Source of the DNA: a virus | Taxonomy: Duplodnaviria > Caudoviricetes | Length of the DNA stretch: 64,000 nucleotides | IMG/VR virus record: IMGVR_UViG_3300005937_000010 | Span: 8,089-72,088 of that record | Direction: 5' to 3' (one strand) | In this document: one piece after another, positions 1-64,000 of the stretch | How the letters are laid out: each line of letters opens with the position of its first letter | Numbering within the stretch: position 1 is the stretch's first letter | Notes under the pieces: generated by a model | What the model was told of the DNA's origin: nothing | Database searches by the model: none | Seen by the model: the letters and a program-made list of their open reading frames with translations, nothing else | Position numbers and translations under genes: made by a program

Positions 1-192
1 AGGCTTGGCAGCGGTCGTGAACGCGCCTGACGCCTGCTTCGTACCAGCATCGAACTCTGCCATGTTCGTGGAAGCGATCTTGGCAACTGTCCAGCCGTCA
101 GCCCTGGTTGCCGCCGTCTGCGCCGCGCCGTCCACGAGCGCGCCGAAGTTACCGTCTGCGCCCGATGCGACGTAGTATGTCTTGGTAGCCAC
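1..192 (-). CDS. Probable virion protein, N-terminal part only (runs off window)
   Basis: GTG at 192 overlapping upstream stop; open frame MATKTYYVASGADGNFG... to position 1. Confidence 0.55.
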   Translation of the reverse strand, partial: MATKTYYVASGADGNFGALVDGAAQTAATRADGWTVAKIASTNMAEFDAGTKQASGAFTTAAKP

Positions 193-482
193 TAGGCCAC
201 CTTCTCAAACTTGTACGTGCAGCTTGGCTTGTCCACGATGTGGCCGGGATGCGTCGGCCACACGTTGCATCCGTTGAGGTAGTACGGGTGCTGCCGGTCG
301 GTGCAGAGGTATTCGCCGTCGTGGAAGCCGAGGAGCGGACAAGGGACGTTCGGCTCTCCGGTGAACGGGTTGCCCGTCATGCAACACTCACCGCAGCGGC
401 AGCATTCCCCCGTGCGGATATACGCCTCGTCGCCGTGGGTGTAGAGTACAGCGGTCACGTCTTGGCACTCAGGGCGCTCCAT
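192..482 (-). CDS. CxxCxxCC (YkgJ-like) cysteine-cluster protein
   Basis: CCRCGECC plus later CPLL, LCT and GCNVWP cysteines; coupled to neighbouring genes. Confidence 0.6.
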   Translation of the reverse strand: MERPECQDVTAVLYTHGDEAYIRTGECCRCGECCMTGNPFTGEPNVPCPLLGFHDGEYLCTDRQHPYYLNGCNVWPTHPGHIVDKPSCTYKFEKVA

Positions 483-735
483 GTGGCACTATCCAGATCG
501 TGACTTGACGCCTCGCGTTCGGCGGCGGCGTGTGGATGACTTCCCACCGGATGTCGAACGGCGGCACCGGATCGGTGATGTCGATGGTGACGGTGCCTTG
601 CATGAGCATCATCCGCGAGAAGTAGTCGCGGATTTCGGAGTCCAGCGCCGTGCCGGGTGACAAGTCAGAGAACAGTTGCTCGACTTCACGCTCCGGCGTC
701 CAGACACGACGCAGGGCTTCGATGGGATTCTTCAC
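469..735 (-). CDS. Hypothetical protein
   Basis: 88-aa ORF in coupled operon. Confidence 0.6.
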   Translation of the reverse strand: MKNPIEALRRVWTPEREVEQLFSDLSPGTALDSEIRDYFSRMMLMQGTVTIDITDPVPPFDIRWEVIHTPPPNARRQVTIWIVPHGAP

Positions 736-1046
736 TTCACTTCCTCGTATAGCCGCTCGTACTCCGTGGGTGCCAAGCCGAACTGCACATCGCCGGTATC
801 GACGTAGTAGTAGCCAGGAGCGATGATCGCGCCGTTGTCGAGTGTGAGGTAGTCCTCGGTGGCGTTCTGGAACAACTCGAAAACCGGGGCTTCATTGTTG
901 GCCATGAACTCGTCGTGGTCGGCCTTGACCTTGGCAATGTACGCCTCGTGATCGGCCTGCATCTGTGCCTTGATCTTCTCCTGCTGCTTGGCAGTCTCCT
1001 TGTGCCGGATCTTCCCCTTCGGCATTCTCGGTGTCGGTGGCATCAC
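732..1046 (-). CDS. Hypothetical protein
   Basis: 104-aa ORF overlapping neighbours by 4 bp. Confidence 0.6.
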   Translation of the reverse strand: MMPPTPRMPKGKIRHKETAKQQEKIKAQMQADHEAYIAKVKADHDEFMANNEAPVFELFQNATEDYLTLDNGAIIAPGYYYVDTGDVQFGLAPTEYERLYEEVK

Positions 1047-1843
1047 AAAGCCCTCACTATCTTGTTGACGATGATCGTGGGTTGCGTGTTCAGGTGAGCA
1101 CCGCCACCGCCCACGGCATCGATGGCATGAGCATGCCCATTGCTCGACCCGCCCGTTGTCAGGTAGTGCGAGTGGTCGTAGTTCTCGCCTCCCAAGCTCG
1201 CGTAGCTGTACTCCGTACGAAACTTATTGCCGTAGAAGCCAAAGGGCGCTCCACCGCCGCAGTTGAAGGCCCAGTCGCCATCGCCAAGAATCCCGTCGCC
1301 AAAGTTGATGCCATTCACGGCAATGTGGTTGTGGCCGTAGTCGCCGTGAACGTGCGCGGCACTGCGTCCACCTGAGTTGCCACCATGCGCATGATCGGAC
1401 GAGATGGTGCCCGTTGCCCCGCCGTGCGAGTGCGATGGTATCTGTGCGGTTGCCAAGGTCACGCCTTCGCCTCCGACTGCCGCACCGAGAACCGTTCCGG
1501 CTGTCCCTGAGATAGCAGCGGTGATTCTGTTCGCTGCGGTGCCTCCCATGTCATCCTTGCCTGCCGAGACGCGCCCGCGCTTGTCAGCGATGTTGAACGT
1601 CGTGGAGCCGTCGCCGGAGCCGTGCGGGTAGCTCGCTGCCGCCGCAAGTGCTGCCAAGGCGCTGTATGTCGTTCGGCTCACGGCCTGCCCGTACTGGAGC
1701 AACGCCCAGCTTGGCAGCAAGGTGGGACTGTAATCCCATTCCAACGATGCCCCGACCGGAACGACGGTCAGCGGCGCTGTATCGCCAGCGGCAACACGCC
1801 AGAGCGGGATCCAGTCGGTCGTGGACGGCGACGGCGTAGGCAC
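1043..1843 (-). CDS. Tail-collar domain fibre protein, paralog 3
   Basis: GTG at 1843; WALLQYGQAVSRTTY...STTFNIADKRGR collar motif; HxH repeats. Confidence 0.8.
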   Translation of the reverse strand: MPTPSPSTTDWIPLWRVAAGDTAPLTVVPVGASLEWDYSPTLLPSWALLQYGQAVSRTTYSALAALAAAASYPHGSGDGSTTFNIADKRGRVSAGKDDMGGTAANRITAAISGTAGTVLGAAVGGEGVTLATAQIPSHSHGGATGTISSDHAHGGNSGGRSAAHVHGDYGHNHIAVNGINFGDGILGDGDWAFNCGGGAPFGFYGNKFRTEYSYASLGGENYDHSHYLTTGGSSNGHAHAIDAVGGGGAHLNTQPTIIVNKIVRAL

Positions 1844-2649
1844 TAGAGCGCCCTCACGATTCGGTTGACGATGATCGTCGGCTGCATGTTGAGATGCGCG
1901 CCACCACCGCCCTCTGCCGGGATCGAATGTGTGTGGTTGGCGCTCACACCACCAACACCTTGGTAGTGGTAGTGATCGACATTCTCGGTACCAGTCGTCA
2001 CATAGCCGGTGTTGGTGTAGAAGCGGTTGCCTTGCGTACCGAAGGGAGACTCGCATCCACCGCCTGAAAAGTCTTGGTTGCCATCACCAAGCCGCCCGTT
2101 GTTCCAGGGGATGTCCATGACGGCAGGATTGTGGTAGTGCCCACTGTCGCCGTGGCTGTGATCGCTACTCTCGGTGCCTGTCGTCCCACTGTGCGTGTGG
2201 TTGGCATTCTGCAACTGGGTAGCTCCGTTGTGCGAGTGAGACGGGATTGCAGCCGTTGCCAAGGTGACACCTTCGCTGCCAACCGCTGCACCGAGAACTG
2301 TGCCTGCCGTCCCGCAGATCGCGGCCGTAATCCGGCTGGCAGCCGTCCCACCCATGTCATCCTTCCCGGCTGCGATCCTGCCACGTTTGTCTGCCAAGTT
2401 GAACGTGGTGCTCCCATCACCCGATCCATGCGGGTAGCTCACGGCCGAAGCGAGCGCCGCGAGCGCGCTGTATGTCGTACGTGAGACTGCTTGGCCATAT
2501 TGGAGCAGTGCCCAGCTTGGTATCTGCGCTGAGCCGTAGTCCCACTCGATGGACATGCCAACGGGGATCGACACCAACTGCGAAGCATCTTGGATGCCAA
2601 GACCGTAGAGCGGCACCCAGTCAGTCGTGGAGGGATTTGGGCTTGGCAT
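1843..2649 (-). CDS. Tail-collar domain fibre protein, paralog 2
   Basis: Same collar motif (TTFNLADKRGR) and HxH repeats. Confidence 0.8.
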   Translation of the reverse strand: MPSPNPSTTDWVPLYGLGIQDASQLVSIPVGMSIEWDYGSAQIPSWALLQYGQAVSRTTYSALAALASAVSYPHGSGDGSTTFNLADKRGRIAAGKDDMGGTAASRITAAICGTAGTVLGAAVGSEGVTLATAAIPSHSHNGATQLQNANHTHSGTTGTESSDHSHGDSGHYHNPAVMDIPWNNGRLGDGNQDFSGGGCESPFGTQGNRFYTNTGYVTTGTENVDHYHYQGVGGVSANHTHSIPAEGGGGAHLNMQPTIIVNRIVRAL

Positions 2650-3443
2650 CAGAGTGCCCTCACGACTTTGTTGACGATGATGGTGGGCTGCACATTCAGA
2701 TGTGCGCCTCCTCCACCTTCGGCACCGATCCCGTGGTTGTGGTTGGCACTTATGCCAGGCAGGTTCACACCGTGAACATGCGCAGCGCTGCGTCCACCGG
2801 CATTCATGTAGCCCCAGTGCGTCCAGAACGAGTTTCCGTCCGTTCCGAAGTACGCACCGCCGCCTGCCGAGAGAGCAGTGTTGCCGTCACCAAGAGAGCC
2901 ATCATCCCAGCCGACGCCCGTGACCGCTGGCCGGTGATAGTGGCCAGGATCGCCGTGAGTGTGATCGGCGCTACGGCCATTCCCTTGACCGGAATGCGTG
3001 TGATCGGCCGACTCTCCACCCGTTGCACCGCCGTGAGAGTGAGACGGGATCTGTGAGGTTGCCAAGGTTACACCTTCGCTACCACACGCTGCACCAAGCA
3101 CAGCGCCACTTGCTCCGGCAATCACAGCCGTGAGTCTGTTCGCATACGTGCCGCCCATGTTGTCTTTCCCTACAGAGACACGACCTCGCTTGTCTGCCAA
3201 GTTGAAAGTCGTTGAGCCGTCACCCGCTCCGTGTGGATACCCTGATCCGGCTGCCAAGATGTGAAGGCGAGAGTACGTCGTCCGCGACACTGCCTGGCCG
3301 TACTGCAAGAGCGCCCAACTTGGTAGTTGCGCCGAACCGTAGTCCCACTCCATCGACGCACCGATGGGGATTACCTGCGGTGGCGTGTCACTGAGATTCC
3401 AGATCGGAACCCAGTCAGTAGTTGCAGGGCTAGGACTTGGCAC
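2649..3443 (-). CDS. Tail-collar domain fibre protein, paralog 1
   Basis: Same collar motif and HxH repeats. Confidence 0.8.
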   Translation of the reverse strand: MPSPSPATTDWVPIWNLSDTPPQVIPIGASMEWDYGSAQLPSWALLQYGQAVSRTTYSRLHILAAGSGYPHGAGDGSTTFNLADKRGRVSVGKDNMGGTYANRLTAVIAGASGAVLGAACGSEGVTLATSQIPSHSHGGATGGESADHTHSGQGNGRSADHTHGDPGHYHRPAVTGVGWDDGSLGDGNTALSAGGGAYFGTDGNSFWTHWGYMNAGGRSAAHVHGVNLPGISANHNHGIGAEGGGGAHLNVQPTIIVNKVVRAL

Positions 3444-5537
3444 TCATCCCTCCGCGAAGTATGAGACACAGGTGAGCGAAACCCAGTTGCCCGCCGAGAC
3501 GCCTTGAATCTGCAAGATGCCGCTACCGTCGAGACGCAGCATGTCAGCGGTGAAAGTGCCGCTCATCGCGCCACCGAAAATCAGCGTACGGCCGCTTGCC
3601 GGACGATATCCAACAGGCAACGTGGCTATCGTCACGCTAGGCCCACCGGAAGTGATAAGCCCTTGCATCTGCACCATGCCGTTCGCCAGTTTGCGGTACT
3701 GCCCCGGCCCATACGGAGCGCTGTAATGTGCCGCACCACCTGTCAGCGTCAAGTTCGTCCAGCCTGTATCCGCTGTGACAAGTCCAGGAATATCGGGAGC
3801 CGTGAGTGCCGCCCATGCTGGCGCTCCGCTAACGCCTTTCAAGAACTGGCCGTTGACAACACTTGGCAGGAGAGGCCAATCCGTCGGTACGGGCGCAGCG
3901 CTCGTCGGCCGCACGCACATGTACGCCACGTTGTTGTAGATCACGATGTCGCCGTCCGTGTACGGCGTGTTGGCAGGGTAATCGCCGTTGTAGACAAGAT
4001 CGGCTCCAGCAACCTGCCAAGTTCCATCATCACGCAGGAACTTGGTACCGTCTCGCGTCCCTGAGCCTAGAGACGCAGGAAGCACACGCCCAACTGCCTC
4101 AAATGTGCCATCCGTCTTGAGCGCACTGGCACCTGAGCGGTAGAGCGTCGTGTCACGAGTAACGCTACCACTCCCCCACTCCATCGTCCCATTGCCAAGA
4201 ATCCTGAACCGATCAACGGTATCGCTGTTCAGACCACCGGAAAAGATCGCGGCTGTCGGCGTCCCTGTGGGGCGATAGCTGAATATCCCTAGAGCAACAA
4301 GGAACCCGTCATCCGTCGCAAGAAGATCGGCGGCTGCGCGATACAAGCTTGTGTCCAGTGCCGTGCCAAAGTAGAGCCTGCCGTCAGTCCAGAGCGCGAT
4401 TTGTTGAGCAGCGGCCTCCATCGACACAATGCCTCCCTTGGCATAGATAGCATCATCCGTGCCAAGAACGTCGGCTGCACGTCGATATACGTTCGTATCG
4501 CCTGCCGAGCCGAAAATGAGCTTCTGCCCTGCGTTGAGAAGATCGAGAATCAATCCTGATCTTGTCAGCCTGGAAGTAACAGCGGCAGCTTCGTCCGAGT
4601 AGAACTGCAAACCGTCTAGCCCCGACTGAGTATAAATCTCCCAATCGGAAATCGTGTTACGTGCCAAGGTCGAATACATCGCTATTCCTGCACCGCCTGC
4701 TCCAGCACCGACTTGATTGACGATGTACGGCCAGTTGGTAGAGCCGCCGACAAGGACGGTCGATCCAGTCACCGGGTCGTTCACTCTGAACCAGGGAGCA
4801 ACTTCGACCGTCTGATTGCCTGCGCGATACATGTATACGTCCGGCGCAGTCGCGCCACCCGGCCCCCATTCGTGCCTGCCACTGCCAAGTATGCGGAAGG
4901 CAGGCTGCGCATCGCCTGCCAAGAGCTTGTTGGTAAGGATGCGCGTGGCCGCGACGATGACACCATCGAGCGGGACGTAGTTCATCGCCGGTAGCTGCGC
5001 GGTCGGGACTAGCCCACTCGCGTCCAGGGATGCGTACCCGTTCACAGCGCCCTTGGCACTGATCGCCTGTTTCTCCGCTGCAAGCTCTGCGATGGCAGCC
5101 TGCACGGTCGTCGCAGCCACGTCACCCGTAGCCGTACTGCTGATCGCGGTCGCCGCATGTGCTCCTGCGGCCTGGCCTGTGTGAGCGTCTAGCTCAGCCT
5201 GAGTAGCCACGTCCGCCGCAACCTTGGCAGCCGTGACTCCTCCGGCCTTGATCTGCAACGAGTCTCCGACGATTTCCAGTGTCACGCCATCGACGTTGAC
5301 ACTGAGCACGTTCGCAGACACACCGATCCCGTTCCCGGCCACGGAAGCTGCCAAGCCAGGACTGGGAAAAGTACCGCTGAGCACGCCACCGGCTGCATCG
5401 CCGTCCATCACCGCCGAGGCAACATCCGCCTTGGCAGTATCCGACTTGTTGGAGCCGTCAGCGTTGTGAGCGGCGAGCAGCCATGTCTCCAGTTGATCCT
5501 TCCACGGCTTGGTACCCAGTGCAGGAAGGCTTGGCAT
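3444..5537 (-). CDS. Fibre/adhesin-like virion protein
   Basis: 697 aa, Gly/Ala/Thr-rich, internal DTxLYRxAAxxLxTDD-type repeats, fibre-like C-terminus. Confidence 0.7.
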   Translation of the reverse strand: MPSLPALGTKPWKDQLETWLLAAHNADGSNKSDTAKADVASAVMDGDAAGGVLSGTFPSPGLAASVAGNGIGVSANVLSVNVDGVTLEIVGDSLQIKAGGVTAAKVAADVATQAELDAHTGQAAGAHAATAISSTATGDVAATTVQAAIAELAAEKQAISAKGAVNGYASLDASGLVPTAQLPAMNYVPLDGVIVAATRILTNKLLAGDAQPAFRILGSGRHEWGPGGATAPDVYMYRAGNQTVEVAPWFRVNDPVTGSTVLVGGSTNWPYIVNQVGAGAGGAGIAMYSTLARNTISDWEIYTQSGLDGLQFYSDEAAAVTSRLTRSGLILDLLNAGQKLIFGSAGDTNVYRRAADVLGTDDAIYAKGGIVSMEAAAQQIALWTDGRLYFGTALDTSLYRAAADLLATDDGFLVALGIFSYRPTGTPTAAIFSGGLNSDTVDRFRILGNGTMEWGSGSVTRDTTLYRSGASALKTDGTFEAVGRVLPASLGSGTRDGTKFLRDDGTWQVAGADLVYNGDYPANTPYTDGDIVIYNNVAYMCVRPTSAAPVPTDWPLLPSVVNGQFLKGVSGAPAWAALTAPDIPGLVTADTGWTNLTLTGGAAHYSAPYGPGQYRKLANGMVQMQGLITSGGPSVTIATLPVGYRPASGRTLIFGGAMSGTFTADMLRLDGSGILQIQGVSAGNWVSLTCVSYFAEG

Positions 5538-5941
5538 CAGGCGATGGAGTAGATCCCGGACGGGTCGATCTGGATGGTCACGTTCGATCCGTTCGGGGTG
5601 AACGCAATCGACGGTGACGAGTCGATCCAGGCGATCAGCGGAGCCGCCGCGTCGGAGGCGTTGTACTTATAGAGGCCGACTGCTTCGACGGTCGCACCCG
5701 TGACGCTGTTGATCGTCGGGTCGGCCGCGTCGAACGTGCCGCCCGTCGTCGTCTTGGATGCCAAGCCCGCCGCCATCCGTGCGATGATCCCGCCCGCCGT
5801 CCAGTTGGAGACGAACTGGTCGGCTGCGTTGTACGTCTCGGCACCCGTGTCGATCAGAGCGAAGCGGATGTCGTCCGTCAGGTGTGCGATGGTGCCGTCG
5901 AGAATCGCCTTGGCACCCAGTGGATAGAGAACGTTGGCCAT
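5537..5941 (-). CDS. Virion structural protein (MANxLY...IxFALID type)
   Basis: ATG at 5941 with GGAGGG; recognisable phage structural-type N-terminus. Confidence 0.6.
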   Translation of the reverse strand: MANVLYPLGAKAILDGTIAHLTDDIRFALIDTGAETYNAADQFVSNWTAGGIIARMAAGLASKTTTGGTFDAADPTINSVTGATVEAVGLYKYNASDAAAPLIAWIDSSPSIAFTPNGSNVTIQIDPSGIYSIA

Positions 5942-5942
5942 G

Positions 5943-6344
5943 TCATCCCTCCGATACCGTGCCGTCGGGAGCAATGCTCCACGTCTCAGTAACCCACTGC
6001 TTGCCAGTCATCACGTCGTTCTTGTCAGGCCCGTGACTGACAACCGAGTCTTCCGGCCCGTCCTCCACGTACATCGTGGAGATGACGATGTTGCCCTCCT
6101 CGTCCTTCGTCCAGGAGAACGTCGCACCACGAAGCGGAAGGCCATCGTCGTCCAGCCCGTCGTTGTCCGTGGCCGCGCCGGAGTCGGTACGCACCTGATT
6201 GATGAGCAGCTCGATGGCGTTGATCTGCTCGTCTGTCTCGTCGTGCTCGTAACGCCACCCCGTAGCTTGGCTGACAGCCTGCGTCTCCCCCTGCCCCAAG
6301 CCAGGATTGGGGGATCGGAAGATTTGGTTCTCTGCCATTGGCAT
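5943..6344 (-). CDS. Hypothetical head-associated protein
   Basis: Acidic ORF directly after capsid gene, AAGGA RBS. Confidence 0.6.
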   Translation of the reverse strand: MPMAENQIFRSPNPGLGQGETQAVSQATGWRYEHDETDEQINAIELLINQVRTDSGAATDNDGLDDDGLPLRGATFSWTKDEEGNIVISTMYVEDGPEDSVVSHGPDKNDVMTGKQWVTETWSIAPDGTVSEG

Positions 6345-6361
6345 CCTTTCTACCCGCCTTG

Positions 6362-6388
6362 GCAGGCTGGCTCTCGCGGCCAGCCTGT
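6362..6388 (-). terminator. Stem-loop after major capsid gene
   Basis: CAGGCTGGC-N7-GCCAGCCTG just downstream of the stop at 6399, flanked by two CTTGGCA copies. Confidence 0.55.
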
Positions 6389-6398
6389 CTTGGCAGGT

Positions 6399-7505
6399 TT
6401 ACGGCAGCGTGATCTTCTGCACGCTGTTGTTGAGGTCGGCGTACACGCCACGCCGCGAGCGAGCTACCTGCTGGCCCTCCACGAGCCGGGAGATGTCCGG
6501 CCCGCCAAGGTCGATGCGCAGGTCGTGATGGACAAGCTCCTTGAGCCTCCGCTGCGGGAAGATCAGGTAGCAGGTACCCGTCGTCACGCCGGGGTACGTG
6601 AACACGTCGGAGCCACGGTTGATCGTCTCTCCGTCGTAGTACACGATGGTGTTGATCGGGACGTTGGCGAGCGGGTTGCCCTGCGCGTCCCTGACCGGCG
6701 TCAGGAGCGCCTCCTCGATCTGGAAGCGGTTTGTCTCGGATGCCAAGAGCACCGTGCCCGTCCGACGCGGGTTCGCGTTCACCGTCGCCTTGTAGGCGTT
6801 CTGGAACGTGATGTGCGTCTTCTCGGAGACGGTCGTGCCCGTCGTGTCGGCTGCCGTGGCGTTGGCACCCGTGAAGGTGCCGCCGACGATGATGCCAAGG
6901 TGCAGATGGTTCAGGAGCGCATTGTACGCGCGGCCGAACGCCTGGTTGTTCAACTCGATGGAGTACGTGCGGTCGAACTCGATCATGTCCTCCGTCCACT
7001 CAAAGCCAGCCGCGTACGTCTGGATGAGTCCGACAGAGGGCACGCCCTTCTCCAGCGTGCCGAACTGTACTTCGCCGCCTTCAAACTTCTGGAGGAAGAC
7101 GACGTTCGCCTGGAGCGTGTACTCATCGACTTGGTACACGCCACCGGGGAAGCCGTTGGCTGGTGCGATGCGCTGGTAGATCGGGCCGTACAGAAGCGGG
7201 ATGTCTGCCAAGCCGAAGGCCACGTCGATCCTGACCTTCTCCAGCAACGCCATCTGCCCCTGCGCGGTGTCGATCATCTCGCGGATGATCGGCTTGGCAG
7301 GATCCCGCCGTGCGGCCGGGAACGGGAAGTAGTCGAGTCCGCCGTCCGGGTGGATTGCGCCCGCCAGCATCTCACCGATGAGGAGGTTCCGCTGGTTGCG
7401 CACCCCCTTGTCGATGGCCGCGTGAAGCTCCGTCCTGACAAGCTCCGTGCTGACTTCGCGCCAGTACGGATTGAACTTGAACTGCGGATGTGCCACCGTG
7501 CTCAT
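6399..7505 (-). CDS. Major capsid protein
   Basis: 368 aa from MSTVAHP with GGAGG RBS; follows scaffold and decoration genes; HK97-like segments. Confidence 0.75.
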   Translation of the reverse strand: MSTVAHPQFKFNPYWREVSTELVRTELHAAIDKGVRNQRNLLIGEMLAGAIHPDGGLDYFPFPAARRDPAKPIIREMIDTAQGQMALLEKVRIDVAFGLADIPLLYGPIYQRIAPANGFPGGVYQVDEYTLQANVVFLQKFEGGEVQFGTLEKGVPSVGLIQTYAAGFEWTEDMIEFDRTYSIELNNQAFGRAYNALLNHLHLGIIVGGTFTGANATAADTTGTTVSEKTHITFQNAYKATVNANPRRTGTVLLASETNRFQIEEALLTPVRDAQGNPLANVPINTIVYYDGETINRGSDVFTYPGVTTGTCYLIFPQRRLKELVHHDLRIDLGGPDISRLVEGQQVARSRRGVYADLNNSVQKITLP

Positions 7506-7522
7506 ACTTGGTACCTCCTCTC

Positions 7523-7924
7523 TTACGTGACTTCGACGGTGCCGCTCTGGAGGATGCGACCCTGCGCATACCCGGCGGCATTCTTGGTGGACATGAACTT
7601 GAACGCGGGTTCGGCGGTGAAGCCAGCAACCGCCGGAGCCGGAGTTACCAAGTGCGTGTCGCCACGCTGGAATGTCGTGTCGTCGGTGGTCGTCCAGTAC
7701 CCGTAGCTGCCGATGACCGGCGACAACCCGGCAGGCACCTTGATCGAGTAGATGGCGTCCGAGTCGCACTCAAAGGACATCGTGCGATCCGTCTGCGATG
7801 CATCCTTGGCACCCACTGCCGCCCCGTTCCAGCCGCCGATCCGGTACAGGTCGTAGTCGTTGATGACTTCGCCGTTCGGAGCGACAGCATCGAACGCCTT
7901 GCCGTCACTGATCTTCTGACCCAT
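7523..7924 (-). CDS. Capsid decoration/cement protein (DUF2190-like)
   Basis: 133 aa immediately upstream of capsid gene; typical size and Gly-rich beta pattern. Confidence 0.55.
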   Translation of the reverse strand: MGQKISDGKAFDAVAPNGEVINDYDLYRIGGWNGAAVGAKDASQTDRTMSFECDSDAIYSIKVPAGLSPVIGSYGYWTTTDDTTFQRGDTHLVTPAPAVAGFTAEPAFKFMSTKNAAGYAQGRILQSGTVEVT

Positions 7925-7940
7925 GTCTTGTCACCCCCTC

Positions 7941-8414
7941 CTATGCTTCTTCTTCGGCTTCGGCCAGTTCGGCCTCGTGGTCTTCGATCCGCGTCTGGAT
8001 TTCCTCGATGGTGCCGGAGGTTGCCAAGCCGTACTCGCCTGCCTTCGCCTGCCAGTCGGCCTTCTTCCACTCGTCGCGGTCGTCTTCGGGTGCCGTGCCT
8101 GCGCCCTCCTCGGTGGAGAGCATCCCGGTCTGTACGGAGTCCGCCTCGACTTCGGCGTCCGTCAACTGGTTCTGCCCGTAGTCCTCCGGGTGGGCGACCG
8201 GCGACTTGTCAAGCGTCAGGTTGACGCTCGCGCTGATCGCGTTCGGGTTGTTCGGGTCGGTGTAGGCACCCACCGGCACGATGATCTGATTGAGAGTGGC
8301 CATGTCCTGGGACGCCTCCGTCGGGCCGAGGGTGGGATTGGGCTTGTCAGCCACGGGCATGTCCTGCTCGTTGCCGAAGTCGCGGGTTGCCTCCTCGGTG
8401 TCGTTCTCTGCCAT
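7941..8414 (-). CDS. Acidic head-module protein with C-terminal helix-extension-helix-like motif
   Basis: KKADWQAKAGEYGLATSGTIEEIQTRIE at C-terminus. Confidence 0.55.
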   Translation of the reverse strand: MAENDTEEATRDFGNEQDMPVADKPNPTLGPTEASQDMATLNQIIVPVGAYTDPNNPNAISASVNLTLDKSPVAHPEDYGQNQLTDAEVEADSVQTGMLSTEEGAGTAPEDDRDEWKKADWQAKAGEYGLATSGTIEEIQTRIEDHEAELAEAEEEA

Positions 8415-8426
8415 GCTCCCTCCTTC

Positions 8427-9650
8427 CTACGATCCGAGCGTCACGCGCTCGCGCTGGATTCCGTAACCGGCGAGCGCAGCGTCCGTGCTCTCACCGCTGC
8501 GGCTCAGATCCTCGCGCCGACGAACGGTGGGCGGCTGCATCTCCCCGATCACGCTCTTGATGGTGTCGTCGTCGTTGAACGCCTTGTCAACCATCTCACC
8601 GATGATCCTGTCGGCATCCTCGGTGGACTTGGCATCCGCGACGGCGGCTTCCATCTCCCCGACCGGAAGGAGGCGAGCGACGAGAGCACGCTGCTTCTCG
8701 TCGGGCACCTTCTCCTTGAGGAGCTTCTCGATGCCCACTGCCAAGGTGTCCTTGGCCTTGTCACCGATCTTGGTCTGGAGGTCGGCCACTGCCTGGAGCA
8801 GCTTGGCAGGGTCGTCGATCCCGATGGCCTCGCAGACCTTGGCAAGCAGGCTCTTGGCCTCCTCGCCTTCCTCGATCTGCTGCTCCTGCTCACCGATGGT
8901 CTTGTCCTTGTCAGCGGTGACTTCCGCGACGAGGAGCGCGTAGCCGTTCGGGTTCTCGGCCTTGAACTCCTCGGGTGTCACCTGAGCCAGTTCCTTTGCC
9001 ATGTGTGACTCCTGTTCTCCTGTGACTGCAACAACCGAGGAGCTTGGCATGCCCTCGGACAGCTTGCGTGCCCAGTCGAGCGCCTTGAGCACGAAGCCCC
9101 TCACTTCCACTCCCTTGCCGGGAACGCGGATCGCATCGCCGCTTCCCCACCACGAGATGCCGCGAACGGCCTTGGCAGGGATCAGACGGCGGATGTCCGC
9201 GCCTGGCAAGTTGTAGCCCGCGAAGTACGCGGTCGTCACCGGGTCGCCCTTGCGATCCTTCTGCTTGGACGGCTCGATCTTGGTAGTTGCCGCGAACCAC
9301 GTCGTCTGCGGCGGCGGGAAAGCAGTGCTGATCTGATCGTCGGGGATGTGACCGAGATGCCCGACAGGCTGGAGCGCGTTCGTCTGACTGACGATGGACT
9401 CCACTTCCTTGGCAGTCCACAGCCGATTGGAGCCACTCCAGCCTTCCTCGACACGCACCACGGCGAACTCCGGGCTATCGTCGCCTGTGGCCTGCACAAG
9501 CTCCGCACCCTTGGCAGAGGCACCGGGGATGAAGTTGTCCAGGCGTGACGGCTCCGTCACCATCTCCGCGATGGTTCCAGCTTCGGCCTCGCCCTGCATC
9601 TCTCCCAACGTGACCGCCTGCTTCTTGTCAGCCTTGGTCGTGACTTCCAT
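8427..9650 (-). CDS. Capsid maturation protease/scaffold protein
   Basis: Between portal and capsid; globular N-half (GHLGH, GISWWG) and coiled-coil C-half. Confidence 0.6.
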   Translation of the reverse strand: MEVTTKADKKQAVTLGEMQGEAEAGTIAEMVTEPSRLDNFIPGASAKGAELVQATGDDSPEFAVVRVEEGWSGSNRLWTAKEVESIVSQTNALQPVGHLGHIPDDQISTAFPPPQTTWFAATTKIEPSKQKDRKGDPVTTAYFAGYNLPGADIRRLIPAKAVRGISWWGSGDAIRVPGKGVEVRGFVLKALDWARKLSEGMPSSSVVAVTGEQESHMAKELAQVTPEEFKAENPNGYALLVAEVTADKDKTIGEQEQQIEEGEEAKSLLAKVCEAIGIDDPAKLLQAVADLQTKIGDKAKDTLAVGIEKLLKEKVPDEKQRALVARLLPVGEMEAAVADAKSTEDADRIIGEMVDKAFNDDDTIKSVIGEMQPPTVRRREDLSRSGESTDAALAGYGIQRERVTLGS

Positions 9651-9652
9651 GA

Positions 9653-9982
9653 CTAGATCCCGCTCTTGCGCCGACGGAGCGGGCCGGGGTTCGCCTTCTT
9701 GACCGTCTTCTTGTTATTGCGGGGCGGCTGCGGGTCGCGCTTGGTACTCCGCACCGTCGTCACGGACGTGGCGAAGCCGGAGCCGGTGTCCACGCCCTTC
9801 TGATCGGTGATCCGCGAGAACTCCGGCATGGTGCGGCCCTTGGACTCGTCACGCTTGATGAGCGTACGGATGCTGCGCTTCTTGAACACCGGCCAGCGGA
9901 AGGCACGCGCAGCGCCGTAGCTCTGCGAGCGCATCGTTGCGGGCGGCTGTCCTGACTTCGTTCTCGATACGATCCTTGCCAT
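9653..9982 (-). CDS. Small basic protein (6th of protamine-like cluster)
   Basis: 109 aa, K/R-rich, GGGGG RBS. Confidence 0.65.
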   Translation of the reverse strand: MARIVSRTKSGQPPATMRSQSYGAARAFRWPVFKKRSIRTLIKRDESKGRTMPEFSRITDQKGVDTGSGFATSVTTVRSTKRDPQPPRNNKKTVKKANPGPLRRRKSGI

Positions 9983-9986
9983 CTTG

Positions 9987-10124
9987 TCACCCCCTCTGCC
10001 TTACGCGGCGGTTGTTTGAGTTGGGCGCGGCATACCTCGGGCCATAGATGCCGGGGAACTTGCGCGTCTTGGCAAGGTTCGTACCGCCCTTGAGAAACTT
10101 GGTCTTCTTGACGATGCGAGGCAT
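9987..10124 (-). CDS. Small basic protein (5th)
   Basis: MPRIVKKTKFLKGGTNLAKTRKFPGIYGPRYAAPNSNNRRVRQRG; TAATG overlap with upstream gene. Confidence 0.7.
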   Translation of the reverse strand: MPRIVKKTKFLKGGTNLAKTRKFPGIYGPRYAAPNSNNRRVRQRG

Positions 10125-10246
10125 TAGCGCCGCCTCCGTCGTCCACGCACCCCGCGTGTTCTGAGGACGCGGATCGCGTTGGCACGCAGTGTCCTCGGAG
10201 ATGCGGCCGTGATGCTGCCCTGTGGTGCTCCTAGTACCTGTGGCAT
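10124..10246 (-). CDS. Small basic protein (4th)
   Basis: MPQVLGAPQGSITAASPRTLRANAIRVLRTRGVRGRRRRR; ATG directly after upstream TAG. Confidence 0.7.
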   Translation of the reverse strand: MPQVLGAPQGSITAASPRTLRANAIRVLRTRGVRGRRRRR

Positions 10247-10459
10247 CTACTTCCTCCTTCTCCGACGCTTGGCAGCCGCTCGCTTGCGTCCACGCGCGGC
10301 CATGCGTGCCATCTTCTTCTTCCCGTACTTCTTACGGCCCGCAGCGGCAGCGACGGCATTTGGGTTCCTCGCTCCGCTACGGCGCGCACTGGCAGCGACA
10401 GCCTTGAATCGCTTTCCGCTGCCAAGCTTGGCCTTCCTGCGGCCTTTGCGGCGTGCCAT
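10247..10459 (-). CDS. Protamine-like protein (3rd)
   Basis: MARRKGRRKAK...AAAKRRRRRK; no Asp or Glu; GGAGGAAGG RBS. Confidence 0.8.
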   Translation of the reverse strand: MARRKGRRKAKLGSGKRFKAVAASARRSGARNPNAVAAAAGRKKYGKKKMARMAARGRKRAAAKRRRRRK

Positions 10460-10460
10460 C

Positions 10461-10586
10461 TCAACGTCCCTTCCTCCTGCGTGTCACAGCCCGCATCCGC
10501 ATCGCGGCACGCTGCTTCGGATTGCGGATCTGACGCTTGCGCACAGGGCGCTTGCGGCGAATGCTCCTGGGCCTGCCACGCTTCAC
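10461..10586 (-). CDS. Protamine-like protein (2nd)
   Basis: GTG start in GTGA overlap; MKRGRPRSIRRKRPVRKRQIRNPKQRAAMRMRAVTRRRKGR. Confidence 0.7.
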   Translation of the reverse strand: MKRGRPRSIRRKRPVRKRQIRNPKQRAAMRMRAVTRRRKGR

Positions 10587-10699
10587 TTCTTCCTCTTTCT
10601 CCGCTTCTTGGCAATGCGATTGAAGTGGTGCTTGCGCGCCCATGCTGGCCCTTTGACCGCATAGGCCCAACGCTGCTGTCTTCTGCTTCGGGCTGGCAT
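10583..10699 (-). CDS. Protamine-like protein (1st)
   Basis: TAATG overlap with portal stop; MPARSRRQQRWAYAVKGPAWARKHHFNRIAKKRRKRKK. Confidence 0.7.
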   Translation of the reverse strand: MPARSRRQQRWAYAVKGPAWARKHHFNRIAKKRRKRKK

Positions 10700-12225
10700 T
10701 ATCTACTCCCCACGGCAGCCTTGGCAGCCGACTTGCTGCCCTTGCCGTTGCTCGACGCTTGTGTCGGACTCGCCGGAGCGGGTGCCGGTACCGGAGGCTC
10801 GTAGTTCGTCTTGGCAAGACTCGCCTCCGTCTCCGGGTCGTTCATCTCCGGGAATAGGCTGCCAAGAATCTCGATGGCCGTCTCGTCCGCCATCCAGCGG
10901 TGCAGGGTGGCAACATCCATCGCCAGCACGACTTGCTGGAGAGCTTGGGCCTTGGCAGCCAGATCGGTAAGCCGGAGCACCGGCCACACGATGCGTACCG
11001 TGACCGGAGTCTTACCGGAGCTTGCCAAGGCCATCTTGCAGAGCATGACGACGAACTCCCCGAAGCCCACGCGCTTGCGAGTGATCTTCTTCTCAAACGG
11101 CTGCACGGAAGCGTCCTTGTCCTGCGCTCCCATCTCCTTGAGGATCGCCCACTTCGGAATCTCCCCGGCGATGCAGATGCAGTCGATCAGGAACTCCAGG
11201 AGCGTCTTGGAGTCGCCAAGCACCGACTTGGCTTCGATGAAGCCAGCCTCCTCCTCCACGTTGAGCAGGTACATCTCGCGGCCGGTCAACTCCACCTTGG
11301 CATGCGGCACAATCTGCCCGTTCTCGTCCAACGCAGCCGGGAAGTTGTGCTTGAGGAAGGCGTACACGTCCTTGAGCTTGAAGTACGCCTTGGGAGTCGA
11401 GTGGTACTTGTGCGCCGTGAGCGTCTGGAGCAGTACCTCGTGGAACGCCTGGATGAACGGGAGCACCGGCTCGATGTCAGACTGACCGCCTGCCAAGCTC
11501 ACGTCGTACTCGTTGTAAGAGGGCCAGAGCGGAACGAACTTCCAGGTGTTCCGCGTCTGCCAGCTTGTCAGTTCGCGGTTCTCGGTCTTGTCATAGAAGC
11601 GGTACTCCTGCGGGGTGATCGTCTCGATGATGTGGTGCTCGCGCATGCGCGGAGCCACGCCCTGGAGTATCTCCTCCTCCGTGCGCTCGTCCATCTCGTA
11701 CCAGTGGTTGACCATCGCCATGATGACAAGCTCTGGATCGGTGGGATCGAACTGCAAGTCCACCGTCTCGGGCGGGATGCACTCGATCTTCCCGTGCATC
11801 CGATCCTCCTCCGTGAACAGCGGGTTCTGGAGGTTCGGCTGCCGGAAGCGCACGATGGCCTTGGAGTCCCTGAGCGTGTCACGCCACACTTGCTGGATCT
11901 GCGGTGCCCAGTGTTGGTGTAGGCACTTGTTCAGCCACGAGTCGTTCGTGCCGTTGTCGCTTGTCACGCTAGGGATCCCCACGTACTCGACCGTTAGGTC
12001 GATCAGGGGGCGCACGAAACCGGCACCGAGGTTGTACGCCGGGTTGTCGTTGCGGTAGAGGCCGCGAGCCACGTCGTACGTGATTTCGGTTCCCGACATC
12101 GCCGGACGATGCATGAAGTTCCCGCCGTCCCAGGAGTTGCGCAGCGCCGTCCATGAACTGCCAAGCCCGATGCTGCGAGAGATGTCCACAACTTGCTCGC
12201 CTATCCAACGGAGTGGATTACGCAC
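10699..12225 (-). CDS. Portal protein
   Basis: 508 aa between terminase and scaffold; SPP1/A118-like portal segments. Confidence 0.75.
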   Translation of the reverse strand: MRNPLRWIGEQVVDISRSIGLGSSWTALRNSWDGGNFMHRPAMSGTEITYDVARGLYRNDNPAYNLGAGFVRPLIDLTVEYVGIPSVTSDNGTNDSWLNKCLHQHWAPQIQQVWRDTLRDSKAIVRFRQPNLQNPLFTEEDRMHGKIECIPPETVDLQFDPTDPELVIMAMVNHWYEMDERTEEEILQGVAPRMREHHIIETITPQEYRFYDKTENRELTSWQTRNTWKFVPLWPSYNEYDVSLAGGQSDIEPVLPFIQAFHEVLLQTLTAHKYHSTPKAYFKLKDVYAFLKHNFPAALDENGQIVPHAKVELTGREMYLLNVEEEAGFIEAKSVLGDSKTLLEFLIDCICIAGEIPKWAILKEMGAQDKDASVQPFEKKITRKRVGFGEFVVMLCKMALASSGKTPVTVRIVWPVLRLTDLAAKAQALQQVVLAMDVATLHRWMADETAIEILGSLFPEMNDPETEASLAKTNYEPPVPAPAPASPTQASSNGKGSKSAAKAAVGSR

Positions 12226-12829
12226 CGTGAGTCACATCCTTGTCAGTGTGCTCTGCCGTCATCGCAAACAACTCGTCCACGATTTCGGCGGCGCGCGAGA
12301 CGACTTCGGGCGGCGCATTCTCTGCCAAGGCTTCGATCAGCCCTGACTTGTCCACAAGCTCTACCTCGTGCTCCTCGCGGATCGTCTGCGCCGACTTGGA
12401 CTCGCTCTTGTTCACCTTGGTAAGCCCGATCCGATCCAGGTACTCGCAGATCGCCTGGATTGCAACCTTGTCATCGTCCGTGGTGCGGGCGATTTCCGCG
12501 AGCATCTCCATCATCTCAAAGCTGTGCGTCTGCCCGAACTTGACGGCCGCATCCACCATGTTCTTGACAAGCTCAGCGGCGCGGGCCTGCATCTCCGGCT
12601 CCTGAAACCACTTCTTGATGATGTCGCGTGACAAGCCGAGAGCGTCCGCGATGTAGATGTACGAGAAGTTGCTCGCCTTGTAGTGACATGCCAACTCGCG
12701 CTTCACCTGGCGGTCGAACGCCGTCAGGGAGCCTTCGGTCGTCAGCTTGCGCTCGCGCTTGGTACCCCTCTTGTAGCGGGCCTTCAACTCGTTGCGGGCC
12801 TCCGCTACGGTTGCAGGCGATTTACGCAT
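12218..12829 (-). CDS. HTH protein, possible terminase small subunit
   Basis: SYIYIADALGLSRDIIKKWF helix-turn-helix; adjacent to large terminase. Confidence 0.5.
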   Translation of the reverse strand: MRKSPATVAEARNELKARYKRGTKRERKLTTEGSLTAFDRQVKRELACHYKASNFSYIYIADALGLSRDIIKKWFQEPEMQARAAELVKNMVDAAVKFGQTHSFEMMEMLAEIARTTDDDKVAIQAICEYLDRIGLTKVNKSESKSAQTIREEHEVELVDKSGLIEALAENAPPEVVSRAAEIVDELFAMTAEHTDKDVTHGA

Positions 12830-14606
12830 CCCAGTCTCCTCTCACGGGCACTGCCGTCGCCATAAGCCCACCGGCCGCTGCCAAGACAGCGCCGACATCC
12901 TCGGGAACGTACAGCGGCGCTTCCTTCATGCTGGCCACGAGCGCGAACATGCCACTGTGGTGCCAGTGGTCGGGCTTCTTCCCCGAATCGCCCTTGGTAT
13001 TCACCCAGCGAGCGACCTCGCGCTCAGAGGCGTCTGCCTGCTCCACGCGCACCATCGAGAAGTGGTGTGCGTACCAGGCGTTGTACGGGAGTCTTGGCAT
13101 CATCTCGCCAAGCTCAGCGGCGTCGGCGGGAAGCGCCATGTTCCCGTCGAGAAACTGCTTGATGTAGGAGTCGAAGGCCATCGTACGGTCGATGTTCACC
13201 TTGGTAGGCTCACCGTACTTCGCAGGGATCCAGTTAGCCGTCTCGTGCTGCTCCGGCCTGTCCTTCTCAAAGCCCATCCAGAAGCGCTCCGGGTACTGCT
13301 TGCTCAGGAACTCCACTTGCTCCTTGTCAGGGTGCGCGTCACAGACCGCGACCCAGTTCCCCAGCTTGGTAAGGATTCGGTCGTTCAGGACTTGCCACTT
13401 CGTCTGCCCGCCGCGCCCCGTGATCGTCTCGATCTTCCACAGTCGCAGCTTGGTAGGTGTGCGAGGATCGCGGTTGTAGACGGAGACGAACAGCACGTCG
13501 TGGCCCACGTCGATCCCGATGAACAGCATCCCGTTGAACGGCCCGCCGAGCAGGTAATCCTGACGACAGCGGTTGAGAAGCTGCACCGTGAACTTGTCAC
13601 CGGCTGCGGCGTACGGGAGGCCGAGAGCCAGGTTGTAGAACGCCTTGAGCTTCTTGGAGTCCAACTGCCCCTTGTACCAGTTCGTGAGAATGCCAAGACT
13701 GGGATCCGTGAGCGTGGCCGTGGGAGAGTTGAACTGGTTGAGATGATAACCCCGCTTGGCAGCCCCAGGGGCATCCGGCACCCACACACCTTTGGCGTTC
13801 ATGTTCGCGCGATCCGCGTCTGTCCAGGAGCGCTTGCAGTGTGAGCACCGGCATGCTTCGTGGCTGTCCTCCAGCTTGTCACCCAGGAAGGAAGCCACGT
13901 TCTCCTCAAAGGTGATGATCTGCTTGGCAGAGCAGAACGGGCACGGCACCCACCAACGCATCTGATCGCACAATCCCCATGCATCGTCGGCGTAGACACC
14001 GTGGCCATCGACGGTGGGTGTGCTGATTTCGTAGATGCGCTGGATGTGCGAGCCTGACAAGCGCGCCCTGGCGTCATCGAGATTGTCCTCGTTCGCCTTG
14101 TCGCGCTCGTCCAGTACGAGGATGTCGGCCGGAACCTCGCGTAGCTCCGTCTCGATGTTCGTCCCTCGTATGTACCAGTTGACGCCGCGCTTCGTCTGCT
14201 TCTGGCTCCTGTTGTCCGTACGGGAGAACTCTGCCTTTAGCTTGGCATTGGAGTCGATGATCGGGTCGATACGGCCCTGAACGAACTGGATCGAGCCAGC
14301 TTTGAGAGGCAGGAGGTAGAGCACATGCCAGGCGCGCTTGACAACCATGTGCGCGCATTTGGTGATGAAGACGGTTGTGTATCCAAGCTGCGCGCCCTTC
14401 GGGCCGATGATGTGCTTGGACTCGTCACGGAGGATCGCCTGCTCGTACTCACGGCCCCTCAGATCGAAGGCATGACCATCTACGGCCAGCCGTAGGCTGG
14501 CTGCCCAAAAGTCAGGCCACGCCTTGGCGCGCACGGCATCGGCCTGCGCTCGTGTCAAGCGGCGCGGATCCGATGCGGACAGGGTTTGCGAGTCTGCGGC
14601 TGCCAA
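12822..14606 (-). CDS. terL: Terminase large subunit (lambda gpA-like)
   Basis: KGAQLGYT, VLYLLP, FVQGRIDPII, LVLDERD, ISTPT motifs; Zn ribbon; GIDVG and KPDHWHH nuclease motifs. Confidence 0.9.
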   Translation of the reverse strand: MAAADSQTLSASDPRRLTRAQADAVRAKAWPDFWAASLRLAVDGHAFDLRGREYEQAILRDESKHIIGPKGAQLGYTTVFITKCAHMVVKRAWHVLYLLPLKAGSIQFVQGRIDPIIDSNAKLKAEFSRTDNRSQKQTKRGVNWYIRGTNIETELREVPADILVLDERDKANEDNLDDARARLSGSHIQRIYEISTPTVDGHGVYADDAWGLCDQMRWWVPCPFCSAKQIITFEENVASFLGDKLEDSHEACRCSHCKRSWTDADRANMNAKGVWVPDAPGAAKRGYHLNQFNSPTATLTDPSLGILTNWYKGQLDSKKLKAFYNLALGLPYAAAGDKFTVQLLNRCRQDYLLGGPFNGMLFIGIDVGHDVLFVSVYNRDPRTPTKLRLWKIETITGRGGQTKWQVLNDRILTKLGNWVAVCDAHPDKEQVEFLSKQYPERFWMGFEKDRPEQHETANWIPAKYGEPTKVNIDRTMAFDSYIKQFLDGNMALPADAAELGEMMPRLPYNAWYAHHFSMVRVEQADASEREVARWVNTKGDSGKKPDHWHHSGMFALVASMKEAPLYVPEDVGAVLAAAGGLMATAVPVRGDWDA

Positions 14607-14770
14607 GATGCTGAGGTATCTGCGGTAAAGCAGCCACGCAGTCTACGCCAGCGCGACGGTGCCAAGCAAAAGAAGGAAGTGAGGGCCGGATCGCTCCGGC
14701 CCTCTGCCCGAAACACGAACGTGACGAGGCCAGTCCGCGCGAGGCCAATGTAGCAGCCAAAAAACGACTG

Positions 14771-15094
14771 TCAATAACCAGCCAGGCGCTCCAGTTGATC
14801 CTCTCTCTGCTTGGCTGCCAAGACGGCACCGAGCTTCGCTCCGTAAACCGTTTGCTGATTAGTCTCGATCTTGTGTGCGCGACGCTCCGACTGCTTGGCA
14901 GCCTCACTGATCCGCTGCTTGAGCGCCTCCCGGTATCCGGGCACGGACTTGAGCCAGTGAAGCTGCAAAGAGTGAAAAGCTGCCGCCAACTCGGGGTCGT
15001 CCTCGATCTTCGGGTAGTACCATTGCGCCATGCGCTGCTCGTGGCGCTTGCGTTGGTGCGTCAGCGGCATGTGAGTGTGCGCGACCGGCATCAT
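14771..15094 (-). CDS. Hypothetical protein
   Basis: ATGA overlap at 15091-15094. Confidence 0.5.
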   Translation of the reverse strand: MMPVAHTHMPLTHQRKRHEQRMAQWYYPKIEDDPELAAAFHSLQLHWLKSVPGYREALKQRISEAAKQSERRAHKIETNQQTVYGAKLGAVLAAKQREDQLERLAGY

Positions 15095-15399
15095 CCACCC
15101 GGAACGATGATTCCGCCGACGCGGTAGCTTGGCATGTCCTGCACGAGCCGCATCGGCATCTGCGCCCACTCGTCCTCGACGGCCGCGAACGCAGTGAGCG
15201 TTTGGTGGTGATCGCCGCCGAGAGTGCGGCGAATGCTGCGGTATGCGTCATACGCGCGGAGGAAGTCCATCACCCACGGAGACTCCACGCCCTTGAGGCC
15301 GAGGCTCTGCCCCGACACGTCCTCGACCTCGTAAAGCTCTCCGGCGACAATCACCATCTCCATCCCCGGCGCTACCGATAGCTTGTCAGGCTGTTCCAT
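15091..15399 (-). CDS. Hypothetical protein
   Basis: AAGGAGG RBS before MEQPDK. Confidence 0.6.
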   Translation of the reverse strand: MEQPDKLSVAPGMEMVIVAGELYEVEDVSGQSLGLKGVESPWVMDFLRAYDAYRSIRRTLGGDHHQTLTAFAAVEDEWAQMPMRLVQDMPSYRVGGIIVPGG

Positions 15400-15628
15400 C
15401 TTCGATTGCCTCCTTTCGCACCGGATAGCCACGATTCTCGGAATCCTCGCGCCGGATCAAGCTGACGTGGCCCCAGTACCCTGAGACGGTTTCGGTGACG
15501 GTCATCTTGACGCTCCACCACTTGCGTCCTCGGTGGCGCGAGCAGAAGGCGCGAACCTCCTCCTCCAACTGCTCGATCACGTCCTCGCGCGTCTCTCCGT
15601 TCGCCCCTACGTGCAAGCGCTGGATCAC
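15386..15628 (-). CDS. Hypothetical protein
   Basis: GTG start overlapping upstream stop. Confidence 0.45.
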   Translation of the reverse strand: MIQRLHVGANGETREDVIEQLEEEVRAFCSRHRGRKWWSVKMTVTETVSGYWGHVSLIRREDSENRGYPVRKEAIEDGTA

Positions 15629-15699
15629 TTGCGCCTCGCCCACACCACGTACGCGAGCACGAGAGTGACAAGCAAGACGATGAACAGGGTGGTTGACAC
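15625..15699 (-). CDS. 24-aa single-TM peptide
   Basis: MSTTLFIVLLVTLVLAYVVWARRK, coupled on both sides. Confidence 0.45.
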   Translation of the reverse strand: MSTTLFIVLLVTLVLAYVVWARRK

Positions 15700-16095
15700 C
15701 TAGTTGCGCCTCGTCATGCTGTTGATACGCCAGATCGACATGCCAAGACGTTCCGCATCGTCCATGCACCCCTTCGTCCCTGTGGACGTGCCATCCCACC
15801 CGGCCATCACGAAGCACTCCGAATCACGAGCCTTCGCCCACTTGAGCATGCGGCGGTTGCGCTTGTGCCCTGCGAATCTGTCGTAGCCGACCCTGATTTC
15901 GGGATTGTCGTGCCACTTGGCCTTGAACCTGAGCCTTGGCAGTCTGAGAAGCCCTGCCTGCTCCCAAACGATTTGGTCGTAGCCCTTGGCATCCCCGACG
16001 ACGACGATGAACGGTCGCTTGAGTCCTTCCATCGCGTCGAAGACGCTGGAGCCGTCCTGCCACCCGCGCGATCCGGTGAAGACGACGATCCTCAT
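15700..16095 (-). CDS. SLOG-superfamily protein (DUF2493/YspA-like)
   Basis: VVFTGSRGW, VVGDAKGYD, RNRRML, WDGTSTGT motifs. Confidence 0.75.
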   Translation of the reverse strand: MRIVVFTGSRGWQDGSSVFDAMEGLKRPFIVVVGDAKGYDQIVWEQAGLLRLPRLRFKAKWHDNPEIRVGYDRFAGHKRNRRMLKWAKARDSECFVMAGWDGTSTGTKGCMDDAERLGMSIWRINSMTRRN

Positions 16096-16292
16096 TGCAG
16101 GATCATCGAGTCGGTCTTGACGAACTCGCTGCGGTTGACGACGTATACCAAGTCGTCGGGCGCGTCCGGCTCGATCCAGACCTCAAAGTCGTTCGTCATC
16201 TCCCTGAACGTCGCAAAGACTGCCAAGCCTGCCGCTGCACGCGAAATCGGAGTGCTGGAGACGACGATGTACTTCGACGGCTGGTAGCTCAC
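16092..16292 (-). CDS. Hypothetical protein
   Basis: GTG start (MSYQPSKY) after GAGGAG. Confidence 0.5.
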   Translation of the reverse strand: MSYQPSKYIVVSSTPISRAAAGLAVFATFREMTNDFEVWIEPDAPDDLVYVVNRSEFVKTDSMILQ

Positions 16293-16428
16293 CGCAAGAC
16301 TCCTCGGAGGGTCGGGGCGGTGGTGCCCAGGGGGTGGTCGGAGGACAACCACCGCCCCATTGCGTCGTACCGTTCACCTGGCCACTGCGGCGATGGCCAG
16401 GCGCTTCGGATTCTACACCCAGGACGTG

Positions 16429-16716
16429 TCAAAGCAAGCTCTCCAGGATCTTGCCGATCACGTATCCGGTGCAGAGAACGGCCGTTGCCAACGCGAGGAT
16501 CAGAAGCACGGAGACGACCTTTCCCGGCCCCTTCTTGGCAGCCCTGCGGGAGCGCAGTTGCTCTCCGGTCAAAAGCGGGATGCTGTAACTCGGAAGTGCC
16601 AAGGTTGGTTGCTCGTCGTAGACGCGCAGAAGAAGCTCCCGGTAATCGCGCTCAGCTTGGCAGAGACGCTCAAACTCATCGACCGGGATGGAGACGTATT
16701 CGTCCACCGCAGTCAT
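16429..16716 (-). CDS. Hypothetical protein with C-terminal TM helix
   Basis: VVSVLLILALATAVLCTGYVIG. Confidence 0.55.
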   Translation of the reverse strand: MTAVDEYVSIPVDEFERLCQAERDYRELLLRVYDEQPTLALPSYSIPLLTGEQLRSRRAAKKGPGKVVSVLLILALATAVLCTGYVIGKILESLL

Positions 16717-16910
16717 GTTTCCAACTGCGCATGGACGTTCGTGACGACGGCGATCCTCGGCTCAGCGAGGACGAACTCCACGAAGCTGTCCGCGAGCACG
16801 CGCCTGACGGCATCCTCAAGCTTGTAGGCGACGGTCATCACCGCATCCTCGGCGCAGACGAACTCAATGTCCATCGCCACCTTGGCAGGTACTTTCGCAA
16901 TCTCTTGCAT
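16713..16910 (-). CDS. Hypothetical protein
   Basis: GGAGG RBS preceded by CCCGAAAC and CCCGAAC. Confidence 0.6.
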   Translation of the reverse strand: MQEIAKVPAKVAMDIEFVCAEDAVMTVAYKLEDAVRRVLADSFVEFVLAEPRIAVVTNVHAQLET

Positions 16911-17005
16911 CTTTCCTCCGTTCGGGTGTTTCGGGCTGAGGCGGCGACTGTCAGGGGGTTGCCTGGAACAGCCGCCGCTCGCGGAATCCTACAACGTCGC
17001 GGCGA

Positions 17006-17188
17006 TCAGGGCAAGATCCCGATTGCAGGACGTTTGCGAACTTCCACGTCCATCAGGATCGGAAGCTCGTAGCGGCAGCCCTTTACTTGGCAGTTGTTCC
17101 AGACGTAGACGACATACTCGTCGTCCTTCGTCCAGACCTCGTGGTACGTCTCCCACTTGTGGATGCCAAGCCTACACCGAATCCTCAT
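17006..17188 (-). CDS. Small Cys/His protein (CRLGIHKW type)
   Basis: CRLGIHKW...CQVKGC pattern. Confidence 0.5.
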   Translation of the reverse strand: MRIRCRLGIHKWETYHEVWTKDDEYVVYVWNNCQVKGCRYELPILMDVEVRKRPAIGILP

Positions 17189-17411
17189 CGTCGTCCTCGT
17201 CCTCAAAGTTAGCGATGCAGTCCGCCTTCTGCGTCGTCGCCGCAAGCTCCAGAAGCGCGTATGCCTCCCAGGTGAGAAGCGTCTCCGTCGTGCGAATGCA
17301 GAAACAGGGCACGCCATCCTCGTCCAAGCACTTGATGACGGCGACCGCATCCAACGGCGTCCACCCCGGTGGCAAGTCCTTCGTGCTCGTCTTCAATCCA
17401 AAGATGCTCAT
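17172..17411 (-). CDS. Hypothetical protein, probably leaderless
   Basis: TAGAAT at 17418-17423 lies 6 nt before the ATG; no SD. Confidence 0.55.
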   Translation of the reverse strand: MSIFGLKTSTKDLPPGWTPLDAVAVIKCLDEDGVPCFCIRTTETLLTWEAYALLELAATTQKADCIANFEDEDDDEDSV

Positions 17412-17419
17412 GGCGCGAT

Positions 17420-17760
17420 TCTAAGCGCTTCCGAGCCGTCGGGCGCAACTTCCCTGCATCTGAGGCCAGGTGGCCCAAAAGAGAGCACAGAAGGGCATAG
17501 GAGAGCCTCAGTGCCGCTTTGGGCTACCAAGCTGCTGATTTCCCTGCAAATCACCATTTTCAGGCAGCTTGGTACCCCTGAACCGCTTTTCTACCCAAAA
17601 ACTTGTCACTTTGAGGCGTTTCCGGGTGGCCAATCCGCCCCCGCGGCCTCCCCCCTTCGGCGTCGTCAAACTTGGCACTTTCCGATAACGGAGGCTAATG
17701 CGCTGCCTGCCAAGCTGCTTATAGGTTGCGCGCGCAAGTATCGTCTTGGCAGGCAACGTC
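17420..17760. other. Divergent non-coding region, candidate genome end/packaging site
   Basis: AT-richer gap between divergent genes, abrupt compositional break, palindrome TTGCGCGCGCAA at 17726-17737. Confidence 0.35.
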
Positions 17761-18297
17761 CGAGGCTGGCTGCCCTGCCGTCCTGCCAAGCCGCTCCGGC
17801 TGCCCTGCCTGCCTGCCACACGAGGCCGCTGCGCCCGGTGCGGTGGAGGCAGGACGGCAGGACGGAGGCTGCGCACACGGCTGCGGTGGCACCGTCCTCG
17901 TGGTGTCCTGGAGGCCACCCGTGCGGAGCGGCACTGGCTGCCTCCGTACGCTCCGGCTCGTGCCACGGATGCCACCGCTCCGGAGCGGATGCGGCGTGGC
18001 GTCCTGGAGGCAGCCGCTATCTCCAGGCAGTGCCTCCGTGGTGGAGCCTGCCAGTGCCAAGCGGAGGCCATGGACGGAGCCGCTCCGTGCCTGGCGCTCC
18101 ACCGTGTGCGGATGCCAAGCCGGAGGCCGTCCGCTCGCGCGTACGCGGAGGACGCTGCCTGCCAAGACACGAAAAGTCCGCAAATAGCGGCTTTTTTCTA
18201 AGCTCGCGGAGTGCCTGCCAAGCCGCATCCTGCCTGGAGCCGTCTACTCTGTCCGTGCGGCCACGAGGCCGCACCACCCGAACCGATTGGAGACACC

Positions 18298-21200
18298 ATG
18301 TCGCACGAGCCTTACACCACCACCACGAGCCAGCGCGTCTACGCCAGCATGACGGAGCGCCGCGAGCGGTACGCCAGCCTGGAGCGGCTGCCGTCCACGC
18401 CGGACACCACGTGGAACGTGGCGCGCTGCCAGGACACGCACTGCCACGTCCTCTACGTGTGGCCTCGCGGCCTCGCCAGCCTGGAGGACGGAGCCACGCT
18501 CCGGTGCGTCCGCTGCGGCGCTCCGCTGGCGCGGACTACCCGCGAGGCACGCGGAGCCTGGAGCCTCTACCCGCTGGAGGACTTGGCAGCCGCGTACGGC
18601 CGTGCCCTGGAGCGCCAGGACGCCGCTGCGGCCTCGGACGCGGAGTACCTCGCGGCGCTGGAGGCCAGCGGCACCACGAGCGCGGACGGACTGGCGTACG
18701 CCAGGCAACTGCGGACGGAGACTCGCGCCACGATGCGCAAGCCGCTGGAGGCCAAGCTCCGCAAGCTCCGCAAGGCAATGGCTGCGGAGGCTGCCAAGCT
18801 CGCGGAGGCCGCTGCCGTCCGCGAGGCCGTGGACGCGGAGACGGACGCGGAGTACGTGGCCATGGCCTCCACGATGCGGCTGCCGCAGCCGGAGGCCACG
18901 GAGCCGGAGCACCACACGGACGCGGAGCCTGCCACGCCAGCGCAAGCCGTTCTACTGGCTGCCCTGGAGGCTGGCACTGCCAAGCTCGTGCCGTCCACGG
19001 AGGCCGTGGAGGCTGCGAAGGCTGCCGCTGCGGAGACGGCTGCCAAGCTCCGCGCGGAGCACGAGGCCGCGAGGACGGAGCGCGTCCACGCCTCGGATGC
19101 CTACCGCGCGTCCAGGACGCCGGAGGACGATGCCAAGACACTGGAGCGCGTCCAGGCTGCGGACTACGCGCTGCGGCAGACACGCGCTGCCCTGGAGGCC
19201 GCTGGCGTCCTGCCGCAGCCGCGCGTCCACACGTACGCCAGCACGTCCGAGGCGTACAACCGCAGCCAGTGCGACGATGCCGTACAGGACGGAGACGTGC
19301 TCCGCGTGCCGTCCGAGGACGCTGCGGCCGTCATGGTGTCCGCGTGGCCAACCGCTGCCACGGAGGCCACCGCTGGCGAGGCTTTCCACGTGCTCGCGGA
19401 TGGCGAGGACTGGAGCGCGCTGCCTGCCGTCCTGGACGGAGGCCGCACGGACTACGCGGAGTCCGCTGCCGTCATGGCTGCGGAGCTTGCGGAGGACGCC
19501 ACGCTGCGGACGCTGGCTGCGGACTTGGCAGCCAAGCCGCTGGAGGCCAGCGCGCTCGTGGCTCCGGAGGACGTGCCTACGCTGGCTGCCAAGCTCGTGC
19601 CTGGCGTGCTCGTGGAGCACGTGGAGTCCGGAGCGCGTGGCACGGTGGCAGGCACGCCAGCGCCGCAGCGGAGCGCTGGCAATGCGCTCTATGTCCGCGT
19701 CCGCTGGCAGCACGAGTATGCGCGCGAGGCTGGCGCGCTCGTGGCCATCCGGAGGCTCCGCATCGTGGAGGACGGCTCCAGCACTGCCAAGCTCGTGGAG
19801 CCGCAGCCGGAGGCTCCGCAGCCGGAGGCCGTAGAGTCCGTCCGCGTCTACGCGGAGGCTGCGGAGCGCCGCGAGGCACGCGCGGCCGTCTACGGCACGG
19901 AGGCCACGGAGGACGTGCTGCCGCTCGCGCATGCCATGGCTGCGGCGTGGAGCCATGCTGGAGGCCAGCCGGAGGACATGCCATCGGACGCCGGAGCCGT
20001 GCTCCGCGCGCTGGACGCGCGCATGCTGGAGACGGCTGGACGGCTGCGGTACGCGCGCATGGCCACCGCTCGCGGAAACTTGGCAGCGTCCATGGACGCG
20101 CTGGAGGCCGCTCTAGCCTCCGCTCGCGCGTCCGAGGCTGGCAGCCTGGACGAGTCCTCGGAGGCCGTCACGGAGCCGCACACGGCCTCGGAGGCCATGC
20201 CAGCGCCAGGCTTGTCCGGACTTGGCTGGACGGAGCTTGCGGACGGAGACGAGGACGCGGAGCGCTGCCGTGGCTGCGGCTGCCGCGCGGACTGGCACGA
20301 TGCCATGGACGGAGCGTGTCCGGAGGACACGGAGGCTCCGCATCCGTACAGCATGGCAGCGGATGCCCTGGAGGACGAGGACACGCCGGAGGCCGTGGAG
20401 ACTGCCAAGCTCCACGCGCTGGCAGCCGCAGCCGTGGAGGCCACGGACTGGAGCATGTCCGCGCTGGAGGACGTGTCCGCGCTCGTGCTGGACTACCGCG
20501 AGGCCACCGCTGCCGCGTACGGAGCGGATGCGCGCGAGGCTGCCAAGCGGACGCGCGAGGCCATCCGGCACGCGCTGGCAGACATGGACGGAGCCACGTA
20601 CGCGCTCGTGCCGGACGCCACGCTGCGGCTGGCTGGCATGCCCTACGTGGAGCGCCAGTGCTCCGGCACGGAGGACGGCTGGCTGTACTACGTGCTCCAG
20701 GACGCGGAGCGCGTGGAGGACGCCGGAGGCTGGACGGACGCGGAGCCTGCCTGGCTGGAGGCTGCGGACTTGGCACGGCTGGCCATGCTGGACGATGCGG
20801 AGCGCCACGCGGTGGACGCGCTGCGCAGTGCCATGCAAGGCAGCGCGGAGGACGCATACGGCCTCGCCATCCTCGTGCTGGAGCCGTCCGGCTGGCACGT
20901 CCTGGAGTACCGCGAGGCCACGGCCTCGGACGGCTGGACGCCGGAGCGGATGCGCACGAGCGCACTCGTGGAATACGCGGAGCACGCTGCCAAGCTCGTG
21001 GACGTGGACGGCCTCGTGTGGACGCTGGCAGGCTCCGAGGACGTGCCAGCGCGCTCCGCTGCCCTGGCCACCGTGGACGCGCTGGAGGCCACCGCTGCCA
21101 AGCTCGCGGACTGCGAGGCCGTGTGCCAGCGGCTCCGCGTGGAGCTTGCGGACATGGCCAGCCGGACGCTGCCGGACTTCCGGAGCGCGGACGGCTCCGC

Positions 21201-21444
21201 GCTCGTGTGCCTGCCTGGCGCAGTGCTGCCGGACGGCCGTGGCTCCGTGGTGGTGGCTGCCAGCGCGTCCAGCGCGCACGTATGGCACGTCCTGGCCATG
21301 CGTCCAGGCTGGCACGCTGCGGACACGTACTACGTGGCCACGTACGCGCGGCCGTCCTCGTGTGACACGCCGCAGCGCACGGCTTGGCATGACACGCTCG
21401 CGGCTGCGCTGGCAGACTACGCCAGCCGGACGGAGGCCGTCTAA
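18298..21444 (+). CDS. Large multidomain early protein (1048 aa), polyvalent-protein-like
   Basis: ATG at 18298 after CCCGAAC...GGAG; globular motifs (STSEAYNRSQCDDAVQDGDVL; WHVLAMRPG...YYVATY) joined by Ala/Glu linkers. Confidence 0.75.
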   Translation: MSHEPYTTTTSQRVYASMTERRERYASLERLPSTPDTTWNVARCQDTHCHVLYVWPRGLASLEDGATLRCVRCGAPLARTTREARGAWSLYPLEDLAAAYGRALERQDAAAASDAEYLAALEASGTTSADGLAYARQLRTETRATMRKPLEAKLRKLRKAMAAEAAKLAEAAAVREAVDAETDAEYVAMASTMRLPQPEATEPEHHTDAEPATPAQAVLLAALEAGTAKLVPSTEAVEAAKAAAAETAAKLRAEHEAARTERVHASDAYRASRTPEDDAKTLERVQAADYALRQTRAALEAAGVLPQPRVHTYASTSEAYNRSQCDDAVQDGDVLRVPSEDAAAVMVSAWPTAATEATAGEAFHVLADGEDWSALPAVLDGGRTDYAESAAVMAAELAEDATLRTLAADLAAKPLEASALVAPEDVPTLAAKLVPGVLVEHVESGARGTVAGTPAPQRSAGNALYVRVRWQHEYAREAGALVAIRRLRIVEDGSSTAKLVEPQPEAPQPEAVESVRVYAEAAERREARAAVYGTEATEDVLPLAHAMAAAWSHAGGQPEDMPSDAGAVLRALDARMLETAGRLRYARMATARGNLAASMDALEAALASARASEAGSLDESSEAVTEPHTASEAMPAPGLSGLGWTELADGDEDAERCRGCGCRADWHDAMDGACPEDTEAPHPYSMAADALEDEDTPEAVETAKLHALAAAAVEATDWSMSALEDVSALVLDYREATAAAYGADAREAAKRTREAIRHALADMDGATYALVPDATLRLAGMPYVERQCSGTEDGWLYYVLQDAERVEDAGGWTDAEPAWLEAADLARLAMLDDAERHAVDALRSAMQGSAEDAYGLAILVLEPSGWHVLEYREATASDGWTPERMRTSALVEYAEHAAKLVDVDGLVWTLAGSEDVPARSAALATVDALEATAAKLADCEAVCQRLRVELADMASRTLPDFRSADGSALVCLPGAVLPDGRGSVVVAASASSAHVWHVLAMRPGWHAADTYYVATYARPSSCDTPQRTAWHDTLAAALADYASRTEAV

Positions 21445-21596
21445 TGGCTGCCCTGGCTTGCGGCTTCGCTGCCGCTGCCATGGCCATGGCGTGCCTGGCC
21501 GCGAGCATGGACGCCACGAGCCAGCTAGTGGCGCTCGTGCTGGCCATGCTCTACCTGGCGTGCTCCGTGCTCGCAGCCTGGAGCACGCGGCACTAG
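21444..21596 (+). CDS. 50-aa hydrophobic membrane peptide
   Basis: TAATG overlap; MAALACGFAAAAMAMACLAASMDATSQLVALVLAMLYLACSVLAAWSTRH. Confidence 0.45.
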   Translation: MAALACGFAAAAMAMACLAASMDATSQLVALVLAMLYLACSVLAAWSTRH

Positions 21597-22010
21597 CTGC
21601 CAAGCTCCGCGCGCAAGCTCGCGCGCTCCACGCTCTACCTGGACGGCCTCCACGCGGAGGCCGTCCGTGCGTCCGAGGCCGTGTGCGGCCTCGTGTGCCG
21701 CTGCCAAGCTCTAGGCAAGGCAAGCGGCCAGGCTCGTGCTGGCGTGGCCGCACGGAGCCAGCCACGGCCTCGCAGCGGCATGCCAGCCGGACGGCCTCCA
21801 CCGTGCTGCGGCCTCCGGCGTCCAGGACGGCCGCAAGCTCGCGGACGCCGGACGCGCTGTAAGGCTCCAGGACGGCCGCTCGCGCGAGGCCATGCCAGGG
21901 CATGCCTGGCAGCCTCGGAGGCCGCGAGACGGCCGCACACGGCCTCGCAGCGGCGTGCTCGTGCCCTGGACGCTGGCACGTCCTGGCACGCGGCCTCGTG
22001 TCAAATAGAT

Positions 22011-22034
22011 GGACGGCCGCTCGCGCGGCCGTCC
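22011..22034 (-). terminator. GNRA-loop hairpin between convergent genes
   Basis: GGACGGCCGC-TCGC-GCGGCCGTCC, perfect 10-bp stem. Confidence 0.6.
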
Positions 22035-22062
22035 AGGTAGTGCGTCTATGTCCGGCTGCGGA

Positions 22063-23016
22063 CTACAGCCGGAGGCCGTACGGCCGCAGTACCTCGCGGA
22101 TGGCCTCCGCGAGCTTGTCTGCCTCCAGGTACGTGCCGTCCGTGTCCTGGCTGCGGAGCATGGTGCGGATGGCTCCGATGGCCTCCGCGTATCCGTAGCC
22201 ACGGACGGCCTCGCACCACGAGGCCAGCGCGTCAAGCTCGCGGCGTGCTGCCTGGCGCTCCGCGAGCGGTAGCCTGGAGCGCGCTGCCGGATAGCCAGGC
22301 TTGGCATTGTTTCGGATGCGCTCCGGCACGTCCAGCGCGCGGCGCTCCAGCCGTGCGCTCCAGGCTGCGGATTCGGACACGTAGCCAGTGCTGGCCAGCG
22401 CGTACAGCGTGGAGTCCTGGCCACCATGCCAAGCCGCTGCGGAGGCCATAGCGTCCGCTGGCGTATAGACGTGGCTGGAGCACACTACCTCGCCTCCGTC
22501 CAGGCATAGCCAGCCGTCCGCGTAGACGGCAGCGCCGCACACGTCGCACGAGCTTGGCATGCCGTCCTCCGGCTCCGATACAAGCTCCGTCCAGTGCGCT
22601 CCGCTGCCATCCGTGCCGGACTTGCGGCCGTAGCCTCCGTCCATGTCCACGAGGTAAACGTCTACGCGCTGGCGCTCGTGCTCGCGGACTGCCTGGAATG
22701 CGTCCACGAGCCTGGAGTCTAGTGCCAAGCTCCAGTGCTCGCACCATGTCTCCAGCACGTCCGGAGCGCCACCGTGGAGCTTGCCTCCGTCCGCACGAGT
22801 GAATAGGACGGACGCCACATGCTCGCGCAGCGCGTCCTCCACGTACTGGAGGCCGTCCGTAGTCAAGTCCTCATCTAGCAGGACGCCACATTCGTCGCAG
22901 TGTGATGGCGAGTCCGTCTCGCCTCCGATGGTAGGACTGGCGTCCTCCGGAGCGCAGTCCTCGCACCATAGGCAGGCAGCCTCCGGAGCGTAGTACGGAG
23001 TCCGTGCGTCCATCAC
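22063..23016 (-). CDS. Early protein with Cys motifs
   Basis: CEDC, ETDSPSHCDECG, CDVCG motifs; GGAGG RBS. Confidence 0.65.
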   Translation of the reverse strand: MMDARTPYYAPEAACLWCEDCAPEDASPTIGGETDSPSHCDECGVLLDEDLTTDGLQYVEDALREHVASVLFTRADGGKLHGGAPDVLETWCEHWSLALDSRLVDAFQAVREHERQRVDVYLVDMDGGYGRKSGTDGSGAHWTELVSEPEDGMPSSCDVCGAAVYADGWLCLDGGEVVCSSHVYTPADAMASAAAWHGGQDSTLYALASTGYVSESAAWSARLERRALDVPERIRNNAKPGYPAARSRLPLAERQAARRELDALASWCEAVRGYGYAEAIGAIRTMLRSQDTDGTYLEADKLAEAIREVLRPYGLRL

Positions 23017-23960
23017 GCTACCTCCGTCCGCACGAGCTTGGCACGAGCGGCCACGGCCTCGGACACTGCCTCGGACACGAGTCCGTAGTCTGACACGATG
23101 GCGTCTAGCTGGCGCTCCACGGACTCCGCACGGCTGGACGTGTCAAGCTCGCAGCCTCCGATAGAGGACGTGCCAAGCTCCACGCCAGCCGCGTACGCGG
23201 TGGCCACCACGTAGACGGCCTCGCGGCCGTGGATGGCAGTCCGCAAGTCCGCAGCCACGTACTGCCGCGCGAGGCAGTCTGCCTCGTGCCTGGCGTAGCC
23301 AAGCTTGCGGAGGCCAGCCACGTGCTCGCGGTACGGCATGTCCGGCACAAAGTAGGCATACGTGCCACGCTCGCGCGGCTCCGGCAGTGCCACCGCATCC
23401 GGCGTCCAGCCGTTTTGAAACTTGCCACGAGTCCAGTAGTCCGGATCGTAGTCCGCACGAGCCACCACGGAGACGGAGTAGCCACGCTCCACGAGCTTGG
23501 CAGTCCAGCCGTAGCCGTCCTCCGTCCAGTCCAGTGCCGGAGCCGGAGCCTGGCTGGCGTAGTGCCAAGCCGTGGACGCCGGATACCGCTCGTGCTCCGT
23601 GCGAAGCTTGCGGTACCGCTCGCGGCGTGCCTCGTGCTCCGCAGCCTTGCGCTCCAACCGCAGCCGCTTGCGCTCCGCGCGCTGCCAAGCCTGGACTTGT
23701 GCCAGCGTCCACGCGGACGGCTCCAGCACGAGGCTGCCAGAATCGTCCAGCCGGACGCTGCCGATTGCCTCGCCACCGTAGCCAGCACTGCCGCGCGTGG
23801 CCACGAGCCGGACGGCATCGCTGCCGTCCGCGTCCACGTGTGCCGTGGCCTCCGTGCCTACGTGCCAGCCACGGACGTGGCAGGTTACTCCGCTCCAGGC
23901 AGTACCGCAGCGCGTGGCCTCGCCACGGCTGCCCTGGAGACTGCCGTAAAAGTGTGACAT
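23013..23960 (-). CDS. Early hypothetical protein
   Basis: MSHFYGSLQGSRGEATRCG phage-type N-terminus; GGAGG RBS. Confidence 0.7.
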   Translation of the reverse strand: MSHFYGSLQGSRGEATRCGTAWSGVTCHVRGWHVGTEATAHVDADGSDAVRLVATRGSAGYGGEAIGSVRLDDSGSLVLEPSAWTLAQVQAWQRAERKRLRLERKAAEHEARRERYRKLRTEHERYPASTAWHYASQAPAPALDWTEDGYGWTAKLVERGYSVSVVARADYDPDYWTRGKFQNGWTPDAVALPEPRERGTYAYFVPDMPYREHVAGLRKLGYARHEADCLARQYVAADLRTAIHGREAVYVVATAYAAGVELGTSSIGGCELDTSSRAESVERQLDAIVSDYGLVSEAVSEAVAARAKLVRTEVA

Positions 23961-24140
23961 GTCCTCTACCTCCAGTCCTTTTCAAGTCTTGGCATGGAGC
24001 CAGCCGGACGCCGGATAGGCTCCGTGCTGGCGTCAAGCTCGCGGCCGTGGCGTACGTGGAGCGCCACGCTCGTGCGTGCTGGCTTGGCAGCCAGCGCCGC
24101 GCGTAGTGCGTCCTCGCGCGTGGCGTAGACGGCAGCCACG

Positions 24141-24344
24141 CTAGACACGGACGGACTCCGGCAGCACGATGGCTCGTGCTGCCTCCGCTGCCGCGTAGAG
24201 CTTGGCAGCCATCGGACTCGTGGTGTCCTCGGACGCGCGCAGCGTGTCCTCCACGAGCCATACAGTGCGGAGCCGTCCAGTCCGGACGGACTCCACGCGC
24301 TGGCGCTCCGTGGCGCTGGCGCTGGACTTGCGATTACTTGGCAT
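24141..24344 (-). CDS. Early hypothetical protein
   Basis: MPSNRKSS; CCCGAAC plus GGAGG leader. Confidence 0.55.
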   Translation of the reverse strand: MPSNRKSSASATERQRVESVRTGRLRTVWLVEDTLRASEDTTSPMAAKLYAAAEAARAIVLPESVRV

Positions 24345-24783
24345 GTCTGCCTCCGTAGGTTCGGGTGGAGCCTCGCAAGCCGCGAGGCACTGCCAAGATA
24401 GCACACGGCTGCGGCTGTCTGCCAAGTCCTCGCGCGAGGCTGCCTGCCAAGCTCGTGCTACGCTCGCAGCCTTGCCAGCTAGACGGAGGTAGACATGCCA
24501 GGACGGTAGTCCGCTGGACATAGACGGAGCACGCCACACGAGCACGGCCGCGAGGCCGTGCGGCTTGGCATGCTCGCGGACTGCCTGGCGCGCTGGCGTG
24601 CCTGGCTGCCTCCGGCTGCCTCCAGGACGGCCGCTCCGGCGTGCCTCCAGGACGGAGGACGGACGGCCGCTCCGAGGACGTGGAGCGGCCGTCCAGCGCC
24701 GCGCGCTCCGAGGACGTGGAGCGCCGCAGCGGCGTGCTCGCGGCTGCCATGCCACGAGCCGCGAGCGGTAGCCAGCCTACCAA

Positions 24784-24829
24784 GTTAGTGGCCACTAACA
24801 TGTGACAAGCCGCCCGAAGGCGGCTTGTC
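24784..24829. terminator. 16-bp perfect palindrome followed by UUCG-loop hairpin
   Basis: GTTAGTGGCCACTAAC; GACAAGCCGCC-CGAA-GGCGGCTTGTC. Confidence 0.55.
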
Positions 24830-24863
24830 CTGGCACGGCGACATCGGTCAAACTTGCCTGGCA

Positions 24864-25109
24864 TCACACGGCTGCCAAGCTTGGCTCGTACGCGGCATCG
24901 AACATGTTTGGCACGTCCAGGACGGCGAACGGATGCCGGAAGCATTCCAGCGCTCCGGCGCGCGTCGTGGCGTAGAGCGTGTGGATGAGGACTCCGTGCC
25001 AGTCCAGGACGTGGACTTCGTAGCCATCGTCCACGCCACCCATGTAGAGCACCACGCTGCCGCCGTTGCCAGGGATCGTCCTCGCGTCTACCTCGATTCT
25101 CTGTGTCAT
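24864..25109 (-). CDS. Early hypothetical protein
   Basis: CCCGAACCGAACCGGAGG leader. Confidence 0.65.
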   Translation of the reverse strand: MTQRIEVDARTIPGNGGSVVLYMGGVDDGYEVHVLDWHGVLIHTLYATTRAGALECFRHPFAVLDVPNMFDAAYEPSLAAV

Positions 25110-25169
25110 AGCTACCTCCGGTTCGGTTCGGGAATCGGCGTTGTTTTTGTTTTCGTTTTTGCTTTTGCT

Positions 25170-25379
25170 TTACGGCTTGGCAGGAAACACGTCCAGGACT
25201 TTTCCGTGGTAATCAATCCGGAACATGTCCTCCTGCATATTCGTGGCCGCGAATGTCACGCGGCACGGAGCTTGGCACGTGTGCGGGCTGTCGCCAGCCT
25301 GCGCGAGCACGGCGGTGTAGAGCACGGCCGCAACGATGCCAAGCACGAGGCTGGCTGCTAGCGTGGCTGCGAGCTTCAC
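25170..25379 (-). CDS. Small secreted or membrane protein
   Basis: GTG start; N-terminal hydrophobic helix. Confidence 0.5.
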   Translation of the reverse strand: MKLAATLAASLVLGIVAAVLYTAVLAQAGDSPHTCQAPCRVTFAATNMQEDMFRIDYHGKVLDVFPAKP

Positions 25380-25708
25380 GAGTAGAACCGTCCCATCACG
25401 ACGCGCTCCGCGTCCACCGTGCCGTCGTCCTCGCGCACGTAGCGGATGAGCCACCCGGAGAAAAACGTGTCCGACATGTAGCCGTCCCACACTGCCAAGG
25501 GCGAGTCCTCCGGGCCAGTCCAGCGGGTGAACTCGTCCAGCGGCACGAGGCTGCCCTTGTACCGCACGAAGCTGGCGCTATCGCGCCCGTCCTCGATAGC
25601 TTGCCAGTCCAGGTAATCGAAGTCCTCGCGCTCCGCGAGCGTAAGCTCGTGCGCCTCCACCACGTCGCGCGGCACGTTGTTCGTGATGATCGTAAGCTTG
25701 TCATCCAT
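25376..25708 (-). CDS. Phage early hypothetical protein
   Basis: TIITNNVPRD...FDYL...WDGYMSDTFFSG; CCCGAAC plus GGAGG leader. Confidence 0.7.
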   Translation of the reverse strand: MDDKLTIITNNVPRDVVEAHELTLAEREDFDYLDWQAIEDGRDSASFVRYKGSLVPLDEFTRWTGPEDSPLAVWDGYMSDTFFSGWLIRYVREDDGTVDAERVVMGRFYS

Positions 25709-25762
25709 GGCTACCTCCAGGTTCGGGAAAGGGCAGTGTAGCAGCTTGGCAGTAGAACGCAA

Positions 25763-25784
25763 GACGGCCGCTTGCGCGGCCGTC
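25763..25784 (-). terminator. GNRA-loop hairpin with the same stem as 22011
   Basis: GACGGCCGC-TTGC-GCGGCCGTC. Confidence 0.55.
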
Positions 25785-25795
25785 CCGTCGTCCTG

Positions 25796-25870
25796 CTAGA
25801 CGTAGTAGAGCTTGGCAAGGACGAAGATGATCGTCACCGTCCAGCCGCATACCAGCCAAGCCGTCCTCAC
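25796..25870 (-). CDS. 24-aa TM peptide
   Basis: GTGA overlap; MRTAWLVCGWTVTIIFVLAKLYYV. Confidence 0.4.
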   Translation of the reverse strand: MRTAWLVCGWTVTIIFVLAKLYYV

Positions 25871-26901
25871 GCGGCCACTACCTCGCGGATCGTCTTCACG
25901 AGGTTCGCCTTGGCAGGATTGTCCGTGAGAAGCGTCCGCTTCACGTAGGAGTCCTGCGAGCGGTACGCGCGGAGATGATCGAAATACTCCACGCCAGCCA
26001 GGTGGAGGCCGTAGCCGGTCAGGACGTGCCCTTCGGGGATCGTCTGTCCCATGAAAAGCGCGTTGACCTTGGCACGCTCCGCCTCGATATTGGACTTGAC
26101 ACGATCCGTCGTGGCGGGCGAGTTGGACAGCGCGCCGTCCTTGTCACCGATGATCGTGGACACGAACAAATCGCGCTGCGACGGCGTGACAGGCATCTTG
26201 CACAGAGCCAGCATGGCCTCGCGGTACACGTCCACCTGCTCGCGCGTGCCCTTGACGACGGCCTTGGCATCCTCGATGCGGTCGTGGACATTCTTCGTGT
26301 GCCGGAACGTGAAGTTCGTGCCAAGCGCCTTGCCCTCTGCCTCGGAGGCCGCGACGGTGTTCGCACAGACCTGGCGAATCGTGCCGGAGCGGACGCGGAG
26401 GCTGGACGTGCCATCGTGGCTCCAGGACAGGCAGCCGAAGGGCAGGATCGTGGAGTCCTCGCCAGGCAGCGTGATCGGTTCGTCCAGCATGAGCGTCAGG
26501 GCGCACACGCGGCCTTCGTCCAGCGTGATGCCCGTCTCATACTGGAAGCCTTGATCGAACAGTAGCTCCGCGACATCGTAGGCCACGTCGTTTTGGATGA
26601 CCTCGTACGTGTCCTTGACGACGTTGAGGATGTCGCCGCTCGTGGAGTGGATGAGCGCCTTCCAGCCGTCCGCGCGCTTGCCACCGTAGAGCGTGCCGTC
26701 CTCGGAGACGACGGTCGGCCGGTTCTCTGCCAAGTCCTCGCGGGCCTTGCCCTGGACGACGATGGCCGTCTCGCCAACGCGGAAGTCGTGGCCTGCGAGG
26801 CGCATGGCCTCCTCGCGGCCGGGATAGTCGTCCAGGACGATGCCCTGGCCGTGCCAGGCAGGCTCGCGGACGAAGAAACCTTGATCGAATAGTGCGGGCA
26901 T
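25867..26901 (-). CDS. DUF932-family protein
   Basis: REPAWHGQG, YEVIQN, SWSHDGTSSL, IRQVCANT, FRHT motifs. Confidence 0.85.
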   Translation of the reverse strand: MPALFDQGFFVREPAWHGQGIVLDDYPGREEAMRLAGHDFRVGETAIVVQGKAREDLAENRPTVVSEDGTLYGGKRADGWKALIHSTSGDILNVVKDTYEVIQNDVAYDVAELLFDQGFQYETGITLDEGRVCALTLMLDEPITLPGEDSTILPFGCLSWSHDGTSSLRVRSGTIRQVCANTVAASEAEGKALGTNFTFRHTKNVHDRIEDAKAVVKGTREQVDVYREAMLALCKMPVTPSQRDLFVSTIIGDKDGALSNSPATTDRVKSNIEAERAKVNALFMGQTIPEGHVLTGYGLHLAGVEYFDHLRAYRSQDSYVKRTLLTDNPAKANLVKTIREVVAA

Positions 26902-26939
26902 GGCGTACCTCCTAGTTCGGATTGATTCGGGCAAGCACC

Positions 26940-26968
26940 ACGGTACAGATAGTCCTATCGGATGTCAA
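26940..26968 (-). promoter_or_regulatory. Sigma-70-type promoter of DUF932 operon
   Basis: TTGACA-17-TACCGT; spacer holds the inverted repeat GATAG-GA-CTATC. Confidence 0.7.
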
Positions 26969-26990
26969 GGTTAGGATTATCTAAACACGA

Positions 26991-27010
26991 AGGCCGGGTT
27001 TCCCCGGCCT
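26991..27010 (-). terminator. Intrinsic terminator
   Basis: AGGCCGGG-GAAA-CCCGGCCT followed by TCGTGTTT on minus strand. Confidence 0.6.
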
Positions 27011-27037
27011 CCGTCGTCCGTAGCTTGGCAGGCTTGT

Positions 27038-27232
27038 CTACTCGGTGACTACCTCGTATGTCTTGCGGTCGTCTCCGTCCGGTAGAGCCTGGAGCGCCTT
27101 GGCAGGTACCTCGCGCACGTAGCCGAAGGCATCCCTGACTTCCGCCTTCCGCCCGGTGCGCGAGAGCACGGTGACAAGCTCGCCGTCCAGCATGGCACGC
27201 TCGCGCTTAGCCTTTTCCATGCTTGCCTCCAT
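27038..27232 (-). CDS. Small SH3/KOW-like hypothetical protein
   Basis: GELVTVLSRTGRKAEVRDAFG beta pattern. Confidence 0.5.
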   Translation of the reverse strand: MEASMEKAKRERAMLDGELVTVLSRTGRKAEVRDAFGYVREVPAKALQALPDGDDRKTYEVVTE

Positions 27233-27446
27233 TACCGTTACGGTGCTGGCTGGCGTTCCGCGTGGCCGCGTACGGCCACTCGTCCATGGAGCGCACTGTC
27301 ACGTCCACGGAGTCGTGGCCATCGGGTGGCATGAAACCGATCCGGCGCAGTCCGGCGCGGAGCCAGAGAATGAATCCGAGAAACTCCACGGCAATCCATG
27401 CCAAGATGGCGAAGAATGCGAAGCTGCCGAAGATGGCCTCACGCAT
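27207..27446 (-). CDS. Membrane protein
   Basis: MREAIFGSFAFFAILAWIAVEFLGFILWL. Confidence 0.5.
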   Translation of the reverse strand: MREAIFGSFAFFAILAWIAVEFLGFILWLRAGLRRIGFMPPDGHDSVDVTVRSMDEWPYAATRNASQHRNGNGGKHGKG

Positions 27447-27612
27447 TCTCGTACTCCGCGTAGCGCCAGCGTGGAGCCTCCACGACGATGCACATGAAAC
27501 AGTAGTCTCCGGCCTCCGGATGCCTGGCGGCTGGCGTGCCACGGCGCATCTTGCCACAGCCGTCGCACTGCCAAGCCACAGACGAATGACGGCCACGATG
27601 TCCGGCGTCCAT
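27439..27612 (-). CDS. Small Zn-finger protein
   Basis: CDGC and CFMC pairs. Confidence 0.5.
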   Translation of the reverse strand: MDAGHRGRHSSVAWQCDGCGKMRRGTPAARHPEAGDYCFMCIVVEAPRWRYAEYENA

Positions 27613-27657
27613 GTTGCACGCCTCACCGCAGCGCATCGGTTCGCCACAGACGCCAGA

Positions 27658-27679
27658 GGGCGCGGCCGGAGCCGCGCCC
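27658..27679 (-). terminator. Hairpin after histone-like gene
   Basis: GGGCGCGGC-CGGA-GCCGCGCCC. Confidence 0.55.
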
Positions 27680-27701
27680 TCGTGCTGGCCTGGAGCCATC
27701 T

Positions 27702-28643
27702 CTAGCGCCGTGCCTTGGCAGCGGCCTTGCCCTTACCCTTGACCGCTGTCGCCCGCGTCCGCGTGGCCGGAGCCTTGCGCGAGGCCGCAGGCTTGCCCTT
27801 CGGAGCCGCTGTGCGGGCCTGTGCGGGCTTGCGAGTCGCAGGGGCAGCCTTGCCCCTGGCCGGAGCGGGCTTGGCCGCAGCGGGCTTCACAGCGCGCCGC
27901 GTACGCGTCGTCTTCGGCCGGACGGCCGCGCGAGCCTCGCGCCTGCGGATGTCGTTCGGCTTGGTGCTCGTGCCGTACGCTGCCCGCTCGCCCGACTCGT
28001 GCTGGCCGGTGGCCTTCACGAAGTCCAGGGCCACGCGCCCGATGAGCCAGATGACCATGCGGTCGGCCGCGTGCTTGTCCTTGTCCGGGTACCAGCGCGT
28101 GGCGTGCCGCTTGACCTCCGCGAAGACCTTGGCCTTGTCACCCCGGTGCTTGCGCAGGCTGTCCATGACGATTCCGCGCTTGCTCGCGGAGCCGCCTTTC
28201 CAGTCCGCCGTCCAGTCGATGGCGCTGTTGTCGATGCGCACCGCGTAGCCTTCCGCCGCCTGGCCGCGCGTGCTCGTGCGCTTGGCAGCCGGAGCCGCCT
28301 TCGGAGCCGCCTTGCGCGCGACCGGCTTCGTCGTGGTGGCCTTGCCCTTGCCCTTCGCGGGCGCGACCGTGCGCGTGGTGGGCTTGGCAGCGGGCTTCGC
28401 CGGAACGGCCTTGCCCTTCGCCGGAGCGGCGGGCTTGCCCTTGACGACGGTCGTGGCTGCCGCCTTGCCCTTCGCTCCGTTGCGCCCGTTGGCGCTCGTG
28501 GCAGTCTTGCCCTTCGCGGGCTTGCTCGTGCGCGTCTGTGCCTGCTCCACGAGCTTGCGCAGCGTGGCGGGCGGGATCTTGCGGTAGTCCTCGATTCCCG
28601 CCTGCTTGGCCTTGGCCCACAGCGTAATCATGTCCTTGTCCAT
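27702..28643 (-). CDS. Histone-H1-like basic DNA-binding protein
   Basis: AKP/KGK-rich arms flank a ~100-aa globular core; short helical N-terminal domain; GGAGG RBS. Confidence 0.75.
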   Translation of the reverse strand: MDKDMITLWAKAKQAGIEDYRKIPPATLRKLVEQAQTRTSKPAKGKTATSANGRNGAKGKAAATTVVKGKPAAPAKGKAVPAKPAAKPTTRTVAPAKGKGKATTTKPVARKAAPKAAPAAKRTSTRGQAAEGYAVRIDNSAIDWTADWKGGSASKRGIVMDSLRKHRGDKAKVFAEVKRHATRWYPDKDKHAADRMVIWLIGRVALDFVKATGQHESGERAAYGTSTKPNDIRRREARAAVRPKTTRTRRAVKPAAAKPAPARGKAAPATRKPAQARTAAPKGKPAASRKAPATRTRATAVKGKGKAAAKARR

Positions 28644-28680
28644 GCCTACCTCCTATGTCGTGTTTCGGGTATCGGCAACC

Positions 28681-28737
28681 AAGGTAGCAAGGCTTGGCAA
28701 GGCTTGTCAAGGTCTTGTCACGAGGACTTGCTTGGCA
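28681..28737 (-). promoter_or_regulatory. Promoter of H1-like gene overlaid by four TG(C/A)CAAG sites
   Basis: TTGACA (28705-28710)-18-TACCTT (28681-28686); motif copies at 28693, 28703, 28714, 28731. Confidence 0.65.
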
Positions 28738-29116
28738 AGTCCCGGAACGTCACCACGAGCGTGCCTTGATTGTGCGGGTGCTGGCCTGCCGGATCAAGGT
28801 ACACGAGCTTCGCGGAGACGACGGCCAACACTCCGGCGTCCAGCTTCGGCGCGAGGACTTCCGCGACCTCGCGCGGCAGGTAGCCAAGCTGCTTGCCCTC
28901 GTACAGACGGCTTGGCAGGTAGACGGCCACGGCGTTCTCATCGTACGCATTCTCCGGCTCGCGCTCCAGGCGGATCCCGGAGATGCCCTTCGCGGCAGCC
29001 GCCGCGAGGATGGCGCGATTCTCCTTCGTCCACCGGAAGCGCAAACCGATCACAGTCAGTTCGTGCTCCCACGTCTTCGGCTTGGACAGCTTGGCACTTT
29101 GGGTCTTTCCTGGCAT
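28718..29116 (-). CDS. HIRAN-domain protein
   Basis: VIGLRF, LEREPENAYDENAVAV, LGYLPR motifs. Confidence 0.85.
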   Translation of the reverse strand: MPGKTQSAKLSKPKTWEHELTVIGLRFRWTKENRAILAAAAAKGISGIRLEREPENAYDENAVAVYLPSRLYEGKQLGYLPREVAEVLAPKLDAGVLAVVSAKLVYLDPAGQHPHNQGTLVVTFRDLPSKSS

Positions 29117-29142
29117 GGCAAACCTCCTCAAATATGCCCGCG

Positions 29143-29457
29143 TCAGCGCGGCCCTGGGCGCGCGTTGCGGAACCATTCCTTGACTTGCTTGACTTCCTCC
29201 GGCGAGTAGAGCCGCACACGCAGCTTCCCGATCTTGACTCGGATCGGACTGGGGAAGACGATTTCGCCGCGCTTGGCACGCTGCTCTGCACGCCGGACAC
29301 GGGACGGATCCCGCTTGACGACACGGCATAGCTCCGCGAGCGTCAGGTAGTTCTCAAAGCCCTCCGGCTTCCACCTGGACGAGTCATCCTTTCCGCCCCA
29401 CACTGGCACAGGCTCCCCCTCTCTTTGTTTTGTTTTTGCTTTTGTTGCCAAGCTCAT
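29143..29457 (-). CDS. MerR/excisionase-like HTH protein
   Basis: YLTLAELCRVV...RLYSPEEV. Confidence 0.6.
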   Translation of the reverse strand: MSLATKAKTKQREGEPVPVWGGKDDSSRWKPEGFENYLTLAELCRVVKRDPSRVRRAEQRAKRGEIVFPSPIRVKIGKLRVRLYSPEEVKQVKEWFRNARPGPR

Positions 29458-29963
29458 CCGAGGCGCTCCGCGAGAGACGCTGCTTCCGACGCGCCGTTCT
29501 TGGCACCACGAGTGGTCTTCTTGATGTACGGCGTGTTGGCCGACTCCTCGTACGCATCCTCGATGTCCTCGCGCTTGATCTTTCCGGCGCGCACGTACTC
29601 GTCCACCTTGGCAGGCAAGACCTTGACTTCGATCAGGTTCTTGAAGATGTGGGTCGGGACGAGCTTGCGCAGCTTGTCAGGATTCCACTTGCGCGTGTGG
29701 CTCTGCACCACGGTCAGCTTGTGCCCGTCGTCCTCGTAGCCGGAGCCGGGATCGTACGACTTGAGCACGTACTCGTCCACGACCGCCTGGAGCGCGTCCC
29801 TCGCAGCCACAAGCGGCGTCGTCAGCTTGGCAATCTCCTCATCGAGCGCGTCGATGTCCTCAAGTGCGACGGCCACGCCGGACTCGGAGCGCAGTGCCGC
29901 GAACGAGCCGTCCTGCTTGAGCTTTGACCTGAGCGCGACCATTGCCGGATTGTGTTGTCCCAT
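29454..29963 (-). CDS. Hypothetical protein (coiled coil plus beta region)
   Basis: 169 aa with AAAGGTG RBS. Confidence 0.6.
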   Translation of the reverse strand: MGQHNPAMVALRSKLKQDGSFAALRSESGVAVALEDIDALDEEIAKLTTPLVAARDALQAVVDEYVLKSYDPGSGYEDDGHKLTVVQSHTRKWNPDKLRKLVPTHIFKNLIEVKVLPAKVDEYVRAGKIKREDIEDAYEESANTPYIKKTTRGAKNGASEAASLAERLG

Positions 29964-31295
29964 AGGAATCACCTTTACCCTTCATGTCGATTTTGAGTCC
30001 GACGCTACGGTACCAAGCTTTGCGCCGGAGATACTGCCTGGCGAACACCCTGACAAGATCATCGAGGATGTCGTAGATCACCGTCTCTGTCTTGCCCTCG
30101 TGCTTCCTGGCACCACGGCCGACCTTCTGGAGCACCGTGATGTCCGTGCCTGGATACGCCAGGACGATCCGGTTGAGCCGAGGGATGTCCACGCCTTCCT
30201 CAAACAACTGAGTGCCAAGAATACAGTGGATTTCCCCGTCGCGTAGCTTGGCAGTCAACTCGTGCTGCTTGCGCCTTGCCAGTCGCCCCGTCACCATCTC
30301 GACGTACTGGAGCCAGCCCTCATCGAAGTCGAATGCCAAGGCGATACAGTCACCGATGTTCTCCAGGTGCTTGATTTCCCTGGACAAGACAAGGACGCTG
30401 TTGCCCTGCTTGACCTCGCGCACGACGATCTTGGCAATCACCATGTTTCGGTTGTCGTCCTTGACTAGCTCATTGAGGATGTAGCGGTACTGCGAGCCGT
30501 TGTAGCGCGTCTTGAATCCTGTCTTGACCGGGCGCACGATCATCGGCACCTGGCTCTGGAAAGCGAGCTTGTAGATGACCGGCCCGATGTTGAACCTGAC
30601 AAGCGGCTGTCGGCCGTCTGAGCGCTTCTCCGAGGCCGTGATCCCGAAGCGGTAGTAGGCAGGGCACACGTTGCACAGCCAACTCCACGTCTCGGCTGCG
30701 GCATGGTGAGCCTCGTCCACGATCAGGCAGCCGAACTGTCTCCAGAACTTGCCACCGGAGCGGATGTAGCGTCGAATCGTCTGCGCCATCGCCACGGTGA
30801 TGTGGCCAACTTGGCAGGTCTTGCCCTGGATTTTTCCCGGAGAACAACCTGGCACGGACTCCTCGATGCGATCCACCCACTGCTTGAACAGGGTGTTGGT
30901 GTGGACGACCACAAGAGTCCTCGTCTTGGCAGCCGCCGCGAAGGCCAGCGCAATCTCTGTCTTGCCACGGCCAGGCGGTGCGATGACTTGCCCCTGCTCG
31001 TGCTGGAACATCGCCATGACGGCCTCCACCTGGCCGTCGTAGTCGGTAGCGTTGAGCGTCTTGGCATACGTCAGCTTGGGCATCGGCGGCTTGCTGCGCA
31101 GATCCTCTACCTCCAGGTCTGTCGGGAGCATGCTCCAGAGGCCACGAGGGATGCGCAGCTTGCCCGTCTCCGGGTAGTAGTCGTACGCCTGGACTTCGAT
31201 GTCGTCGTTGTCCGTGAACGTCAGCGTGCGCAGGAGCTTGGTGCGCTGCTCGCGCGTAAGCTCCTCCACATCGAGGGTGATGAGCGCGTCCAGCT

Positions 31296-31299
<4 letters not shown>
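29860..31299 (-). CDS. Superfamily-2 DEAD/DEAH-like helicase
   Basis: APPGRGKT, LIVDEAHH, GITAS, EGVDIP, QKVGRGAR. Confidence 0.9.
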
Positions 31300-31793
<494 letters not shown>

Positions 31794-31834
31794 GTGCTCT
31801 CCTTCGGTTTCGGGCATTACACTCTAGGTGGATT

Positions 31835-32518
31835 CTACCACACCCGGCCGGACAAGATTTCATCTTGCATCCAGGCCATCACAGCGGCAGCGTCGTAGAT
31901 GTCGGACGGCTGCGCTGGCTTGGCCTTGGCACCGAAGCCATGCTCTGGCCGGACGATCAGCATGCCGCTCTTGGACTTGACAAGATCGGGGATGTCCGGG
32001 AGGCCAAGCGCAGCGATGGCCCACTCCTTCACGTCCCACTTGCCGTCCGGCATCTTGCGGATCGTGATGCCCTCGCGCCGGAGCGTGGCCTTCCACTGCG
32101 AGTTGTTGATTTCGTAGATGTTCTTGAAGCCGTAGCGCAGGAGGCTGCCCTTGGCAGCCCCCGCGACTTCCGACTGTTGCTTGATCCAGGACGCCTGGAA
32201 CGTGTGGCGTGCCACCATCCCCAGCGGGAACGGCTCCTCCACGGCGATGGCGACACGCTCGTAGTCCATGCCCCAGGTCTGCAAGAGAACGTCCACGAGC
32301 AGCCGGTGGCACTTGGCAGCCTCCAAGATCCGGGTGAAGTAGTCGTGCTCCGGCGTCCAGCGAATCTCCCCGTACGCCACGTCCGACATCTTCTTGAGCA
32401 CGGCATCCCAGGACACGGCCGTGACTGCGATGCTTGTCATGCTCATGTCCATGCCGACAGCCGTCCAGCCCTTGTTGCGCTGGTAGCTCTTGAGCATGTG
32501 AGGAGACTTGCGTGCCAA
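31835..32518 (-). CDS. RuvC-like Holliday junction resolvase
   Basis: VGMDMSMTS, IAVEEP, DIYDAAAV acidic residues. Confidence 0.7.
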   Translation of the reverse strand: MARKSPHMLKSYQRNKGWTAVGMDMSMTSIAVTAVSWDAVLKKMSDVAYGEIRWTPEHDYFTRILEAAKCHRLLVDVLLQTWGMDYERVAIAVEEPFPLGMVARHTFQASWIKQQSEVAGAAKGSLLRYGFKNIYEINNSQWKATLRREGITIRKMPDGKWDVKEWAIAALGLPDIPDLVKSKSGMLIVRPEHGFGAKAKPAQPSDIYDAAAVMAWMQDEILSGRVW

Positions 32519-32839
32519 TCAGAGGCTCCCCACGAAGCGGAGCACGTCGCGCTCGTTGAACAACTCGTGAACCGCCTGGCCACGACACTTATCAAGTACC
32601 TCGATCTTCGGCACAGGGCGGATGACGCCACGGATGTAGTAGCGCCGATAGCGGGACTGCTTGTTGAGAACCTCGATGTAGTTGCTGTTGTTCCCCGTGC
32701 TCCAGTGGCCAAACGAATGGAGATTGCCGCTCTCGTCCAGGGCCGTCCTCAGCGCGTCCACGATGGGCCTCAGCGGCTTGGCATGATGGTTGAGCGCGTA
32801 AGCCACGCGCATTGCCGCAGTCTTCGTCTTCTTGCTCAT
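32519..32839 (-). CDS. Hypothetical protein
   Basis: GGAAGG-TGACAAG-ATG start. Confidence 0.55.
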   Translation of the reverse strand: MSKKTKTAAMRVAYALNHHAKPLRPIVDALRTALDESGNLHSFGHWSTGNNSNYIEVLNKQSRYRRYYIRGVIRPVPKIEVLDKCRGQAVHELFNERDVLRFVGSL

Positions 32840-33009
32840 CTTGTCACCTTCCCGTCGCTCCGCACGAAGTGCTTGACGCACTCAAGCACCATCTTCATGT
32901 CCAGCTTCCAGTGGCCTTTGGCATAGCCGTACTGCTGGCGCAGGTAGATGCGCAACGTGTACGTCGGGATGCCAAGTGCGTAGGCAAGCTCTTGCGGTGT
33001 CGTATACAT
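32836..33009 (-). CDS. Small HTH-like protein
   Basis: TPQELAYALGIPTYTLRIYLR. Confidence 0.55.
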   Translation of the reverse strand: MYTTPQELAYALGIPTYTLRIYLRQQYGYAKGHWKLDMKMVLECVKHFVRSDGKVTR

Positions 33010-33038
33010 GGTTCCTCGCCTTCGTGTCATCGGGCTGT

Positions 33039-33875
33039 TCACAGTGAGTCGCGCTCCTGCTTCTCAAGCTCCATCACCTTGGCATGGGCGTCCTCGTCCC
33101 AGTACATGTCGATGGCATCTTGGTAGAGCGCACGAAGATCGTTCGGATCCAGGGCGTCTAGCTCCACCTGGATCAGTTCGCCGTGGCGTGCCACGAACTG
33201 GCTGGCGCGAGAGTCGCTCGCCTTGCCCATCGCAGGCGGCAAGTCGTACTCGTCAATCTGCTCCGGGTTGAGCGCGATCCGGTGGACATGATCCCAACAG
33301 CTTGTCCGCTCGTTGAAGTCGCGGTCGATGTCCTCGCCGGAGGGATCGAAGTCGCCAGCGTAGATGACCACGGTCGGTCGGAAGTCCTGCCCCGGCTGCT
33401 TGTCACCGATGAGGTTCGCGTAGTGCGCACCCGTGTCGTAGACAACATCGTCCACGAACGTCTGAGACGAGTAGCCCTGGAGTGGCAGGATCGGGATGCC
33501 AAGCGGGTAGCCGAACCACTCGTTCAACTGGTTCACGATACCCGCCTTCTCGACTGCCAAGTAGAGGCTGTACTCCTGGCCCTCGGTGCGGTCGCGCCGG
33601 TAGCGCTGCTTGAGCCAGGCGTTGGCCTCCTCTGTGCTCTGGAACAGCGGGTACATGCGCTGGATGCTGCGTGTCCTGTCCATCAAGTCCGGGAAGTAGC
33701 CGTTGCGCCGCGCCTTGGCAGTCTGCGACGACAACTGGTTGTACTCGGAGCGCGTGTTGCGTAGCGTCTGATCGGCCACGAGCCGGTAGAACAACTGGCG
33801 CAGCGTGACGCGCGTGGAGTAGCTCCGCACGATGTCGGCGGCATGATCGAGGATGTAGCTCCAGTCTCTAGCCAT
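33039..33875 (-). CDS. Topoisomerase VI-A/Spo11-like winged-helix plus Toprim protein
   Basis: TLRQLFYRL, LAVEKAG, GYSSQTF, YAGDFDPSGEDI. Confidence 0.75.
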   Translation of the reverse strand: MARDWSYILDHAADIVRSYSTRVTLRQLFYRLVADQTLRNTRSEYNQLSSQTAKARRNGYFPDLMDRTRSIQRMYPLFQSTEEANAWLKQRYRRDRTEGQEYSLYLAVEKAGIVNQLNEWFGYPLGIPILPLQGYSSQTFVDDVVYDTGAHYANLIGDKQPGQDFRPTVVIYAGDFDPSGEDIDRDFNERTSCWDHVHRIALNPEQIDEYDLPPAMGKASDSRASQFVARHGELIQVELDALDPNDLRALYQDAIDMYWDEDAHAKVMELEKQERDSL

Positions 33876-34080
33876 CGGACTTGGCAGGCGCAGGCACCAC
33901 GCGCTCGCTCCCTCCGTCGTCGTAGATGCGGATGCGCTCGTTGTCCTCCACCCGCTGTACCTGGACGTAGCTGCGCGGCTCGCCACCGATGGTGCCCTTG
34001 ACGGGAGGACTGATCCGGCAGTCGGCACCGTCCGCGAACGCGGCCAACTCTGTGATCTGATCGCCGGTGAGGATCATCAC
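33868..34080 (-). CDS. Hypothetical protein
   Basis: Coupled small ORF. Confidence 0.5.
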   Translation of the reverse strand: MMILTGDQITELAAFADGADCRISPPVKGTIGGEPRSYVQVQRVEDNERIRIYDDGGSERVVPAPAKSDG

Positions 34081-34259
34081 GCGGCCTCGACTGTGATCTT
34101 GATTGTCTCGGGATTGCCAAGCTGCGTGACTGCGGACTTGCTCACGTACGCGCTGGTCATGGCGGCGTCGTCCTCGGTCGCGTCGTAGCGGACGACGTGC
34201 TTCTTGGCCTGCGGGTTGCCAAGCTCTACGGTCACTGTGGTCTTCTTGGGTGCGGGCAT
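34077..34259 (-). CDS. Hypothetical protein
   Basis: GGAGG RBS. Confidence 0.55.
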   Translation of the reverse strand: MPAPKKTTVTVELGNPQAKKHVVRYDATEDDAAMTSAYVSKSAVTQLGNPETIKITVEAA

Positions 34260-34268
34260 ACTGGCCTC

Positions 34269-34790
34269 CTATCTGTTGTTGTGGTTGTGATCTTGGCAGA
34301 GCGGGATGTCGGTGGACTCCTCCTCGATCACGTCGTGCCGGATCGCCTGCGCAACCCTGGCACCGAGGAGGCCGATGGACTTGAGGTTGATCTGGATGCC
34401 GTCCATGTTGTCACCCAGGCTGGCTCCGACGATGGCGCGCAGATCGTCCTCTGCCGCCACCACCGGGACGCCGACCATCTTCTTGGCACGCTCGTACGAA
34501 TCGAGGAATCCGAGAGCCGCCTGCGCCTTGGTAGCCCATACGTGCTCCGCGTGCAGGAACGCCTCGTACGACTTGCAAGCTGACGTGCCACCTTCCTTCT
34601 CGACTTGCCGGTAGACGGCATCGTAGCGTGCGTACGTCTCGCCCTCCTCCTGGACAGCCTTGACGTAGTGCTCCCAGGCATCCTCGCAGCCTTCGGCCGG
34701 AGTCTGCCGGGAGAGCCACGCCATATGCGCCTTGTCAGGAGCGAGGAGCTTGGTCGGAGAGGACTTGAGGAGAGCCTGTGTCTTCCTCAC
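34269..34790 (-). CDS. Hypothetical protein
   Basis: 173-aa coupled ORF. Confidence 0.55.
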   Translation of the reverse strand: MRKTQALLKSSPTKLLAPDKAHMAWLSRQTPAEGCEDAWEHYVKAVQEEGETYARYDAVYRQVEKEGGTSACKSYEAFLHAEHVWATKAQAALGFLDSYERAKKMVGVPVVAAEDDLRAIVGASLGDNMDGIQINLKSIGLLGARVAQAIRHDVIEEESTDIPLCQDHNHNNR

Positions 34791-35197
34791 CGGAGCCTCC
34801 CGGCCTTGCTCAGTTCCGGGATGCCAAGCTCAGCGCCACACATGGCGCACTGGCTCTGCGGGAACTGGAAGTTGGCCACCCGGATGTCCAAGAGTGCCAA
34901 GTCCTTGACGATTTCTACCGCCAGAAAAAGAAGATTGAAGCCCAGGTACTCGTTGCTGATCTTCACCGGCACGAGCGCGCCGGTCGGCGGCTGTAGCTGG
35001 ATGGTGACGTAGCCGGTGCAGTACGTCCGCAGCGTCTCCACCATCCTGTCGATAACCTTCTGCGTCTTGGCATCCTGCGCGTCGTACGCTGCCTTGGCAA
35101 GCTCGTACTTGACCTCGGACGTGAGCTTGTACTCGTCCACGGCGTCGGCCTGGAGCTTGCTGGCAGAGCGCAGATCGCTGAGCGTTTTCCTAGCCAT
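34787..35197 (-). CDS. Hypothetical protein
   Basis: 136 aa with C-terminal CAMC. Confidence 0.55.
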   Translation of the reverse strand: MARKTLSDLRSASKLQADAVDEYKLTSEVKYELAKAAYDAQDAKTQKVIDRMVETLRTYCTGYVTIQLQPPTGALVPVKISNEYLGFNLLFLAVEIVKDLALLDIRVANFQFPQSQCAMCGAELGIPELSKAGRLR

Positions 35198-35900
35198 TGT
35201 CTTTCTCCGGTCGGCGGATGCTCATGTTCACGCCCTTGAGCTTCTGCTCCAAGGACGGCTCGTTCTCCGGCGTCTTGTCAGGCCGGCTCACGAGTCCGAA
35301 TGTATCCTCCGGCTCGCACACGAGGATGAAGCCCATCCCGCCCGGAGGCAAGATGCGAACCTTGTGCGAATGCTTCCAGTCCGGCTCGACGCGCCCAACA
35401 TCGAAAGTCGGATACTTGTTCCAGTGAGAGTGTGAATCGTGGTACTGGAGCTTGTCACCCGGCCGTACCTCGCTGGCCTTGACCACCTGAAGTGCCAGGA
35501 ACTTCTCGCGCTCCTCGGCCTCCTGGCGCTGCTTGAACTCAAAGCGTGCCTGCTCCTCGGCTTCCTCGGCAGCTATACGTGCCTTGGCAGCTTCGACCAT
35601 CTCCTCCGGCGTGCCTTCGCCTTCGACTACGACAAGCTCCTCGTCAATCCAAACCGCCTGGACTTCCTCGGCACGAGCCTCGTTGCATTCGGCGCAGGAG
35701 TAGTCCTCGATCTTGGCAGACATCTTGTTGCAGTCCGGGCAGCGATGCGATGCGCCGTCCGCCGATGTCTCCTGGTTGAAGATCGTCCCGCAGCTACCGC
35801 ACTCGTAGAGACTGCCGCCGTGATCCTCTAGCACGGCCTCGCAGTCATCGCAGCGGTAAGCGATGACGACCTCGATGATTGTGTCGTCTATCTCGCTCAT
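35190..35900 (-). CDS. Multi-zinc-ribbon protein
   Basis: Four CxxC pairs. Confidence 0.6.
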   Translation of the reverse strand: MSEIDDTIIEVVIAYRCDDCEAVLEDHGGSLYECGSCGTIFNQETSADGASHRCPDCNKMSAKIEDYSCAECNEARAEEVQAVWIDEELVVVEGEGTPEEMVEAAKARIAAEEAEEQARFEFKQRQEAEEREKFLALQVVKASEVRPGDKLQYHDSHSHWNKYPTFDVGRVEPDWKHSHKVRILPPGGMGFILVCEPEDTFGLVSRPDKTPENEPSLEQKLKGVNMSIRRPEKDNG

Positions 35901-36145
35901 GGCTTCACCTTCTTGGAGAAGTTCTTGTCAGCGTCCTCGATGGCGATACGCGCTGCGAACAGAGCTTGGTAAGCAACCTGGCACTTGTTCCGCACTTCGT
36001 TGAAGCGGCGGTTGTCAAGCGCGTAGAGATGCGGCTGCGCTTCAAGCAAGTTGCGGTAGCACTCCTCCGCAGTGTCCATCGCTTCGATAATGCTGGACAG
36101 GAGGCTGGCGCGTTGGGCCTTGGCAAGCTCTACAGGGAATGGCAT
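35897..36145 (-). CDS. Hypothetical protein
   Basis: Helical small ORF. Confidence 0.5.
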   Translation of the reverse strand: MPFPVELAKAQRASLLSSIIEAMDTAEECYRNLLEAQPHLYALDNRRFNEVRNKCQVAYQALFAARIAIEDADKNFSKKVKP

Positions 36146-36146
36146 G

Positions 36147-36350
36147 TCAAAGCTCCGTGCTGATCGTGAGGCTGGCATCCCGTGCAGCCTCGATCACGTT
36201 CGGCACTTCCTTGGCAACCACGACGATCCGGCCGCTGTCGATCACTTGCTCGATGTAGCCGTCGTAGGCGTCCACGAACTCCTCGCCTGCTTGGGTCTGC
36301 CCTTGCACTTCGATCCCGCCTGTGTGATGCGTGAGAGTCAGGTCATCCAT
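36147..36350 (-). CDS. Hypothetical protein
   Basis: GGAGG RBS. Confidence 0.55.
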   Translation of the reverse strand: MDDLTLTHHTGGIEVQGQTQAGEEFVDAYDGYIEQVIDSGRIVVVAKEVPNVIEAARDASLTISTEL

Positions 36351-36555
36351 GCTGTACCTCCTTCATCTTGTCGGCTGCCAAGTCACGGAATCGCTTGACG
36401 CTCTCCACGACTGGCTCCAGGTTCCCGGAGATGTGGCCGGTGTTCGGCTCCTGCTCGATCAGAGCGAGAGCTTCCGCCAGCCGGTCGTGCGCTGCGCTCA
36501 GCCGGTGATGAATCTTCTTCCACGGCTGCGGCGTGCGTACGGGCTTGTCACTCAT
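36343..36555 (-). CDS. Hypothetical protein
   Basis: ATGA overlap. Confidence 0.55.
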   Translation of the reverse strand: MSDKPVRTPQPWKKIHHRLSAAHDRLAEALALIEQEPNTGHISGNLEPVVESVKRFRDLAADKMKEVQHG

Positions 36556-36767
36556 GCGTCGATCAGCTTGACGAAGTAGATCGAATCGACGCCGCCGAAC
36601 TCGGAGCCGCCGTCCTTGTCGGGCACGGTCAGGTGAAGCGGCGACTTGGCACCGTTCTGCTGTCCGAGGGTTCCGGCGAAGAAGTCCAGCATCGTCTCGG
36701 TGTCCTGCTCAGGGCCGGAGACGTGTGACAGTTCGACAGTCACTTTGAACTTGAGTGAGCTTGGCAT
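36552..36767 (-). CDS. Hypothetical protein
   Basis: CCCGAAC plus GGAGG leader. Confidence 0.55.
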   Translation of the reverse strand: MPSSLKFKVTVELSHVSGPEQDTETMLDFFAGTLGQQNGAKSPLHLTVPDKDGGSEFGGVDSIYFVKLIDA

Positions 36768-36798
36768 TCCAGACCTCCTTGTTCGGGTACGTGAGGGC

Positions 36799-36828
36799 AT
36801 GGTAGCAAACCCACCATGGGTGTGTCAA
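36799..36828 (-). promoter_or_regulatory. Sigma-70-type promoter
   Basis: TTGACA-18-TACCAT. Confidence 0.7.
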
Positions 36829-36829
36829 G

Positions 36830-37147
36830 TTAGTTGTCTAGCCAGGAAACAATCGCATCCACATGCCTGCACGTACGACGGGCTTGAAAACCCTGACAAG
36901 TGCAGCCACCTTCCGGCCACTCGTCACTGACCGTTTCCAGGTCTACGCAGTACCAGCCGTCAACACTCCTCGCTTTCACGAGGAAATGGAGACGGCCGAT
37001 TACGAGAACGCGCTCAGCGCCCAGGACGAGCGACTTGCCGACGTACCGCTCGCTTCTTAGCGCGTGCTTCCGCTTGACGCTGTGCTGCCAAGACTTCCTC
37101 ATGGCAGAAGCGATTGAACGGGCACTCTTGGTACTGCATGTGCGCAA
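36830..37147 (-). CDS. SWIM zinc-finger protein (start uncertain)
   Basis: CTCQGFQARRTCRH matches CxC...CxH. Confidence 0.55.
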   Translation of the reverse strand: MRTCSTKSARSIASAMRKSWQHSVKRKHALRSERYVGKSLVLGAERVLVIGRLHFLVKARSVDGWYCVDLETVSDEWPEGGCTCQGFQARRTCRHVDAIVSWLDN

Positions 37148-37961
37148 CGCTCACGCATTCGATGTCCGGCAGTTCGTCCTTGGAGTCGTACCACCGCAGT
37201 GTGCGCAGGCGGCGCTGTACGTCGCCCACGTACCCGTCCAGGGGCACGGCTGTCTCGTGTAGGGCCAGCGGGTTGCCACCGCTTGACGGCCCTGCCTTGT
37301 TCTCGCAGACAAGTAGAGCCTCCTTGATGCCAAGATCGAGCACGACATTGGCCAGGTCTGAGTAGCCAACGATCTGCCGTTGGTAGCGCAATGGCGCTCC
37401 GTTCTTGACAGTGCGTTGGAAGTCGATCTGATTGATGCCCTTGAAGTCCACCACCACGGGGTGCTGCTTGCGTGGCAGCTTGGCAATCACGTCGATTGTC
37501 CCACCCAGGTCGCCGTCCACCACCCGTACCTCGACGGCCGGACGCATCCCGTTGAAGAACATCGGATGCCGGATGTCCAGATCGTCGGCCGGTACCATGA
37601 CAAGCTCAAGTAGCTCCGCGCGATGCGCCTTCCACATGGCGAACTGCCACTTGAAGTGCTTGAAGTTACCTTCCAGGAAGTAACCGTTGGAACGCGGGTT
37701 CTCGATCAGGTGCTTCTCCTCCCCGCGTTTCCCGAAGTACGCTTGGCGTGTGCAAGTGCCAAGCTGCGACGGAGAGAAGACGCCCGTCTGCCGCTTCACC
37801 GCTCGCACTCGCACAAGCATGTCCAGGAAGGCGAAGTCCGCCTCGTCCTCCGGAATGACCTCGTGCTCCATGAGCTTCTCCAGGATGGGTACCAAGATCA
37901 TCCCGGACTTCTTGGAGCGGCGTGCCTCCAGGATCCGGCGCTCAGTCGATGTCGGTGACAT
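37014..37961 (-). CDS. Cas4-like PD-(D/E)XK exonuclease
   Basis: SPSQLGTC, GTIDV, VDFKG, QxxxY, C-terminal ECPFNRFC. Confidence 0.75.
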   Translation of the reverse strand: MSPTSTERRILEARRSKKSGMILVPILEKLMEHEVIPEDEADFAFLDMLVRVRAVKRQTGVFSPSQLGTCTRQAYFGKRGEEKHLIENPRSNGYFLEGNFKHFKWQFAMWKAHRAELLELVMVPADDLDIRHPMFFNGMRPAVEVRVVDGDLGGTIDVIAKLPRKQHPVVVDFKGINQIDFQRTVKNGAPLRYQRQIVGYSDLANVVLDLGIKEALLVCENKAGPSSGGNPLALHETAVPLDGYVGDVQRRLRTLRWYDSKDELPDIECVSVAHMQYQECPFNRFCHEEVLAAQRQAEARAKKRAVRRQVARPGR

Positions 37962-38298
37962 GAGCCATCATTGCCAAGTAGTCTTCCTCCAGCATGACGC
38001 AGAGCCGTGGCGTGTCAGGGAGCGTGATGCGCATACGTGGGCGCAGGCCAGGCGGCGTCATCGCCGCCTCCATGCTGATCTTGCGCCACTGCTCCACCGT
38101 AAGCGTGTACGACTTGTGATCCGTGAACTTGTCATCCACGAGAAAGCCGTTCTCGATCACGTCACCCTTGCGCCCAGGGAAGGCACCGGAGGCCGGTTGC
38201 TGCCTGCCGCCCGTGGAGCGGGCAAGCTGGCGCTCGCTACGCTGCGCTCGCCTGCTCGCGGTCGCGCGATGCCACGGTGTCTGTGGTACGTCTTCCAT
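37942..38298 (-). CDS. Hjc-like PD-(D/E)XK nuclease
   Basis: PASGA...KGDV...LVDDKFT..SY. Confidence 0.6.
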   Translation of the reverse strand: MEDVPQTPWHRATASRRAQRSERQLARSTGGRQQPASGAFPGRKGDVIENGFLVDDKFTDHKSYTLTVEQWRKISMEAAMTPPGLRPRMRITLPDTPRLCVMLEEDYLAMMAHVTDID

Positions 38299-38536
38299 TC
38301 GTCCCGCCTTTCCTTGTCTTCCGCTTATCCCACTTGCCAAGCTGTAGCAGCCATCTTGCACAGCACTGCCCCACATCCATCGACGCCGTATAGTTGGAGT
38401 GCCGGTGCCGCTGGTTCTCCTTTGTGGGCTGCGCTGGCGTCATGTACAACTTGGCAGCCAGAGGATTGCCTTCGTCAATCACCTTCTGGCAGTGGTCGCA
38501 TGTGCGTTGCCCCCTAGCCACTTTCCCCCTCTGCAA
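38237..38536 (-). CDS. Small Zn-binding protein
   Basis: CDHC and QCC. Confidence 0.5.
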   Translation of the reverse strand: MQRGKVARGQRTCDHCQKVIDEGNPLAAKLYMTPAQPTKENQRHRHSNYTASMDVGQCCARWLLQLGKWDKRKTRKGGTNGRRTTDTVASRDREQASAA

Positions 38537-39602
38537 GTAGCTCCGTCTTTGCCTCGATCAGCGCCTCCAGATTAGCGCGTAGCTCATCGTCCTCCATGAT
38601 GGCTGTCGCCAGTTGCCGGACGCCGTTGTACTTCTTGGTAGGGAAGCCCTCGACTGTGAACTGGAACATGGTCTTGTTCGGACGCTCGATCAGCCCATCC
38701 TCCATGCCAAGGTCGATTATCTCCCGACCCCTGTCGTACTGTCCTAGCTCGTGATCGAGCATGAGCGTGGCGCTCGACTCCGGCACGCCGCCCGTCTTCT
38801 CCTTCTTGAGAGTGACAAGCACCCACTGGCCGATCTTCACCTTGCGATGCGTGAACTGCGCCTTGTGGACGACCTCCCTGTCCAATGTCTCTGCCTCGGT
38901 CTTCTTCAACTCCACCATCGTGCTGGCGTAGAAGCCCAGGGAGCGCCCGCCTGGCGTGCTCTGCAAGCCGGGGATGCGCCCGATCTTGTCACGCCACTGG
39001 TTCGTCCAGATGAACGCCGTCTTGTCGTTCTGGCTTGTCACTCTGCGCAGGAGCATCGACATCAACCGCGCCAGGCTGGCGACTCTCGCGTCACCTTCCT
39101 CAAAGTCGTGCTCCAACTCCTCCTCCGGGAGCATCGAGGCCACGCTGTCGATTCCCACGACATCCACGGCCGCAATCTCCTCGTCCTTCTGGACGAACAA
39201 CTGCAACACCTTGGCAAGCTGGTTGGCTGTGCGCGGCCGATACTTGAGCAACCCCTCGGCGTCACCGCCAAGCTGGACGAACCACGCCTCATCGAAGATG
39301 CCCTCTCCGTCCACGATGGCGCAGACCTCGCCACGTTGCTGCGCAGCGATCAGCGTCATGTAGACGAGGAGTGACTTGCCAACCTGCCAGTCTCCATAGA
39401 TCACGGTGTGCCGACCACGGGAGATGCCGCCGCGCAGAAGGCGATCAAGTGCCAAGCTGCCGGTGGTGATTTTCTGGATCTGGAAACTCGGATCGGAGCC
39501 GAAGCGGATGAGGTTCTCACCCATCTGCTGGTTGACACGGGCTGCAACGCGCTGTGCGGCCATGTGAGGCGATCTGAGCGTTGCCCCTGTCTTCCTAGCC
39601 AT
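38514..39602 (-). CDS. recA: RecA/UvsX-like recombinase
   Basis: TTGSLALD, Walker A GDWQVGKS, IDSVASM, NQWRDKIG, STPGGRSLGFYAS. Confidence 0.9.
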   Translation of the reverse strand: MARKTGATLRSPHMAAQRVAARVNQQMGENLIRFGSDPSFQIQKITTGSLALDRLLRGGISRGRHTVIYGDWQVGKSLLVYMTLIAAQQRGEVCAIVDGEGIFDEAWFVQLGGDAEGLLKYRPRTANQLAKVLQLFVQKDEEIAAVDVVGIDSVASMLPEEELEHDFEEGDARVASLARLMSMLLRRVTSQNDKTAFIWTNQWRDKIGRIPGLQSTPGGRSLGFYASTMVELKKTEAETLDREVVHKAQFTHRKVKIGQWVLVTLKKEKTGGVPESSATLMLDHELGQYDRGREIIDLGMEDGLIERPNKTMFQFTVEGFPTKKYNGVRQLATAIMEDDELRANLEALIEAKTELLAEGESG

Positions 39603-40038
39603 TGGGCTGTTCCGGGCCGTCCTGGAGCCTGTCAGCGTCTTCTGGCGGTACCTCCGGTTCCATGTTCGCTTCCGACCTCTGCGCGTAGACGAGGTTGCCG
39701 TCTGTGTACGCATCGTCGCTGATCGCGTACTCCATCGGGTTGAGCTTGATGACGTACTGGCGGGGATCCTGCGAGTTGCCGAAGTACAGGAGCGTGGCCG
39801 GGTTGCCGCCGACCGTCTCCTGAGCGCCAAGCACCGTCAGCGTGAGCGACTGACCGACTAGCTCCTCCGGCGGCTTGGCAACCTCCGTGTCGAAGTTGAC
39901 GATCATCCCGCCGCCCTCAAACTTGACGGCCCACTCGCCCTCGGACGGATGGCCGGACGTGTCCAGGATTTCCTCCACGCTGCGACCGTGGAAATGATCC
40001 ACACTGACCGGGCCGTAGCTCTCCATCGACTGACTCAT
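39595..40038 (-). CDS. Hypothetical protein
   Basis: AAGGAGG RBS, acidic. Confidence 0.6.
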   Translation of the reverse strand: MSQSMESYGPVSVDHFHGRSVEEILDTSGHPSEGEWAVKFEGGGMIVNFDTEVAKPPEELVGQSLTLTVLGAQETVGGNPATLLYFGNSQDPRQYVIKLNPMEYAISDDAYTDGNLVYAQRSEANMEPEVPPEDADRLQDGPEQPNG

Positions 40039-40421
40039 GCTGCCTCCTTTACGAACCGACGCCGATAGTTCGGATTCGGATGGTAACTGGCAAGAATCTG
40101 ATCTAGCTTCGCAAGCTTGGCAGACGATTGTATCGGCACAAGCTCACGAATCATCTCAAAGCCTTCCTTACGAGTGATGAAGACTTGAGTCAGCGGCTTC
40201 CATTCTGGCCTCTCAGCGTTCTCCCGCGAATGAATCCAGTACGGAATACCAAGTTCCATCAGGCAGGCAACACAAGCCACGATGATGTCCATGTCTGTAT
40301 TGCCGATGGAAACCTGTCGGTTGGCTGCACGTCGTCCATCAGCGGGATGCTTACACATACTGACAGTGCCTTCACCGTCAATCATCGCTGCCAAGTAAGT
40401 GGCTGCAAACTCAGGTGTCAT
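40035..40421 (-). CDS. Free-standing LAGLIDADG homing endonuclease-like protein
   Basis: YLAAMIDGEGTV motif; SIGNTD. Confidence 0.8.
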   Translation of the reverse strand: MTPEFAATYLAAMIDGEGTVSMCKHPADGRRAANRQVSIGNTDMDIIVACVACLMELGIPYWIHSRENAERPEWKPLTQVFITRKEGFEMIRELVPIQSSAKLAKLDQILASYHPNPNYRRRFVKEAA

Positions 40422-40557
40422 GGCCAGCCAGCTTCGCAATCAGATCACGGATACGCTTGGCTACTTCCTTGTCAATCTTCGGCTCGTCGTCAACACTTCC
40501 GACCTTGGAGTCGAGGTAGCCAAGCGCGTACGCAATCTCTGACTCCATGCTTGTCAT
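40411..40557 (-). CDS. Hypothetical protein
   Basis: GGAGG RBS. Confidence 0.45.
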   Translation of the reverse strand: MTSMESEIAYALGYLDSKVGSVDDEPKIDKEVAKRIRDLIAKLAGHDT

Positions 40558-40565
40558 GCTGCCTC

Positions 40566-40835
40566 CTAGTCGGGGAGCTTGATGCGGTCGGCGTTGACGG
40601 TCTGCCAATCAAGGATGCGCTGGACGTGCTCGTCCAGGTTTGCCAGCCATTCGGACGGCGGCGCGTCTCCGTCGCCTAGAGCCTGCAAGCGCAGGTTGCG
40701 GTAGCGTGCCAAGAGTGGCACGAGCAGGCTATCCTGCGCACGGAACAGGAAGATCGGCTCATCGCTGCCGTTGAGCGGGTGAGCCTCGCTGTCGTTCTCG
40801 ATGGTGATTTCACCGTACTTGTCATCGTGTGCCAT
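40566..40835 (-). CDS. Phage hypothetical protein
   Basis: DEPIFLFRAQD motif. Confidence 0.6.
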   Translation of the reverse strand: MAHDDKYGEITIENDSEAHPLNGSDEPIFLFRAQDSLLVPLLARYRNLRLQALGDGDAPPSEWLANLDEHVQRILDWQTVNADRIKLPD

Positions 40836-40836
40836 G

Positions 40837-43800
40837 TCATCTCCTCATCGTGTTCTTCTCTCGGGCATATCTGACTACCTTCTTGGCAGTGTCCTCGTCT
40901 ACGTGCCACATCTGCGGGTTCTGATCCTCTGCTCCGACGACGCCCCACAGCTTGAAGCCGGTGTTGGCACCGCGCACGAAGGGCATGGCCACCTGACCCT
41001 CTGCGGTAACGACTGCGCCGGGTGATTCTGCCAAGGTGCGGATCAGCTTGGACTCCGCTGCCTTCTCCTCCGGCACCCGCAAGTCGAAGGGGATCCCGTT
41101 CTCGTCCACGACCGTGAGCAAGTGCGCGTTGTACGCGCCGGTTGCAGACGACTTGGTAGCGAAGCTGATCTTGGACGGGATCCAAAACATCTTGGCGCAG
41201 AACGCCTTGCCCTCGGTGATGTTGACGCCGCGCTGCAAGCCCAGGTACTTCCACTTCCCGACCTTGGCACGTATCGACGGCTTGAGGCCGCGCATCGCTC
41301 GTGGCATGTTGATGCAGAAGCCGAGAATCTCGTACTCTGCGTCATCGCTGTCCTCGCCTGCGACTCCGAGGCTCTCCATGCCACCGATCCTGCCAAGGTT
41401 GGTGCGCACAGTGATGTCCACTGCGTTGCTGGCAGTGCGCTCTTGCAGATCGTCCTCGCTCGTGAACGGCTGGTTGCGCACGATGCTGTTGGCAGCCACC
41501 GGCCCGATGTCACGGACACGCAGGAGGCCGACGCGAATAGCCTGGCCATCGCTGCCCTTCGTGAAGCCGCCGTGCGACGTGTTCACATCCGGCGGCTCAA
41601 AGCGGAAGCCCTCACCGATGGCGGCTGCCAAGTAGCGAGGGTTCTTCGGGTACCTGTCGAGCAGAGAGACGAAGAACTCCTGGCCGTGATGCGCTGCCAG
41701 GTAGGCGTTCTTCTTTCCCAGGATGGAGTAGCTCGTGGCATGCCCACGGTTGAACGTGTAGCCCTGGAGCTTCTCCCACTCTGCCCACACTTCGTCGGCC
41801 TCGCCCTGCTCCCACAGCTTGTCAGCGTACTTGCGGTACGTCGGCTCAAACTCCTCAAACAACTGGCGCGCTCCACGGCCTGCACCCTTGGCGGTCTTGA
41901 TCGCCTTATAGAGCTTGTCAATCTCCTCGCCGGTCATCCCCATCCCCTTGCCCATCTCCATGATCTGCTCCTGGTAGATGGCGATGCCGTACGTCTCGTC
42001 CAGGTACGAGGCCACCATCTCGTTCGTGCTGGCCCAGTCCTCCCGCCCGTGCTTGCGATTGACGAAGTGCTTGTCCAGCCCTGTGCGCGTCCCTGACGGC
42101 CGGTAGAGGGCATTGACGGCGACTAGCTCGTGGTCGCTCTCAGGCACGACCTCGATCAGACCACGGCGCTGCGTGGCTCCCTGGAAGGTATGCACCCCCT
42201 CAGTGCGTCCTTCCTGGAGGAGCTTGTACGTCGCCTCGTCCTTGGCATCGTAGATCCCAGGCTCCGTCGCCATGATCGCATCAAGCCAGTCCATGTCCTT
42301 GCCAAGCTGCCTGGCGATGTTGTGCATGATCGAGAGTGTGTCCAGCCGGAGCAAGTCCAGCTTGAGGAAGCCCATCTCCTCGATCCACTTCATGTTGAAC
42401 TGCGTGACCATTGCGTTGCTGGAGCCGATCCGGTACATCGGCACCCACTCGCTCAGCTTACGCTCCGGCGTACCGATGGCCAGGGCGCAGGCGTGCTGCG
42501 ACACGCCACCGATCTGATCGAAGACCTGGCTGGCCTCTCCGTGGATGTCGATGCCAAGCTCCTCAAGCAGCCGCTCGTACGCATCCTCGTCCTCGGCCAC
42601 CGAATCAGAGTCCGACTGGCTTGGCAGGAGCTTCGTGTACTCGCTGATCTTCTCCTCCGGGACGCCATGCGCCTCCGCGATCAGGCGGAAGGCCGCACGG
42701 TTCTGGAGCGTGGTGAAGTTGCAGATCGGCACGACCTCCTGGCCAAGCTCAGCCATGTACTCCGTGACCATCTTCACCACGTCCTTGCGGCGGTGGCCCT
42801 CGATGTCGATGTCCACGTCCGGGAACTTGGCAGAGGCCGGGTTGACGAAGCGCTCAAACATGAGCTTGTAGTGGATGGGATCAATCTCGGTGATGCGCAG
42901 GCAGAAGTTGACAAGACTGTTCGCAGCGGAGCCGCGCGTCCAGGTGTACGTGCCACTGTCCCGGCACAGCCGGATGATGTCGGCGTAGATCAGGAGGTAG
43001 TGCCCGAACTGCGACATCGCCTCTAGCTCGTAGTCGAAGCGCTCCTGCGCTGCCGTGCCGTACTTGGCAACCATCGACTTGAGCCTCGGCTTCGCACGCC
43101 GTCTGATTTCTGCCACCGGATCGGAGTACGGCGACCTTGGCAGTGCGTACGAGAAGTTGTCCAGAGGATCCAGCTTGATGTCGGCCTCGTCCACGATGGC
43201 CTGGATCGACTCGATGGACTCCTTGGCAGCCCACGGCGGCAGCGTCTCGGCCAGCCGCTCCATCGACTGCATGTAGTTCGTCCAGTACCCGTACTGCGCT
43301 GCGTACCCGGTCGCCACGTCCTGCGTGGAGCGGGCACGGTAGTTGTCCTGCTTGCTGTGATCCTTGCGCGCCAGCATGCCAAGGTGAGCGGCGCGCTGGC
43401 GGGGGTGCTGGTAGTGCGAGTCGTTCGTGATGATGACCGGGATGCCGAGAGTAGCTGCCAAGCCGAGAAGGCGCTCACGCACGGCGTTCTGATCCTCCAC
43501 GAAGTTCTCGTAGTGAGCGAATCCCTGGCCGAGAAACTTGTCAGCCCCGTGGTTCTGTAGCTCCACGTAGAAGTTGGGGAACACCGCCTGCATCGACTCC
43601 AGGTAGGAGGCGGCGGCGTAGTCGGCTGCCTCGTTCTCGTGGACTAGACACTGGCAAAGCTCCCCACCCATGCAACCTGACAAGATGACGTTGTGGCTCA
43701 GGTTGTATGGAGCCAGGTCGATCATGCGCTCGATGGAGATGCGCGGCCCGTTGTAGTACAGCGGCCTCTCCATGCTGGCGCTCACCCAGGCCACGAGATT

Positions 43801-44100
43801 CTTGTAGCCCTCGGTTGAGAGTGCCAAGACGGTCAGGTGACGGCGCTCCTTGAGCACGTCCTTGTTCCCGTCTACGAGGTAGTCCTCCGGGGTGACATAC
43901 ATCTCGCATCCGAGGATCGGCTTGATCCCCGCCTTGGTAGCCTCCGCATACAAAGCCGGAGCGCTGCCAAGCCACCCGTGTTCGGTGAGCGAGACAGCGC
44001 TCCAGCCCAGTTCCTTCGCCCGACTCACCACGTTTGCAGGACTGGAGAATCCATCCCACGTCGAGTAGCCGGAGTGGACATGGAAGTCGGGCGCGTTCAT
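40837..44100 (-). CDS. dnaE: DNA polymerase III alpha subunit (family C)
   Basis: PHP motif HVHSGYS..DG, TNDSHY, RGSAANSL, FERF, PDVDID, HACA, LKLDLL, YQEQIM, FNRGH. Confidence 0.95.
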   Translation of the reverse strand: MNAPDFHVHSGYSTWDGFSSPANVVSRAKELGWSAVSLTEHGWLGSAPALYAEATKAGIKPILGCEMYVTPEDYLVDGNKDVLKERRHLTVLALSTEGYKNLVAWVSASMERPLYYNGPRISIERMIDLAPYNLSHNVILSGCMGGELCQCLVHENEAADYAAASYLESMQAVFPNFYVELQNHGADKFLGQGFAHYENFVEDQNAVRERLLGLAATLGIPVIITNDSHYQHPRQRAAHLGMLARKDHSKQDNYRARSTQDVATGYAAQYGYWTNYMQSMERLAETLPPWAAKESIESIQAIVDEADIKLDPLDNFSYALPRSPYSDPVAEIRRRAKPRLKSMVAKYGTAAQERFDYELEAMSQFGHYLLIYADIIRLCRDSGTYTWTRGSAANSLVNFCLRITEIDPIHYKLMFERFVNPASAKFPDVDIDIEGHRRKDVVKMVTEYMAELGQEVVPICNFTTLQNRAAFRLIAEAHGVPEEKISEYTKLLPSQSDSDSVAEDEDAYERLLEELGIDIHGEASQVFDQIGGVSQHACALAIGTPERKLSEWVPMYRIGSSNAMVTQFNMKWIEEMGFLKLDLLRLDTLSIMHNIARQLGKDMDWLDAIMATEPGIYDAKDEATYKLLQEGRTEGVHTFQGATQRRGLIEVVPESDHELVAVNALYRPSGTRTGLDKHFVNRKHGREDWASTNEMVASYLDETYGIAIYQEQIMEMGKGMGMTGEEIDKLYKAIKTAKGAGRGARQLFEEFEPTYRKYADKLWEQGEADEVWAEWEKLQGYTFNRGHATSYSILGKKNAYLAAHHGQEFFVSLLDRYPKNPRYLAAAIGEGFRFEPPDVNTSHGGFTKGSDGQAIRVGLLRVRDIGPVAANSIVRNQPFTSEDDLQERTASNAVDITVRTNLGRIGGMESLGVAGEDSDDAEYEILGFCINMPRAMRGLKPSIRAKVGKWKYLGLQRGVNITEGKAFCAKMFWIPSKISFATKSSATGAYNAHLLTVVDENGIPFDLRVPEEKAAESKLIRTLAESPGAVVTAEGQVAMPFVRGANTGFKLWGVVGAEDQNPQMWHVDEDTAKKVVRYAREKNTMRR

Positions 44101-44103
44101 GTT

Positions 44104-44223
44104 CTACTTCTCCTCGTCGCCGTTGTCGTCGTCCGGCTCCGGCTCTGTCGGCTCCGGCTCCGGCTCTGGCGCTGTTGGTGTCGGTGTCTCTGCCACGTTC
44201 CCTCCTTTCGACTTGGTAGGCAT
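44104..44223 (-). CDS. Tiny acidic Pro/Glu-rich peptide
   Basis: EPEPEPTEPEPDDD; fills the HU-DnaE gap. Confidence 0.35.
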   Translation of the reverse strand: MPTKSKGGNVAETPTPTAPEPEPEPTEPEPDDDNGDEEK

Positions 44224-44627
44224 CAGGCTGCGGCCTTTCGCTTGGCCCTCGGCTTACCCGCCAACTGCTCGTGAAGCTCCTGCCCGACGTTGGTGCGCAG
44301 GCTCGGGAACTTGGCACTGAGCGACGGCGACTTCTTGATCTTGACCATGAACTTGTCAGGCTCATCGGCCCGGAGCGTCTTGGGTGGCTCATCGGGCTTG
44401 AAGGGGTTGCGGATCTGCGTACCCTTCTTCCGTCCCGCCTTGACCACCGGCTCAAAGGAACACAGGCCGGTGAGATTGACCTTGTACCCCTGGATGATGC
44501 AGTCCGTCACTTCGTCCTTCAACGCCGTGAGGAACTTTCTGATCTGCGACTCTGGCGTGCCAGGGAGCCGCAAACCAATCTCGTGGATCAGATCCCCTTC
44601 GTTCAGTGAGATTGGCCCCTTAGCCAT
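44223..44627 (-). CDS. HU/IHF-like DNA-binding protein
   Basis: KVNLTGLCSFE...RKKGTQIRNPF...VKIK. Confidence 0.8.
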   Translation of the reverse strand: MAKGPISLNEGDLIHEIGLRLPGTPESQIRKFLTALKDEVTDCIIQGYKVNLTGLCSFEPVVKAGRKKGTQIRNPFKPDEPPKTLRADEPDKFMVKIKKSPSLSAKFPSLRTNVGQELHEQLAGKPRAKRKAAA

Positions 44628-44656
44628 CTTGTCACTCTCGCTTCGTTTCGGGATGA

Positions 44657-44697
44657 TTCCGGGGCGGTAACGAGCGCCAACTCCCACCGCCCCGGAA
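44657..44697 (-). terminator. 12-bp stem-loop between SSB and HU genes
   Basis: TTCCGGGGCGGT...ACCGCCCCGGAA. Confidence 0.5.
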
Positions 44698-44707
44698 CTT
44701 GTCAGTC

Positions 44708-45985
44708 CTACTTGCCCTTGCCCCTCGCCGCACCCGCCGCAGCCGGGGTGCGCTTGCGCGTGGCAGGAGCAGCGGTCTTGCGACCCTTCGCCGGAGCCGG
44801 AGCCTCGTCTTCCTTGAGGGTCGGCACCTTGGTAGCCACCATGTCGCCCACGGTGTCCTTCTCCGCAGAGAGGATGATGACGCTGCCCTCCTCGTAGTCC
44901 GCGAAGTCCACCTTGCTGGCAGGCCCGCGATCCAGGAAGTAGAGCGTGAATGCCAAGTCCAACTCGTCAGACTTGACCTCCATCGTGCTGGAGCCTACGT
45001 CGATGCTGACGACTTCAAACTCCGCATCCTCCAACTCGTCAGGAAGCTCGTTGTCGGCAACCGGCTCCTCGTCCTCGTCCGGCTCCTCCTCGATGGTCGG
45101 CTCCGCGCTGAGCACGAAGTCGCCATCGGGATCGGACTCGTACGAGATGGTGAGCGCCTGTCCTTCCTCCAACGACTCCAGGGAGAAGGAGATGTCGGCG
45201 TTCGTCCAGACCTTGGCAGGCCCGTCGTAGTCGTCGCTCGTCACCATGACGAAGTTGCCGTCCTCGTCGGCCTCGTCCACGACGACATCCAGATCGTCGG
45301 CCTCGGTGGGCCACTCGTCCTGCGCCGACTTGCGCTTGCTATTCGTGCTGGCCTTGCCCTTGGCAGGCGTCGGCTCGTCGTCGTCGTCCATCGCGTTGAC
45401 GGCGCGAGCCACTGCCAAGCCTTCCATGGCCTTGTTGAGCCGGTTCGTGACCATGGTGTCGTAGTCCACGCCCGACGCCTTGAGCGTCTCCCTGACCGCC
45501 GTCTTCGTCATCGGCTTCTTCTGCTTGGCAGCCAGGAGGTAGTTGCCCCTGTCGTCCAGACGAGAGACGCGGAACTGCACGCCGATGGGTGACTCGTCCT
45601 CGGCGCGCATCTCCGTGATCTGCTTGATGACAAGACTGTTGGCCCGGAAGCTCCGAACCTCGCCCTCGCCACCGTTCAAGTCTGCGCCCTTCTCGTCCTT
45701 GACCACGAGCCAGGCGGTGTAGGCCACGTCCCGTGGCTTGTCACCGTCCTCGCACAGCGGGCAGTCGTCGCCAGCGCACGGGACGGAGCTACCGCCCTTG
45801 CCACTGGGAACCCAGTGCTGGAGGTACTCGTAGTACCCCTGCTCGTCCTTGGCAGGATCGCCGTCGAACAAGGCAAATCCGAGGAAGTTCTCCCCCTCTA
45901 CCAAGTCGATGAATCCGGCGCTGCCAGTCCTGCGGTCTTCCTCGTCACGGACGCGCTTCGGCGTCCATTGTCTCGCTCTCGGCAT
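44708..45985 (-). CDS. gp32-like single-stranded DNA-binding protein with long acidic extension
   Basis: QHWV...CAGDDCPLC zinc motif; located between primase and polymerase. Confidence 0.6.
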   Translation of the reverse strand: MPRARQWTPKRVRDEEDRRTGSAGFIDLVEGENFLGFALFDGDPAKDEQGYYEYLQHWVPSGKGGSSVPCAGDDCPLCEDGDKPRDVAYTAWLVVKDEKGADLNGGEGEVRSFRANSLVIKQITEMRAEDESPIGVQFRVSRLDDRGNYLLAAKQKKPMTKTAVRETLKASGVDYDTMVTNRLNKAMEGLAVARAVNAMDDDDEPTPAKGKASTNSKRKSAQDEWPTEADDLDVVVDEADEDGNFVMVTSDDYDGPAKVWTNADISFSLESLEEGQALTISYESDPDGDFVLSAEPTIEEEPDEDEEPVADNELPDELEDAEFEVVSIDVGSSTMEVKSDELDLAFTLYFLDRGPASKVDFADYEEGSVIILSAEKDTVGDMVATKVPTLKEDEAPAPAKGRKTAAPATRKRTPAAAGAARGKGK

Positions 45986-45989
45986 ATCT

Positions 45990-47006
45990 CTAACCTGCTT
46001 TCCTTGTCAGTCCCGCGTTTCGGGCTTTTTGCAAAAACACTGCCAAGGGGATTGCACGATCAATGCTGCGTTCGGCAAGCTCCCTCGTCATTTCGCCTGG
46101 ATCTGTCTTCCCACGCGAGTACCGACAAACGAACTGAGGCACTTTGTGGATGCGAGCTTGGCATTCCAGGATGTTCTCCAGTCCTGCGCTGTCCCTATCG
46201 AAGAACAGGTAGATGCGTTTCGGGCCTAGCTGGTCGATCACTTTCAACTGCTTCGTTGAGATGCCACTGCCAAGAATCGCCCCGGCTGTGTGAACGCCAA
46301 CTTGATGAAGCCGCACAACATCTAGCGGGCCTTCACACAGCACGAGGCCATGAGACTGTATCGACTCACGATCACACATGCAAGCGCCAAAGAGCAGGGA
46401 AGTCTTGATCGCTCCCTCTGTGTAGAGGTACTTCTGACGCTCCAGCCCGTCGATACGGCGGCGGATCAGGAAGCGGAACGTGCGGTGCAGATCGTATGCG
46501 GGGATAGTGATTCGCTCTGCATCCTCGTCCCAACCGATCTGCCACTTGCCACGGCTGTTCGCTTCGATCCCGCGTGTGTCGAGCCACTCTCGCGCCGACC
46601 TTGGCAGGTATGTGAACGCGCCACCATCTTGTGCTCGTTGATCCTGCGACACCGCATCGTCGTACCCGAAGGACTTGCGCACGCCGGGAGTGCCGAAGCT
46701 CTTTAGGTCGCCATCCCTGACAGCACGCGAATGCTTGAGGATGGCTTGCCTAGACTCCTTGGCAGTACAGCCGGTGATGACCTGGATCGCGTGCTCGTAG
46801 CTGCCGCTGATCCCGCACTTGGCAAAGCAGTGGACAAGCCCCTGCTTGGTATTCACCTGGAAGTGGCGCTTGAACGTGTCGTGCTTCGGATTCGGGCACA
46901 CCGTCTTCGGGAGGTACATGGGCGGTGGATGCTCGATCCCCGGCGGGATGTCGATGTACTGGCTCCAGAGTGCCAAGACATCAATGTACCGGCCAGCGAA
47001 GATCAC
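45990..47006 (-). CDS. DnaG-type primase
   Basis: CPNPKH...CFAKC Zn finger; LVLCEGPLDV and FFDRDSAG Toprim motifs. Confidence 0.85.
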   Translation of the reverse strand: MIFAGRYIDVLALWSQYIDIPPGIEHPPPMYLPKTVCPNPKHDTFKRHFQVNTKQGLVHCFAKCGISGSYEHAIQVITGCTAKESRQAILKHSRAVRDGDLKSFGTPGVRKSFGYDDAVSQDQRAQDGGAFTYLPRSAREWLDTRGIEANSRGKWQIGWDEDAERITIPAYDLHRTFRFLIRRRIDGLERQKYLYTEGAIKTSLLFGACMCDRESIQSHGLVLCEGPLDVVRLHQVGVHTAGAILGSGISTKQLKVIDQLGPKRIYLFFDRDSAGLENILECQARIHKVPQFVCRYSRGKTDPGEMTRELAERSIDRAIPLAVFLQKARNAGLTRKAG

Positions 47007-47173
47007 TCGTCGTCCTCGTCCGGCTTGTAGTGCTCCGAGTTGGCCCACATCTCCGCGTACACCATGTCGGGATCCTCGCCCTTGGCACAGCGCCGGAAGG
47101 CAAGGAGCAAGTCCATTCCGGAGATGACATGCCAACCCAGGTCGGCGTCTTCGGTTTCGATGTACTCACTCAT
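47003..47173 (-). CDS. Hypothetical protein
   Basis: TAATG and GTGA coupling. Confidence 0.45.
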   Translation of the reverse strand: MSEYIETEDADLGWHVISGMDLLLAFRRCAKGEDPDMVYAEMWANSEHYKPDEDDE

Positions 47174-47598
47174 TACTCAGTAGGCTCCTCTGCCAAGCTG
47201 TCGCCACGCAGGAGCGCTGCCGCAAAGGCATCGCCGTTCTGTGCCCGGTACTGCAACTCCAGCGTCCGCTCCGCAGCATGATCGACGGGCTGCGGATCGT
47301 AGTTGGGCACGTTCACGAGGCAGCATTCGTCGTACGTGTCGTAGGCCATGGACAACAGCGCGTCGGGTACTTGCTTGCGAAGCTCCAGAAGCTTCTTGCC
47401 AAGTAGCTCAGGGTCGCGCATGTCCCTCGGAGGAGGCGGCGGCGTCGGGGGTGGGACGGGCTTAGGTTGTTCCACGGCGAGTGACAATCTGGACACCTTC
47501 CTTGCGCACATCCTTGGCACCCTTGATCTTGGGATCGGCCACCCGCTTCTGCGGGTTGCTGATCGCCTCGTTCGTGTTGATGATCTTGTCACCCTCAT
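47173..47598 (-). CDS. Hypothetical protein (start uncertain)
   Basis: Pro-rich N-terminal part. Confidence 0.45.
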   Translation of the reverse strand: MRVTRSSTRTRRSATRRSGWPIPRSRVPRMCARKVSRLSLAVEQPKPVPPPTPPPPPRDMRDPELLGKKLLELRKQVPDALLSMAYDTYDECCLVNVPNYDPQPVDHAAERTLELQYRAQNGDAFAAALLRGDSLAEEPTE

Positions 47599-47638
47599 CG
47601 GGTGCCACGCTCTCGTAGTTCTGTGGGTCGTCAGGCAT
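47462..47638 (-). CDS. Hypothetical protein
   Basis: AAGGAGG RBS. Confidence 0.45.
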   Translation of the reverse strand: MPDDPQNYESVAPDEGDKIINTNEAISNPQKRVADPKIKGAKDVRKEGVQIVTRRGTT

Positions 47639-48989
47639 TGGGCCTCCTTTTGTTCTTGGCAGCTTCCAACTGCTCGTTCTCAACAGCCTCCGCTTCGTCA
47701 AGACCCTCATCGTAGTAGCTCCAATCCGGCGCATTGTCGTACTTGGTAACGCCGGTATTGGCATCGAAGTAGACCTCGTAGCGGAACCCCTGTCCGAACC
47801 GGCTCTTGCTGCACCGCACGATCAGGCGGCGCTCCTGGCTGACGTGCTTGACTCCGATCACGTAGTCGCTCAGGTGGTTCAGTTGCTTGCTCCCGAAGCC
47901 ACCCGCCTTGTGCGGAGCGTCCTCGCGGGCACGGATGCTGTCGCCCTCGTGCGCCTGGTTGGAGAAGACGATGGGAACGTGGTAGCGCTCGCTCAGGACG
48001 TGGAGGCTCTCCGCGATCCATGCCGTCTCCTGCCAAGTGTTGCCCTCGCGGTGGTAGCGCACCGGCTTGAGCAGGTAGATGGGATCCACGAGTACCAAGT
48101 CCAGGTCAAGCTCCACGATCCTGTCCTCGATGTACCCGACGCCCATCTGATCCTTCATGCCCGTGCCTGCCAAGAGATGAATCTGCCCCGGCATCTCCCG
48201 CAGGTACTCGCAGAAGCGCTGGTACGCCTTGAGGTTGAAGCCCTGCCGGTGCATGAGGGCGCGGTTGCGGAAGCTGTGCTTGATCCCAAGATCGAGCTTG
48301 ACCATCGGGTCGGCGCTTGCCAAGGTGTGGTAGCGGCACCGAGTCTCATGGGCATTCTGCTCCGGCGAGAAGATCCCCACGTTCTTGTGCTGCTTCTTGG
48401 CGTGCCACCCGAACGCGACCATCTTGTAGCTCTTACCTTCCCCTGTCCTGCCAAGCACTTCTATGAACTGGCCGGGGAGGAAGCCGCCGAGATGGTGGTC
48501 GAGCCAGGGGTCGCCGGTCAGCACGCCAATGGTCATTCCCTGCTTGGCAAGGATCATCCCCTGGCGCATCTCCTCAACCACCGGCTCCCACTCGTCCAGG
48601 TCGATGTCGCCCAGGGGCATGTGCTTGCGGGTGACGGCCGTGAGCCTGTCCCGCATCTGCATCGCCACGTCCACGGCGTTGTCCTTGTTCACGCTCTCTG
48701 CCAAGGTGGCCAGGATCGTGTTCACTTCTTCAAACGCACGTTCTTCTTTCAACTCCTGTGCCAAGTCCTCGATGCTCTCCCGTGGCATCCGCCACTCAAA
48801 GTCCGGGAAGCGCTCCGTGAAGACACGGCGGTTCAGGGTCTTGCGCCTGCCAAGACGATTCTCGATCCAGACGAACTCGTCCTCGTAGATCGGAAAGTCG
48901 GCACGGGAGATGCCATTGGAGTACAGCTTACGAAGGGCGGAAGCTCCGTCCTTCACGAGCACGGTGATTGTGAGCGATTCAATGCTCAT
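47631..48989 (-). CDS. DnaB-like replicative helicase
   Basis: GRTGEGKS, FSPEQ, LVLVDPIYL, VFSNQ, KSRFG. Confidence 0.9.
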   Translation of the reverse strand: MSIESLTITVLVKDGASALRKLYSNGISRADFPIYEDEFVWIENRLGRRKTLNRRVFTERFPDFEWRMPRESIEDLAQELKEERAFEEVNTILATLAESVNKDNAVDVAMQMRDRLTAVTRKHMPLGDIDLDEWEPVVEEMRQGMILAKQGMTIGVLTGDPWLDHHLGGFLPGQFIEVLGRTGEGKSYKMVAFGWHAKKQHKNVGIFSPEQNAHETRCRYHTLASADPMVKLDLGIKHSFRNRALMHRQGFNLKAYQRFCEYLREMPGQIHLLAGTGMKDQMGVGYIEDRIVELDLDLVLVDPIYLLKPVRYHREGNTWQETAWIAESLHVLSERYHVPIVFSNQAHEGDSIRAREDAPHKAGGFGSKQLNHLSDYVIGVKHVSQERRLIVRCSKSRFGQGFRYEVYFDANTGVTKYDNAPDWSYYDEGLDEAEAVENEQLEAAKNKRRPNA

Positions 48990-49042
48990 GGCCGACAGCT
49001 TGGCACTTCGGGTGATCCACCTAAAACCCCCACCCGTCCAAC

Positions 49043-49061
49043 TGGGTACCTTCGGTACCCA
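49043..49061. other. GAA-triloop hairpin in AT-richer gap upstream of helicase
   Basis: TGGGTACC-TTC-GGTACCCA. Confidence 0.45.
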
Positions 49062-49149
49062 CGCGCATGCGTACGCGGGAGAGCTTTCATGCAAATCACG
49101 TTTCTTCTATCCAAAATACTGCACAGCAGAGAAAACACTGCCAAGCTGT

Positions 49150-49446
49150 TCATCTCAAGACCTCGGTGCAAACGATCATGGCCTTCTTGAGCCAAACCCT
49201 TGTCACTCCATCAATAAGGATCTGGATGTCGTACCTGTCCACTTGCTCGATCAGGCCGACGACGGTTCCGTCGTAGTCAAGATCGTCTTCGTTGGATAGG
49301 TACGTCTCGCAGGCCAAAGCAAATCTCACCCTCGTGCCTTCGTTCTTGGCACGGAACAGGTCTTGGTCGTATCGGCTGTGCTCTCGCTTCTTCACTGGCC
49401 GTGCCACTGGAGGCGCACTGCCATCGTCATTGGTTTTGACTGCCAA
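49150..49446 (-). CDS. Hfq/Sm-like protein
   Basis: GLIEQVDRYDIQI...KKAMI aligns by eye with Hfq GQIESFDQFVILL...KHAI; TTG start after AAAGGAG. Confidence 0.55.
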   Translation of the reverse strand: MAVKTNDDGSAPPVARPVKKREHSRYDQDLFRAKNEGTRVRFALACETYLSNEDDLDYDGTVVGLIEQVDRYDIQILIDGVTRVWLKKAMIVCTEVLR

Positions 49447-49481
49447 GTCAACTCCTTTGTGTTCGGGAACGGTCGGGGAGT

Positions 49482-49535
49482 AGAAAGCGGGCCTCGGCCT
49501 TAGCAGAGGCCCGCTACCTCCCGAACCGGAGGAAT
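49482..49535 (-). ncRNA. Candidate small RNA or attenuator leader
   Basis: Starts just downstream of a promoter; 5' AUUCCUCCGGUUCGGG then a perfect 10-bp stem and UUCU. Confidence 0.4.
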
Positions 49536-49540
49536 GGCCC

Positions 49541-49568
49541 AGTCTACCGATTCAGGTGGGCAAGTCAA
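49541..49568 (-). promoter_or_regulatory. Sigma-70-type promoter of replication operon
   Basis: TTGACT-16-TAGACT. Confidence 0.6.
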
Positions 49569-49573
49569 GCACC

Positions 49574-49611
49574 CTCTGTGCGGCCACAGGAAGCTCTGTG
49601 CGGCCACAGGA
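49574..49611. repeat. Two identical 18-bp repeats, each with an internal palindrome
   Basis: CTCTGTGCGGCCACAGGA at 49574 and 49594. Confidence 0.85.
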
Positions 49612-49640
49612 GTGTCCAAGGCGATACTTGACCCACCCTG

Positions 49641-49690
49641 GACGCCAGAGGCCGGGGGAAGGCGGGACAGCACTCCCCCGGCATGGCGCG
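49641..49690 (-). terminator. Long hairpin ending the late/lysis operon
   Basis: GCCGGGGGA...TCCCCCGGC with outer GCCA/TGGC. Confidence 0.5.
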
Positions 49691-49724
49691 TTCCGCCGTC
49701 TAGCGAGAATCGACGGCGAACTTG

Positions 49725-49823
49725 TCAGGATGTAAGATCCCACCCCCACAACAAGCCGATCAACAACACGATGAAGATGCCCCACACGGGCAGTGCTCCA
49801 TAGAAAGCCGGTGGCACGTTCAT
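49725..49823 (-). CDS. 32-aa TM peptide
   Basis: GGAGGAGG RBS; hydrophobic helix. Confidence 0.5.
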   Translation of the reverse strand: MNVPPAFYGALPVWGIFIVLLIGLLWGWDLTS

Positions 49824-49834
49824 GTACCTCCCTC

Positions 49835-50176
49835 CTATACGCCACACATCCGGCGCGTGTTCGGCCACGGCCCGAAGCCACGGCCGGAGTAGTAGGCGCG
49901 AGCCGCAACCTCGATCTGCGCATCGGCAGGCCAGTTGTGTGCCCACCCGTAGCGTCGAACGTAGTCGCGGCCGTACGCCAGCATGAAACTCTGATCCATC
50001 TGCAATCCACCGTAGTAGCCATTGCCGGTGTTACTCGTCCATGCACCCTCGTACCGATGGATGCACATGAATACTTGTTTGAGCCAACTTGGCACTTCTC
50101 TCTTTGCCTGGGCTGCTTGTCCCGTTGCCCCTCCAAGGGCAACCAGGAGGAGCACGGTTAGTATCAGCTTGCGCAC
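49835..50176 (-). CDS. Secreted Rpf-like lytic transglycosylase
   Basis: Signal peptide; CIHRYEG, NTGNGYYGGLQ, QIEVA, GPWP..C. Confidence 0.8.
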   Translation of the reverse strand: MRKLILTVLLLVALGGATGQAAQAKREVPSWLKQVFMCIHRYEGAWTSNTGNGYYGGLQMDQSFMLAYGRDYVRRYGWAHNWPADAQIEVAARAYYSGRGFGPWPNTRRMCGV

Positions 50177-50246
50177 TTGGTAGGAACCTCCCGATTTGCT
50201 GACTAGGCGCTGCCTCTACTACTTGGCAGTGTTGCTAGTTGTTGAT

Positions 50247-50429
50247 CTAGGTACCTCCTTTTTTCGTGGGCACGTCAGCGCGCCAGGCGGCAAGATGCGA
50301 GGCGACGTTGGCGTAGATAGATGCGGCCGAGATGAACGCGATGGAGTAGATCCACCCCGTCCAGATCGCAATGGGTATCACAACCAGCCATGCGATCATC
50401 AGCCAGAAGTTGACAAGCCGCCATATCAC
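50247..50429 (-). CDS. Two-TM membrane protein
   Basis: Hydrophobic helices. Confidence 0.55.
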   Translation of the reverse strand: MIWRLVNFWLMIAWLVVIPIAIWTGWIYSIAFISAASIYANVASHLAAWRADVPTKKGGT

Positions 50430-50734
50430 CGTAGCTTCTTGATCCGAACTGTCGGCGGGACAGGACGGTCACGGTTCAAGCGCACGTCGATGATCGCCTG
50501 CCGCCTGCTTGGCAGCGTGGTTCCGTGCGCGTACGTGGAATCGACAAGCTCGCGCATGTTCGTGCCGACTCCCCACTCGACGGCCTTCTGCACGAAGATG
50601 CGTCTTCCTTCCTCCGGGCCGTAGTCGTTCTGCATTCGCGCCCATGCCAGCTTGGCACCTTCCGAGTAGCTCTCCGGGAGAACGCCAAGCTGGAGCAGTT
50701 GCTCCGCAGCTTGTTCAAGGTCGCGTAGGCTCAT
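50426..50734 (-). CDS. Hypothetical protein
   Basis: Coupled ORF. Confidence 0.55.
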   Translation of the reverse strand: MSLRDLEQAAEQLLQLGVLPESYSEGAKLAWARMQNDYGPEEGRRIFVQKAVEWGVGTNMRELVDSTYAHGTTLPSRRQAIIDVRLNRDRPVPPTVRIKKLR

Positions 50735-50960
50735 CCTTCTCCTGCTCCGGCCAGTAGGTTTGAGTCGATTCCTCGTCCATCGAGAGCGGCGGTCGTGCGT
50801 ATCCGTGCTCAGGCGGGACGGGCTTGAGGATCGTCGGCTGGATCACCGGCGGCTTGGCAAGACTCATAACCGTGAACGCTCGCAGGATCATCCAGACAAG
50901 GGCCACGATCCCGACGACGGCTACGGCGAACATCCCGAACGTGTAGGCGTCGGCATCCAC
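50715..50960 (-). CDS. Single-TM protein in lysis region
   Basis: GTG start; FGMFAVAVVGIVALVWMIL. Confidence 0.5.
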   Translation of the reverse strand: MDADAYTFGMFAVAVVGIVALVWMILRAFTVMSLAKPPVIQPTILKPVPPEHGYARPPLSMDEESTQTYWPEQEKDEPTRP

Positions 50961-51181
50961 TATGCAGCGTCCTGGCGCGGCGGTGTCTCGGGCACATACG
51001 GCGGTTTGTTCGGCACCTGGAACACGGCCACGAGTCCGACGAAGAACGCAATCAGCGCCGTGAGTCCTTCCGACCATGACAAGCCACCGGAGACGAATCC
51101 GGCGACAAGTGCGCTCAGACCAGCGACGATGGCCGCGATGAACGCCTTGGCATACGGTGCGACTTTCTCAATGCCTGGCAT
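50960..51181 (-). CDS. Holin
   Basis: Two TMs; KAFIAAIVA...VFQVPN actinophage holin pattern. Confidence 0.7.
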   Translation of the reverse strand: MPGIEKVAPYAKAFIAAIVAGLSALVAGFVSGGLSWSEGLTALIAFFVGLVAVFQVPNKPPYVPETPPRQDAA

Positions 51182-51194
51182 CTTTCTCCTCTCG

Positions 51195-51419
51195 CTATAT
51201 CACCACGAGCATGCCCTCAACGAAGGCACGCAGTTCGGCTATGGACATGTCATTCGTAATCTCGTGGCGAGGATGCAGGATCACGAGCTTGGCATGCTTC
51301 GCATCTTTCAAGACGACACGGAACTGCCGACCCATGATTCTGCCAAGCTCGCGCACAGCTTTGCGCAGCCCCCTTGGGTTATCCCAATCCGATGTTCGGA
51401 CAACTCCTGGAGCCGCCAT
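51195..51419 (-). CDS. Hypothetical protein
   Basis: Start at MAAPGVV. Confidence 0.45.
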   Translation of the reverse strand: MAAPGVVRTSDWDNPRGLRKAVRELGRIMGRQFRVVLKDAKHAKLVILHPRHEITNDMSIAELRAFVEGMLVVI

Positions 51420-51424
51420 CTGCG

Positions 51425-51841
51425 TTACTCGTCCAGGATACAGGTTAGGATCGACGTGTGCCCTCCAGGCGTGTTGAAAATAACCTTCCCGAAGGTCGAT
51501 CCAGTAGGGCATTGAGATGCGCCACCACCCGGATCGCCCTTGTCACCCTTTGGGCCGGGTGGCCCTGCTGGCCCTGCTAGCCCTGTCGCGCCGGTTTCGC
51601 CCTTGTCACCTTTCGGCCCCGGCGGGCCTGCTGGCCCTGGCTCACCCTGTGGCCCCGGCGGGCCTGGCACCGTACTCGTGCCAACCTCAATCGTCACCGT
51701 CTTGGTAGGTTCCTGCGATCCGATACCGAGAGCAGTCGCCGTCAGGAAGCCACAGCCTGCCGCCAGTACCATGCCCGTTCCGATCCCTGCCAAAGTTCCA
51801 GGGCCGAGTCCTTTCAGGAAGTCGATGAACTGTCTAATCAC
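51425..51841 (-). CDS. Membrane-anchored collagen-like protein
   Basis: TM helix followed by Gly-X-Y repeats. Confidence 0.7.
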
Positions 51842-52062
51842 CCGTCAGCCGCCTTTCTGCGAGGGCTGGACACGTCACGAAGCTCATACTTGGTACCCGC
51901 CTTGAACGCGGTCACCATTTCCTCGATGCGCTCGTTGCAGTTGTCATCCGCCTTGTGCTTGGATCGTCGCAGAGTAAGCAGCACAGCGATCACTGCCGAC
52001 ATTCCTGTCAGGAACGCGCCCCAGGCTGCGGGGTCGGTTGGGAAAATGAAGGCGACTGGCAT
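51838..52062 (-). CDS. Single-TM lysis-region protein
   Basis: [19 protein letters not shown]. Confidence 0.55.
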
Positions 52063-52063
52063 C

Positions 52064-52906
52064 TCACTTGTTCTTGGCAACCACGTACTCGTTGTCTTCC
52101 CACCAAAACTCAGGGATCGTGCTTGGCACGTTCGGGCGCTCACCCTGCTTGTTGTTCGCCAGCCAGTCGATCCAGTCCTGCTCGCCTTTGCTCATCCCAT
52201 GATTGGTGGCCACGGTGTGGATCTGCTTCTGTGCATCCCAGGCCCACCCAGGGATCGCCTCCGGCGTACCAGCCGGTCGCCTGGCCGGATCCCTGCTTGT
52301 GTTCTCGTACCAGTTGATCCACGGCCAGAACCAGGCTGGTAGCTCATCCATCTGATTGTCTCCCTTCCCTGCCAAGTGAACTCCGACACGCGAGCGGAAT
52401 GCGTTGTTGTCGAAGTGCGTAGCAATGTCGATCTTGCGGCTTGGTGCCCACTCACTGTGGCTCACCACCTGTTGCTCGTTGGTCGTGCCCTTGATGACGG
52501 CTGCCACACCGCGTGCCAAGATTTCGATGCGATCAGGAGGTAGCGGCGACGTTCCCGTGTGCTCGCACTCCACGCCCCAGGCGGTGCTGTTCCCTGTCAT
52601 GCCACGGCAGGAGCCGCCGTCCGGGATCCCGGCGTGGTTGGCACGCCCGGAGGCCACGACGTAGGCCACGTTGTCGTAGCCGAGGTACCAGTTGCACAGC
52701 GGGCCGGAAAGGTCGGAGCGGCCACGGACACAGATCAGCAAGCTTGGCGTCTTGTACCCGGCAGATGCGGGCGGGCCTGCGGTGTGGTGGACGACGTGCC
52801 CACGCGGGTTGAAGAAGGCATCGCCACGCGATTGCCAGTCCGCAACCTCCCTGACTGCCAAGCCGGCCGAACGGAGACGGTTGGCAATGCCAAGATCACG
52901 TCCCAC
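52064..52906 (-). CDS. Endolysin, N-acetylmuramoyl-L-alanine amidase (Amidase_2)
   Basis: HHTAG, ANHAG, GVECE, HSEWAPSRKID; duplicated Trp-rich C-terminal repeats. Confidence 0.85.
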   Translation of the reverse strand: MGRDLGIANRLRSAGLAVREVADWQSRGDAFFNPRGHVVHHTAGPPASAGYKTPSLLICVRGRSDLSGPLCNWYLGYDNVAYVVASGRANHAGIPDGGSCRGMTGNSTAWGVECEHTGTSPLPPDRIEILARGVAAVIKGTTNEQQVVSHSEWAPSRKIDIATHFDNNAFRSRVGVHLAGKGDNQMDELPAWFWPWINWYENTSRDPARRPAGTPEAIPGWAWDAQKQIHTVATNHGMSKGEQDWIDWLANNKQGERPNVPSTIPEFWWEDNEYVVAKNK

Positions 52907-53048
52907 GGCGACTCGCCTCCTCCTTCTCTGTCCACGACTTCTGTTCCTTGCCCTTGGGTACCAAGAGCTTCTCCGTCTCCTCGTCGCTGGCCGGGTCGAA
53001 CTCAAGCTCGCACCCGTCCAGATCGTCCTTGTCCTTCTTGTCAGCCAT
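52896..53048 (-). CDS. Small charged peptide
   Basis: MADKKDKDDLDG..., GAGGAG RBS. Confidence 0.4.
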   Translation of the reverse strand: MADKKDKDDLDGCELEFDPASDEETEKLLVPKGKEQKSWTEKEEASRRGT

Positions 53049-53256
53049 GATGCTCCTCGTGGTGATCGCCGTTCCTCTGAGCTTCCAACTCCTCGATCCG
53101 CGTCTGCATCTCGCGGCGCTGTGACTCGCTCAGATTGAGTGCGTTCTCCAGCATGTCGATGCGCACCGCCTGCTTGCCTGCCAAGAGGTAGAGATGAACG
53201 TTCTCGCGGTTCAACTCCAATGTCGAAGCCTGTTGGTCGATGTCCTGTGCTTCCAT
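53041..53256 (-). CDS. Small coiled-coil protein
   Basis: 71 aa helical. Confidence 0.5.
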   Translation of the reverse strand: MEAQDIDQQASTLELNRENVHLYLLAGKQAVRIDMLENALNLSESQRREMQTRIEELEAQRNGDHHEEHHG

Positions 53257-53271
53257 GTCCCGCCTTTCTTG

Positions 53272-54060
53272 TCAGCTTGCGTACTTCGGGACGAAATCGT
53301 AGTACGCACCAAGTCCCTGTGTGAAGCTGCTATTCCAGCCACCGTCGATAGCCCAACGGAGTAGCTGCAATCCTTCTCCCCCGTTCACGTTCCACGGGCC
53401 TGCCCATCCGTCGTAAGTCGAACCATTGTCGAAGAACACATACTCACCGCCACCGAGTACGAATGCCAAGTAGACGTGGTTGTGGTCAGAACCTCCTTCT
53501 AGCCTGCTCCAATGCATCTGGAAGCGCATTTGGTAGTACGTCGGGTTTGGATTCCCCGGCAACCAAAGAGTCGGATACGCACCAGCACCTTCGCCAACTG
53601 CATCCCACCATGACGCGCCAGCGTTATGCAGCGAGCCATTCCAGCGATTGTCATAACTCACGCATCCCGAACGGTAGCTCGTCCAGCCGGTGAACTCCTC
53701 ATCTTCCCACCACTGCATCAGATTGCCCCAGTTGAGCCAGCCTGCACCCGGCGCAGAGTTGCTCACATAGACACTGATCGAATGAGTAGCTTGGTAGCCT
53801 CTGGCATCGCGTGCGATGGCGGTGATCGTGTGCCAGCCGTTGCCGTAGAAGTGTGTGTCCAGTCCAACCGAGCCGCCAGGGCCAACCTCGCCGCCGATGT
53901 TGGCACCGTCCCACTGGTACTGGATGCCAACCACCCCGTAGTTGTCGGAGCTACTCGCCGCAATCGTGATCGTGTTGGCAACGGTGGCTCCGTTCCCAGG
54001 ACTGTAGACGTTGACGGACGGCCCGTACAGATCCAGGTGTGGGGGTGACAAAAGTCTCAT
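53272..54060 (-). CDS. Ig-like domain tail/fibre protein
   Basis: PSVNVYSPGNGATV...ASSSDNYGVVGIQY...HTITAIARD bacterial Ig pattern. Confidence 0.65.
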   Translation of the reverse strand: MRLLSPPHLDLYGPSVNVYSPGNGATVANTITIAASSSDNYGVVGIQYQWDGANIGGEVGPGGSVGLDTHFYGNGWHTITAIARDARGYQATHSISVYVSNSAPGAGWLNWGNLMQWWEDEEFTGWTSYRSGCVSYDNRWNGSLHNAGASWWDAVGEGAGAYPTLWLPGNPNPTYYQMRFQMHWSRLEGGSDHNHVYLAFVLGGGEYVFFDNGSTYDGWAGPWNVNGGEGLQLLRWAIDGGWNSSFTQGLGAYYDFVPKYAS

Positions 54061-54956
54061 ACTGCCAAGTTCCCTGAGACGGCCCACTCGTCCGTAGCCA
54101 GCTTGACAAGGGTGGCCAGCGCAAACTGACCGATGAACCTCAAGCCGGGGGTATAGCGCAGTGTCACGCCACCCGCAGCGGCAATCGTCGTGTTCCCCGG
54201 CCCATACTGCATGACGTTGATGATCGTTCCGACCGGGAAGGCTACGCTTCCGTTACTTGGCACCGTGAGCGTGTTGGCACCACCGACGTTCATCCGAACC
54301 ATGCCACCGGCATCTGCGAGTGCCAAGGTGTAGTTGCCGCCCTGGATGCTCACGTTGGACACGCCAGTAAGCCGGATGTCGTTTCCAGCGCATGCGTTGT
54401 TGACACCCGTGCCCAAGGCTCTGAGAGCCTCTGTGGCGGGCGCGGCGCTCACGGAAGGCTTGAGAGTGTTGGAAAGCTCCGCAGCCCCTACAACGCCGTC
54501 CTGGATCGTCCTGGCGTCCACTGCGTCCGTGGCGATCAAGCTGTTCGTGATGATGCTCGCCGTGAGTGGCACCGAAACGGGCTGCCAGTTCGGGGCGGCA
54601 TCGCTGCCCTTGTTCCACTCGATCTGATTCGTGGTCGTGTTGAGGATGATGAGGCCGTACGGGCGCGATCCTGCCGCGATGGCGTCTCGCTGCGCCGTCG
54701 TAAACGTGCCTGCGTACAGACCACCAAGCGCACGCAGGATGCCATCGGTGCGCAGCGCCGACGTGAAGCGTGCGTCGAGCGTCCCGTACTTGACAAGCTG
54801 GATCGCGCTGTCACCAAGACGCACAGTTGCCAAGTCGATGGTCTGTGCGAAGTTGGCTTGATCTGCTTTCATGTCCTGGATCGCGTTCATGTCACCGGCA
54901 TACAGCCGACCATTCGGCGCGATCCCTGTTGCATCGAACGTCTTGTACCGGCTCAT
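54057..54956 (-). CDS. Tail fibre protein
   Basis: YTLALADAG...LTVP...FPVGT fibre motif. Confidence 0.7.
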   Translation of the reverse strand: MSRYKTFDATGIAPNGRLYAGDMNAIQDMKADQANFAQTIDLATVRLGDSAIQLVKYGTLDARFTSALRTDGILRALGGLYAGTFTTAQRDAIAAGSRPYGLIILNTTTNQIEWNKGSDAAPNWQPVSVPLTASIITNSLIATDAVDARTIQDGVVGAAELSNTLKPSVSAAPATEALRALGTGVNNACAGNDIRLTGVSNVSIQGGNYTLALADAGGMVRMNVGGANTLTVPSNGSVAFPVGTIINVMQYGPGNTTIAAAGGVTLRYTPGLRFIGQFALATLVKLATDEWAVSGNLAV

Positions 54957-56230
54957 GCGACTCCGATCCCTTGGTTATAAAGCTCCGTGATCTGCGCTTG
55001 TGACAAGGCGTAGTTCCAGACCCCTACCTCGTCAATCCTTCCATCGAACCACTGGCCACTGCTACCGCCAATCTCCAAAGCCGCCCCGCCTTGTAACAGA
55101 GGAAGGTTGCGTGCTTCGGCCGTCTGTACCAAGCTGCCGTTCACGTATGTTCGTATCTTGTCACCATCGAAGGTGGCTGCGACGAAGTACGTCGTGCCTG
55201 TGGAGATGAGCACCGGGCTTGTCGCATTGTTGTTGTACGCATCGCTAGTCACTACTTCGACGTAGACACTTCCGGCAGCGAGTGACAAGGCATAGACCCC
55301 GCCTTGGATGAGAATGCGCCGCAAGCCGCTCACCGTGTCAGGCCGAATCCACGCCGCCATCGACACATGATGAGTCGGACTGTTCGGTACCGAGTGTGGC
55401 GCAGAGAGGTAGTCATTGGTGCCGTCGAAGTCGAAGCAGCCGCCGCCTGCTGCCAAGCTGTGGATCAATCCCGGTGTGGCCACGGTCGCTACCCCGCCGT
55501 TGACCGTAGCGTTGTTCCCGTACCCTGACGTGTCATTGCCATCGGCTGCCGCAATGTAGTGGGCCACCGGCTGCGTGTTGCGCATAGCCTTGGCATAGTC
55601 GAGTACGTCCGTCACGCTGTTGTTGATCGTGATGTTGGCAGAAGTCGGCGCAGGCGTGATCCGCTTCAACTCGCGGAGCATCACCGCCACGTCCGGGGTG
55701 ATCGTGTTGAGGATCTGAACCTCGTAGGCGAAGTTGCGTACGTCCTCGTAGACGCGGTAGCTCGACTTGAGCGCGATGGTGTCCGCGTAGAGCGGACGGC
55801 CAGCGGAGTCCATGGCGATCCCATCCGTGCCGAAGCTCAACGACTCAGCGAACGTGGCGTTGATGTACTGCTCGATCACGCGGTCGCGGCGTGTGCGCGT
55901 GAACGGCCCCTTCTCGTACCTTGTCAGGATGGTCGCACGCCGGTATGCCTCCGGGACGCCGGACACGTAATCCGCAGGAATCGCCGGGATGCCAAGCATC
56001 TCCTCCCACTCTGGCATGTCGGCCACGTTCACCGTGCGTGGATCCAGGTTGATGTACCACTGTGCCAAGGCGTTGGCGATGTTGAGTTGCAGATGCTCCG
56101 CGAAGACATGTCGCACCTGGCCCCAGTACGAGAACTGATCCTCCGGGAACAGGCCCGGAGGCTCGTTGTCGATCAGGTCGCGCTCGATGTCGTAGTACAG
56201 GTCTTCGTCGGGAAGCGGATAGCTTGTCAT
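54953..56230 (-). CDS. Baseplate wedge/gpI-like protein with LamG (ConA-like) domain
   Basis: MPEWEEMLGIP; FDGTNDY, SMAAWIRP, FDGRIDEVGVWNYALS. Confidence 0.75.
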   Translation of the reverse strand: MTSYPLPDEDLYYDIERDLIDNEPPGLFPEDQFSYWGQVRHVFAEHLQLNIANALAQWYINLDPRTVNVADMPEWEEMLGIPAIPADYVSGVPEAYRRATILTRYEKGPFTRTRRDRVIEQYINATFAESLSFGTDGIAMDSAGRPLYADTIALKSSYRVYEDVRNFAYEVQILNTITPDVAVMLRELKRITPAPTSANITINNSVTDVLDYAKAMRNTQPVAHYIAAADGNDTSGYGNNATVNGGVATVATPGLIHSLAAGGGCFDFDGTNDYLSAPHSVPNSPTHHVSMAAWIRPDTVSGLRRILIQGGVYALSLAAGSVYVEVVTSDAYNNNATSPVLISTGTTYFVAATFDGDKIRTYVNGSLVQTAEARNLPLLQGGAALEIGGSSGQWFDGRIDEVGVWNYALSQAQITELYNQGIGVA

Positions 56231-57658
56231 CTAGTTCACCGTGATCGTGCCTGCGACGGCCTTGTGGTTGGCAGCAACGGGCACGTCGGCTGCGGGTGTG
56301 TTGACTACCAAGGTGGCGATGCCTGGCAAACCGAAGACGGCATGCGCGATCCCCTCGCGGTAGATCGTGCCGCCAACCGGCTGCGTGTTGATGTAGTCCT
56401 GGACGGCTCCGTTGACGGAGGCTGTCACGTCGGTCAAGCCGTAGCCCGGATAAAGCGTGAGCGTGACCGTGACGGCCACCACGTCCGACGTGAACGTGCC
56501 GACGTGGATGACGACGTTGGCGATGTCCCTGGCCGTCAGATCGGCCTGGACGGCTGCGATGGTGTCCGCAGTCGGAATCGCTCCGTTCGGCCCGGAGATG
56601 CGCACGGTGACATGCCCAACCGTGGGAGTGCCAAGATTGTCGTTCTCGATCACGGCCGCAGTCTCCACTCCGGCGATGGCCTCGGCCCACACCTTGAGGT
56701 CGAGCGCCGATCCTGACTTGGGAGCACGCACCCACTCTGCCAGCTTGGAGCGGTACTGCTCGATGTCCTCGTCATCGGAACCGTTCGTGAAAGCTGCCAA
56801 GTTGGTGACGGACGTGAGGCCGGGAAGGGTGGAGACGAAATCCGTGACCGTGCCGGGTGCAACGTTGTACTCCGTACCCGTCTCGTCCGATTCTGCCGTC
56901 ACCGTCAGGCGCTCTGCCGTGGACACTTCGGGCGGCAAGCCTGTCGCTGCCAAGCCACTGTCCTGGAGCGTTGTTGTGGAGTTGTTGTTGAGCGCCGCGT
57001 CGGCTCCCGTCACATGCTGCCAAGCTCCACCATCGACGCGCCGGTAGAGATGCCGCGCCGTCGTACCCGGCCCGCCAAGCGGGATGTTGGACAGGTCGAT
57101 CCTGCGGCTGGCCGCAACTGCCAAGGCATTGGAGACAGCACCGATGGTCGTCTCACCCTCGATGGTCAAGAACGTGACGGCGTATTCGTACGTGCCTGCT
57201 GCCAAGCTACCGGCGGCAGCATCCACTGTGGTCGGAGCCGTCGGGATCCCAGGATTCGGAAGCGTTCCGCCGACCGTGACGGAGAAGATCAGCGCTTCGT
57301 CGCTGGCCTGTGGTGCGGCAAGCTGCGTGTTGACCGGGACTGGCGTACCACCCTGACCGGAGACGAGTACCAAGCCGGTCGATGGCGTGCCACCCTTGAT
57401 CGGCCGTCCGAACATCTCGCCCTGGCGTAGCAGAGCCACGCCGCTGGCCGTCTGGATGAACATGTCGTTGTGGAGAAGCTGGTTTGCCAAGTACAGCCCC
57501 TCCACGCTCGTGGCCATCGTCGCCACCCATGCGTACCACACCGTGTCTGGAGTGAGGTTGGCATCCGGGAACCGAGCTTGAAGCGCGCCAGTAAGCTCAG
57601 CAACGATGGAGTCGCGGTTGCGGTAGACAACTTCTGCTTGCGCTGCCAAGCTACTCAC
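56231..57658 (-). CDS. Baseplate J-like protein
   Basis: GSDDEDIEQYR, SGSALDLKVWA, GHVTV motifs. Confidence 0.85.
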   Translation of the reverse strand: MSSLAAQAEVVYRNRDSIVAELTGALQARFPDANLTPDTVWYAWVATMATSVEGLYLANQLLHNDMFIQTASGVALLRQGEMFGRPIKGGTPSTGLVLVSGQGGTPVPVNTQLAAPQASDEALIFSVTVGGTLPNPGIPTAPTTVDAAAGSLAAGTYEYAVTFLTIEGETTIGAVSNALAVAASRRIDLSNIPLGGPGTTARHLYRRVDGGAWQHVTGADAALNNNSTTTLQDSGLAATGLPPEVSTAERLTVTAESDETGTEYNVAPGTVTDFVSTLPGLTSVTNLAAFTNGSDDEDIEQYRSKLAEWVRAPKSGSALDLKVWAEAIAGVETAAVIENDNLGTPTVGHVTVRISGPNGAIPTADTIAAVQADLTARDIANVVIHVGTFTSDVVAVTVTLTLYPGYGLTDVTASVNGAVQDYINTQPVGGTIYREGIAHAVFGLPGIATLVVNTPAADVPVAANHKAVAGTITVN

Positions 57659-58046
57659 CCACTCCCAGGGTTGTCGTTGTCGTCAGAGCGTCGGCCGGAT
57701 CCTCGCTGTCTTCGATCATCGCATACGTGATCGTGATGTTCACCTTGCGAGAATCGTCTTCGTCTATCGAGACTGACACGTCATGGACGATGATGTCTGT
57801 CATCGGCTCCAACGCCTCACGCACGGTAAGCTCAGCCGTCTGCTGCGCTCGCGTGTCCGGCATCCGCAGCATGTCGTAGAGACGACTGCCAAGCGACGGA
57901 TCAACGTCCCACATTCCGTAGTGGACACGAAGGCGCACACGAATCCGCTGTTCAACCACGCCCTGCCCGGTGCGCACACTCAAGTCCGAGTTGGGCGAAA
58001 CGATCAGGTCGCCCGTGTTGTAGTCGATGGCGAGGTCGGTTGCCAA
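57651..58046 (-). CDS. Baseplate gp25/gpW-like protein
   Basis: QRIRVRL...GMW...LGSRL...VREALEP. Confidence 0.75.
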   Translation of the reverse strand: MATDLAIDYNTGDLIVSPNSDLSVRTGQGVVEQRIRVRLRVHYGMWDVDPSLGSRLYDMLRMPDTRAQQTAELTVREALEPMTDIIVHDVSVSIDEDDSRKVNITITYAMIEDSEDPADALTTTTTLGVGE

Positions 58047-58047
58047 G

Positions 58048-58464
58048 CTATACCTCCCCTAGCCAGTAGTCCTTGCTCTGGATCACGCCGACGCACATCG
58101 GGAAGCGGAAGGAACCACGAGGGTTGAGCACGCAGACCATCTGCCCAACGCTTGGCACGATGACCGTCGTGTGGAAGGCGTCGTTCTTCTGTGTCTTGTC
58201 ACCACGGTGCTCCTTGCGTGTGACCCATGGGCTACCCGGTGACTCGTTGCCGAGAGGCACCGAGTCCATGTACTCAAAGCTGTGGCCGAAGTAGACGAGT
58301 GGGATTGCCAAGTCACCAAACTCCTTCAACCACACGAGCTTCTTGACGGCATCGCGCTTGACGACTTTGCCGAACGTGACTTCGCGTGGCTTGGCCTCGC
58401 GACGGATCGCATCGTAGATGGCGTTCCAGATACCGCTTGGCAGTTCGGTGAATGTCATACTCAC
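58048..58464 (-). CDS. Baseplate spike/gpV-like protein
   Basis: FGKVV and PSVGQMV OB-like motifs; position after hub. Confidence 0.55.
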   Translation of the reverse strand: MSMTFTELPSGIWNAIYDAIRREAKPREVTFGKVVKRDAVKKLVWLKEFGDLAIPLVYFGHSFEYMDSVPLGNESPGSPWVTRKEHRGDKTQKNDAFHTTVIVPSVGQMVCVLNPRGSFRFPMCVGVIQSKDYWLGEV

Positions 58465-61400
58465 GATGTCGGTTTCACTCCCCAGTAGGCACAGATGCCT
58501 CGGTAGATCGCCTTGCCAAGCTCATTGCGCTTGGTATCGAGATATGTCCCATCGCTGGAACGACCGCACTCCAGAATGACGGCTGCCTTGGCATTCGGGA
58601 CGTGATTCACGTTGTCCGGCGCTGCACGTAGATCGCTTCCCCAGGCGTAGTAGCCCCATCCAGTCGCACCGGCTGGCGTGCCACCGAAGCCGGTGTTGTC
58701 CGTCAGACGGGATGGTGCGCCCTCGATCTTGAGAATCTCGGCAGCGATGGCGTCAGCAAGCTTGGCAGATTCCGTAGACATAGCTTGCGGTCGCCCGTCC
58801 GTCGCCCCCCTCGTATAGCCAAAGAAGAATCCGCTTCCGGCGGTACCCCGATCATAGTGGATCGAGACGAACAACGAGCCGTTGTAGTCGATGTCGTCTG
58901 CGGCAGCCGCCGTAGCCCCCGCGCTCGCGTCCCAGGAAGTTCCCTTGGCAGGATAGAAGCCAGGCATGGCATCGAACAGAGCAAGAACACGATCACGCAC
59001 TTGGACGGTGAACTCCGCTTCGCCAACGGCCCCGCTCTGAGTCTCATGGCCGTACGGCTGATCGTCGTGTGTGCCCTTGTCATGTCCAGCCTGGATCATC
59101 AAATAGTTGCCCACTGTGGGGAAGTCGTCTCCAGGATTCGGGTTGGCCCTACCAGCCGTCGTCCCGGCCGGATCGCGGGTGACAACCGCGTCCTTCCAGT
59201 CCACGAGACGGCGAGCGCCGATGTAGTGGCTGTCGTAGTAGCCGTTGTTGATGCTGCTGACCTTGACCACATCGCCGGTCGATGGATCGTGAACCATCCT
59301 CCCATCGCCCATGTATAGGCCAACGTGCTGCGGCAGGTTGTCACCGTGATCGAAGAACACGAGGTCGCCAATGAGCAGAGCATCCTTGGCAGGAGCAGGG
59401 AAGCGACCTTTCTCGTAGAGCGTGAATGTCGTCTCTCCGTGGCTCTTGCCGGACACTGGCTCGTCCAGCTTGGCACGCAGATCGGCAGATGCCGCCGCAT
59501 ATGCAGCAGTGACGAAGCTGGAACAGTCGTAATACGGGCCTGTGCCTCCCCACTCGTACGGATCGCCGCGCCGACGCAAAGCGAAGTTGATCGCCTTCTT
59601 GATGACATCCGGCGTGTTGGCAGGAGCCTCGTACGTCACCCCGTCGATGGTCGTCTTCGTCTGTGTGCCGACCGGCAACGTCTGTGAGGCCGACACCACC
59701 GTCTGCGCAACCGAGAGCCAGCGCTGATCTACCAAGCCCATCACGGCGTTGGCGTACTTGGCATTGGCGTCTGGATCCCGGCTCCCGTAATAGCGCTCGA
59801 TCCCGATGCGAATGGTCTTGGGATCATTCGGGTTAGCGGCTGGCGGATTGTCCAGCTTGTCAGCCAACGCACGCGCAGCCGCCCGGATGTTAGAGCGAGG
59901 ATTCCAGCGGCCACCCTCAAGCTCATCGTGCTTGGCAGCCCCATTCCAACCGTACTCGTCCGCCCACTGCTTGTAACCACGACTGACAAGCTGCATCGGC
60001 CCGACTGCCGTATCCGAGTCGGGATAGCGAGGACTGTCCGGGTTCTCCTTGTTGTTGGAGAACGTCAGCGAATACTTGTGACGAACATCGACACCTGACG
60101 GCTTGATCGGGCCAGCATGCGCACCCTCCGGCGTCTCGGCCTGCACCCCGATGGGATTGTCCCTCCAGTCGCCCGTGTTCTGCTTGAACTGGTCAAAGGA
60201 CTTCCAGATCACATGGTTGATCGCGCCCTCTGTCGTGCCACGGACGTTGGTGAAGTTCGACTCGTGCTCACAGATCGCCAAGAGGACTGCCAAGAAGGTG
60301 GCGTAGTCCCAACCCTTGTCCGATCCCCATTCAGTTGCCGCCTGCTGGAAGGCATCGGCCCAAGGGAGCGGACGGCCGTCCGGCAGCGTGGCCTGCGAGA
60401 GAATGGCTTGCATAGAGCTTGGCACTTGTCTGTCGGCAGGCTCGTTCGGCTGGTTGATCTTGGGAGGATCGGGCACACGCTTGCTGACGGCAAAGCCCTT
60501 CTCGCGCAGACGCACGATCTGCGTGAAGCCGTCCGGGCCACCGATCCGTGACACGCCAACGACGAAGTAGAGGCCGTTCAGGTGCATGAGCGGGGGAGGC
60601 AAGTGCAAGCGTGCCATCTGATTCTGCGCGTAGACCTGGCCGTGGTCGTGAACGCCAAGCTCGATCTGATACGCGCCGACGATGGACTCGTAGACTTCCT
60701 CGTCCGCGTCCTCTCTGGCCTCGATGTTCGACTTGGCAGTGCTCGACGTGATGATCGAGAGCGGCTTGCGCAGCCAGTTCTTGATCGTCGGGTCACGCGA
60801 CTTGGCATAGAACGGGGTGCCGGTCTTCTGATCCTCCCCGAACACCCACACTTCCGCCTTGCGCTGCTTGCTCGTATGCACGGAGACGACTTCCGGCATA
60901 TCCCACACGCCGCGCGTGTCACCCTTGGCAGCTTGGCCGAAGAAGTACGAAGCCTTGTCACTGTGGTTGAGTTGAGTAACGTGAAGCTGCCCTAGTGGGC
61001 CAGTCCAGATGAACATGTCACGCATGCGGGCGATGCGGTACCAAAGCTCCCACTCCGTCTCCCCGCCGTTGGAGATGAGAGTGCCAATCTCGCGCATCCC
61101 GTGGATGGTCGTGTTCGTCAGGCCGATGGCGTGTGCCCGATCCCGGATGAACTCGCGCGGCCGGACGTGCTTCCATTTCCCTGGCGCAACGTCGGAGTCA
61201 ACTGCCAAGGCCGACATGTCGCGCCCGGACAGGCTGTGGACGAAATCCCCCGTGTTGAACGAGATGTCGTCCACGATTCCCGTGAAGATCGGACGCGCCT
61301 TGCCCGACGGGCCTGCCAAGTAGATCGTGGCGCGCGTCTCCACGTCGCGGTCGGTCAGGTACATGAACTCTGCGTGCGGATCACCGAGGGTGAGACTGAA

Positions 61401-61523
61401 CGAATCGACATCCCTGTCGAGCGCCGTCTCGGTCTGAAAGCTTGTCAGTTGACGCACAGGAAACTGGCGCGTGGCTCCACGTCCGAGAGTCGTCTGCAAC
61501 ATGGCGTAGGCAGAACGATGCAT
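58461..61523 (-). CDS. Baseplate hub fused to SLT-like, NlpC/P60 and Amidase_3 domains
   Basis: AICEHESNF...GPMQL; PYEWGG...DCSSF...HVGLY; IQAGHD...SIHYD...ILECG. Confidence 0.8.
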   Translation of the reverse strand: MHRSAYAMLQTTLGRGATRQFPVRQLTSFQTETALDRDVDSFSLTLGDPHAEFMYLTDRDVETRATIYLAGPSGKARPIFTGIVDDISFNTGDFVHSLSGRDMSALAVDSDVAPGKWKHVRPREFIRDRAHAIGLTNTTIHGMREIGTLISNGGETEWELWYRIARMRDMFIWTGPLGQLHVTQLNHSDKASYFFGQAAKGDTRGVWDMPEVVSVHTSKQRKAEVWVFGEDQKTGTPFYAKSRDPTIKNWLRKPLSIITSSTAKSNIEAREDADEEVYESIVGAYQIELGVHDHGQVYAQNQMARLHLPPPLMHLNGLYFVVGVSRIGGPDGFTQIVRLREKGFAVSKRVPDPPKINQPNEPADRQVPSSMQAILSQATLPDGRPLPWADAFQQAATEWGSDKGWDYATFLAVLLAICEHESNFTNVRGTTEGAINHVIWKSFDQFKQNTGDWRDNPIGVQAETPEGAHAGPIKPSGVDVRHKYSLTFSNNKENPDSPRYPDSDTAVGPMQLVSRGYKQWADEYGWNGAAKHDELEGGRWNPRSNIRAAARALADKLDNPPAANPNDPKTIRIGIERYYGSRDPDANAKYANAVMGLVDQRWLSVAQTVVSASQTLPVGTQTKTTIDGVTYEAPANTPDVIKKAINFALRRRGDPYEWGGTGPYYDCSSFVTAAYAAASADLRAKLDEPVSGKSHGETTFTLYEKGRFPAPAKDALLIGDLVFFDHGDNLPQHVGLYMGDGRMVHDPSTGDVVKVSSINNGYYDSHYIGARRLVDWKDAVVTRDPAGTTAGRANPNPGDDFPTVGNYLMIQAGHDKGTHDDQPYGHETQSGAVGEAEFTVQVRDRVLALFDAMPGFYPAKGTSWDASAGATAAAADDIDYNGSLFVSIHYDRGTAGSGFFFGYTRGATDGRPQAMSTESAKLADAIAAEILKIEGAPSRLTDNTGFGGTPAGATGWGYYAWGSDLRAAPDNVNHVPNAKAAVILECGRSSDGTYLDTKRNELGKAIYRGICAYWGVKPTS

Positions 61524-62302
61524 TACCAGTAAAGTCTCGTCCCGAGAGGGATGTGATAGTCAGGCACCTTGGCAGTAACGATGCCCTTCTTACGAAACCA
61601 CTTCTCGTTCTTGTCGTAGATCACTTGCCACTTCGCAGCACTGCCAAGCTTCCAGGCTGCGATCTTGCGCAGCGTGTTGTGCTTGGAATCGACCTTGAGG
61701 CTGCGAGCGCCAGGCTGTGCTCTCCCGGTACCGGGCGCACGGGGAACCTCCAACTGTGGCACGTCATCGGACTTCCCGGCCCCCTTGGTAAGACCGATGC
61801 GCACGAACTCGATTTCGTACGTGAGGTCTTGGCTGTTGTCCTCCATCGCGTGGCTGAACCTGGCGCGGGCTACCACCACACGCTGCGCGTAGGCCAGGAT
61901 GTGCGGGACGTACAGAATCTTGCCAAGCTTGGGTGTCTTCTCGTAGACGATCTGCCGGAGCGCACGCAGGTTGTCCGGGCCGCTCAATCCGGGGAAGTTC
62001 CCGGACATCAAGAAGCGCTCCTCGCCAAGATGTGTCACGTCAACGGCTACGGCATTGTCTCCAATGAAGCGATGAATGCCAAGCTGTGGCTCGATGGTGA
62101 GGTCGAACGACTCCAGGCCAAGCGGCCAGATGAACGCAGGGCCGTTGAACTGAGAGCTTGTCGCCAGCCACGGCCGGTAGAAGTGGACGCCGGGGTTCGT
62201 GATGTAGCTGGCAGTGTCGTTCTTGGCACCCCGGTCGAGGTACGGATTCCACGGTGCCTTGCTGTTGGCCTTGGAAAGCTTGAATGGGAAGCTCTGTGGC
62301 AT
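61523..62302 (-). CDS. Tail-tube initiator-like protein with C-terminal LysM-like domain
   Basis: NTLRKIAAWKLGSAAKWQVIYDKN...IPLGTRL. Confidence 0.65.
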   Translation of the reverse strand: MPQSFPFKLSKANSKAPWNPYLDRGAKNDTASYITNPGVHFYRPWLATSSQFNGPAFIWPLGLESFDLTIEPQLGIHRFIGDNAVAVDVTHLGEERFLMSGNFPGLSGPDNLRALRQIVYEKTPKLGKILYVPHILAYAQRVVVARARFSHAMEDNSQDLTYEIEFVRIGLTKGAGKSDDVPQLEVPRAPGTGRAQPGARSLKVDSKHNTLRKIAAWKLGSAAKWQVIYDKNEKWFRKKGIVTAKVPDYHIPLGTRLYW

Positions 62303-64000
62303 CAGGGTGTCCTACTCTGAGATGTGGTTGCTGCGCCTCCCTGGGCGCGTGACTTGCCCTTGTACGTCGGCGCAGGCTTGGCAACCGTGAACTTCATGGG
62401 CAGTCCCTTCTTCGTCTCCACCGTGATCGTACGGCCCTGCGCGTCCACGAGCCTGATCGTGAACTGTTGATGCACGTCAGCCGCCGTCATGCGGATAGCC
62501 ACCGGATCGCCAATCCCGCGCTTGTGGTAAGCGTTCTCGATGTCCTTGGTGACGCCCCAACTCAGATGGCCCTTCTCCATGAGCAGCTTGGTAAGCGACT
62601 CACTCGGAGCAATCTTCTGCTGCCAATCGACCGGCAGCGCTCCACCCTTGCCAACCCGGCTGCGGTAGAAGTCGTAGCCTGCGGCGACGAACGGAGCCGC
62701 CACGGCAGTCGCAGCCGCCGTCGATGCCAAGCCGCCTGCCGGGATGATCGGCGGAACTCGCTTGGCCCAACGCTTGAAGAAGCCTGGCGTGCCAGGAGTC
62801 GTCGGAGCGTTCGGCCCCATGCCACCGGACGGCCCGCCGACCATCCAGGAAACCGGGTGGATGATGACCCAAAACGGATTGGCGCGCGTACCGTCTGTCG
62901 CGGCTCCTGCCAAGACGTTCTGCGCCGACTCCGTGGCAAGTAGCCCGCCGACAAGCTCCTGTCCCGGTGATCCTCCAAGCCTGCGATTGCGCAGCGCCTT
63001 CAAGATCCGGGCACCCTTGTAGACTGCCAAACCACCGAACAGGCTGCCAAGTGCAACCTGCGTGGCCGTGCGATGCTCCGTGACGGCATCCGCGAGCGCG
63101 CCGACCGGAGGAGCCACGACATGCTCAAGCGGCCACTGGATCCCGCGTGCCAAGCCGAGGTTGAGATTGGCCCGCTGCTGATTGAACCTTGTCAGGGTGT
63201 TCTGCCTCTGGAACTCCTCCTCACGAGCACGCACGGCGTTGGCCTTGGTTGCAGCCTGTTGCGCTCTGAGGTAGTCCTTGAGTCCCTTGACGCCATCCTG
63301 TCCAAGAAGGGCGATAAACTGACGCACGGATTCCTGCCTGCCAAGCGCTTGATAGAGCAGCGTGCGGTTGATCCCGGTGGCCCCCGACGCCGCGATGGCT
63401 TCCTCGTCCGTCATCTCCTCGTTGAACAGGGCCGTTCGATTCCTGATCCGCGCGCCTCGCGGAGCGATGCGCTCCATCATCTGCAAGAGCACCTTCATTC
63501 CACCCATGCGTGCCAAGGCATTGGGATCACTTGGTAGCCCCATGGCTTGATACGCCTTGATCTGCTCCTTGGTCTGCGGGTGCAGCAACGAGCTACCAAG
63601 CAACTGCGCAATCCCGCGACCAAGGACTCCGGCCGAACCGCCCGCCTTACCTGCTTGGCCCCACACGGCGAATGCCTGCTCAGGTGTCATCCTGGCAGTT
63701 TGCGCAGCCTGCCCGATGCGCCCGATGTCACGAGCTACGTCGCGGCCAGTGACGTTCGGCGTCGAGGCCAGCATGTACGAGATGAGGTTGGCAACACGGT
63801 TTGTCTGTCGCCCGATGGTTCCCGGTCGGCGGGTCGCAATCTGCGGGTCGATCTGATTGACAAGCGACGCGATGCCACCTGCCAAGACCTGCGGATCGCC
63901 CGCTTCGGTGCCAAGCATGGCTCCCAGGCGGGCTACCTCGTCCACGAAACCCGTCATCGCCGCCATGCGCTGACCCTGCGGGACGTTGGAGAACGTGGAG
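62302..64000 (-). CDS. Tape measure protein, C-terminal part (start off window)
   Basis: Long Ala/Gly/Leu helical ORF still open at 64000; upstream of LysM and hub genes. Confidence 0.75.
   Translation of the reverse strand, partial: STFSNVPQGQRMAAMTGFVDEVARLGAMLGTEAGDPQVLAGGIASLVNQIDPQIATRRPGTIGRQTNRVANLISYMLASTPNVTGRDVARDIGRIGQAAQTARMTPEQAFAVWGQAGKAGGSAGVLGRGIAQLLGSSLLHPQTKEQIKAYQAMGLPSDPNALARMGGMKVLLQMMERIAPRGARIRNRTALFNEEMTDEEAIAASGATGINRTLLYQALGRQESVRQFIALLGQDGVKGLKDYLRAQQAATKANAVRAREEEFQRQNTLTRFNQQRANLNLGLARGIQWPLEHVVAPPVGALADAVTEHRTATQVALGSLFGGLAVYKGARILKALRNRRLGGSPGQELVGGLLATESAQNVLAGAATDGTRANPFWVIIHPVSWMVGGPSGGMGPNAPTTPGTPGFFKRWAKRVPPIIPAGGLASTAAATAVAAPFVAAGYDFYRSRVGKGGALPVDWQQKIAPSESLTKLLMEKGHLSWGVTKDIENAYHKRGIGDPVAIRMTAADVHQQFTIRLVDAQGRTITVETKKGLPMKFTVAKPAPTYKGKSRAQGGAATTSQSRTP

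Follow-up and report, generated by a model that had tools for sequence, protein, structure and literature searches.

A Regularly Spaced, Orientation-Blind Lattice of the Heptamer TGCCAAG in a Soil Phage Genome Is a Candidate Docking Array for a Phage-Encoded Protein

We analyzed a 64,000-nt stretch of viral DNA (here, the window), which comprises bases 8089 to 72088 of a complete phage genome of 72,088 bp, and found that the heptamer TGCCAAG and two related words form one evenly spaced lattice that spans both strands. The source is an uncultured soil phage of lytic type, and its host is likely actinobacterial. Our preferred reading, to which we give a probability of roughly 40%, is that each copy of TGCCAAG or its variants serves as a single docking site within a lattice spanning the genome, and that the sites are read by a protein that the phage itself encodes, with an H1-like protein as the leading candidate. 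The lattice extends over the following feature:

1 to 64000, either strand: lattice of TGCCAAG, TGACAAG, and TACCAAG, with 315, 93, and 52 copies in the window, continuing through the 8 kb of genome outside the window

An earlier note on this sequence had seen about 30 copies of TGCCAAG at positions 1 to 6000 and about 34 at 57800 to 64000, and had extrapolated to about 300 in the window compared to about 8 expected. We counted 32 and 34 in those two segments and 315 in the window, both strands included, compared to 8.8 ± 2.7 (maximum 18) in dinucleotide-preserving shuffles. The enrichment, 36-fold, is therefore real and stronger than claimed; the GC content, given in the note as ~65%, is 62%. 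The complete genome holds 347 copies (182 on the plus strand and 165 on the minus strand), or 4.81 per kb, compared to 0.16 per kb in a bacterial control set of 1.34 Mb drawn from many phyla. TGACAAG (115 in the genome) and TACCAAG (60 in the genome), which the note had also suspected, are enriched 14-fold and 23-fold, respectively. Together, the three words provide 522 sites per 72,088 bp, or one per 138 bp. Among other variants, TGGCAAG (47 copies) is weakly enriched, with half of its copies being by-products of the composite CTTGCCAAG, and TGTCAAG (17 copies in the genome) is not enriched. The composites CTTGCCAAG (23 copies) and CTTGACAAG (8 copies) cover approximately 7% of sites. The word is asymmetric, and the composite form CTTG[C/A]CAAG holds only about 31 of 460 sites. 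In genome counts, C is preferred to G at position 4 by 347 to 12, and A is preferred to T at position 5 by 347 to 3.

The TGCCAAG excess is not a codon effect, because it survives shuffles that keep both amino acids and codon usage: synonymous-codon shuffling within each gene, a control that the earlier note had proposed, yielded 30.6 ± 4.8 copies in coding sequences compared to 301 observed. Gene calls were made with our own GC3-based heuristic, and some of the short plus-strand calls are probably spurious. The majority of the 522 sites (86%) lie inside genes and do so in both orientations, although nearly all genes are on one strand; copies of TGCCAAG number 4.6 per kb in coding DNA and 6.8 to 8.2 per kb in noncoding DNA. 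All six combinations of frame and orientation are used, as the note had reported along with placement on both strands and between genes, but they are used unevenly (115, 24, and 10 in sense; 85, 57, and 8 in antisense). Where synonymous changes could create the word, it is present at 148 of 198 sense positions and 151 of 301 antisense positions, a saturation of 50 to 75%. The rare codons that the word was said to force are indeed concentrated within it, since it contains 39% of all TTG, 29% of CTT, 20% of GCA, and 19% of CCA codons, as well as 22% of AAG codons. In addition, the dipeptides Ala-Lys and Asp-Lys are over-represented 1.3- to 1.9-fold, and only in genomes that use TGMCAAG. Upkeep of the word costs the phage rare codons and even amino acid changes.

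When sites in both orientations are pooled, the coefficient of variation (CV) of the gaps between them is 0.63, compared to 0.895 ± 0.037 under a circular-shift null, whereas each strand on its own is near random (CV 0.92 to 0.93). Only 4% of gaps are shorter than 30 bp (19.5% expected), no gap exceeds 598 bp, and just 7 cross-strand pairs of sites lie within 30 bp of each other compared to 55.4 ± 6.4 expected. The occupancy of potential sites climbs from 4% to 78% with distance from the nearest site, and neighbors in the same and opposite orientations suppress a new site equally. We detected no preferred inverted-pair distance or pair geometry among the sites and no two-arm polarity. The two orientations make up one joint, evenly spaced, orientation-blind lattice, and it is coverage that is under selection: a site is written where the proteins permit it and where none is present within approximately 50 to 100 bp.

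This architecture bears on the four mechanisms that the earlier note had offered. A binding lattice is favored because both orientations make one evenly spaced lattice, and a Chi- or uptake-like signal is disfavored because there is no polarity, the orientations are interdependent, and a recombination module is part of this genome. The lattice may serve as a self-tag or as a decoy. More broadly, we consider it improbable that the word is read on single strands by a tracking enzyme, either as a Chi-like signal that tames host RecBCD, AddAB, or AdnAB or as a start site for the Toprim primase on the lagging-strand template. Chi and primase words are short and asymmetric and drift between lineages, and some primase sites end in CA, as does the reverse complement of TGCCAAG; moreover, this phage encodes a DnaG-type Toprim primase and a DnaB helicase. 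However, strand-specific readers require coverage of each strand, and here single strands are near random and the orientations interchangeable, which also argues against a primase recognition site. A relative, L038, has no Toprim primase at the syntenic place and a weak form of the word, as judged from 23 kb of its contig. Chi is active in one orientation only, so that each direction needs its own sites, and the 182:165 split between strands and the absence of polarity count against a Chi hotspot. A Chi word would also be expected to be over-represented and skewed in the chromosome of the host. Chi-enriched phages are known, namely LLS, P1, and lambdoid phages without a Rec module (Zheng et al. 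2025, PMC12315714). In these, the host's word occurs roughly once per 1.9 kb and clusters at one end, 20 of 23 sites (~87%) share an orientation, and the phages have no recombination genes of their own. Our phage resembles them in that a short asymmetric word is the top oligomer and is selected on the DNA beyond codon usage. It differs in that sites occur once per 138 to 208 bp (9 to 14 times the density), evenly and without regard to orientation; the word changes with the phage lineage; and the genome has its own RecA-like, Cas4-like exonuclease, and RuvC-like resolvase genes.

The lattice is reproduced, with a pitch of approximately 120 to 150 bp, in seven relatives, including users of other words, and a pitch of approximately 130 bp is common to a large family of soil phages with genomes of 60 to 75 kb. 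Along the DnaE tree, the word shifts stepwise from TGMCAAG through TGMCAAW and TGACAWT to TGAAAW, with T1, G2, and A5 invariant. The core T-G-x-x-A is kept over a range of phage GC content from 46 to 66%, and the sister clade keeps its own word across 46 to 57% GC. A search for the phage DnaE among genome contigs returned only cellular DnaE at ~30% identity. In a relative with 80% identity, 40 of 67 sites are at the same place, compared to 24% of background 7-mers, and for 18 of the 27 sites that were lost, a compensating site lies within 50 bp. Between close relatives, then, individual sites persist, whereas at greater evolutionary distance new sites nearby take their place. Selection on the DNA itself, as the earlier note had suggested, is thus supported by the codon-preserving shuffles, the noncoding density, site conservation above background, compensated turnover, and neighbor-dependent synonymous use.

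The same observations make it very improbable that the lattice is a readerless by-product, in which biased mutation or mismatch repair creates the word from near-matches, an origin that has been proposed for HIP1. Such a process would be blind to neighbors, yet site use depends strongly on how far away the nearest site lies, whichever its orientation; the regular spacing, the above-background conservation, and the compensation of lost sites nearby also speak against it, as does the absence of a methyltransferase partner among the five families searched. One-mismatch neighbors of TGCCAAG are somewhat enriched, which favors such a process, and a repair model has been put forward for cyanobacterial HIPs (PMC4390886).

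The relatives also bear on the idea that a conserved factor of the host binds the word, for example sigma-70 region 4 within RNA polymerase or one of the nucleoid proteins; the approximately 500 sites would recruit this factor or titrate it as a decoy or sponge. The reverse complement, CTTGGCA or CTTGTCA, is one base off the -35 hexamer TTGACA; TGTCAAG, which matches the -35 hexamer exactly, is alone among the TGNCAAG variants in not being enriched; and a conserved factor could account for the persistence of T-G-x-x-A over such a range of GC content. Nevertheless, the word tracks phage phylogeny stepwise, words of the sister clade such as TGAAATC match TTGACA at only three of six positions, and TTGACAA is enriched in the relative L039, which means that -35 avoidance is not general. 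We give this explanation little chance of being correct.

We regard it as unlikely that a DNA-modifying enzyme (e.g., an adenine methyltransferase), supplied by phage or host and possibly of an unrecognized kind, targets the word and that what matters is a spaced chemical mark, such as a self-mark that protects against nucleases. Adenine methyltransferases of the Type IIG, Type III, and BREX types typically recognize asymmetric words of 6 to 7 bp in which one adenine is invariant, and TGCCAAG resembles such words; a mark on the duplex would likewise be orientation-blind. A relative, L033, encodes an MT-A70 enzyme. In six-frame searches of our complete genome, however, MT-A70 (PF05063), N6_N4_Mtase (PF01555), D12-class (PF02086), C5 (PF00145), and N6_Mtase (PF02384) families were absent while controls responded, and no base-modification or deazaguanine genes emerged when the non-structural proteins were scanned against Pfam, PHROG, and NCBIfam. 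An enzyme alone would also leave the 36-fold enrichment and the even spacing unexplained. We know of no report that HIPs are regularly spaced. These are palindromes in cyanobacterial chromosomes that travel with a cognate methyltransferase (Elhai 2015, PMC4390886), a precedent for a word that tracks such an enzyme. TGCCAAG is like HIP1 in being a hyper-abundant word that runs through genes and in being substituted by a related word in sister lineages; because it is asymmetric and none of the five methyltransferase families was found in the genome, a HIP1-like system is disfavored.

Returning to a docking word read by a phage protein, three features bear on which protein the reader may be:

27702 to 28643, minus strand: H1-like protein of 313 aa (from translation), the best candidate reader, from a family of 204 clusters with the same architecture
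28693 to 28739, minus strand: tight tandem array, a candidate operator, of four physical sites at a pitch of ~10 to 11 bp at the H1-like promoter
44223 to 44687, minus strand: HU/IHF-type protein of 154 aa that adjoins DnaE (Pfam Bac_DNA_binding, 27.1 bits compared to a cutoff of 22.4; PHROG 379)

The most likely reader, in our assessment, is the candidate H1-like protein, which is conserved and a hallmark of the phage family. It consists of a HeH/Rho_N-like head, a K/A/P-rich linker, a globular core of approximately 95 aa with three helices, and a K/A/P/R-rich tail; its basic lysine-, alanine-, and proline-rich tails are a trait of linker histone H1 and of Hc1/Hc2. Within the family, Q83 and H84 are invariant; T81, R89, G93, and R72 are nearly so; and profile matches were to Rho_N (7 of 57) and to the chlamydial H1-like HC2 (4 of 57). 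An AlphaFold2 model of the core has three helices with a pLDDT of 87.5. Neither structure nor sequence comparison links the core reliably to a known DNA-binding domain (best Z 6.1 at 8 Å rmsd), and the winged-helix globular domain of H1 (GH1/GH5) was absent from the Foldseek and VIA-align matches, all of which were below the reliable range.

The array covers the -35 element and spacer of the H1-like promoter, with the -35 hexamer TTGACA within CTTGACAAG. It is unique in the genome under strict 7-mers; with loose hexamer words, the promoter gap is among the top clusters but is not unique. This gap holds two of the five adjacent pairs spaced 7 to 16 bp apart genome-wide, and the equivalent gap holds one of four such pairs in L040, one of two in L041, and two of three in L039. 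Overall, four genomes have a tight tandem array of their own word at the H1-like promoter, and elsewhere in these genomes such closely spaced pairs are very rare; G001 and L123, which belong to the TGAAAT clade, have no clear promoter array. Because ~40% of the phage proteins are without annotation, the role of reader may fall to some other phage protein, with the H1-like gene merely under its regulation. The HU/IHF-type protein, which has syntenic orthologues throughout the phage family and bears both the RNP motif in its arm and the proline-tipped beta-arm of Bac_DNA_binding, may be a second, weaker candidate for the reader or an architectural partner. Its true start is probably an internal ATG, giving ~134 aa.

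In the mechanism that we propose, single sites, one per approximately 130 to 140 bp, would be read on double-stranded DNA regardless of orientation by a sequence-specific protein that is encoded by the phage lineage and coevolves with its sites. The minor groove cannot distinguish A:T from T:A; because A is so strictly discriminated from T at position 5 (347:3), the reader would act in the major groove. It may coat, organize, or mark phage DNA at regular intervals, and phage and host DNA would be told apart by sequence, if we assume from the bacterial control DNA that the host has ~30 times fewer sites. A more specific version, which we hold tentatively as a possibility, is a sequence-anchored "phage chromatin," in which the H1-like three-helix core would dock on the word at a pitch of ~130 bp on phage DNA only while the lysine-, alanine-, and proline-rich arms cover the flanking DNA. 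Its purpose would be to distinguish self from host without modification, for protection, compaction, or selective replication or packaging. Once the genomic sites are filled, the promoter array would shut the H1-like gene off, an autoregulation by titration, and coevolution of reader and word would give each phage lineage a private DNA "dialect."

Several known systems share parts of this architecture. Phi29 p6, SPO1 TF1, linker histones, and chlamydial Hc1/Hc2 are abundant small basic genome organizers with little or no sequence specificity and no dedicated word. The H1-like candidate is similarly basic, with lysine-, alanine-, and proline-rich arms, but here the genome itself carries a regular set of specific sites, and the globular core is not recognizable as a winged helix in fold comparisons whose matches were all below the reliable range. 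Stoperators, bound by the monomeric L5 gp71 repressor in cluster A mycobacteriophages, are also asymmetric sites scattered over a whole phage genome, and their consensus tail, TGTCAAG, resembles TGCCAAG; the likely actinobacterial host is a further parallel. Stoperators are 13 to 14 bp long and number approximately 25 to 35 in each genome, where they occupy short gaps between genes and all face the same way with respect to transcription. Our phage differs in having a 7-bp word at 522 sites, 86% genic and in both orientations, and no repressor or integrase module was seen in it. The Neisseria DUS and Pasteurellaceae USS, which are read by proteins, serve natural transformation; they occur about once per kb, often paired in terminators, as lineage-specific "dialects" on both strands. 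Our word is likewise lineage specific, on both strands, and inside genes; it differs in occurring in a phage genome, with no preferred inverted-pair distance and at 5 to 8 times the density.

If a phage protein reads the lattice, this would be, to our knowledge, the first case in a bacterial virus of a self-encoded, regular array of specific docking sites, one per ~130 bp, and "self" DNA would be marked by sequence instead of by base modification. The genome bends to this signal, which takes up about one-fifth of its AAG lysine codons and about one-third of two leucine codons and shifts its dipeptide usage. The lineage-specific word offers a simple fingerprint for recognizing and sorting a large family of uncultured soil phages in metagenomes. 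Pairs of reader and word that differ by small steps would form a ready-made series in which to follow the evolution of DNA-recognition specificity and may be a source of orthogonal DNA tags.

The window contains 315 copies of the word TGCCAAG, compared to 8.8 ± 2.7 in dinucleotide-preserving shuffles, which confirms the genome-wide excess claimed in the earlier note. Across the whole phage genome we counted 347 copies, 182 on the plus strand and 165 on the minus strand, as expected from the claim that both strands carry it. Specificity extends over all seven positions; only two substitutions are strongly tolerated, both to A, at position 3 (TGACAAG, 115 copies) and position 2 (TACCAAG, 60 copies), and these are the two variants that had been singled out as enriched. 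Because the composite CTTGCCAAG accounts for half of the 47 copies of TGGCAAG, and TGTCAAG is not enriched, the word is asymmetric rather than a decayed palindrome, and we rejected a palindromic origin. In non-coding DNA the core has weak flanking preferences (G at -3, C at -1, and C at +1). The density of the word is 4.81/kb in the phage compared to 0.16/kb in 1.34 Mb of bacterial control DNA from many phyla, where such densities are reached only by low-complexity words in extreme-GC genomes. A full-text literature search for the word, for over-represented words, or for coating proteins in phages returned no description of this system, in agreement with the earlier statement that none was known.

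After synonymous-codon shuffling within genes, which preserves every protein and the codon usage of each gene, coding DNA holds 30.6 ± 4.8 copies, compared to 301 observed, so the excess survives codon-preserving randomization; TGACAAG and TACCAAG respond likewise. Among positions compatible with the encoded protein ("possible" sites), the word fills 148 of 198 when read in the sense orientation and 151 of 301 when read in antisense, and its density is higher in non-coding than in coding DNA.

Taken together, the three words form 522 sites with a mean gap of 138 bp. The gaps are more even than chance (CV 0.63): only 4% are shorter than 30 bp, compared to 19.5% expected, and the largest is 598 bp, compared to approximately 860 bp expected. 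We found no preferred distance between pairs of sites and no helical phasing (R 0.04, compared to 0.027 expected), and a dimer geometry was rejected. Considered separately, the two strands have close to random gaps (CV 0.93 and 0.92), and the regularity appears only when both orientations are joined; circularly shifting the sites of one strand raises the joint CV from 0.63 to 0.895 ± 0.037, and only 7 cross-strand pairs lie within 30 bp of each other, compared to 55.4 ± 6.4 expected. With coding constraint controlled by means of unused "possible" sites, use of a "possible" site rises with distance to another site, from 4% within 15 bp to 34% at 30 to 50 bp and 70 to 78% beyond 120 bp. A neighbor suppresses use equally in either orientation (0.18/0.45/0.59/0.69 for opposite and 0.15/0.47/0.58/0.65 for same); therefore, one site, pointing in any direction, meets the local need. 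Whatever recognizes the word (the reader) thus acts on duplex DNA, with a reach of some 50 to 100 bp, and one site is required for every 130 to 140 bp or so. Pure mutation or repair bias cannot yield such neighbor-dependent site use, and we regard it as an improbable source of the excess. Site use of this kind, the codon shuffles, and the non-coding density bear out the earlier proposal that selection acts on the DNA itself. Site orientation is locally non-random, and a two-arm polarity was rejected; since nearly all genes lie on one strand, the local bias may follow amino-acid composition.

A reader that tracks a single strand, as at Chi-like signals or primase start sites, needs separate coverage of each strand, and because such coverage is absent this explanation is disfavored and scarcely probable. 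Previously described phages rich in Chi have no recombination genes and carry a site approximately every 1.9 kb, most of them pointing the same way (PMC12315714); unlike these, the window phage has sites 9 to 14 times denser and its own recombination module. As to the primase version, in the 23 kb of the relative L038 that the comparison covered, a Toprim primase is missing from the syntenic position, yet a weak word is present. Among the mechanisms offered in the earlier note, the binding lattice is thus favored by the joint even spacing, whereas the Chi-like signal lacks both per-strand coverage and polarity. On tests of membership, the word falls into no known kind of genome-wide word (Chi, DUS/USS, HIP, stoperators, or primase sites).

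Homologues of TerL and DnaE revealed a large family of 60- to 75-kb phages in soil and peat metagenomes, whose genomes and contigs (L and G numbers) carry related words.

Words of the phage family and their enrichment
Window phage, L031, L036, L040, L041: TGMCAAG (M = A or C), 30-40 fold
L032: TGMCAAW, fold enrichment not given separately
L037: TGMCART, fold enrichment not given separately
L039: TGACAWT, with TGACAAT present 73 times vs 1.3 expected
L003 group, L123: TGAAATC / TGAAATT, fold enrichment not given separately
L033, L034, L038, G001: TGAAAA, TGAAAW or TGWAAT, 5-10 fold only

T1, G2, and A5 are invariant across these words, and the changes are coherent and stepwise on the DnaE tree. 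A saturating word of the TG..A type is absent from the 5.3 kb of L018 (TerL 55% identical, GC 65%), which may come from a lineage without the system any longer, unless the contig is simply too short to show a word. Given that the sister clade keeps its own word over a GC range of 46 to 57%, the word appears to track phage lineage rather than host. The joint lattice, with a pitch of approximately 120 to 150 bp, recurs in seven relatives, including L033 with its different word. Of 67 sites in six genes, 40 occupy the same aligned place in a relative of 80% identity (background 7-mer identity, 24%), 18 of the 27 lost sites are replaced within 50 bp, and per-gene site counts are almost equal; at DnaE identities of 63% or less, site positions are no longer conserved. 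Replacement of sites together with this loss of positional conservation indicates that coverage is what is kept. Overall, we confirmed that the word forms a family-wide, strongly selected, orientation-blind, and evenly spaced lattice.

The replication module varies within the family: L038 lacks a Toprim primase at the syntenic position (5850-8022), and L034 encodes a primase of 667 aa (6214-8217) and a RecA of 604 aa (14203-16017), approximately twice the usual size. DnaE P0030 (1475 aa) has intein-type domains. L033, whose word is TGAAAA, encodes an MT-A70 methyltransferase (19606-20463) and a NADAR protein (14734-15216), both absent from the window phage.

The phage genome (72,088 bp, 62% GC), of which the window covers bases 8089-72088, is 100% complete by CheckV, with terminal repeats of the circular-assembly kind, and nearly all genes, called with our own gene caller, are on the minus strand. 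It is the genome of a tailed phage (gpA-type large terminase, portal, Baseplate J, and an NlpC/P60-bearing tail protein) with replication and recombination genes of its own (PolIII alpha, DnaB-like helicase, Toprim primase, RecA-like protein, HU-like protein, Cas4-like exonuclease, RuvC-like resolvase, SNF2-type helicase, HIRAN, and DUF932). Further features are as follows.

33039-34028, minus strand: 329-aa protein with a "DNA topoisomerase" PHROG match (E 4e-37); a GDFDPSG segment recalls Toprim/Top6A-type domains
44708-45985, minus strand: 425-aa protein that by eye looks like a gp32-type single-strand-binding protein, with a Cys-rich zinc motif followed by mention of an extended acidic stretch
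49835-50176 and 52064-53005, minus strand: Rpf-type transglycosylase (PF06737) and Amidase_2 lysin, from domain matches

For the 329-aa protein, we rejected a poxvirus-type topoisomerase IB, a site-specific duplex enzyme, as sequence support was absent from PDB, Pfam, and NCBIfam. The 425-aa protein, which resembles T4 gp32 and has no Pfam match, sits between the primase and HU-like genes, a position kept family-wide. No close DNA-level relative was found among GenBank phages, to which TerL and DnaE are at most 24 to 29% identical. DnaE as a single-protein query matched no viral contigs, and the family DnaE alignment retrieved only cellular DnaE at approximately 30% identity from GTDB genomes, yielding no host label. 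The transglycosylase (PF06737 is also present in L037), the lysin, and the NlpC/P60 tail domain hint at an actinobacterial host, which is a guess from domain content.

A compositional island at approximately 16000-28000 (GC 0.655 to 0.703, compared to 0.60 to 0.63 elsewhere) carries a 1077-aa plus-strand ORF (18211-21444) with no Pfam or PHROG matches, and the lattice crosses it at normal density. Two ORFs of 109 and 45 aa called at 9653-10699 could encode internal head or DNA-condensing proteins. The element CCCGAA(A/C) is found directly 5' of the Shine-Dalgarno GGAGG at 16915-16935, 25115-25132, and 28649-28669 on the minus strand (3 strict matches, compared to 0.17 expected). It also occurs in the H1-like gene leaders of G001, L039, and L040, the same leader in distant relatives, and may serve to control early genes at the level of translation or RNA.

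We assign a probability of roughly 0.4 to the reading in which a lineage-encoded, duplex-binding reader organizes or marks the phage DNA. The word could instead carry an unrecognized DNA modification mark, by analogy to cyanobacterial HIPs, which fit a methyltransferase-linked origin (PMC4390886). In the window phage, such an origin lacks its writer: six-frame searches of the complete genome, to which control genomes responded, found none of five methyltransferase families (MT-A70, N6_N4_Mtase, D12-class, C5, and N6_Mtase), and Pfam, PHROG, and NCBIfam scans of the non-structural proteins found no modification genes. We consider a modification mark unlikely, if less so than strand tracking or mutation bias.

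Returning to a duplex-binding reader, several positions of the word discriminate A:T from T:A and C:G from G:C, which points to reading in the major groove and speaks against the HU-like protein, whose arms enter the minor groove. Orthologues of the HU-like protein vary from clade to clade no more informatively than other proteins do, and comparing their arms across word types was likewise uninformative. The leading candidate is an H1-like protein.

27702-28643, minus strand: H1-like protein, 313 aa, with a HeH/Rho_N-like head, Lys/Ala/Pro-rich arms, and a conserved core

Members of its family match Rho_N and also HC2, a model built on the H1-like protein of chlamydiae. The core, represented by about 200 sequence clusters that share one architecture, has invariant Q83 and H84 and nearly invariant T81, R89, and G93, and is confidently predicted to be a compact three-helix domain (pLDDT 87.5). 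Its sequence matched nothing in PDB, Pfam, NCBIfam, or the protein atlas, no relative by fold was reliable in Foldseek or VIA-align comparisons, and its alignment as a query gave no confirmed match among viral contigs. Four sites with a pitch of 10 to 11 bp cover the -35 element and spacer of the H1-like promoter. With words defined strictly, the genome has no other tight array; under a loose hexamer-word ranking this one is not unique, the gap being one of several top clusters. Among four phages, three of them fairly close kin, adjacent sites 7 to 16 bp apart number 5 (window phage), 4 (L040), 2 (L041), and 3 (L039), and the gap that precedes the H1-like gene, 0.2 to 1% of each sequence, holds 2, 1, 1, and 2 of these pairs, respectively. 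The L039 array is made of its lineage's own word. In two members of the TGAAAT clade, G001 and L123, the promoters have no clear array, only scattered sites or near-words. A tight own-word array at its promoter would fit autoregulation of the H1-like gene by titration; alternatively, the true reader could be another protein that controls this gene. That the H1-like protein is itself the reader is a tentative identification, and we hold it to be somewhat doubtful.

Whatever reads the word, its cost is visible in codon usage. As the earlier note had claimed of the rare codons forced by the word, 39% of TTG, 29% of CTT, 22% of AAG, and 20% of GCA codons lie inside it. The dipeptides Ala-Lys and Asp-Lys are 1.3- to 1.9-fold over-represented and Glu-Lys is depleted; because these biases are confined to TGMCAAG genomes, selection for the word extends to the protein sequences of these phages.

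Follow-up and report, generated by a model that had tools for sequence, protein, structure and literature searches.

In the common view, tailed phages package essentially naked DNA whose charge is offset by small cations, and protein 'cores' are regarded as a trait of eukaryotic dsDNA viruses. The latter use core proteins to assemble or condense their DNA. In a tailed phage, by contrast, naked DNA is pumped through the portal, and basic peptides would therefore have to be loaded beforehand or, if small enough, travel on the DNA. Among phage proteins carried in the head, SPP1 gp7 binds DNA and is associated with the portal, and the basic T4 proteins IPI, IPII and IPIII are taken into the prohead and later injected along with the DNA. 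These internal proteins are 10–20 kDa in size and bear a cleavable amino-terminal capsid-targeting sequence, with the head protease cutting after Glu. Adenovirus VII and mu as well as baculovirus P6.9 are small, Arg-rich and acid-free polypeptides that condense and neutralise the genomic DNA in the capsid (PMC7998265, PMC6669607).

The mycobacteriophage Patience, which is grown on M. smegmatis mc2 155, carries the polybasic proteins gp111 and gp10–gp18, annotated as 'virion proteins', between its portal gp8 and its protease gp19. All but gp9 were particle-associated by HPLC-MS/MS, gp15 represented a major gel band, and the 37-residue gp111 was discovered solely via particle-associated peptides in mass spectrometry (PMC4324244). 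We calculated net charges of +14 to +49 with almost no Asp or Glu for gp111, gp10–gp15, gp17 and gp18, and just +6 for gp16. On the basis of cryo-EM, gp15 had earlier been put forward as an accessory protein of the shell (PMC7150772), and the modelled content of the 2.4 Å icosahedral map (MCP, minor capsid protein, gp4 only; PMC11965321) fits with the polybasic proteins lying outside the ordered shell. Particle association alone proves neither an internal location nor DNA binding.

Six small basic genes between portal and scaffold

The locus studied here belongs to an uncultured soil phage with a complete genome of 72 kb and 62.5% GC; the analysed stretch of 64,000 nucleotides is termed the window. 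An earlier note on this DNA had proposed six coupled genes, all of which we recovered with their lengths on the minus strand at 9653–10699, where they fill the interval between the portal and scaffold/protease genes within the TerL-to-MCP operon (Table 1). The described junctions were confirmed as well: the portal gene and o38 overlap by 1 nt (TAATG), o38 and o41 by 4 nt (GTGA), o70 and o40 abut (TAG/ATG), and o40 is joined to o45 by TAATG, alongside spacers of 1, 4 and 2 nt at o41/o70, o45/o109 and o109/scaffold, respectively. A purine-rich Shine–Dalgarno (SD)-like motif precedes all six starts, and inside the cassette we detected no minus-strand promoter above background, no terminator and no Rfam match. 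An ORF cut-off of 60 aa would lose three of the six genes, and choosing the longest ORF gives o41 the wrong start, as a TTG ORF of 118 aa.

Table 1 Features of the cassette and its neighbours in the window.
Feature	Position	Strand	Length (aa)	Net charge	Remarks
Acidic protein	7941..8414	-	157	-29	between scaffold and decoration genes
Scaffold/protease-like head assembly protein	8427..9650	-	407	-19	downstream neighbour
o109 (family D)	9653-9982	-	109	+22	
o45 (family C)	9987-10124	-	45	+13	
o40 (family B)	10124-10246	-	40	+11	Arg only (no Lys); GGAGG SD
o70	10247-10459	-	70	+31	belongs to a widespread family that has no name
o41 (family A)	10461-10586	-	41	+21	51% K+R; GTG start
o38	10583-10699	-	38	+16	no D/E; addition in this phage; SD-like GGGGAG upstream
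Portal protein	10699..12225	-	508	-14	upstream neighbour; TAA stop overlaps o38 ATG

The flanking genes belong to a head module. The portal product matches phrog_64 (portal, E 3.6e-11) and shares 28–31% identity with portals annotated in Bacillus and Clostridioides phages, while the scaffold/protease-like protein matches phrog_3219 (E 9e-15), shows an additional weak head-maturation-protease match and is syntenic with phiCD27 gp05 and BalMu-1 gp28. In these two distant relatives, the closest cultured phages to share this head module, a 335-aa minor head/head morphogenesis protein occupies the slot (phiCD27 gp04, BalMu-1 gp27; phrog_1657, phrog_115), whose gp7/MuF-type label comes from the PHROG families only, as both proteins stay below Pfam MuF at E ≤ 0.01. 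The earlier suggestion that this slot often holds internal head proteins is supported by these phages and by Patience, in so far as minor or internal head proteins do lie there elsewhere. Patience keeps a MuF-like gene, whereas the 72-kb phage is without one: PF04233 (MuF) gave no match at E ≤ 1 in a six-frame search of the whole genome, and none of the six proteins matches a Pfam or PHROG MuF family. Positional counterparts of the acidic 157-aa protein in relatives carry PF02817 (E3_binding); its composition makes it a possible partner of the basic peptides.

Jointly, the six proteins carry a net charge of +114 over 343 residues. Lys and Arg account for 26–51% of their residues and hydrophobic residues for 11–24%, corresponding to a charge of +0.2 to +0.5 per residue. 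In line with the earlier description, the first five are entirely devoid of Asp and Glu, acids being confined to o109 (four Asp, two Glu). The term 'protamine-like' holds for this composition and fails as a statement of homology, as protamines, P6.9 and adenovirus VII or mu gave no Pfam match at E ≤ 1 for the cassette proteins. Composition alone is weak evidence for gene status, conservation being decisive: among 499 six-frame ORFs of 35–120 aa in the window, 12 contain at least 26% Lys plus Arg and no Asp or Glu, and eight of these lie outside the cassette. These eight contain 0–5% Lys vs 13–19% for o38, o45 and o70; o40 is without Lys, yet conserved. GC content at third codon positions (GC3) was 0.61–0.74 for o38, o41, o70 and o40, 0.80 for o45 and 0.86 for o109.

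A conserved core with two added genes

The synteny comparison suggested earlier revealed conserved frames, with A, B, C and D kept in this order in six other clade-1 relatives (L016, L001, L002, L003/L004, L031, L032; clade-1 portals 55–72% identical). Members of the more distant clade 2 (portal ~40%) possess their own cassette of four to seven such genes, of which A is the sole clearly shared member, and the portal-to-scaffold position is strictly conserved in both clades. Cross-clade equivalences considered for the remaining families obtained low hhalign probabilities (0.6% for B/F', 1.3% for C/C' and 15% for D/D') and are positional or motif-level only; o70 showed no homology to the clade-2 E' protein.

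Nei–Gojobori analysis of the window against L016 resulted in ω values of 0.19 for A, 0.24 for B and 0.45 for D, next to 0.22 for the portal and 0.31 for the scaffold, and in pN 0.30 and pS 0.75 for C. Substitutions are concentrated at third codon positions, and A, at 82% amino-acid identity, surpasses the portal (71%) in conservation. Thus, A–D are under purifying selection, and the cassette ORFs are real genes rather than GC-rich artefacts. An independent JGI gene caller predicted the six-gene equivalent in L024. In several relatives, family A had been passed over by gene calling.

That the ORFs arise as by-products of high GC, or of a gene lying antisense or in an alternative frame, is therefore highly improbable. 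Off-frame Arg-rich ORFs are common at 62.5% GC, long antisense ORFs overlap the cassette and the GC3 of four of the genes is low, but amino-acid conservation with third-position-biased substitution in exactly these frames, the gene calls in L024, a Lys content differing from off-frame ORFs, and the 564 homologues and confident AF2 fold of o70 described below all argue against it.

The 'set of six' previously claimed consists of six real coupled genes but is not uniform, as neither o38 nor o70 occurs in the six other clade-1 relatives, L016 included. Sequence comparison points to a conserved four-gene core (A–D) and two genes apparently acquired from other widespread actinophage small-protein families.

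Family A, the most conserved member, comes after the portal in every relative of either clade, except that L024-type variants keep a divergent form. It features an amino-terminal K-[RK]-G-R-P, a central [NS]PKQxAA and a carboxy-terminal RRRKGR motif. Among 11 aligned sequences, the G-R dipeptide is found in 11 and the following Pro in eight, the full G-R-P being present in all of clade 1, as KRGRPRS or RRGRPRS in five of its sequences and as KKGRP in a further two. The AT-hook profile PF02178 had no match in the genome or in a Pfam scan of family A, and a bL34-like identity was rejected with no Pfam or NCBIfam ribosomal model at E ≤ 1. The family profile yielded just seven matches among 5.8 billion proteins, and the search for longer or fused forms, itself weak evidence, returned none.

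Families B and C are kept in the clade-1 relatives (six of them for B), with the patterns G.ITA.P..LR..AIR.L..GV.GRRRR in B and an amino-terminal M-P-R-I-V-K-K plus a central PGIYGPRY in C. Family D, represented by 16 clusters among 1.84 billion proteins, shows an amino-terminal MARIV..K.G.P, the core (R/K)S(I/V)RTLIKRDE(S/A)KG.T.PEF and a carboxy-terminal GPL+RR. The amino terminus M-x-R-I-V is common to C and D. Models of D (AF2 pLDDT 59, pTM 0.16, no secondary structure; ESM pLDDT 0.28) predict a disordered protein, and its ESM Atlas structural neighbours were discarded as meaningless because the model is disordered. Searches of all six proteins and their clade-2 equivalents against Pfam, PHROG and NCBIfam gave no match save the weak o38 PHROG hits and phrog_20603/25798 for alternative second-slot proteins.

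Local alignment of o38 with Patience gp10 scored 71 compared to 38.5 ± 4.9 for shuffled sequences, and none of 1000 o38 shuffles compared with ten Patience proteins reached 71. The common motif Q-x-R-W-A-[FY]-A-x-K-x-P-W-A-R exceeds the similarity expected from composition. Among PHROG families, o38 matches just phrog_1375 and phrog_5320, weakly (E 0.11–0.14), and gp10 matches the same two at 1e-31 and 1e-28. By tblastn, o38 found nothing at E ≤ 1 in 50,697 phage records, and o38, o70 and the clade-2 D' had no match in cultured phages with the low-complexity filter on. Hence o38 is probably a distant member of the Patience gp10 family.

For o70, we identified 564 homologues at E ≤ 0.01; the best of them reached 2e-19, and identity within the aligned region rose to 95%. 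Its family consensus includes KLGSGKRFKAVAASARxSGARNPxAVAAAAGRKKYGxKKMAKMAAAGRKR, and o70 matches it over the full length (KLGSGKRF...GARNP.AVAAAAGRKKYG). AF2 modelling with a 121-sequence alignment (pLDDT 82; helices 15–28 and 33–69) predicts a helical hairpin with a basic tail. Searches against Pfam, PHROG, NCBIfam, PDB sequences and Foldseek returned no match and no solved relative, and BFVD only uncharacterised homologues. Family members occupy the portal-to-scaffold slot in L027 and L028, follow the MCP in L029 and lie beside terminase and portal in the Streptomyces prophage L026; the family is recurrent in head modules of unrelated actinophages. Members are further found away from the slot and, in a prophage, on the opposite strand. 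The cassette products are thus predicted to be intrinsically disordered or simple helical polycations. A search through the portal found no prophage relative in 185,579 species genomes, leaving only actinobacterial affinities (o38, o70, Rpf-like) as pointers to the host, which is probably actinobacterial.

Comparison with known head proteins

As in Patience, the cassette immediately follows the portal gene and precedes the head protease/scaffold gene, and combines extreme positive charge with almost no Asp or Glu; the genomes are also of similar size (70.5 kb in Patience), and the Patience proteins have polybasic carboxy termini. In contrast to this resemblance, A, B, C, D and o70 have no detectable homology to the Patience proteins, none being significant in shuffle tests. 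Furthermore, most of the latter comprise 65–295 residues and have in common an amino-terminal TPxRRAALKKAQ tag that is absent from the cassette; an attempted alignment of family A with this tag of gp11–18 was discarded at an hhalign probability of 2%. Apart from o38, the likeness is one of composition and position only.

The SPP1 gp7/Mu gpF type is one folded protein of ~300–335 aa to which the cassette has no sequence similarity. T4 internal proteins represent a functional analogue as head cargo travelling with the genome, but are far less charged and not homologous; no cleavable T4-type targeting sequence was recognisable in the cassette, and every cassette protein except D is free of Glu. 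Adenovirus VII/mu and P6.9 are the closest match to the working mode proposed below, with no homology to the cassette, and the literature searched contained no tailed-phage example of protamine-like core proteins.

A possible role as encoded counter-ions

From these comparisons we infer virion presence, a loading route, DNA binding and a role after ejection, each with its own strength. We estimate a probability of roughly 0.6 that the six proteins are packed into the phage head, for which the Patience analogy provides the best support. Also in favour are the position within the TerL-to-MCP operon, the minor head protein in this slot of phiCD27 and BalMu-1, the lack of a MuF match in the genome, the likeness of o38 to the particle-associated gp10 and the recurrence of the o70 family in actinophage head modules. 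In the scheme that we propose, the polycations would be co-produced with portal and scaffold and would enter the procapsid, probably electrostatically, via the acidic scaffold and the acidic 157-aa protein. They would be retained in the head on scaffold exit, act on the packaged DNA as fixed counter-ions that partly stand in for Mg2+ and polyamines, and exit with the DNA or just after it. We give this scheme as a whole slightly less than an even chance, and the counter-ion role, taken for itself, is plausible at somewhat less than even odds. Protection of the DNA after ejection, as suggested in the earlier note, is speculative. With 144,176 phosphates in the genome, ~126 cassette sets would neutralise 10% of the charge.

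The polycations could instead act only in head assembly, for example by nucleating the acidic scaffold or portal, by neutralising their charge or by aiding scaffold exit upon DNA entry, and be absent from the mature virion. Such a function, which we consider unlikely, would agree with the tight coupling to portal and scaffold, the two very acidic flanking proteins and the predicted disorder of D, and virion presence here rests on analogy; however, the compositionally equivalent Patience proteins occur in purified particles, and four to seven separately conserved peptides would be elaborate for a transient chaperone role. A further, very unlikely reading holds that small proteins disordered in the free state become ordered on the inner or inter-capsomer shell surface and reinforce it against DNA pressure. 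Precedent comes from gp4 of Patience and Adjutor (102 and 54 aa), which is a random coil when free, ordered in the capsid and scales with genome density (PMC11965321), and the genome sizes of Patience and this phage (72 kb) are similar. Yet with a net charge of +6 over its 102 aa, Patience gp4 is no more than mildly basic, in contrast to the +0.2 to +0.5 per residue of the cassette proteins with their 11–24% hydrophobic residues, its gene lies elsewhere in the Patience genome, and the polybasic Patience proteins are unmodelled in the 2.4 Å shell map.

For arginine-rich motifs, RNA is as ready a ligand as DNA, and the peptides might thus be late regulators or host-directed factors (RNA-binding Arg-rich peptides, translational couplers, nucleoid-compacting or ribosome-directed proteins) residing in the head operon by chance. 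A homologue of the alternative second-slot protein of L021/L024 is annotated as 'transcriptional regulator' in a crAss-like phage and is weakly RHH-like, and the o70 family sometimes occurs outside the head operon. Nevertheless, the strict portal-to-scaffold position in both clades, the lack of Pfam or NCBIfam matches to ribosomal proteins or regulators and of structured RNA in the region make this quite unlikely.

Returning to packaged counter-ions, a rather doubtful extension is that a tailed-phage lineage, probably actinobacterial, swapped a single minor head protein for a set of micro-polycations forming a protein–DNA 'core' in an HK97-type head. Such a core would reduce the pressure of packaging and ejection and accompany the DNA into the cell, where it could shield it against nucleases. 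At scaffold-like copy numbers (100–300 sets), ~8–25% of the genome charge would be neutralised, and the cassette would be a phage counterpart of adenovirus VII/mu or baculovirus P6.9, with the Patience-type actinophages as an independent origin.

Genes of 38–50 codons in the portal-to-scaffold slot are systematically missed, as illustrated by uncalled family A members in several relatives and by Patience gene 111, found only by mass spectrometry. A conserved and selected cassette, together with its proteomically supported analogue in Patience, suggests that some phages may use encoded counter-ions. If so, this would bear on models of packaging force, ejection pressure, capsid stability and the first contact with host defences, and Patience, being cultured, offers a tractable system for the idea.

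Conservation of the basic cassette between portal and scaffold

The source IMG/VR record, 72,088 bp with direct terminal repeats, was judged complete; the window covers its bases 8089–72088 and has a G+C content of 62.5%. All genes of the head module lie on the minus strand in a lambda-like order. The six ORFs between portal and scaffold were found exactly as described in an earlier note, with the same lengths and with the first five devoid of acidic residues, and their coupling was likewise borne out, with TAATG, GTGA or abutting junctions or 1–4-nt spacers. A purine-rich SD-like element is present at each of the six starts, and the cassette totals 343 residues, including 120 K+R and 6 D+E. 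The sole strong minus-strand promoter-like site (10/12 matches) and the sole minus-strand stem-loop of 10 pairs are located upstream of the terminase; a weaker promoter-like candidate where the portal gene meets o38 (10727–10698, 9/12) did not exceed the shuffle expectation, no minus-strand terminator-like site was found inside the cassette, and an Rfam search of the region matched no family.

Coordinates of the head module, the cassette and related features (window positions unless a contig is named)
Feature	Position	Strand	Remarks
Large terminase, GpA-type	12822-14606	-	Pfam/PHROG scans
TerS-like protein, 203 aa	12218-12829	-	weak small-terminase PHROG hits
Portal	10699-12225	-	phrog_64
o38	10583-10699	-	38 aa, net +16
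o41 (family A)	10461-10586	-	41 aa, net +21; GTG start
o70	10247-10459	-	70 aa, net +31
o40 (family B)	10124-10246	-	40 aa, net +11
o45 (family C)	9987-10124	-	45 aa, net +13
o109 (family D)	9653-9982	-	109 aa, net +22
Scaffold/protease-like protein, 407 aa	8427-9650	-	phrog_3219
Very acidic protein, 157 aa	7941-8414	-	net -29; between scaffold and decoration genes
Decoration-like protein	after acidic 157-aa protein	-	head-module order
Major capsid protein	after decoration-like protein	-	phrog_3116, Pfam Phage_capsid_4
TGCCAAG in cassette	10068-10074, 10268-10274, 10607-10613	-	
TGCCAAG in cassette	10420-10426	+	
Second-slot proteins of relatives	L002:2086-2205; L013:2610-2825; L021:3099-3341; L024:7966-8169		variable
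Family A genes, uncalled	L027:~790-943; L028:~5700-5830		frames open, conserved
Acidic ORF, 38 aa	L027:1141-1257		net -14, E/P/Q-rich
Patience gp111	L025:2382-2495		

The TerS-like gene occupies the position of lambda W rather than lying upstream of the large terminase, an arrangement repeated in the relatives L024 and L028. Positional counterparts of the acidic 157-aa protein in relatives contain a PF02817 E3_binding (peripheral-subunit-binding) domain, unusual for a head module. The window contains 315 copies of the heptamer TGCCAAG where 8.8 would be expected, and the minus-strand copies in the cassette encode Ala-Lys (GCC AAG) in o45, o70 and o38.

Composition alone is unconvincing as evidence for genes, since Arg/Lys-rich, acid-free ORFs arise elsewhere in DNA of this G+C content: among the 499 ORFs of 35–120 aa in the six frames of the window, 12 contain at least 26% K+R and no D/E. 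Eight of these 12 lie beyond the cassette and have 0–5% lysine, versus 13–19% in o38, o45 and o70. The decisive evidence is the sequence comparison with relatives; searching IMG/VR, JGI metagenomes and Logan assemblies with the portal yielded two clades of them. All six other distinct clade-1 relatives (portal 55–72% identical; L016, L001, L002, L003/L004, L031, L032) carry the small genes A-B-C-D in identical order after the portal, with lengths of 39–43, 40–50, 41–53 and 101–157 aa, respectively, and the scaffold gene comes next in every contig long enough to show it. Nei–Gojobori estimates for the window against L016 gave ω values of 0.19 (A), 0.24 (B) and 0.45 (D), with 0.22 for the portal and 0.31 for the scaffold, and pN 0.30/pS 0.75 for C; substitutions fall mostly at third codon positions, and A (82% protein identity) exceeds the portal (71%). 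Clade 2 (portal ~40%; L010, L012, L013, L015, L020, L021, L024, L027, L028) carries its own set between portal and scaffold, with four to seven small genes for basic proteins; in L024, the JGI pipeline had independently called six of these. We therefore consider it very unlikely that the cassette ORFs are an artefact. Annotation pipelines left family A uncalled in L027 and L028, indicating that 40–50-codon genes of this slot are routinely missed.

Families A–D and the additional genes o38 and o70

Family A is clearly common to both clades, with the G-R of its G-R-P motif invariant in 11/11 aligned sequences and the proline present in 8/11; the motif [NS]PKQxAA is likewise conserved, as is a polybasic tail (alignment A3). 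At the start of the protein, K(R/K)GRP is reminiscent of an AT-hook core, which we treat as a lead only; the Pfam AT_hook profile matched neither family A nor the genome. For the remaining families, cross-clade hhalign probabilities were 0.6–15%, suggesting equivalence at the positional or motif level only. None of the six cassette proteins matched Pfam or NCBIfam, and PHROG matched o38 alone, weakly. Searches yielded 7 database clusters for family A and, from 1.84 billion proteins, 16 representative clusters for family D. Family D conserves the motifs MARIV..K.G.P, RS(I/V)RTLIKRDE(S/A)KG.T.PEF and GPL+RR, and is predicted to be disordered by AlphaFold (o109: pLDDT 59, pTM 0.16, no secondary structure) in agreement with the ESM Atlas model. 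The amino termini of C and D both read M-[AP]-R-I-V-x-[KR]-T-K, and that of gp111 of the cultured mycobacteriophage Patience V-A-R-I-G-R-R-K; these starts may represent a shared loading tag, or merely reflect that MAR... is common in basic proteins.

The genes o38 and o70 are missing from all six other clade-1 relatives, including the closest (L016), and appear to be insertions given their exact position at gene junctions. o70 belongs to a large unnamed family (564 proteins at E≤0.01; consensus ...KLGSGKRFKAVAASARxSGARNPxAVAAAAGRKKYGxKKMAKMAAAGRKR...). Its members follow family A in L027 and L028, just as o70 does here. They also lie immediately behind the capsid gene of L029, a different phage contig of 75 kb, and beside the terminase and portal genes of L026, a Streptomyces prophage. 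AlphaFold confidently predicts a helical hairpin (121-sequence alignment; pLDDT 82, helices 15–28 and 33–69), for which structure and PDB searches returned neither a solved nor a named relative. o38 shares the core Q-RWA(Y/F)A-K-P-WAR with Patience gp10 (alignment score 71 versus 38.5 ± 4.9 for shuffles, 0/1000 reaching 71), and its only PHROG matches, all weak, are the two families containing gp10. This likeness to a family present in 484 actinophage records points to an actinobacterial host; portal-based searches of reference genomes found no prophage relatives.

What follows family A varies: the relatives have small basic proteins there that are unrelated to one another. The protein at this site in L021 and L024 is phrog_20603, with homologues in Thermus phage P23-45 (gp111) and immediately 3' of the portal gene of the crAss-like phage cr118_1, the latter annotated 'transcriptional regulator'. 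In L027, the hyper-acidic ORF annotated directly after the o70 homologue might supply a counter-charge within the cassette, or might have been called in error.

Cultured phages and the proposed role

Among cultured phages, only 21 records share this head module, all from phages of Bacillus, Weizmannia and Clostridioides. Of these, phiCD27 and BalMu-1 were inspected; both differ in having, in the interval from portal to scaffold, a single protein of ~335 aa annotated 'head morphogenesis', supporting the earlier proposal that this slot holds head proteins elsewhere. This protein (phrog_1657) is by sequence of the gp7/MuF type, being related to phrog_115 'minor head protein' and toxin-domain-fused families; it scores below the Pfam MuF threshold, and the MuF domain had no match anywhere in the present genome.

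In Patience, gp111 (37 aa), gp9 and gp10 to gp18 are encoded between portal gp8 and protease gp19 and tabulated as virion proteins; gene 111 was unannotated until revealed by particle-associated peptides, and the products of the genes inserted in the structural operon were all found in particles except the 31-residue gp9 (PMC4324244). We calculated net charges of +14 for gp111 and of +26, +40, +20, +39, +39, +46, +6, +30 and +49 for gp10 to gp18, respectively, with acidic residues nearly absent except in gp16. The word 'basic' does not occur in that paper, which leaves the charge pattern undiscussed. gp15, one of three major gel bands, was tentatively placed on the shell in a 2020 cryo-EM study (PMC7150772); the 2.4 Å map of 2025 models the capsid protein, the minor capsid protein and gp4 only, without mention of gp15 (PMC11965321). 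Together, the proteome and this map indicate that a cultured phage incorporates polybasic proteins of the slot into its virion, apparently outside the ordered shell.

Of the readings considered, head cargo is the best supported for the cassette products. In this model the polycations would be produced alongside portal and scaffold and would enter the procapsid, plausibly by way of the acidic scaffold (net −19) and the 157-aa protein, and would stay on the DNA after packaging as fixed counter-ions. With +114 per cassette set and 144,176 genome phosphates, offsetting 10% of the phosphates would take ~126 sets, a plausible number if the copy number is scaffold-like. Protection of the DNA after ejection, a further idea of the earlier note, is speculative. 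Rival readings are that the proteins act as helpers in assembly only, that they bind RNA or DNA in a non-structural role, or that they staple the shell like Patience gp4, which is, however, merely mildly basic (+6 in 102 aa).

Full-text literature searches found protamine-like or core proteins for eukaryotic viruses only, and no report of arginine-rich internal peptides of tailed phages. The proteome table of Patience (PMC4324244) comes closest as a precedent: polybasic virion proteins encoded after the portal are an already known, uncharacterised kind, whereas families A–D are new and rare, judged from the few database clusters for A and D.

Follow-up and report, generated by a model that had tools for sequence, protein, structure and literature searches.

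A 7-kb island purged of short DNA words beside a probable fixed end of a soil phage genome

Why does a phage genome contain 7 kb from which whole classes of short DNA words have almost disappeared? The question is raised by a 72-kb soil phage genome, of which a stretch of 64,000 nucleotides (the window) was analysed. A sequence-only reading of this window had reported a single GATC and no TCGA, GGTC or GACC in the segment, and had taken it for a leading end cleared of restriction sites. Counting over positions 17756-24800 (7,045 bp; 71% GC vs. 61.5%) confirms these numbers and reveals an effect stronger than described. Hereby, the only GATC is located at 23444, within the gene of a 315-aa protein, while TCGA, GGTC and GACC are absent, compared to 7.6, 5.2 and 5.9 copies per kb elsewhere in the genome. 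CCC/GGG, TCA/TGA, AAC/GTT and GAA/TTC occur at 0.10-0.11 and GAT/ATC at 0.21 of their density outside the island; these five trinucleotide classes are defined here as forbidden words. They are observed 126 times, where the island's own base composition predicts about 1050. The scarcity of AAC/GTT, TTC/GAA and G/C runs that had been noted before corresponds to a roughly ten-fold drop of the AAC, GAA and CCC classes. Among longer words, GGGA/TCCC, CCCA/TGGG and CCCC/GGGG have zero counts, and so do AGGAG/CTCCT (32 expected) and CCGCC/GGCGG (29 expected), while TGCA occurs once (35 expected) and CGAC/GTCG four times (67 expected). The pattern is discrete and without diffuse spread, i.e. a few words are close to zero and other words remain at expectation, and it is symmetric between the strands. 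GGAG, GGAC, CTGG and CACG, which had been said to dominate, are indeed among the most enriched 4-mers. Per kb, the island uses 98 of the 136 tetranucleotide classes, whereas the DNA outside it uses 124 and random sequence of island composition 127 ± 3.

Both edges of the island are abrupt, the outer at about 17756 and the inner within 24784-24800. Any 200-bp interval holds at most 9 forbidden words inside and at least 11 outside. The earlier statement that the bias fades after 24.8 kb is therefore only partly right: the limit itself is sharp, and what continues inward is a mild shoulder up to about 28.6 kb (83-113 vs. 142 forbidden words per kb). On the terminase side of the putative genome terminus described below, the density is at the baseline of 142 per kb, the purge being present only on the island side.

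The depletion persists after correction for both amino-acid content and codon usage. With the sequence of the 1048-aa island protein fixed and the phage's usual codons drawn, its gene is expected to contain 230 ± 15 forbidden 3-mers, and 144 ± 9 when its own synonymous codons are permuted, compared to 44 observed. Forbidden words spanning codon junctions of this gene number 24 vs. 124 ± 9, and the genes of the 316-aa and 315-aa proteins behave in the same way. Non-coding DNA carries 17.7 forbidden words per kb in the island vs. 138 outside, which, along with the strand symmetry, agrees with the earlier remark that the bias covers both strands and spacers. These results show that the purge is directed at words of double-stranded DNA and does not proceed by way of codons or amino acids. 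Amino-acid usage is nevertheless changed, as had been proposed. Phe, Ile, Asn and Lys make up 2.5-4.8% of the residues in island proteins, compared to 16.5% elsewhere in the phage; in the 1048-aa protein, Phe accounts for 0.2%, Ile for 0.4% and Asn for 0.4%, and 10 of the 16 Lys codons lie within TGCC-AAG, in line with the initial description. Rare A/T-ending codons increase (GGA 24% vs. 11%, GCT 20% vs. 14%, also CTA, GTA and ACT) and common C-ending codons vanish in the island genes, which argues against GC content or codon optimisation as the cause. TGCCAAG has been kept, as was claimed, with 39 copies and a density of 5.5 per kb vs. 4.9 genome-wide; its variant TGACAAG, which contains TGA, occurs 93 times elsewhere and never in the island. 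Only functional elements are spared, namely CCCGAAC leaders, TGCCAAG and start/stop signals.

The island consists of two opposed transcription units, one on the plus strand (18298-21596) and one on the minus strand (24344-22063). Owing to the purge of TGA and TAA, several frames stay open for 400-1400 codons, and ORF length is thus no evidence for coding here; the frame of the large gene was chosen by GC content by codon position and homology. In the plus-strand unit, the non-coding leader (17756-18297) is purged, with 71% GC and 27.7 forbidden words per kb, and contains a CCCGAAC leader element at 18277, followed by an RBS. The gene of the acidic 1048-aa protein (18298-21444, plus strand; net charge -72; GC by codon position 0.76/0.56/0.86) is the sole large plus-strand gene of the phage and reads inward from the putative end. 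A TAATG overlap couples it to the gene of a 50-aa hydrophobic peptide (21444-21596, plus strand), as read from the sequence and its translation. The purged convergent intergenic region (21597-22062; 9.7 forbidden words per kb) contains hairpins and a minus-strand terminator at 22035-22010. The minus-strand unit encodes a Cys/His-rich 316-aa protein (22063-23013; homologues P0013-P0020, and an alignment of the family), the 315-aa protein (23013-23960; phrog_5927 and phrog_5644, both families of unknown function) and, as its first gene, a basic 67-aa protein (24141-24344) with a CCCGAAC leader upstream at 24365. Its purged non-coding leader (24345-24783, minus strand; 439 bp; 9.1 forbidden words per kb) shows direct repeats and a candidate promoter, TTGGCA-N19-TATCTT, from 24425; a strict sigma-70 promoter scan of the island found none. 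The inner edge (24784-24827) is formed by a perfect 16-bp palindrome, GTTAGTGGCCACTAAC (24784-24799), and a terminator-like hairpin (24806-24827) that ends the upstream operon. The island edge of the relative L008 has the same arrangement, a hairpin plus AGTGGCCACTAAC. The purge stops exactly where the module ends. The position of the module and the shared leader element suggest that it is early.

A word-indexed homologue search had made the 1048-aa protein appear an orphan, which proved wrong: direct comparison and exhaustive HMMER searches yield homologues, among them syntenic ones of 1020-1030 aa in the relatives L008, L011 and L033. HMMER also gives 388 remote matches, mostly to a domain of about 90 aa (residues 305-400) of this modular protein; a language-model atlas search gave no usable match for it. 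Fold searches with the models of the 316-aa protein (pLDDT 77; no informative match) and the 315-aa protein (pLDDT 74; best match Z 7.4) remained at background level. PDB profile matches of the 316-aa family to TALE repeats turned out to be repeat-summed noise, in which no single stretch passes alone. Pfam and PHROGs contained no A1, A2 or dmp family for any island protein and, together with the folds of the two models, no resemblance to known anti-restriction proteins. No RNA family was found in the region with Rfam, no match to GenBank phages by megablast, and no tRNA gene in the window.

Just outside the island, a conserved element (17637-17646; CCGCG^GGGGC when read on the minus strand) marks a probable fixed terminus at 17641/17642. 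Two JGI contigs of one relative, L011 (66.7 kb) and L012 (10.3 kb), end within this element at the identical base, 115 bp outside the island. The window, L008 and L033 share the conserved element, and their assemblies continue across it; the assembly of the present genome has a 123-bp end overlap. A pattern search for the element among viral contigs gave no match. Between the element and the island lies terminus-proximal DNA (17647-17755) that is conserved in an alignment of four phages, contains GGAAAGTGCCAAGTTTGACG and is unpurged (105 forbidden words per kb). The phage terminase is of the gpA type, and terminases of this type cut at a defined site. The shared end base of the two contigs thus indicates that the island probably adjoins a fixed genome end, on the side opposite to the terminase genes.

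The module occurs in synteny in related phages, where the degree of the purge varies and the purged words are partly different. Hereby, L011 and L033 have lost CCC/GGG and ACC/GGT and kept most A/T words, L008 has lost AAC, GAA, TCA and GAT, and the window and L014 lack both sets plus AGGAG and CAGCT. More distant relatives found via the terminase (L001-L007, L015-L024) and L032 showed no island in their DNA examined. As judged from these sequences, the comparison shows a purge that is old and graded among relatives. Synteny and graded purge, along with the presence of the phage's TGCCAAG motif, CCCGAAC leader and hexamer avoidance in the block, indicate that it is native and not of recent foreign origin; the recent acquisition of DNA with a donor's normal composition, which the sequence-only reading had named as the case against its proposal, is contradicted. 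The distribution of homologues suggests an actinobacterial host group for this phage, which possesses a baseplate and a DnaE-type polymerase.

Word avoidance in this phage family is not confined to the island, since about 26 six-base palindromes are avoided genome-wide, in lineage-specific sets. Observed vs. expected counts are 2/72 for GCCGGC, 0/65 for CGATCG, 0/50 for GGCGCC, 0/36 for GACGTC and 0/34 for GAGCTC, and about 20 more are avoided. CACGTG (1/30 outside, 5/10 inside) and TCCGGA (5/24 outside, 12/14 inside) are tolerated in the island, so that the island purge is not a mere superset of the genome-wide one. Lineage-specific palindrome loss is the classic signature of restriction avoidance, which is demonstrably a major force in this family. 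The avoided words are under-represented compared to expectations corrected for composition, codons and amino acids, and the avoided sets differ by lineage for the hexamers as well as for the 3-5-mers of the island.

In our analysis, the best explanation, to which we assign a probability of about 0.5, is that the island is a leading end comparable to those of T5 and T7, i.e. a terminal, self-contained early module purged of words against sequence-specific defences. The edges coincide with a terminator on the inner side and with terminus-proximal DNA on the outer side. The island end would most likely be packaged last and enter the cell first, and selection would strip from it the short words needed by sequence-specific DNA-targeting defences. 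This would amount to a two-tier strategy as in T7 and T5: ordinary Type II targets would be removed across the whole genome, and the DNA that lies bare inside the cell until the first phage proteins are made would also be cleared of GATC, TCGA and TGCA and of short asymmetric half-sites of Type I, Type III and BREX-like systems. As a cost, Ile, Phe, Asn and Lys would be replaced conservatively, and the products of the module (the 1048-, 316-, 315- and 67-aa proteins and the membrane peptide) may protect the remaining genome or let it enter. Against this explanation, five trinucleotide classes are unusually broad for conventional restriction targets, and the island proteins are unlike known anti-restriction or T5 A1/A2 proteins. 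Moreover, T5-like protection of the remaining genome by island products would make the genome-wide hexamer avoidance unnecessary. A clearly more tentative alternative is that the trinucleotide breadth reflects a defence or phage nuclease whose recognition is far shorter than any described.

One rival explanation assumes an early phage nuclease, possibly encoded in the island, that cuts host DNA at very frequent short words; if it were active at a stage when nothing but the island has entered, the island would have to be free of them. Self-avoidance of this kind has been proposed for T5 protein A1 (Davison, bioRxiv 10.1101/866236). The purged GATC, TCGA, GTCG/CGAC, GACC/GGTC, ATC, TTC, AAC and CCC are the commonest words in the remaining genome and, by inference, in a high-GC host, and lineage-specific lists would follow from a diverging nuclease specificity. 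However, a nuclease domain was detected in none of the island proteins (Pfam, PHROGs; folds of the 316-aa and 315-aa models), the remaining genome, full of these words, would need separate protection or delayed entry, and nucleases degrading host DNA are usually less sequence-specific. We therefore consider this rival rather unlikely. CRISPR PAM depletion as the sole cause is also unlikely, as residual PAM-like words and the 39 TGCCAAG copies remain and the zero-count words better fit the threshold selection typical of restriction.

The island might instead have acquired host-like GC content and shed A/T-rich steps for immediate expression by the host RNA polymerase, either through evasion of an AT-seeking xenogeneic silencer (e.g. 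Lsr2) or through codon adaptation. This would account for the raised GC content and for AA/TT and AT at 0.29 and 0.44 of their outside density, and plasmid leading regions are GC-rich and codon-adapted with inconsistent motif depletion (PMC13478746). We judge it quite improbable, since it leaves the loss of CCC/GGG, GACC/GGTC, CGAC/GTCG, TCGA, TGCA, CCGCC and AGGAG unexplained, CTA/TAG, GTA/TAC and ATA are retained or enriched, rare A/T-ending codons rise, codon adaptation would not purge codon junctions or non-coding DNA, and L011 and L033 lose G/C words while retaining most A/T words. Very improbable is a neutral or physical cause, such as a local mutational bias associated with e.g. transcription or repair, or a mechanical demand on the last-packaged DNA. 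The sharp match with the limits of the transcription unit and the terminus would fit it, as would the fast divergence of the large protein, but the effect is strand-symmetric, the word lists are discrete, include zero counts and differ among lineages, and functional elements retain forbidden words. No single known mutational spectrum gives both the G/C-only and the A/T-containing words that are mixed here. An abrupt step in GC content and k-mers, and the failure of the word-indexed search for the 1048-aa protein, could finally suggest a foreign island or repeat-derived filler with its donor's normal composition. This is extremely improbable, given the synteny and graded purge in all close relatives, the 1048-aa homologues obtained by direct comparison and exhaustive HMMER, and the features that the island shares with the rest of the phage, namely the density of TGCCAAG, the CCCGAAC leaders and the avoidance of hexamers. 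To our knowledge, no organism has the island's composition genome-wide.

If the leading-end explanation holds, a more specific and clearly more tentative version is conceivable, i.e. T5-like staged entry in an actinophage, with a first-entering 7 kb limited to about 100 of 136 tetranucleotide classes and a purged list readable as a fossil record of short-motif defences. Such a record would comprise the Type I, Type III, BREX-like or novel defences met by each lineage, and sequence alone could then reveal which DNA is injected first and what the host defences recognise. We found no described case of site avoidance this extreme confined to a single segment; it removes whole trinucleotide classes and reshapes protein composition. 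The purge would offer a sequence-only marker of exposed, first-entering phage DNA, its lists a read-out of the short motifs relevant to the defences of little-studied soil hosts, and the differently purged relatives a natural series for its evolution. The conserved early island proteins appear as obvious candidates for anti-defence or DNA-entry roles.

Several known systems resemble the island in part. Type II palindrome avoidance in phages (PMC6286503) is matched by the roughly 26 lineage-specific hexamers, but it is genome-wide and palindromic, whereas the additional purge of the island is regional and affects shorter, mostly non-palindromic words. The leading regions of conjugative plasmids enter first, are GC-rich and harbour anti-defence genes (PMC11541004, PMC13478746); they were reported to be codon-adapted and inconsistently depleted of motifs, whereas depletion in the island is extreme and its codon use lies off the usual optimum. 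In T7-like phages, motifs in the first-injected region set the sensitivity to Type I systems, and this leading region, like the island, is highly variable between relatives (Murciavirus; PMC12455610). Those phages lack one or few motifs, compared to the wholesale purge of the present phage, which is unrelated and probably actinobacterial. Restriction of T5-like phages depends solely on sites in the first-step-transfer region, where two opposed transcription units and an extended non-coding border are found (PMC10644984), and CRISPR stops T5 only through pre-early targets (PMC5389539). The region of T5 and BF23 is a terminal block that makes up about 8-10% of the genome, as the island probably is, and both have opposed units and an extended non-coding inner border that contains repeats or palindromes. 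Unlike the T5 region, with its terminal repeat and an injection in two steps with a pause, the island encodes proteins without homology to A1, A2 or dmp, and its genome avoids hexamer palindromes elsewhere, which that of T5 does not. Finally, the sites missing from the T5 region are particular 6-bp or bipartite ones, whereas the island lacks whole classes of words of 3-5 letters and has a changed amino-acid make-up.

Between positions 17756 and 24800, word usage shifts abruptly and the GC content reaches 71%, compared to 61.5% outside this 7,045-bp island. Hereby, CCC/GGG, TCA/TGA, AAC/GTT and GAA/TTC drop to about 0.10 and GAT/ATC to 0.21 of their outside density (together termed forbidden words here). 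GGGA/TCCC, GACC/GGTC, CCCA/TGGG, TCGA and CCCC/GGGG are missing altogether, and a single GATC remains versus 493 outside the island, in line with the near-absence of GATC, TCGA and GGTC/GACC (1, 0 and 0 copies) stated in the sequence-only reading. With expectations conditioned on shorter words, TGCA (1 observed, 35 expected), CGAC/GTCG (4, 67), AGGAG/CTCCT (0, 32) and CCGCC/GGCGG (0, 29) are likewise depleted. Per kb, 98 of the 136 tetranucleotide classes are used inside, compared to 124 outside and 127 ± 3 in random DNA of the same composition. Every 200-bp window contains at most 9 forbidden trinucleotides inside and at least 11 outside (typically 23-35), and each island edge is sharp, spanning no more than about 20 bp. 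The bias had been described as fading after 24.8 kb; a weak shoulder (83-113 forbidden words per kb versus 142, few GATC) does extend from 24800 to 28650, but the inner edge itself is abrupt. Part of this shoulder falls in an Ala/Pro/Lys-rich 313-aa gene (27702-28643).

The 1048-aa gene of the island contains 44 forbidden trinucleotides, compared to 230 ± 15 predicted when the protein is kept and the phage's normal codons are drawn, and 144 ± 9 when its own synonymous codons are permuted. The depletion is thus no amino-acid or codon effect; words spanning codon junctions number 24 versus 124 ± 9, and the other two large island genes behave alike. Four non-coding island stretches (1.6 kb) carry 17.7 forbidden words per kb versus 138 outside. 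Since the depletion is equal on both strands, the purge acts on double-stranded DNA; a bias covering both strands and non-coding DNA, as proposed from the sequence, is thereby corroborated, and a selective DNA-level purge is near certain. The suggested effect on amino-acid usage is found as well: Phe, Ile, Asn and Lys make up 0.4, 0.8, 0.4 and 1.6% of the island proteins versus 3.3, 4.8, 3.7 and 4.7% elsewhere, and Ala is doubled. Compared to less purged orthologues, I, K, N and F are mostly replaced by V/L, R, D/S/T and L/Y, respectively, an altered make-up which is the price of the DNA purge. The codons ACC, GTC, CCC, ATC, TTC and AAC are lost and GGA, GCT, CTA, GTA and ACT increase, which is no shift to a high-GC optimum. 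The removal of TGA and TAA leaves non-coding frames between 17.7 and 24.8 kb open over hundreds of codons, one example among other frames being a 1402-codon ORF in a frame other than the coding one (17157-21365, plus strand). Gene callers probably over-call in such DNA; for L008, a metagenomic contig of a related phage, one instance is the 240-aa call within its purged leader (L008:14916-15638).

The island forms a closed module, with an inner edge directly beyond the upstream operon's terminator-like hairpin and a perfect 16-bp palindrome (24784-24827); the palindrome, GTTAGTGGCCACTAAC (24784-24799), sits exactly at the edge. Its core AGTGGCCACTAAC is kept at the matching place in L008 (about 8300), where hairpin and palindrome also mark the island edge; it may serve as operator, entry-pause site or repeat boundary. 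The minus-strand unit has a purged 439-bp leader with a candidate promoter (-35 TTGGCA instead of the TGA-containing TTGACA), followed by the 67-, 315- and 316-aa genes and closed by a terminator at 22035-22010. On the plus strand, a purged 542-bp leader lies upstream of the 1048-aa gene and a coupled gene for a 50-aa hydrophobic peptide. A CCCGAA(A/C)C element directly precedes the RBS of nine non-structural genes, both island units among them (18277 on the plus strand; 24365, 25132, 25727, 26931, 28669, 31814, 36787 and 16935 on the minus strand). CCCGAAC leaders consist of forbidden words yet persist in the island, where they hold several of the few survivors. TGCCAAG/CTTGGCA, with 347 copies genome-wide, is kept as claimed (39 in the island, 5.5 per kb, its normal density), and the variant TGACAAG is absent there versus 93 copies elsewhere. 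All ten sense TGCCAAG copies in the 1048-aa gene lie in one frame (x-Ala-Lys).

The 1048-aa protein, acidic with a net charge of -72, is a real gene product; relatives carry syntenic opposite-strand genes of 1020-1030 aa. Identity is 45% over the last 400 residues with the L008 homologue and 50% over residues 308-397 with that of L011, another such contig. An exhaustive search yielded 388 relatives, most of them of the ~90-aa domain at residues 305-400, which is often standalone. The protein (18298-21444) is a chain of small modules, each elsewhere a separate protein (residues 305-400, 626-705, 784-915 and 935-1045). The ~90-aa module has hundreds of relatives, many 90-130 aa long, and one relative of the 784-914 module also carries a fused RNA polymerase alpha CTD-like domain. 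No island protein matched a Pfam or PHROG family of known function, and the predicted models of the 316-aa and 315-aa proteins gave no informative structural neighbour.

The window comprises bases 8089-72088 of a 72,088-bp contig, the first and last 123 bases of which are identical. The record is therefore a circularised assembly of 71,965 bp with arbitrary contig ends (window -8088 and 64000). The tailed phage encodes a gpA-type large terminase, portal, baseplate and tail genes, a DnaE-type polymerase, a DnaB-like helicase, a UvsX-like recombinase, a Cas4-like exonuclease and an HU-like protein, with nearly all genes on the minus strand. No close GenBank phage was found (best terminase identity 24%). 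Because homologues of the DUF932 protein and of one domain of the 1048-aa protein are nearly confined to Streptomyces, Microbacterium, Mycobacterium, Arthrobacter and Gordonia phages, an actinobacterial host is likely.

In one relative, two JGI contigs obtained from different samples (66.7 kb and 10.3 kb) stop at the identical base, within a CCGCG^GGGGC element conserved in four of four phages; in the window this base corresponds to 17641/17642, and the element lies 115 bp outside the island. Terminases of the lambda gpA family go with defined genome ends, and the gpA-type terminase of this phage fits such ends. Since other contig breaks fall in the GC-rich convergent spacer, the coincident ends may be assembly artefacts; overall, a terminal position of the island appears probable. 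A real terminus would make the island the terminal 7.2 kb (10%) of the genome, on the side opposite to the terminase genes, with the large gene reading inward from this end. The purge is confined to the island side, and 2.9 kb towards the terminase genes are at baseline. In lambda and L5-type phages the corresponding end is packaged last and ejected first, and by analogy the same would apply to the island end.

Outside the island (65 kb), about 26 six-base palindromes are missing or almost missing, versus 10-70 expected, a textbook-strength signature of Type II avoidance. Observed/expected counts are 2/72 for GCCGGC, 0/65 for CGATCG, 0/50 for GGCGCC, 0/36 for GACGTC, 0/34 for GAGCTC, 1/30 for CACGTG, 1/29 for CCGCGG, 0/28 for both CAGCTG and GTCGAC, 0/24 for CTCGAG, 0/20 for CTGCAG and 0/19 for CCCGGG; TGATCA, AGGCCT and AGATCT are also avoided, and others, e.g. 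CGGCCG, CGTACG and TGCGCA, occur as often as expected. Which palindromes are avoided depends on the lineage (window versus L008 and L033, a further related contig), and island and flanks agree within each lineage, so site avoidance is already a general strategy of these phages. CACGTG yet has five copies inside the island, and TCCGGA 12 (5 versus 24 expected outside), which counts against the island as a simple superset of the genome-wide purge; one possibility is that both build up again faster where their component words are very common. The island of L014, the closest relative, contains no CACGTG.

On the metagenomic contigs, the module (DUF932, small genes, two ~310-aa genes and the large opposite-strand gene) occupies the same place, and the strength of the purge differs by degrees: L014 is on a par with the window, L008 lies in between, and L011 and L033 are weaker. 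The latter two are purged of CCC/GGG (3.5 versus 22.5 per kb) and ACC/GGT and hardly of A/T-containing words; L008 is purged of AAC, GAA, TCA and GAT and partly of CCC, with AGGAG and CAGCT abundant. The window and L014 combine both lists and are purged of AGGAG and CAGCT too. Shared place and graded purge speak against a recent foreign acquisition. Such a mosaic of word lists is predicted by changing selective agents, but not by foreign origin, one mutational bias or a physical requirement shared by all.

We consider defence avoidance on first-entering DNA the best explanation of the island, with a probability of about 0.5. Of the proposed purged leading end, the selective DNA-level purge is borne out by codon controls and spacers, the terminal position is likely, and first entry would follow by analogy. 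The main rival, compatible with the present data as well, is self-avoidance, i.e. an island free of sites for the phage's own nuclease, as Davison suggested for T5 first-step DNA and the A1 nuclease (bioRxiv 10.1101/866236).

The underlying principle is already established. Phages of the T5 type withstand Type I, II and III systems, CRISPR and Ssp as long as no target lies in the first-step-transfer region, which has two units in opposite orientation and a long border of non-coding DNA (PMC10644984, PMC5389539). In the T7-like Murciavirus, Type I motifs matter only in the first-injected region (PMC12455610), and plasmid leading regions are GC-rich without consistent motif depletion (PMC13478746). 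New here are the extent and nature of the purge, its imprint on protein composition, its presence in an unrelated group of phages and the relatives as a series.
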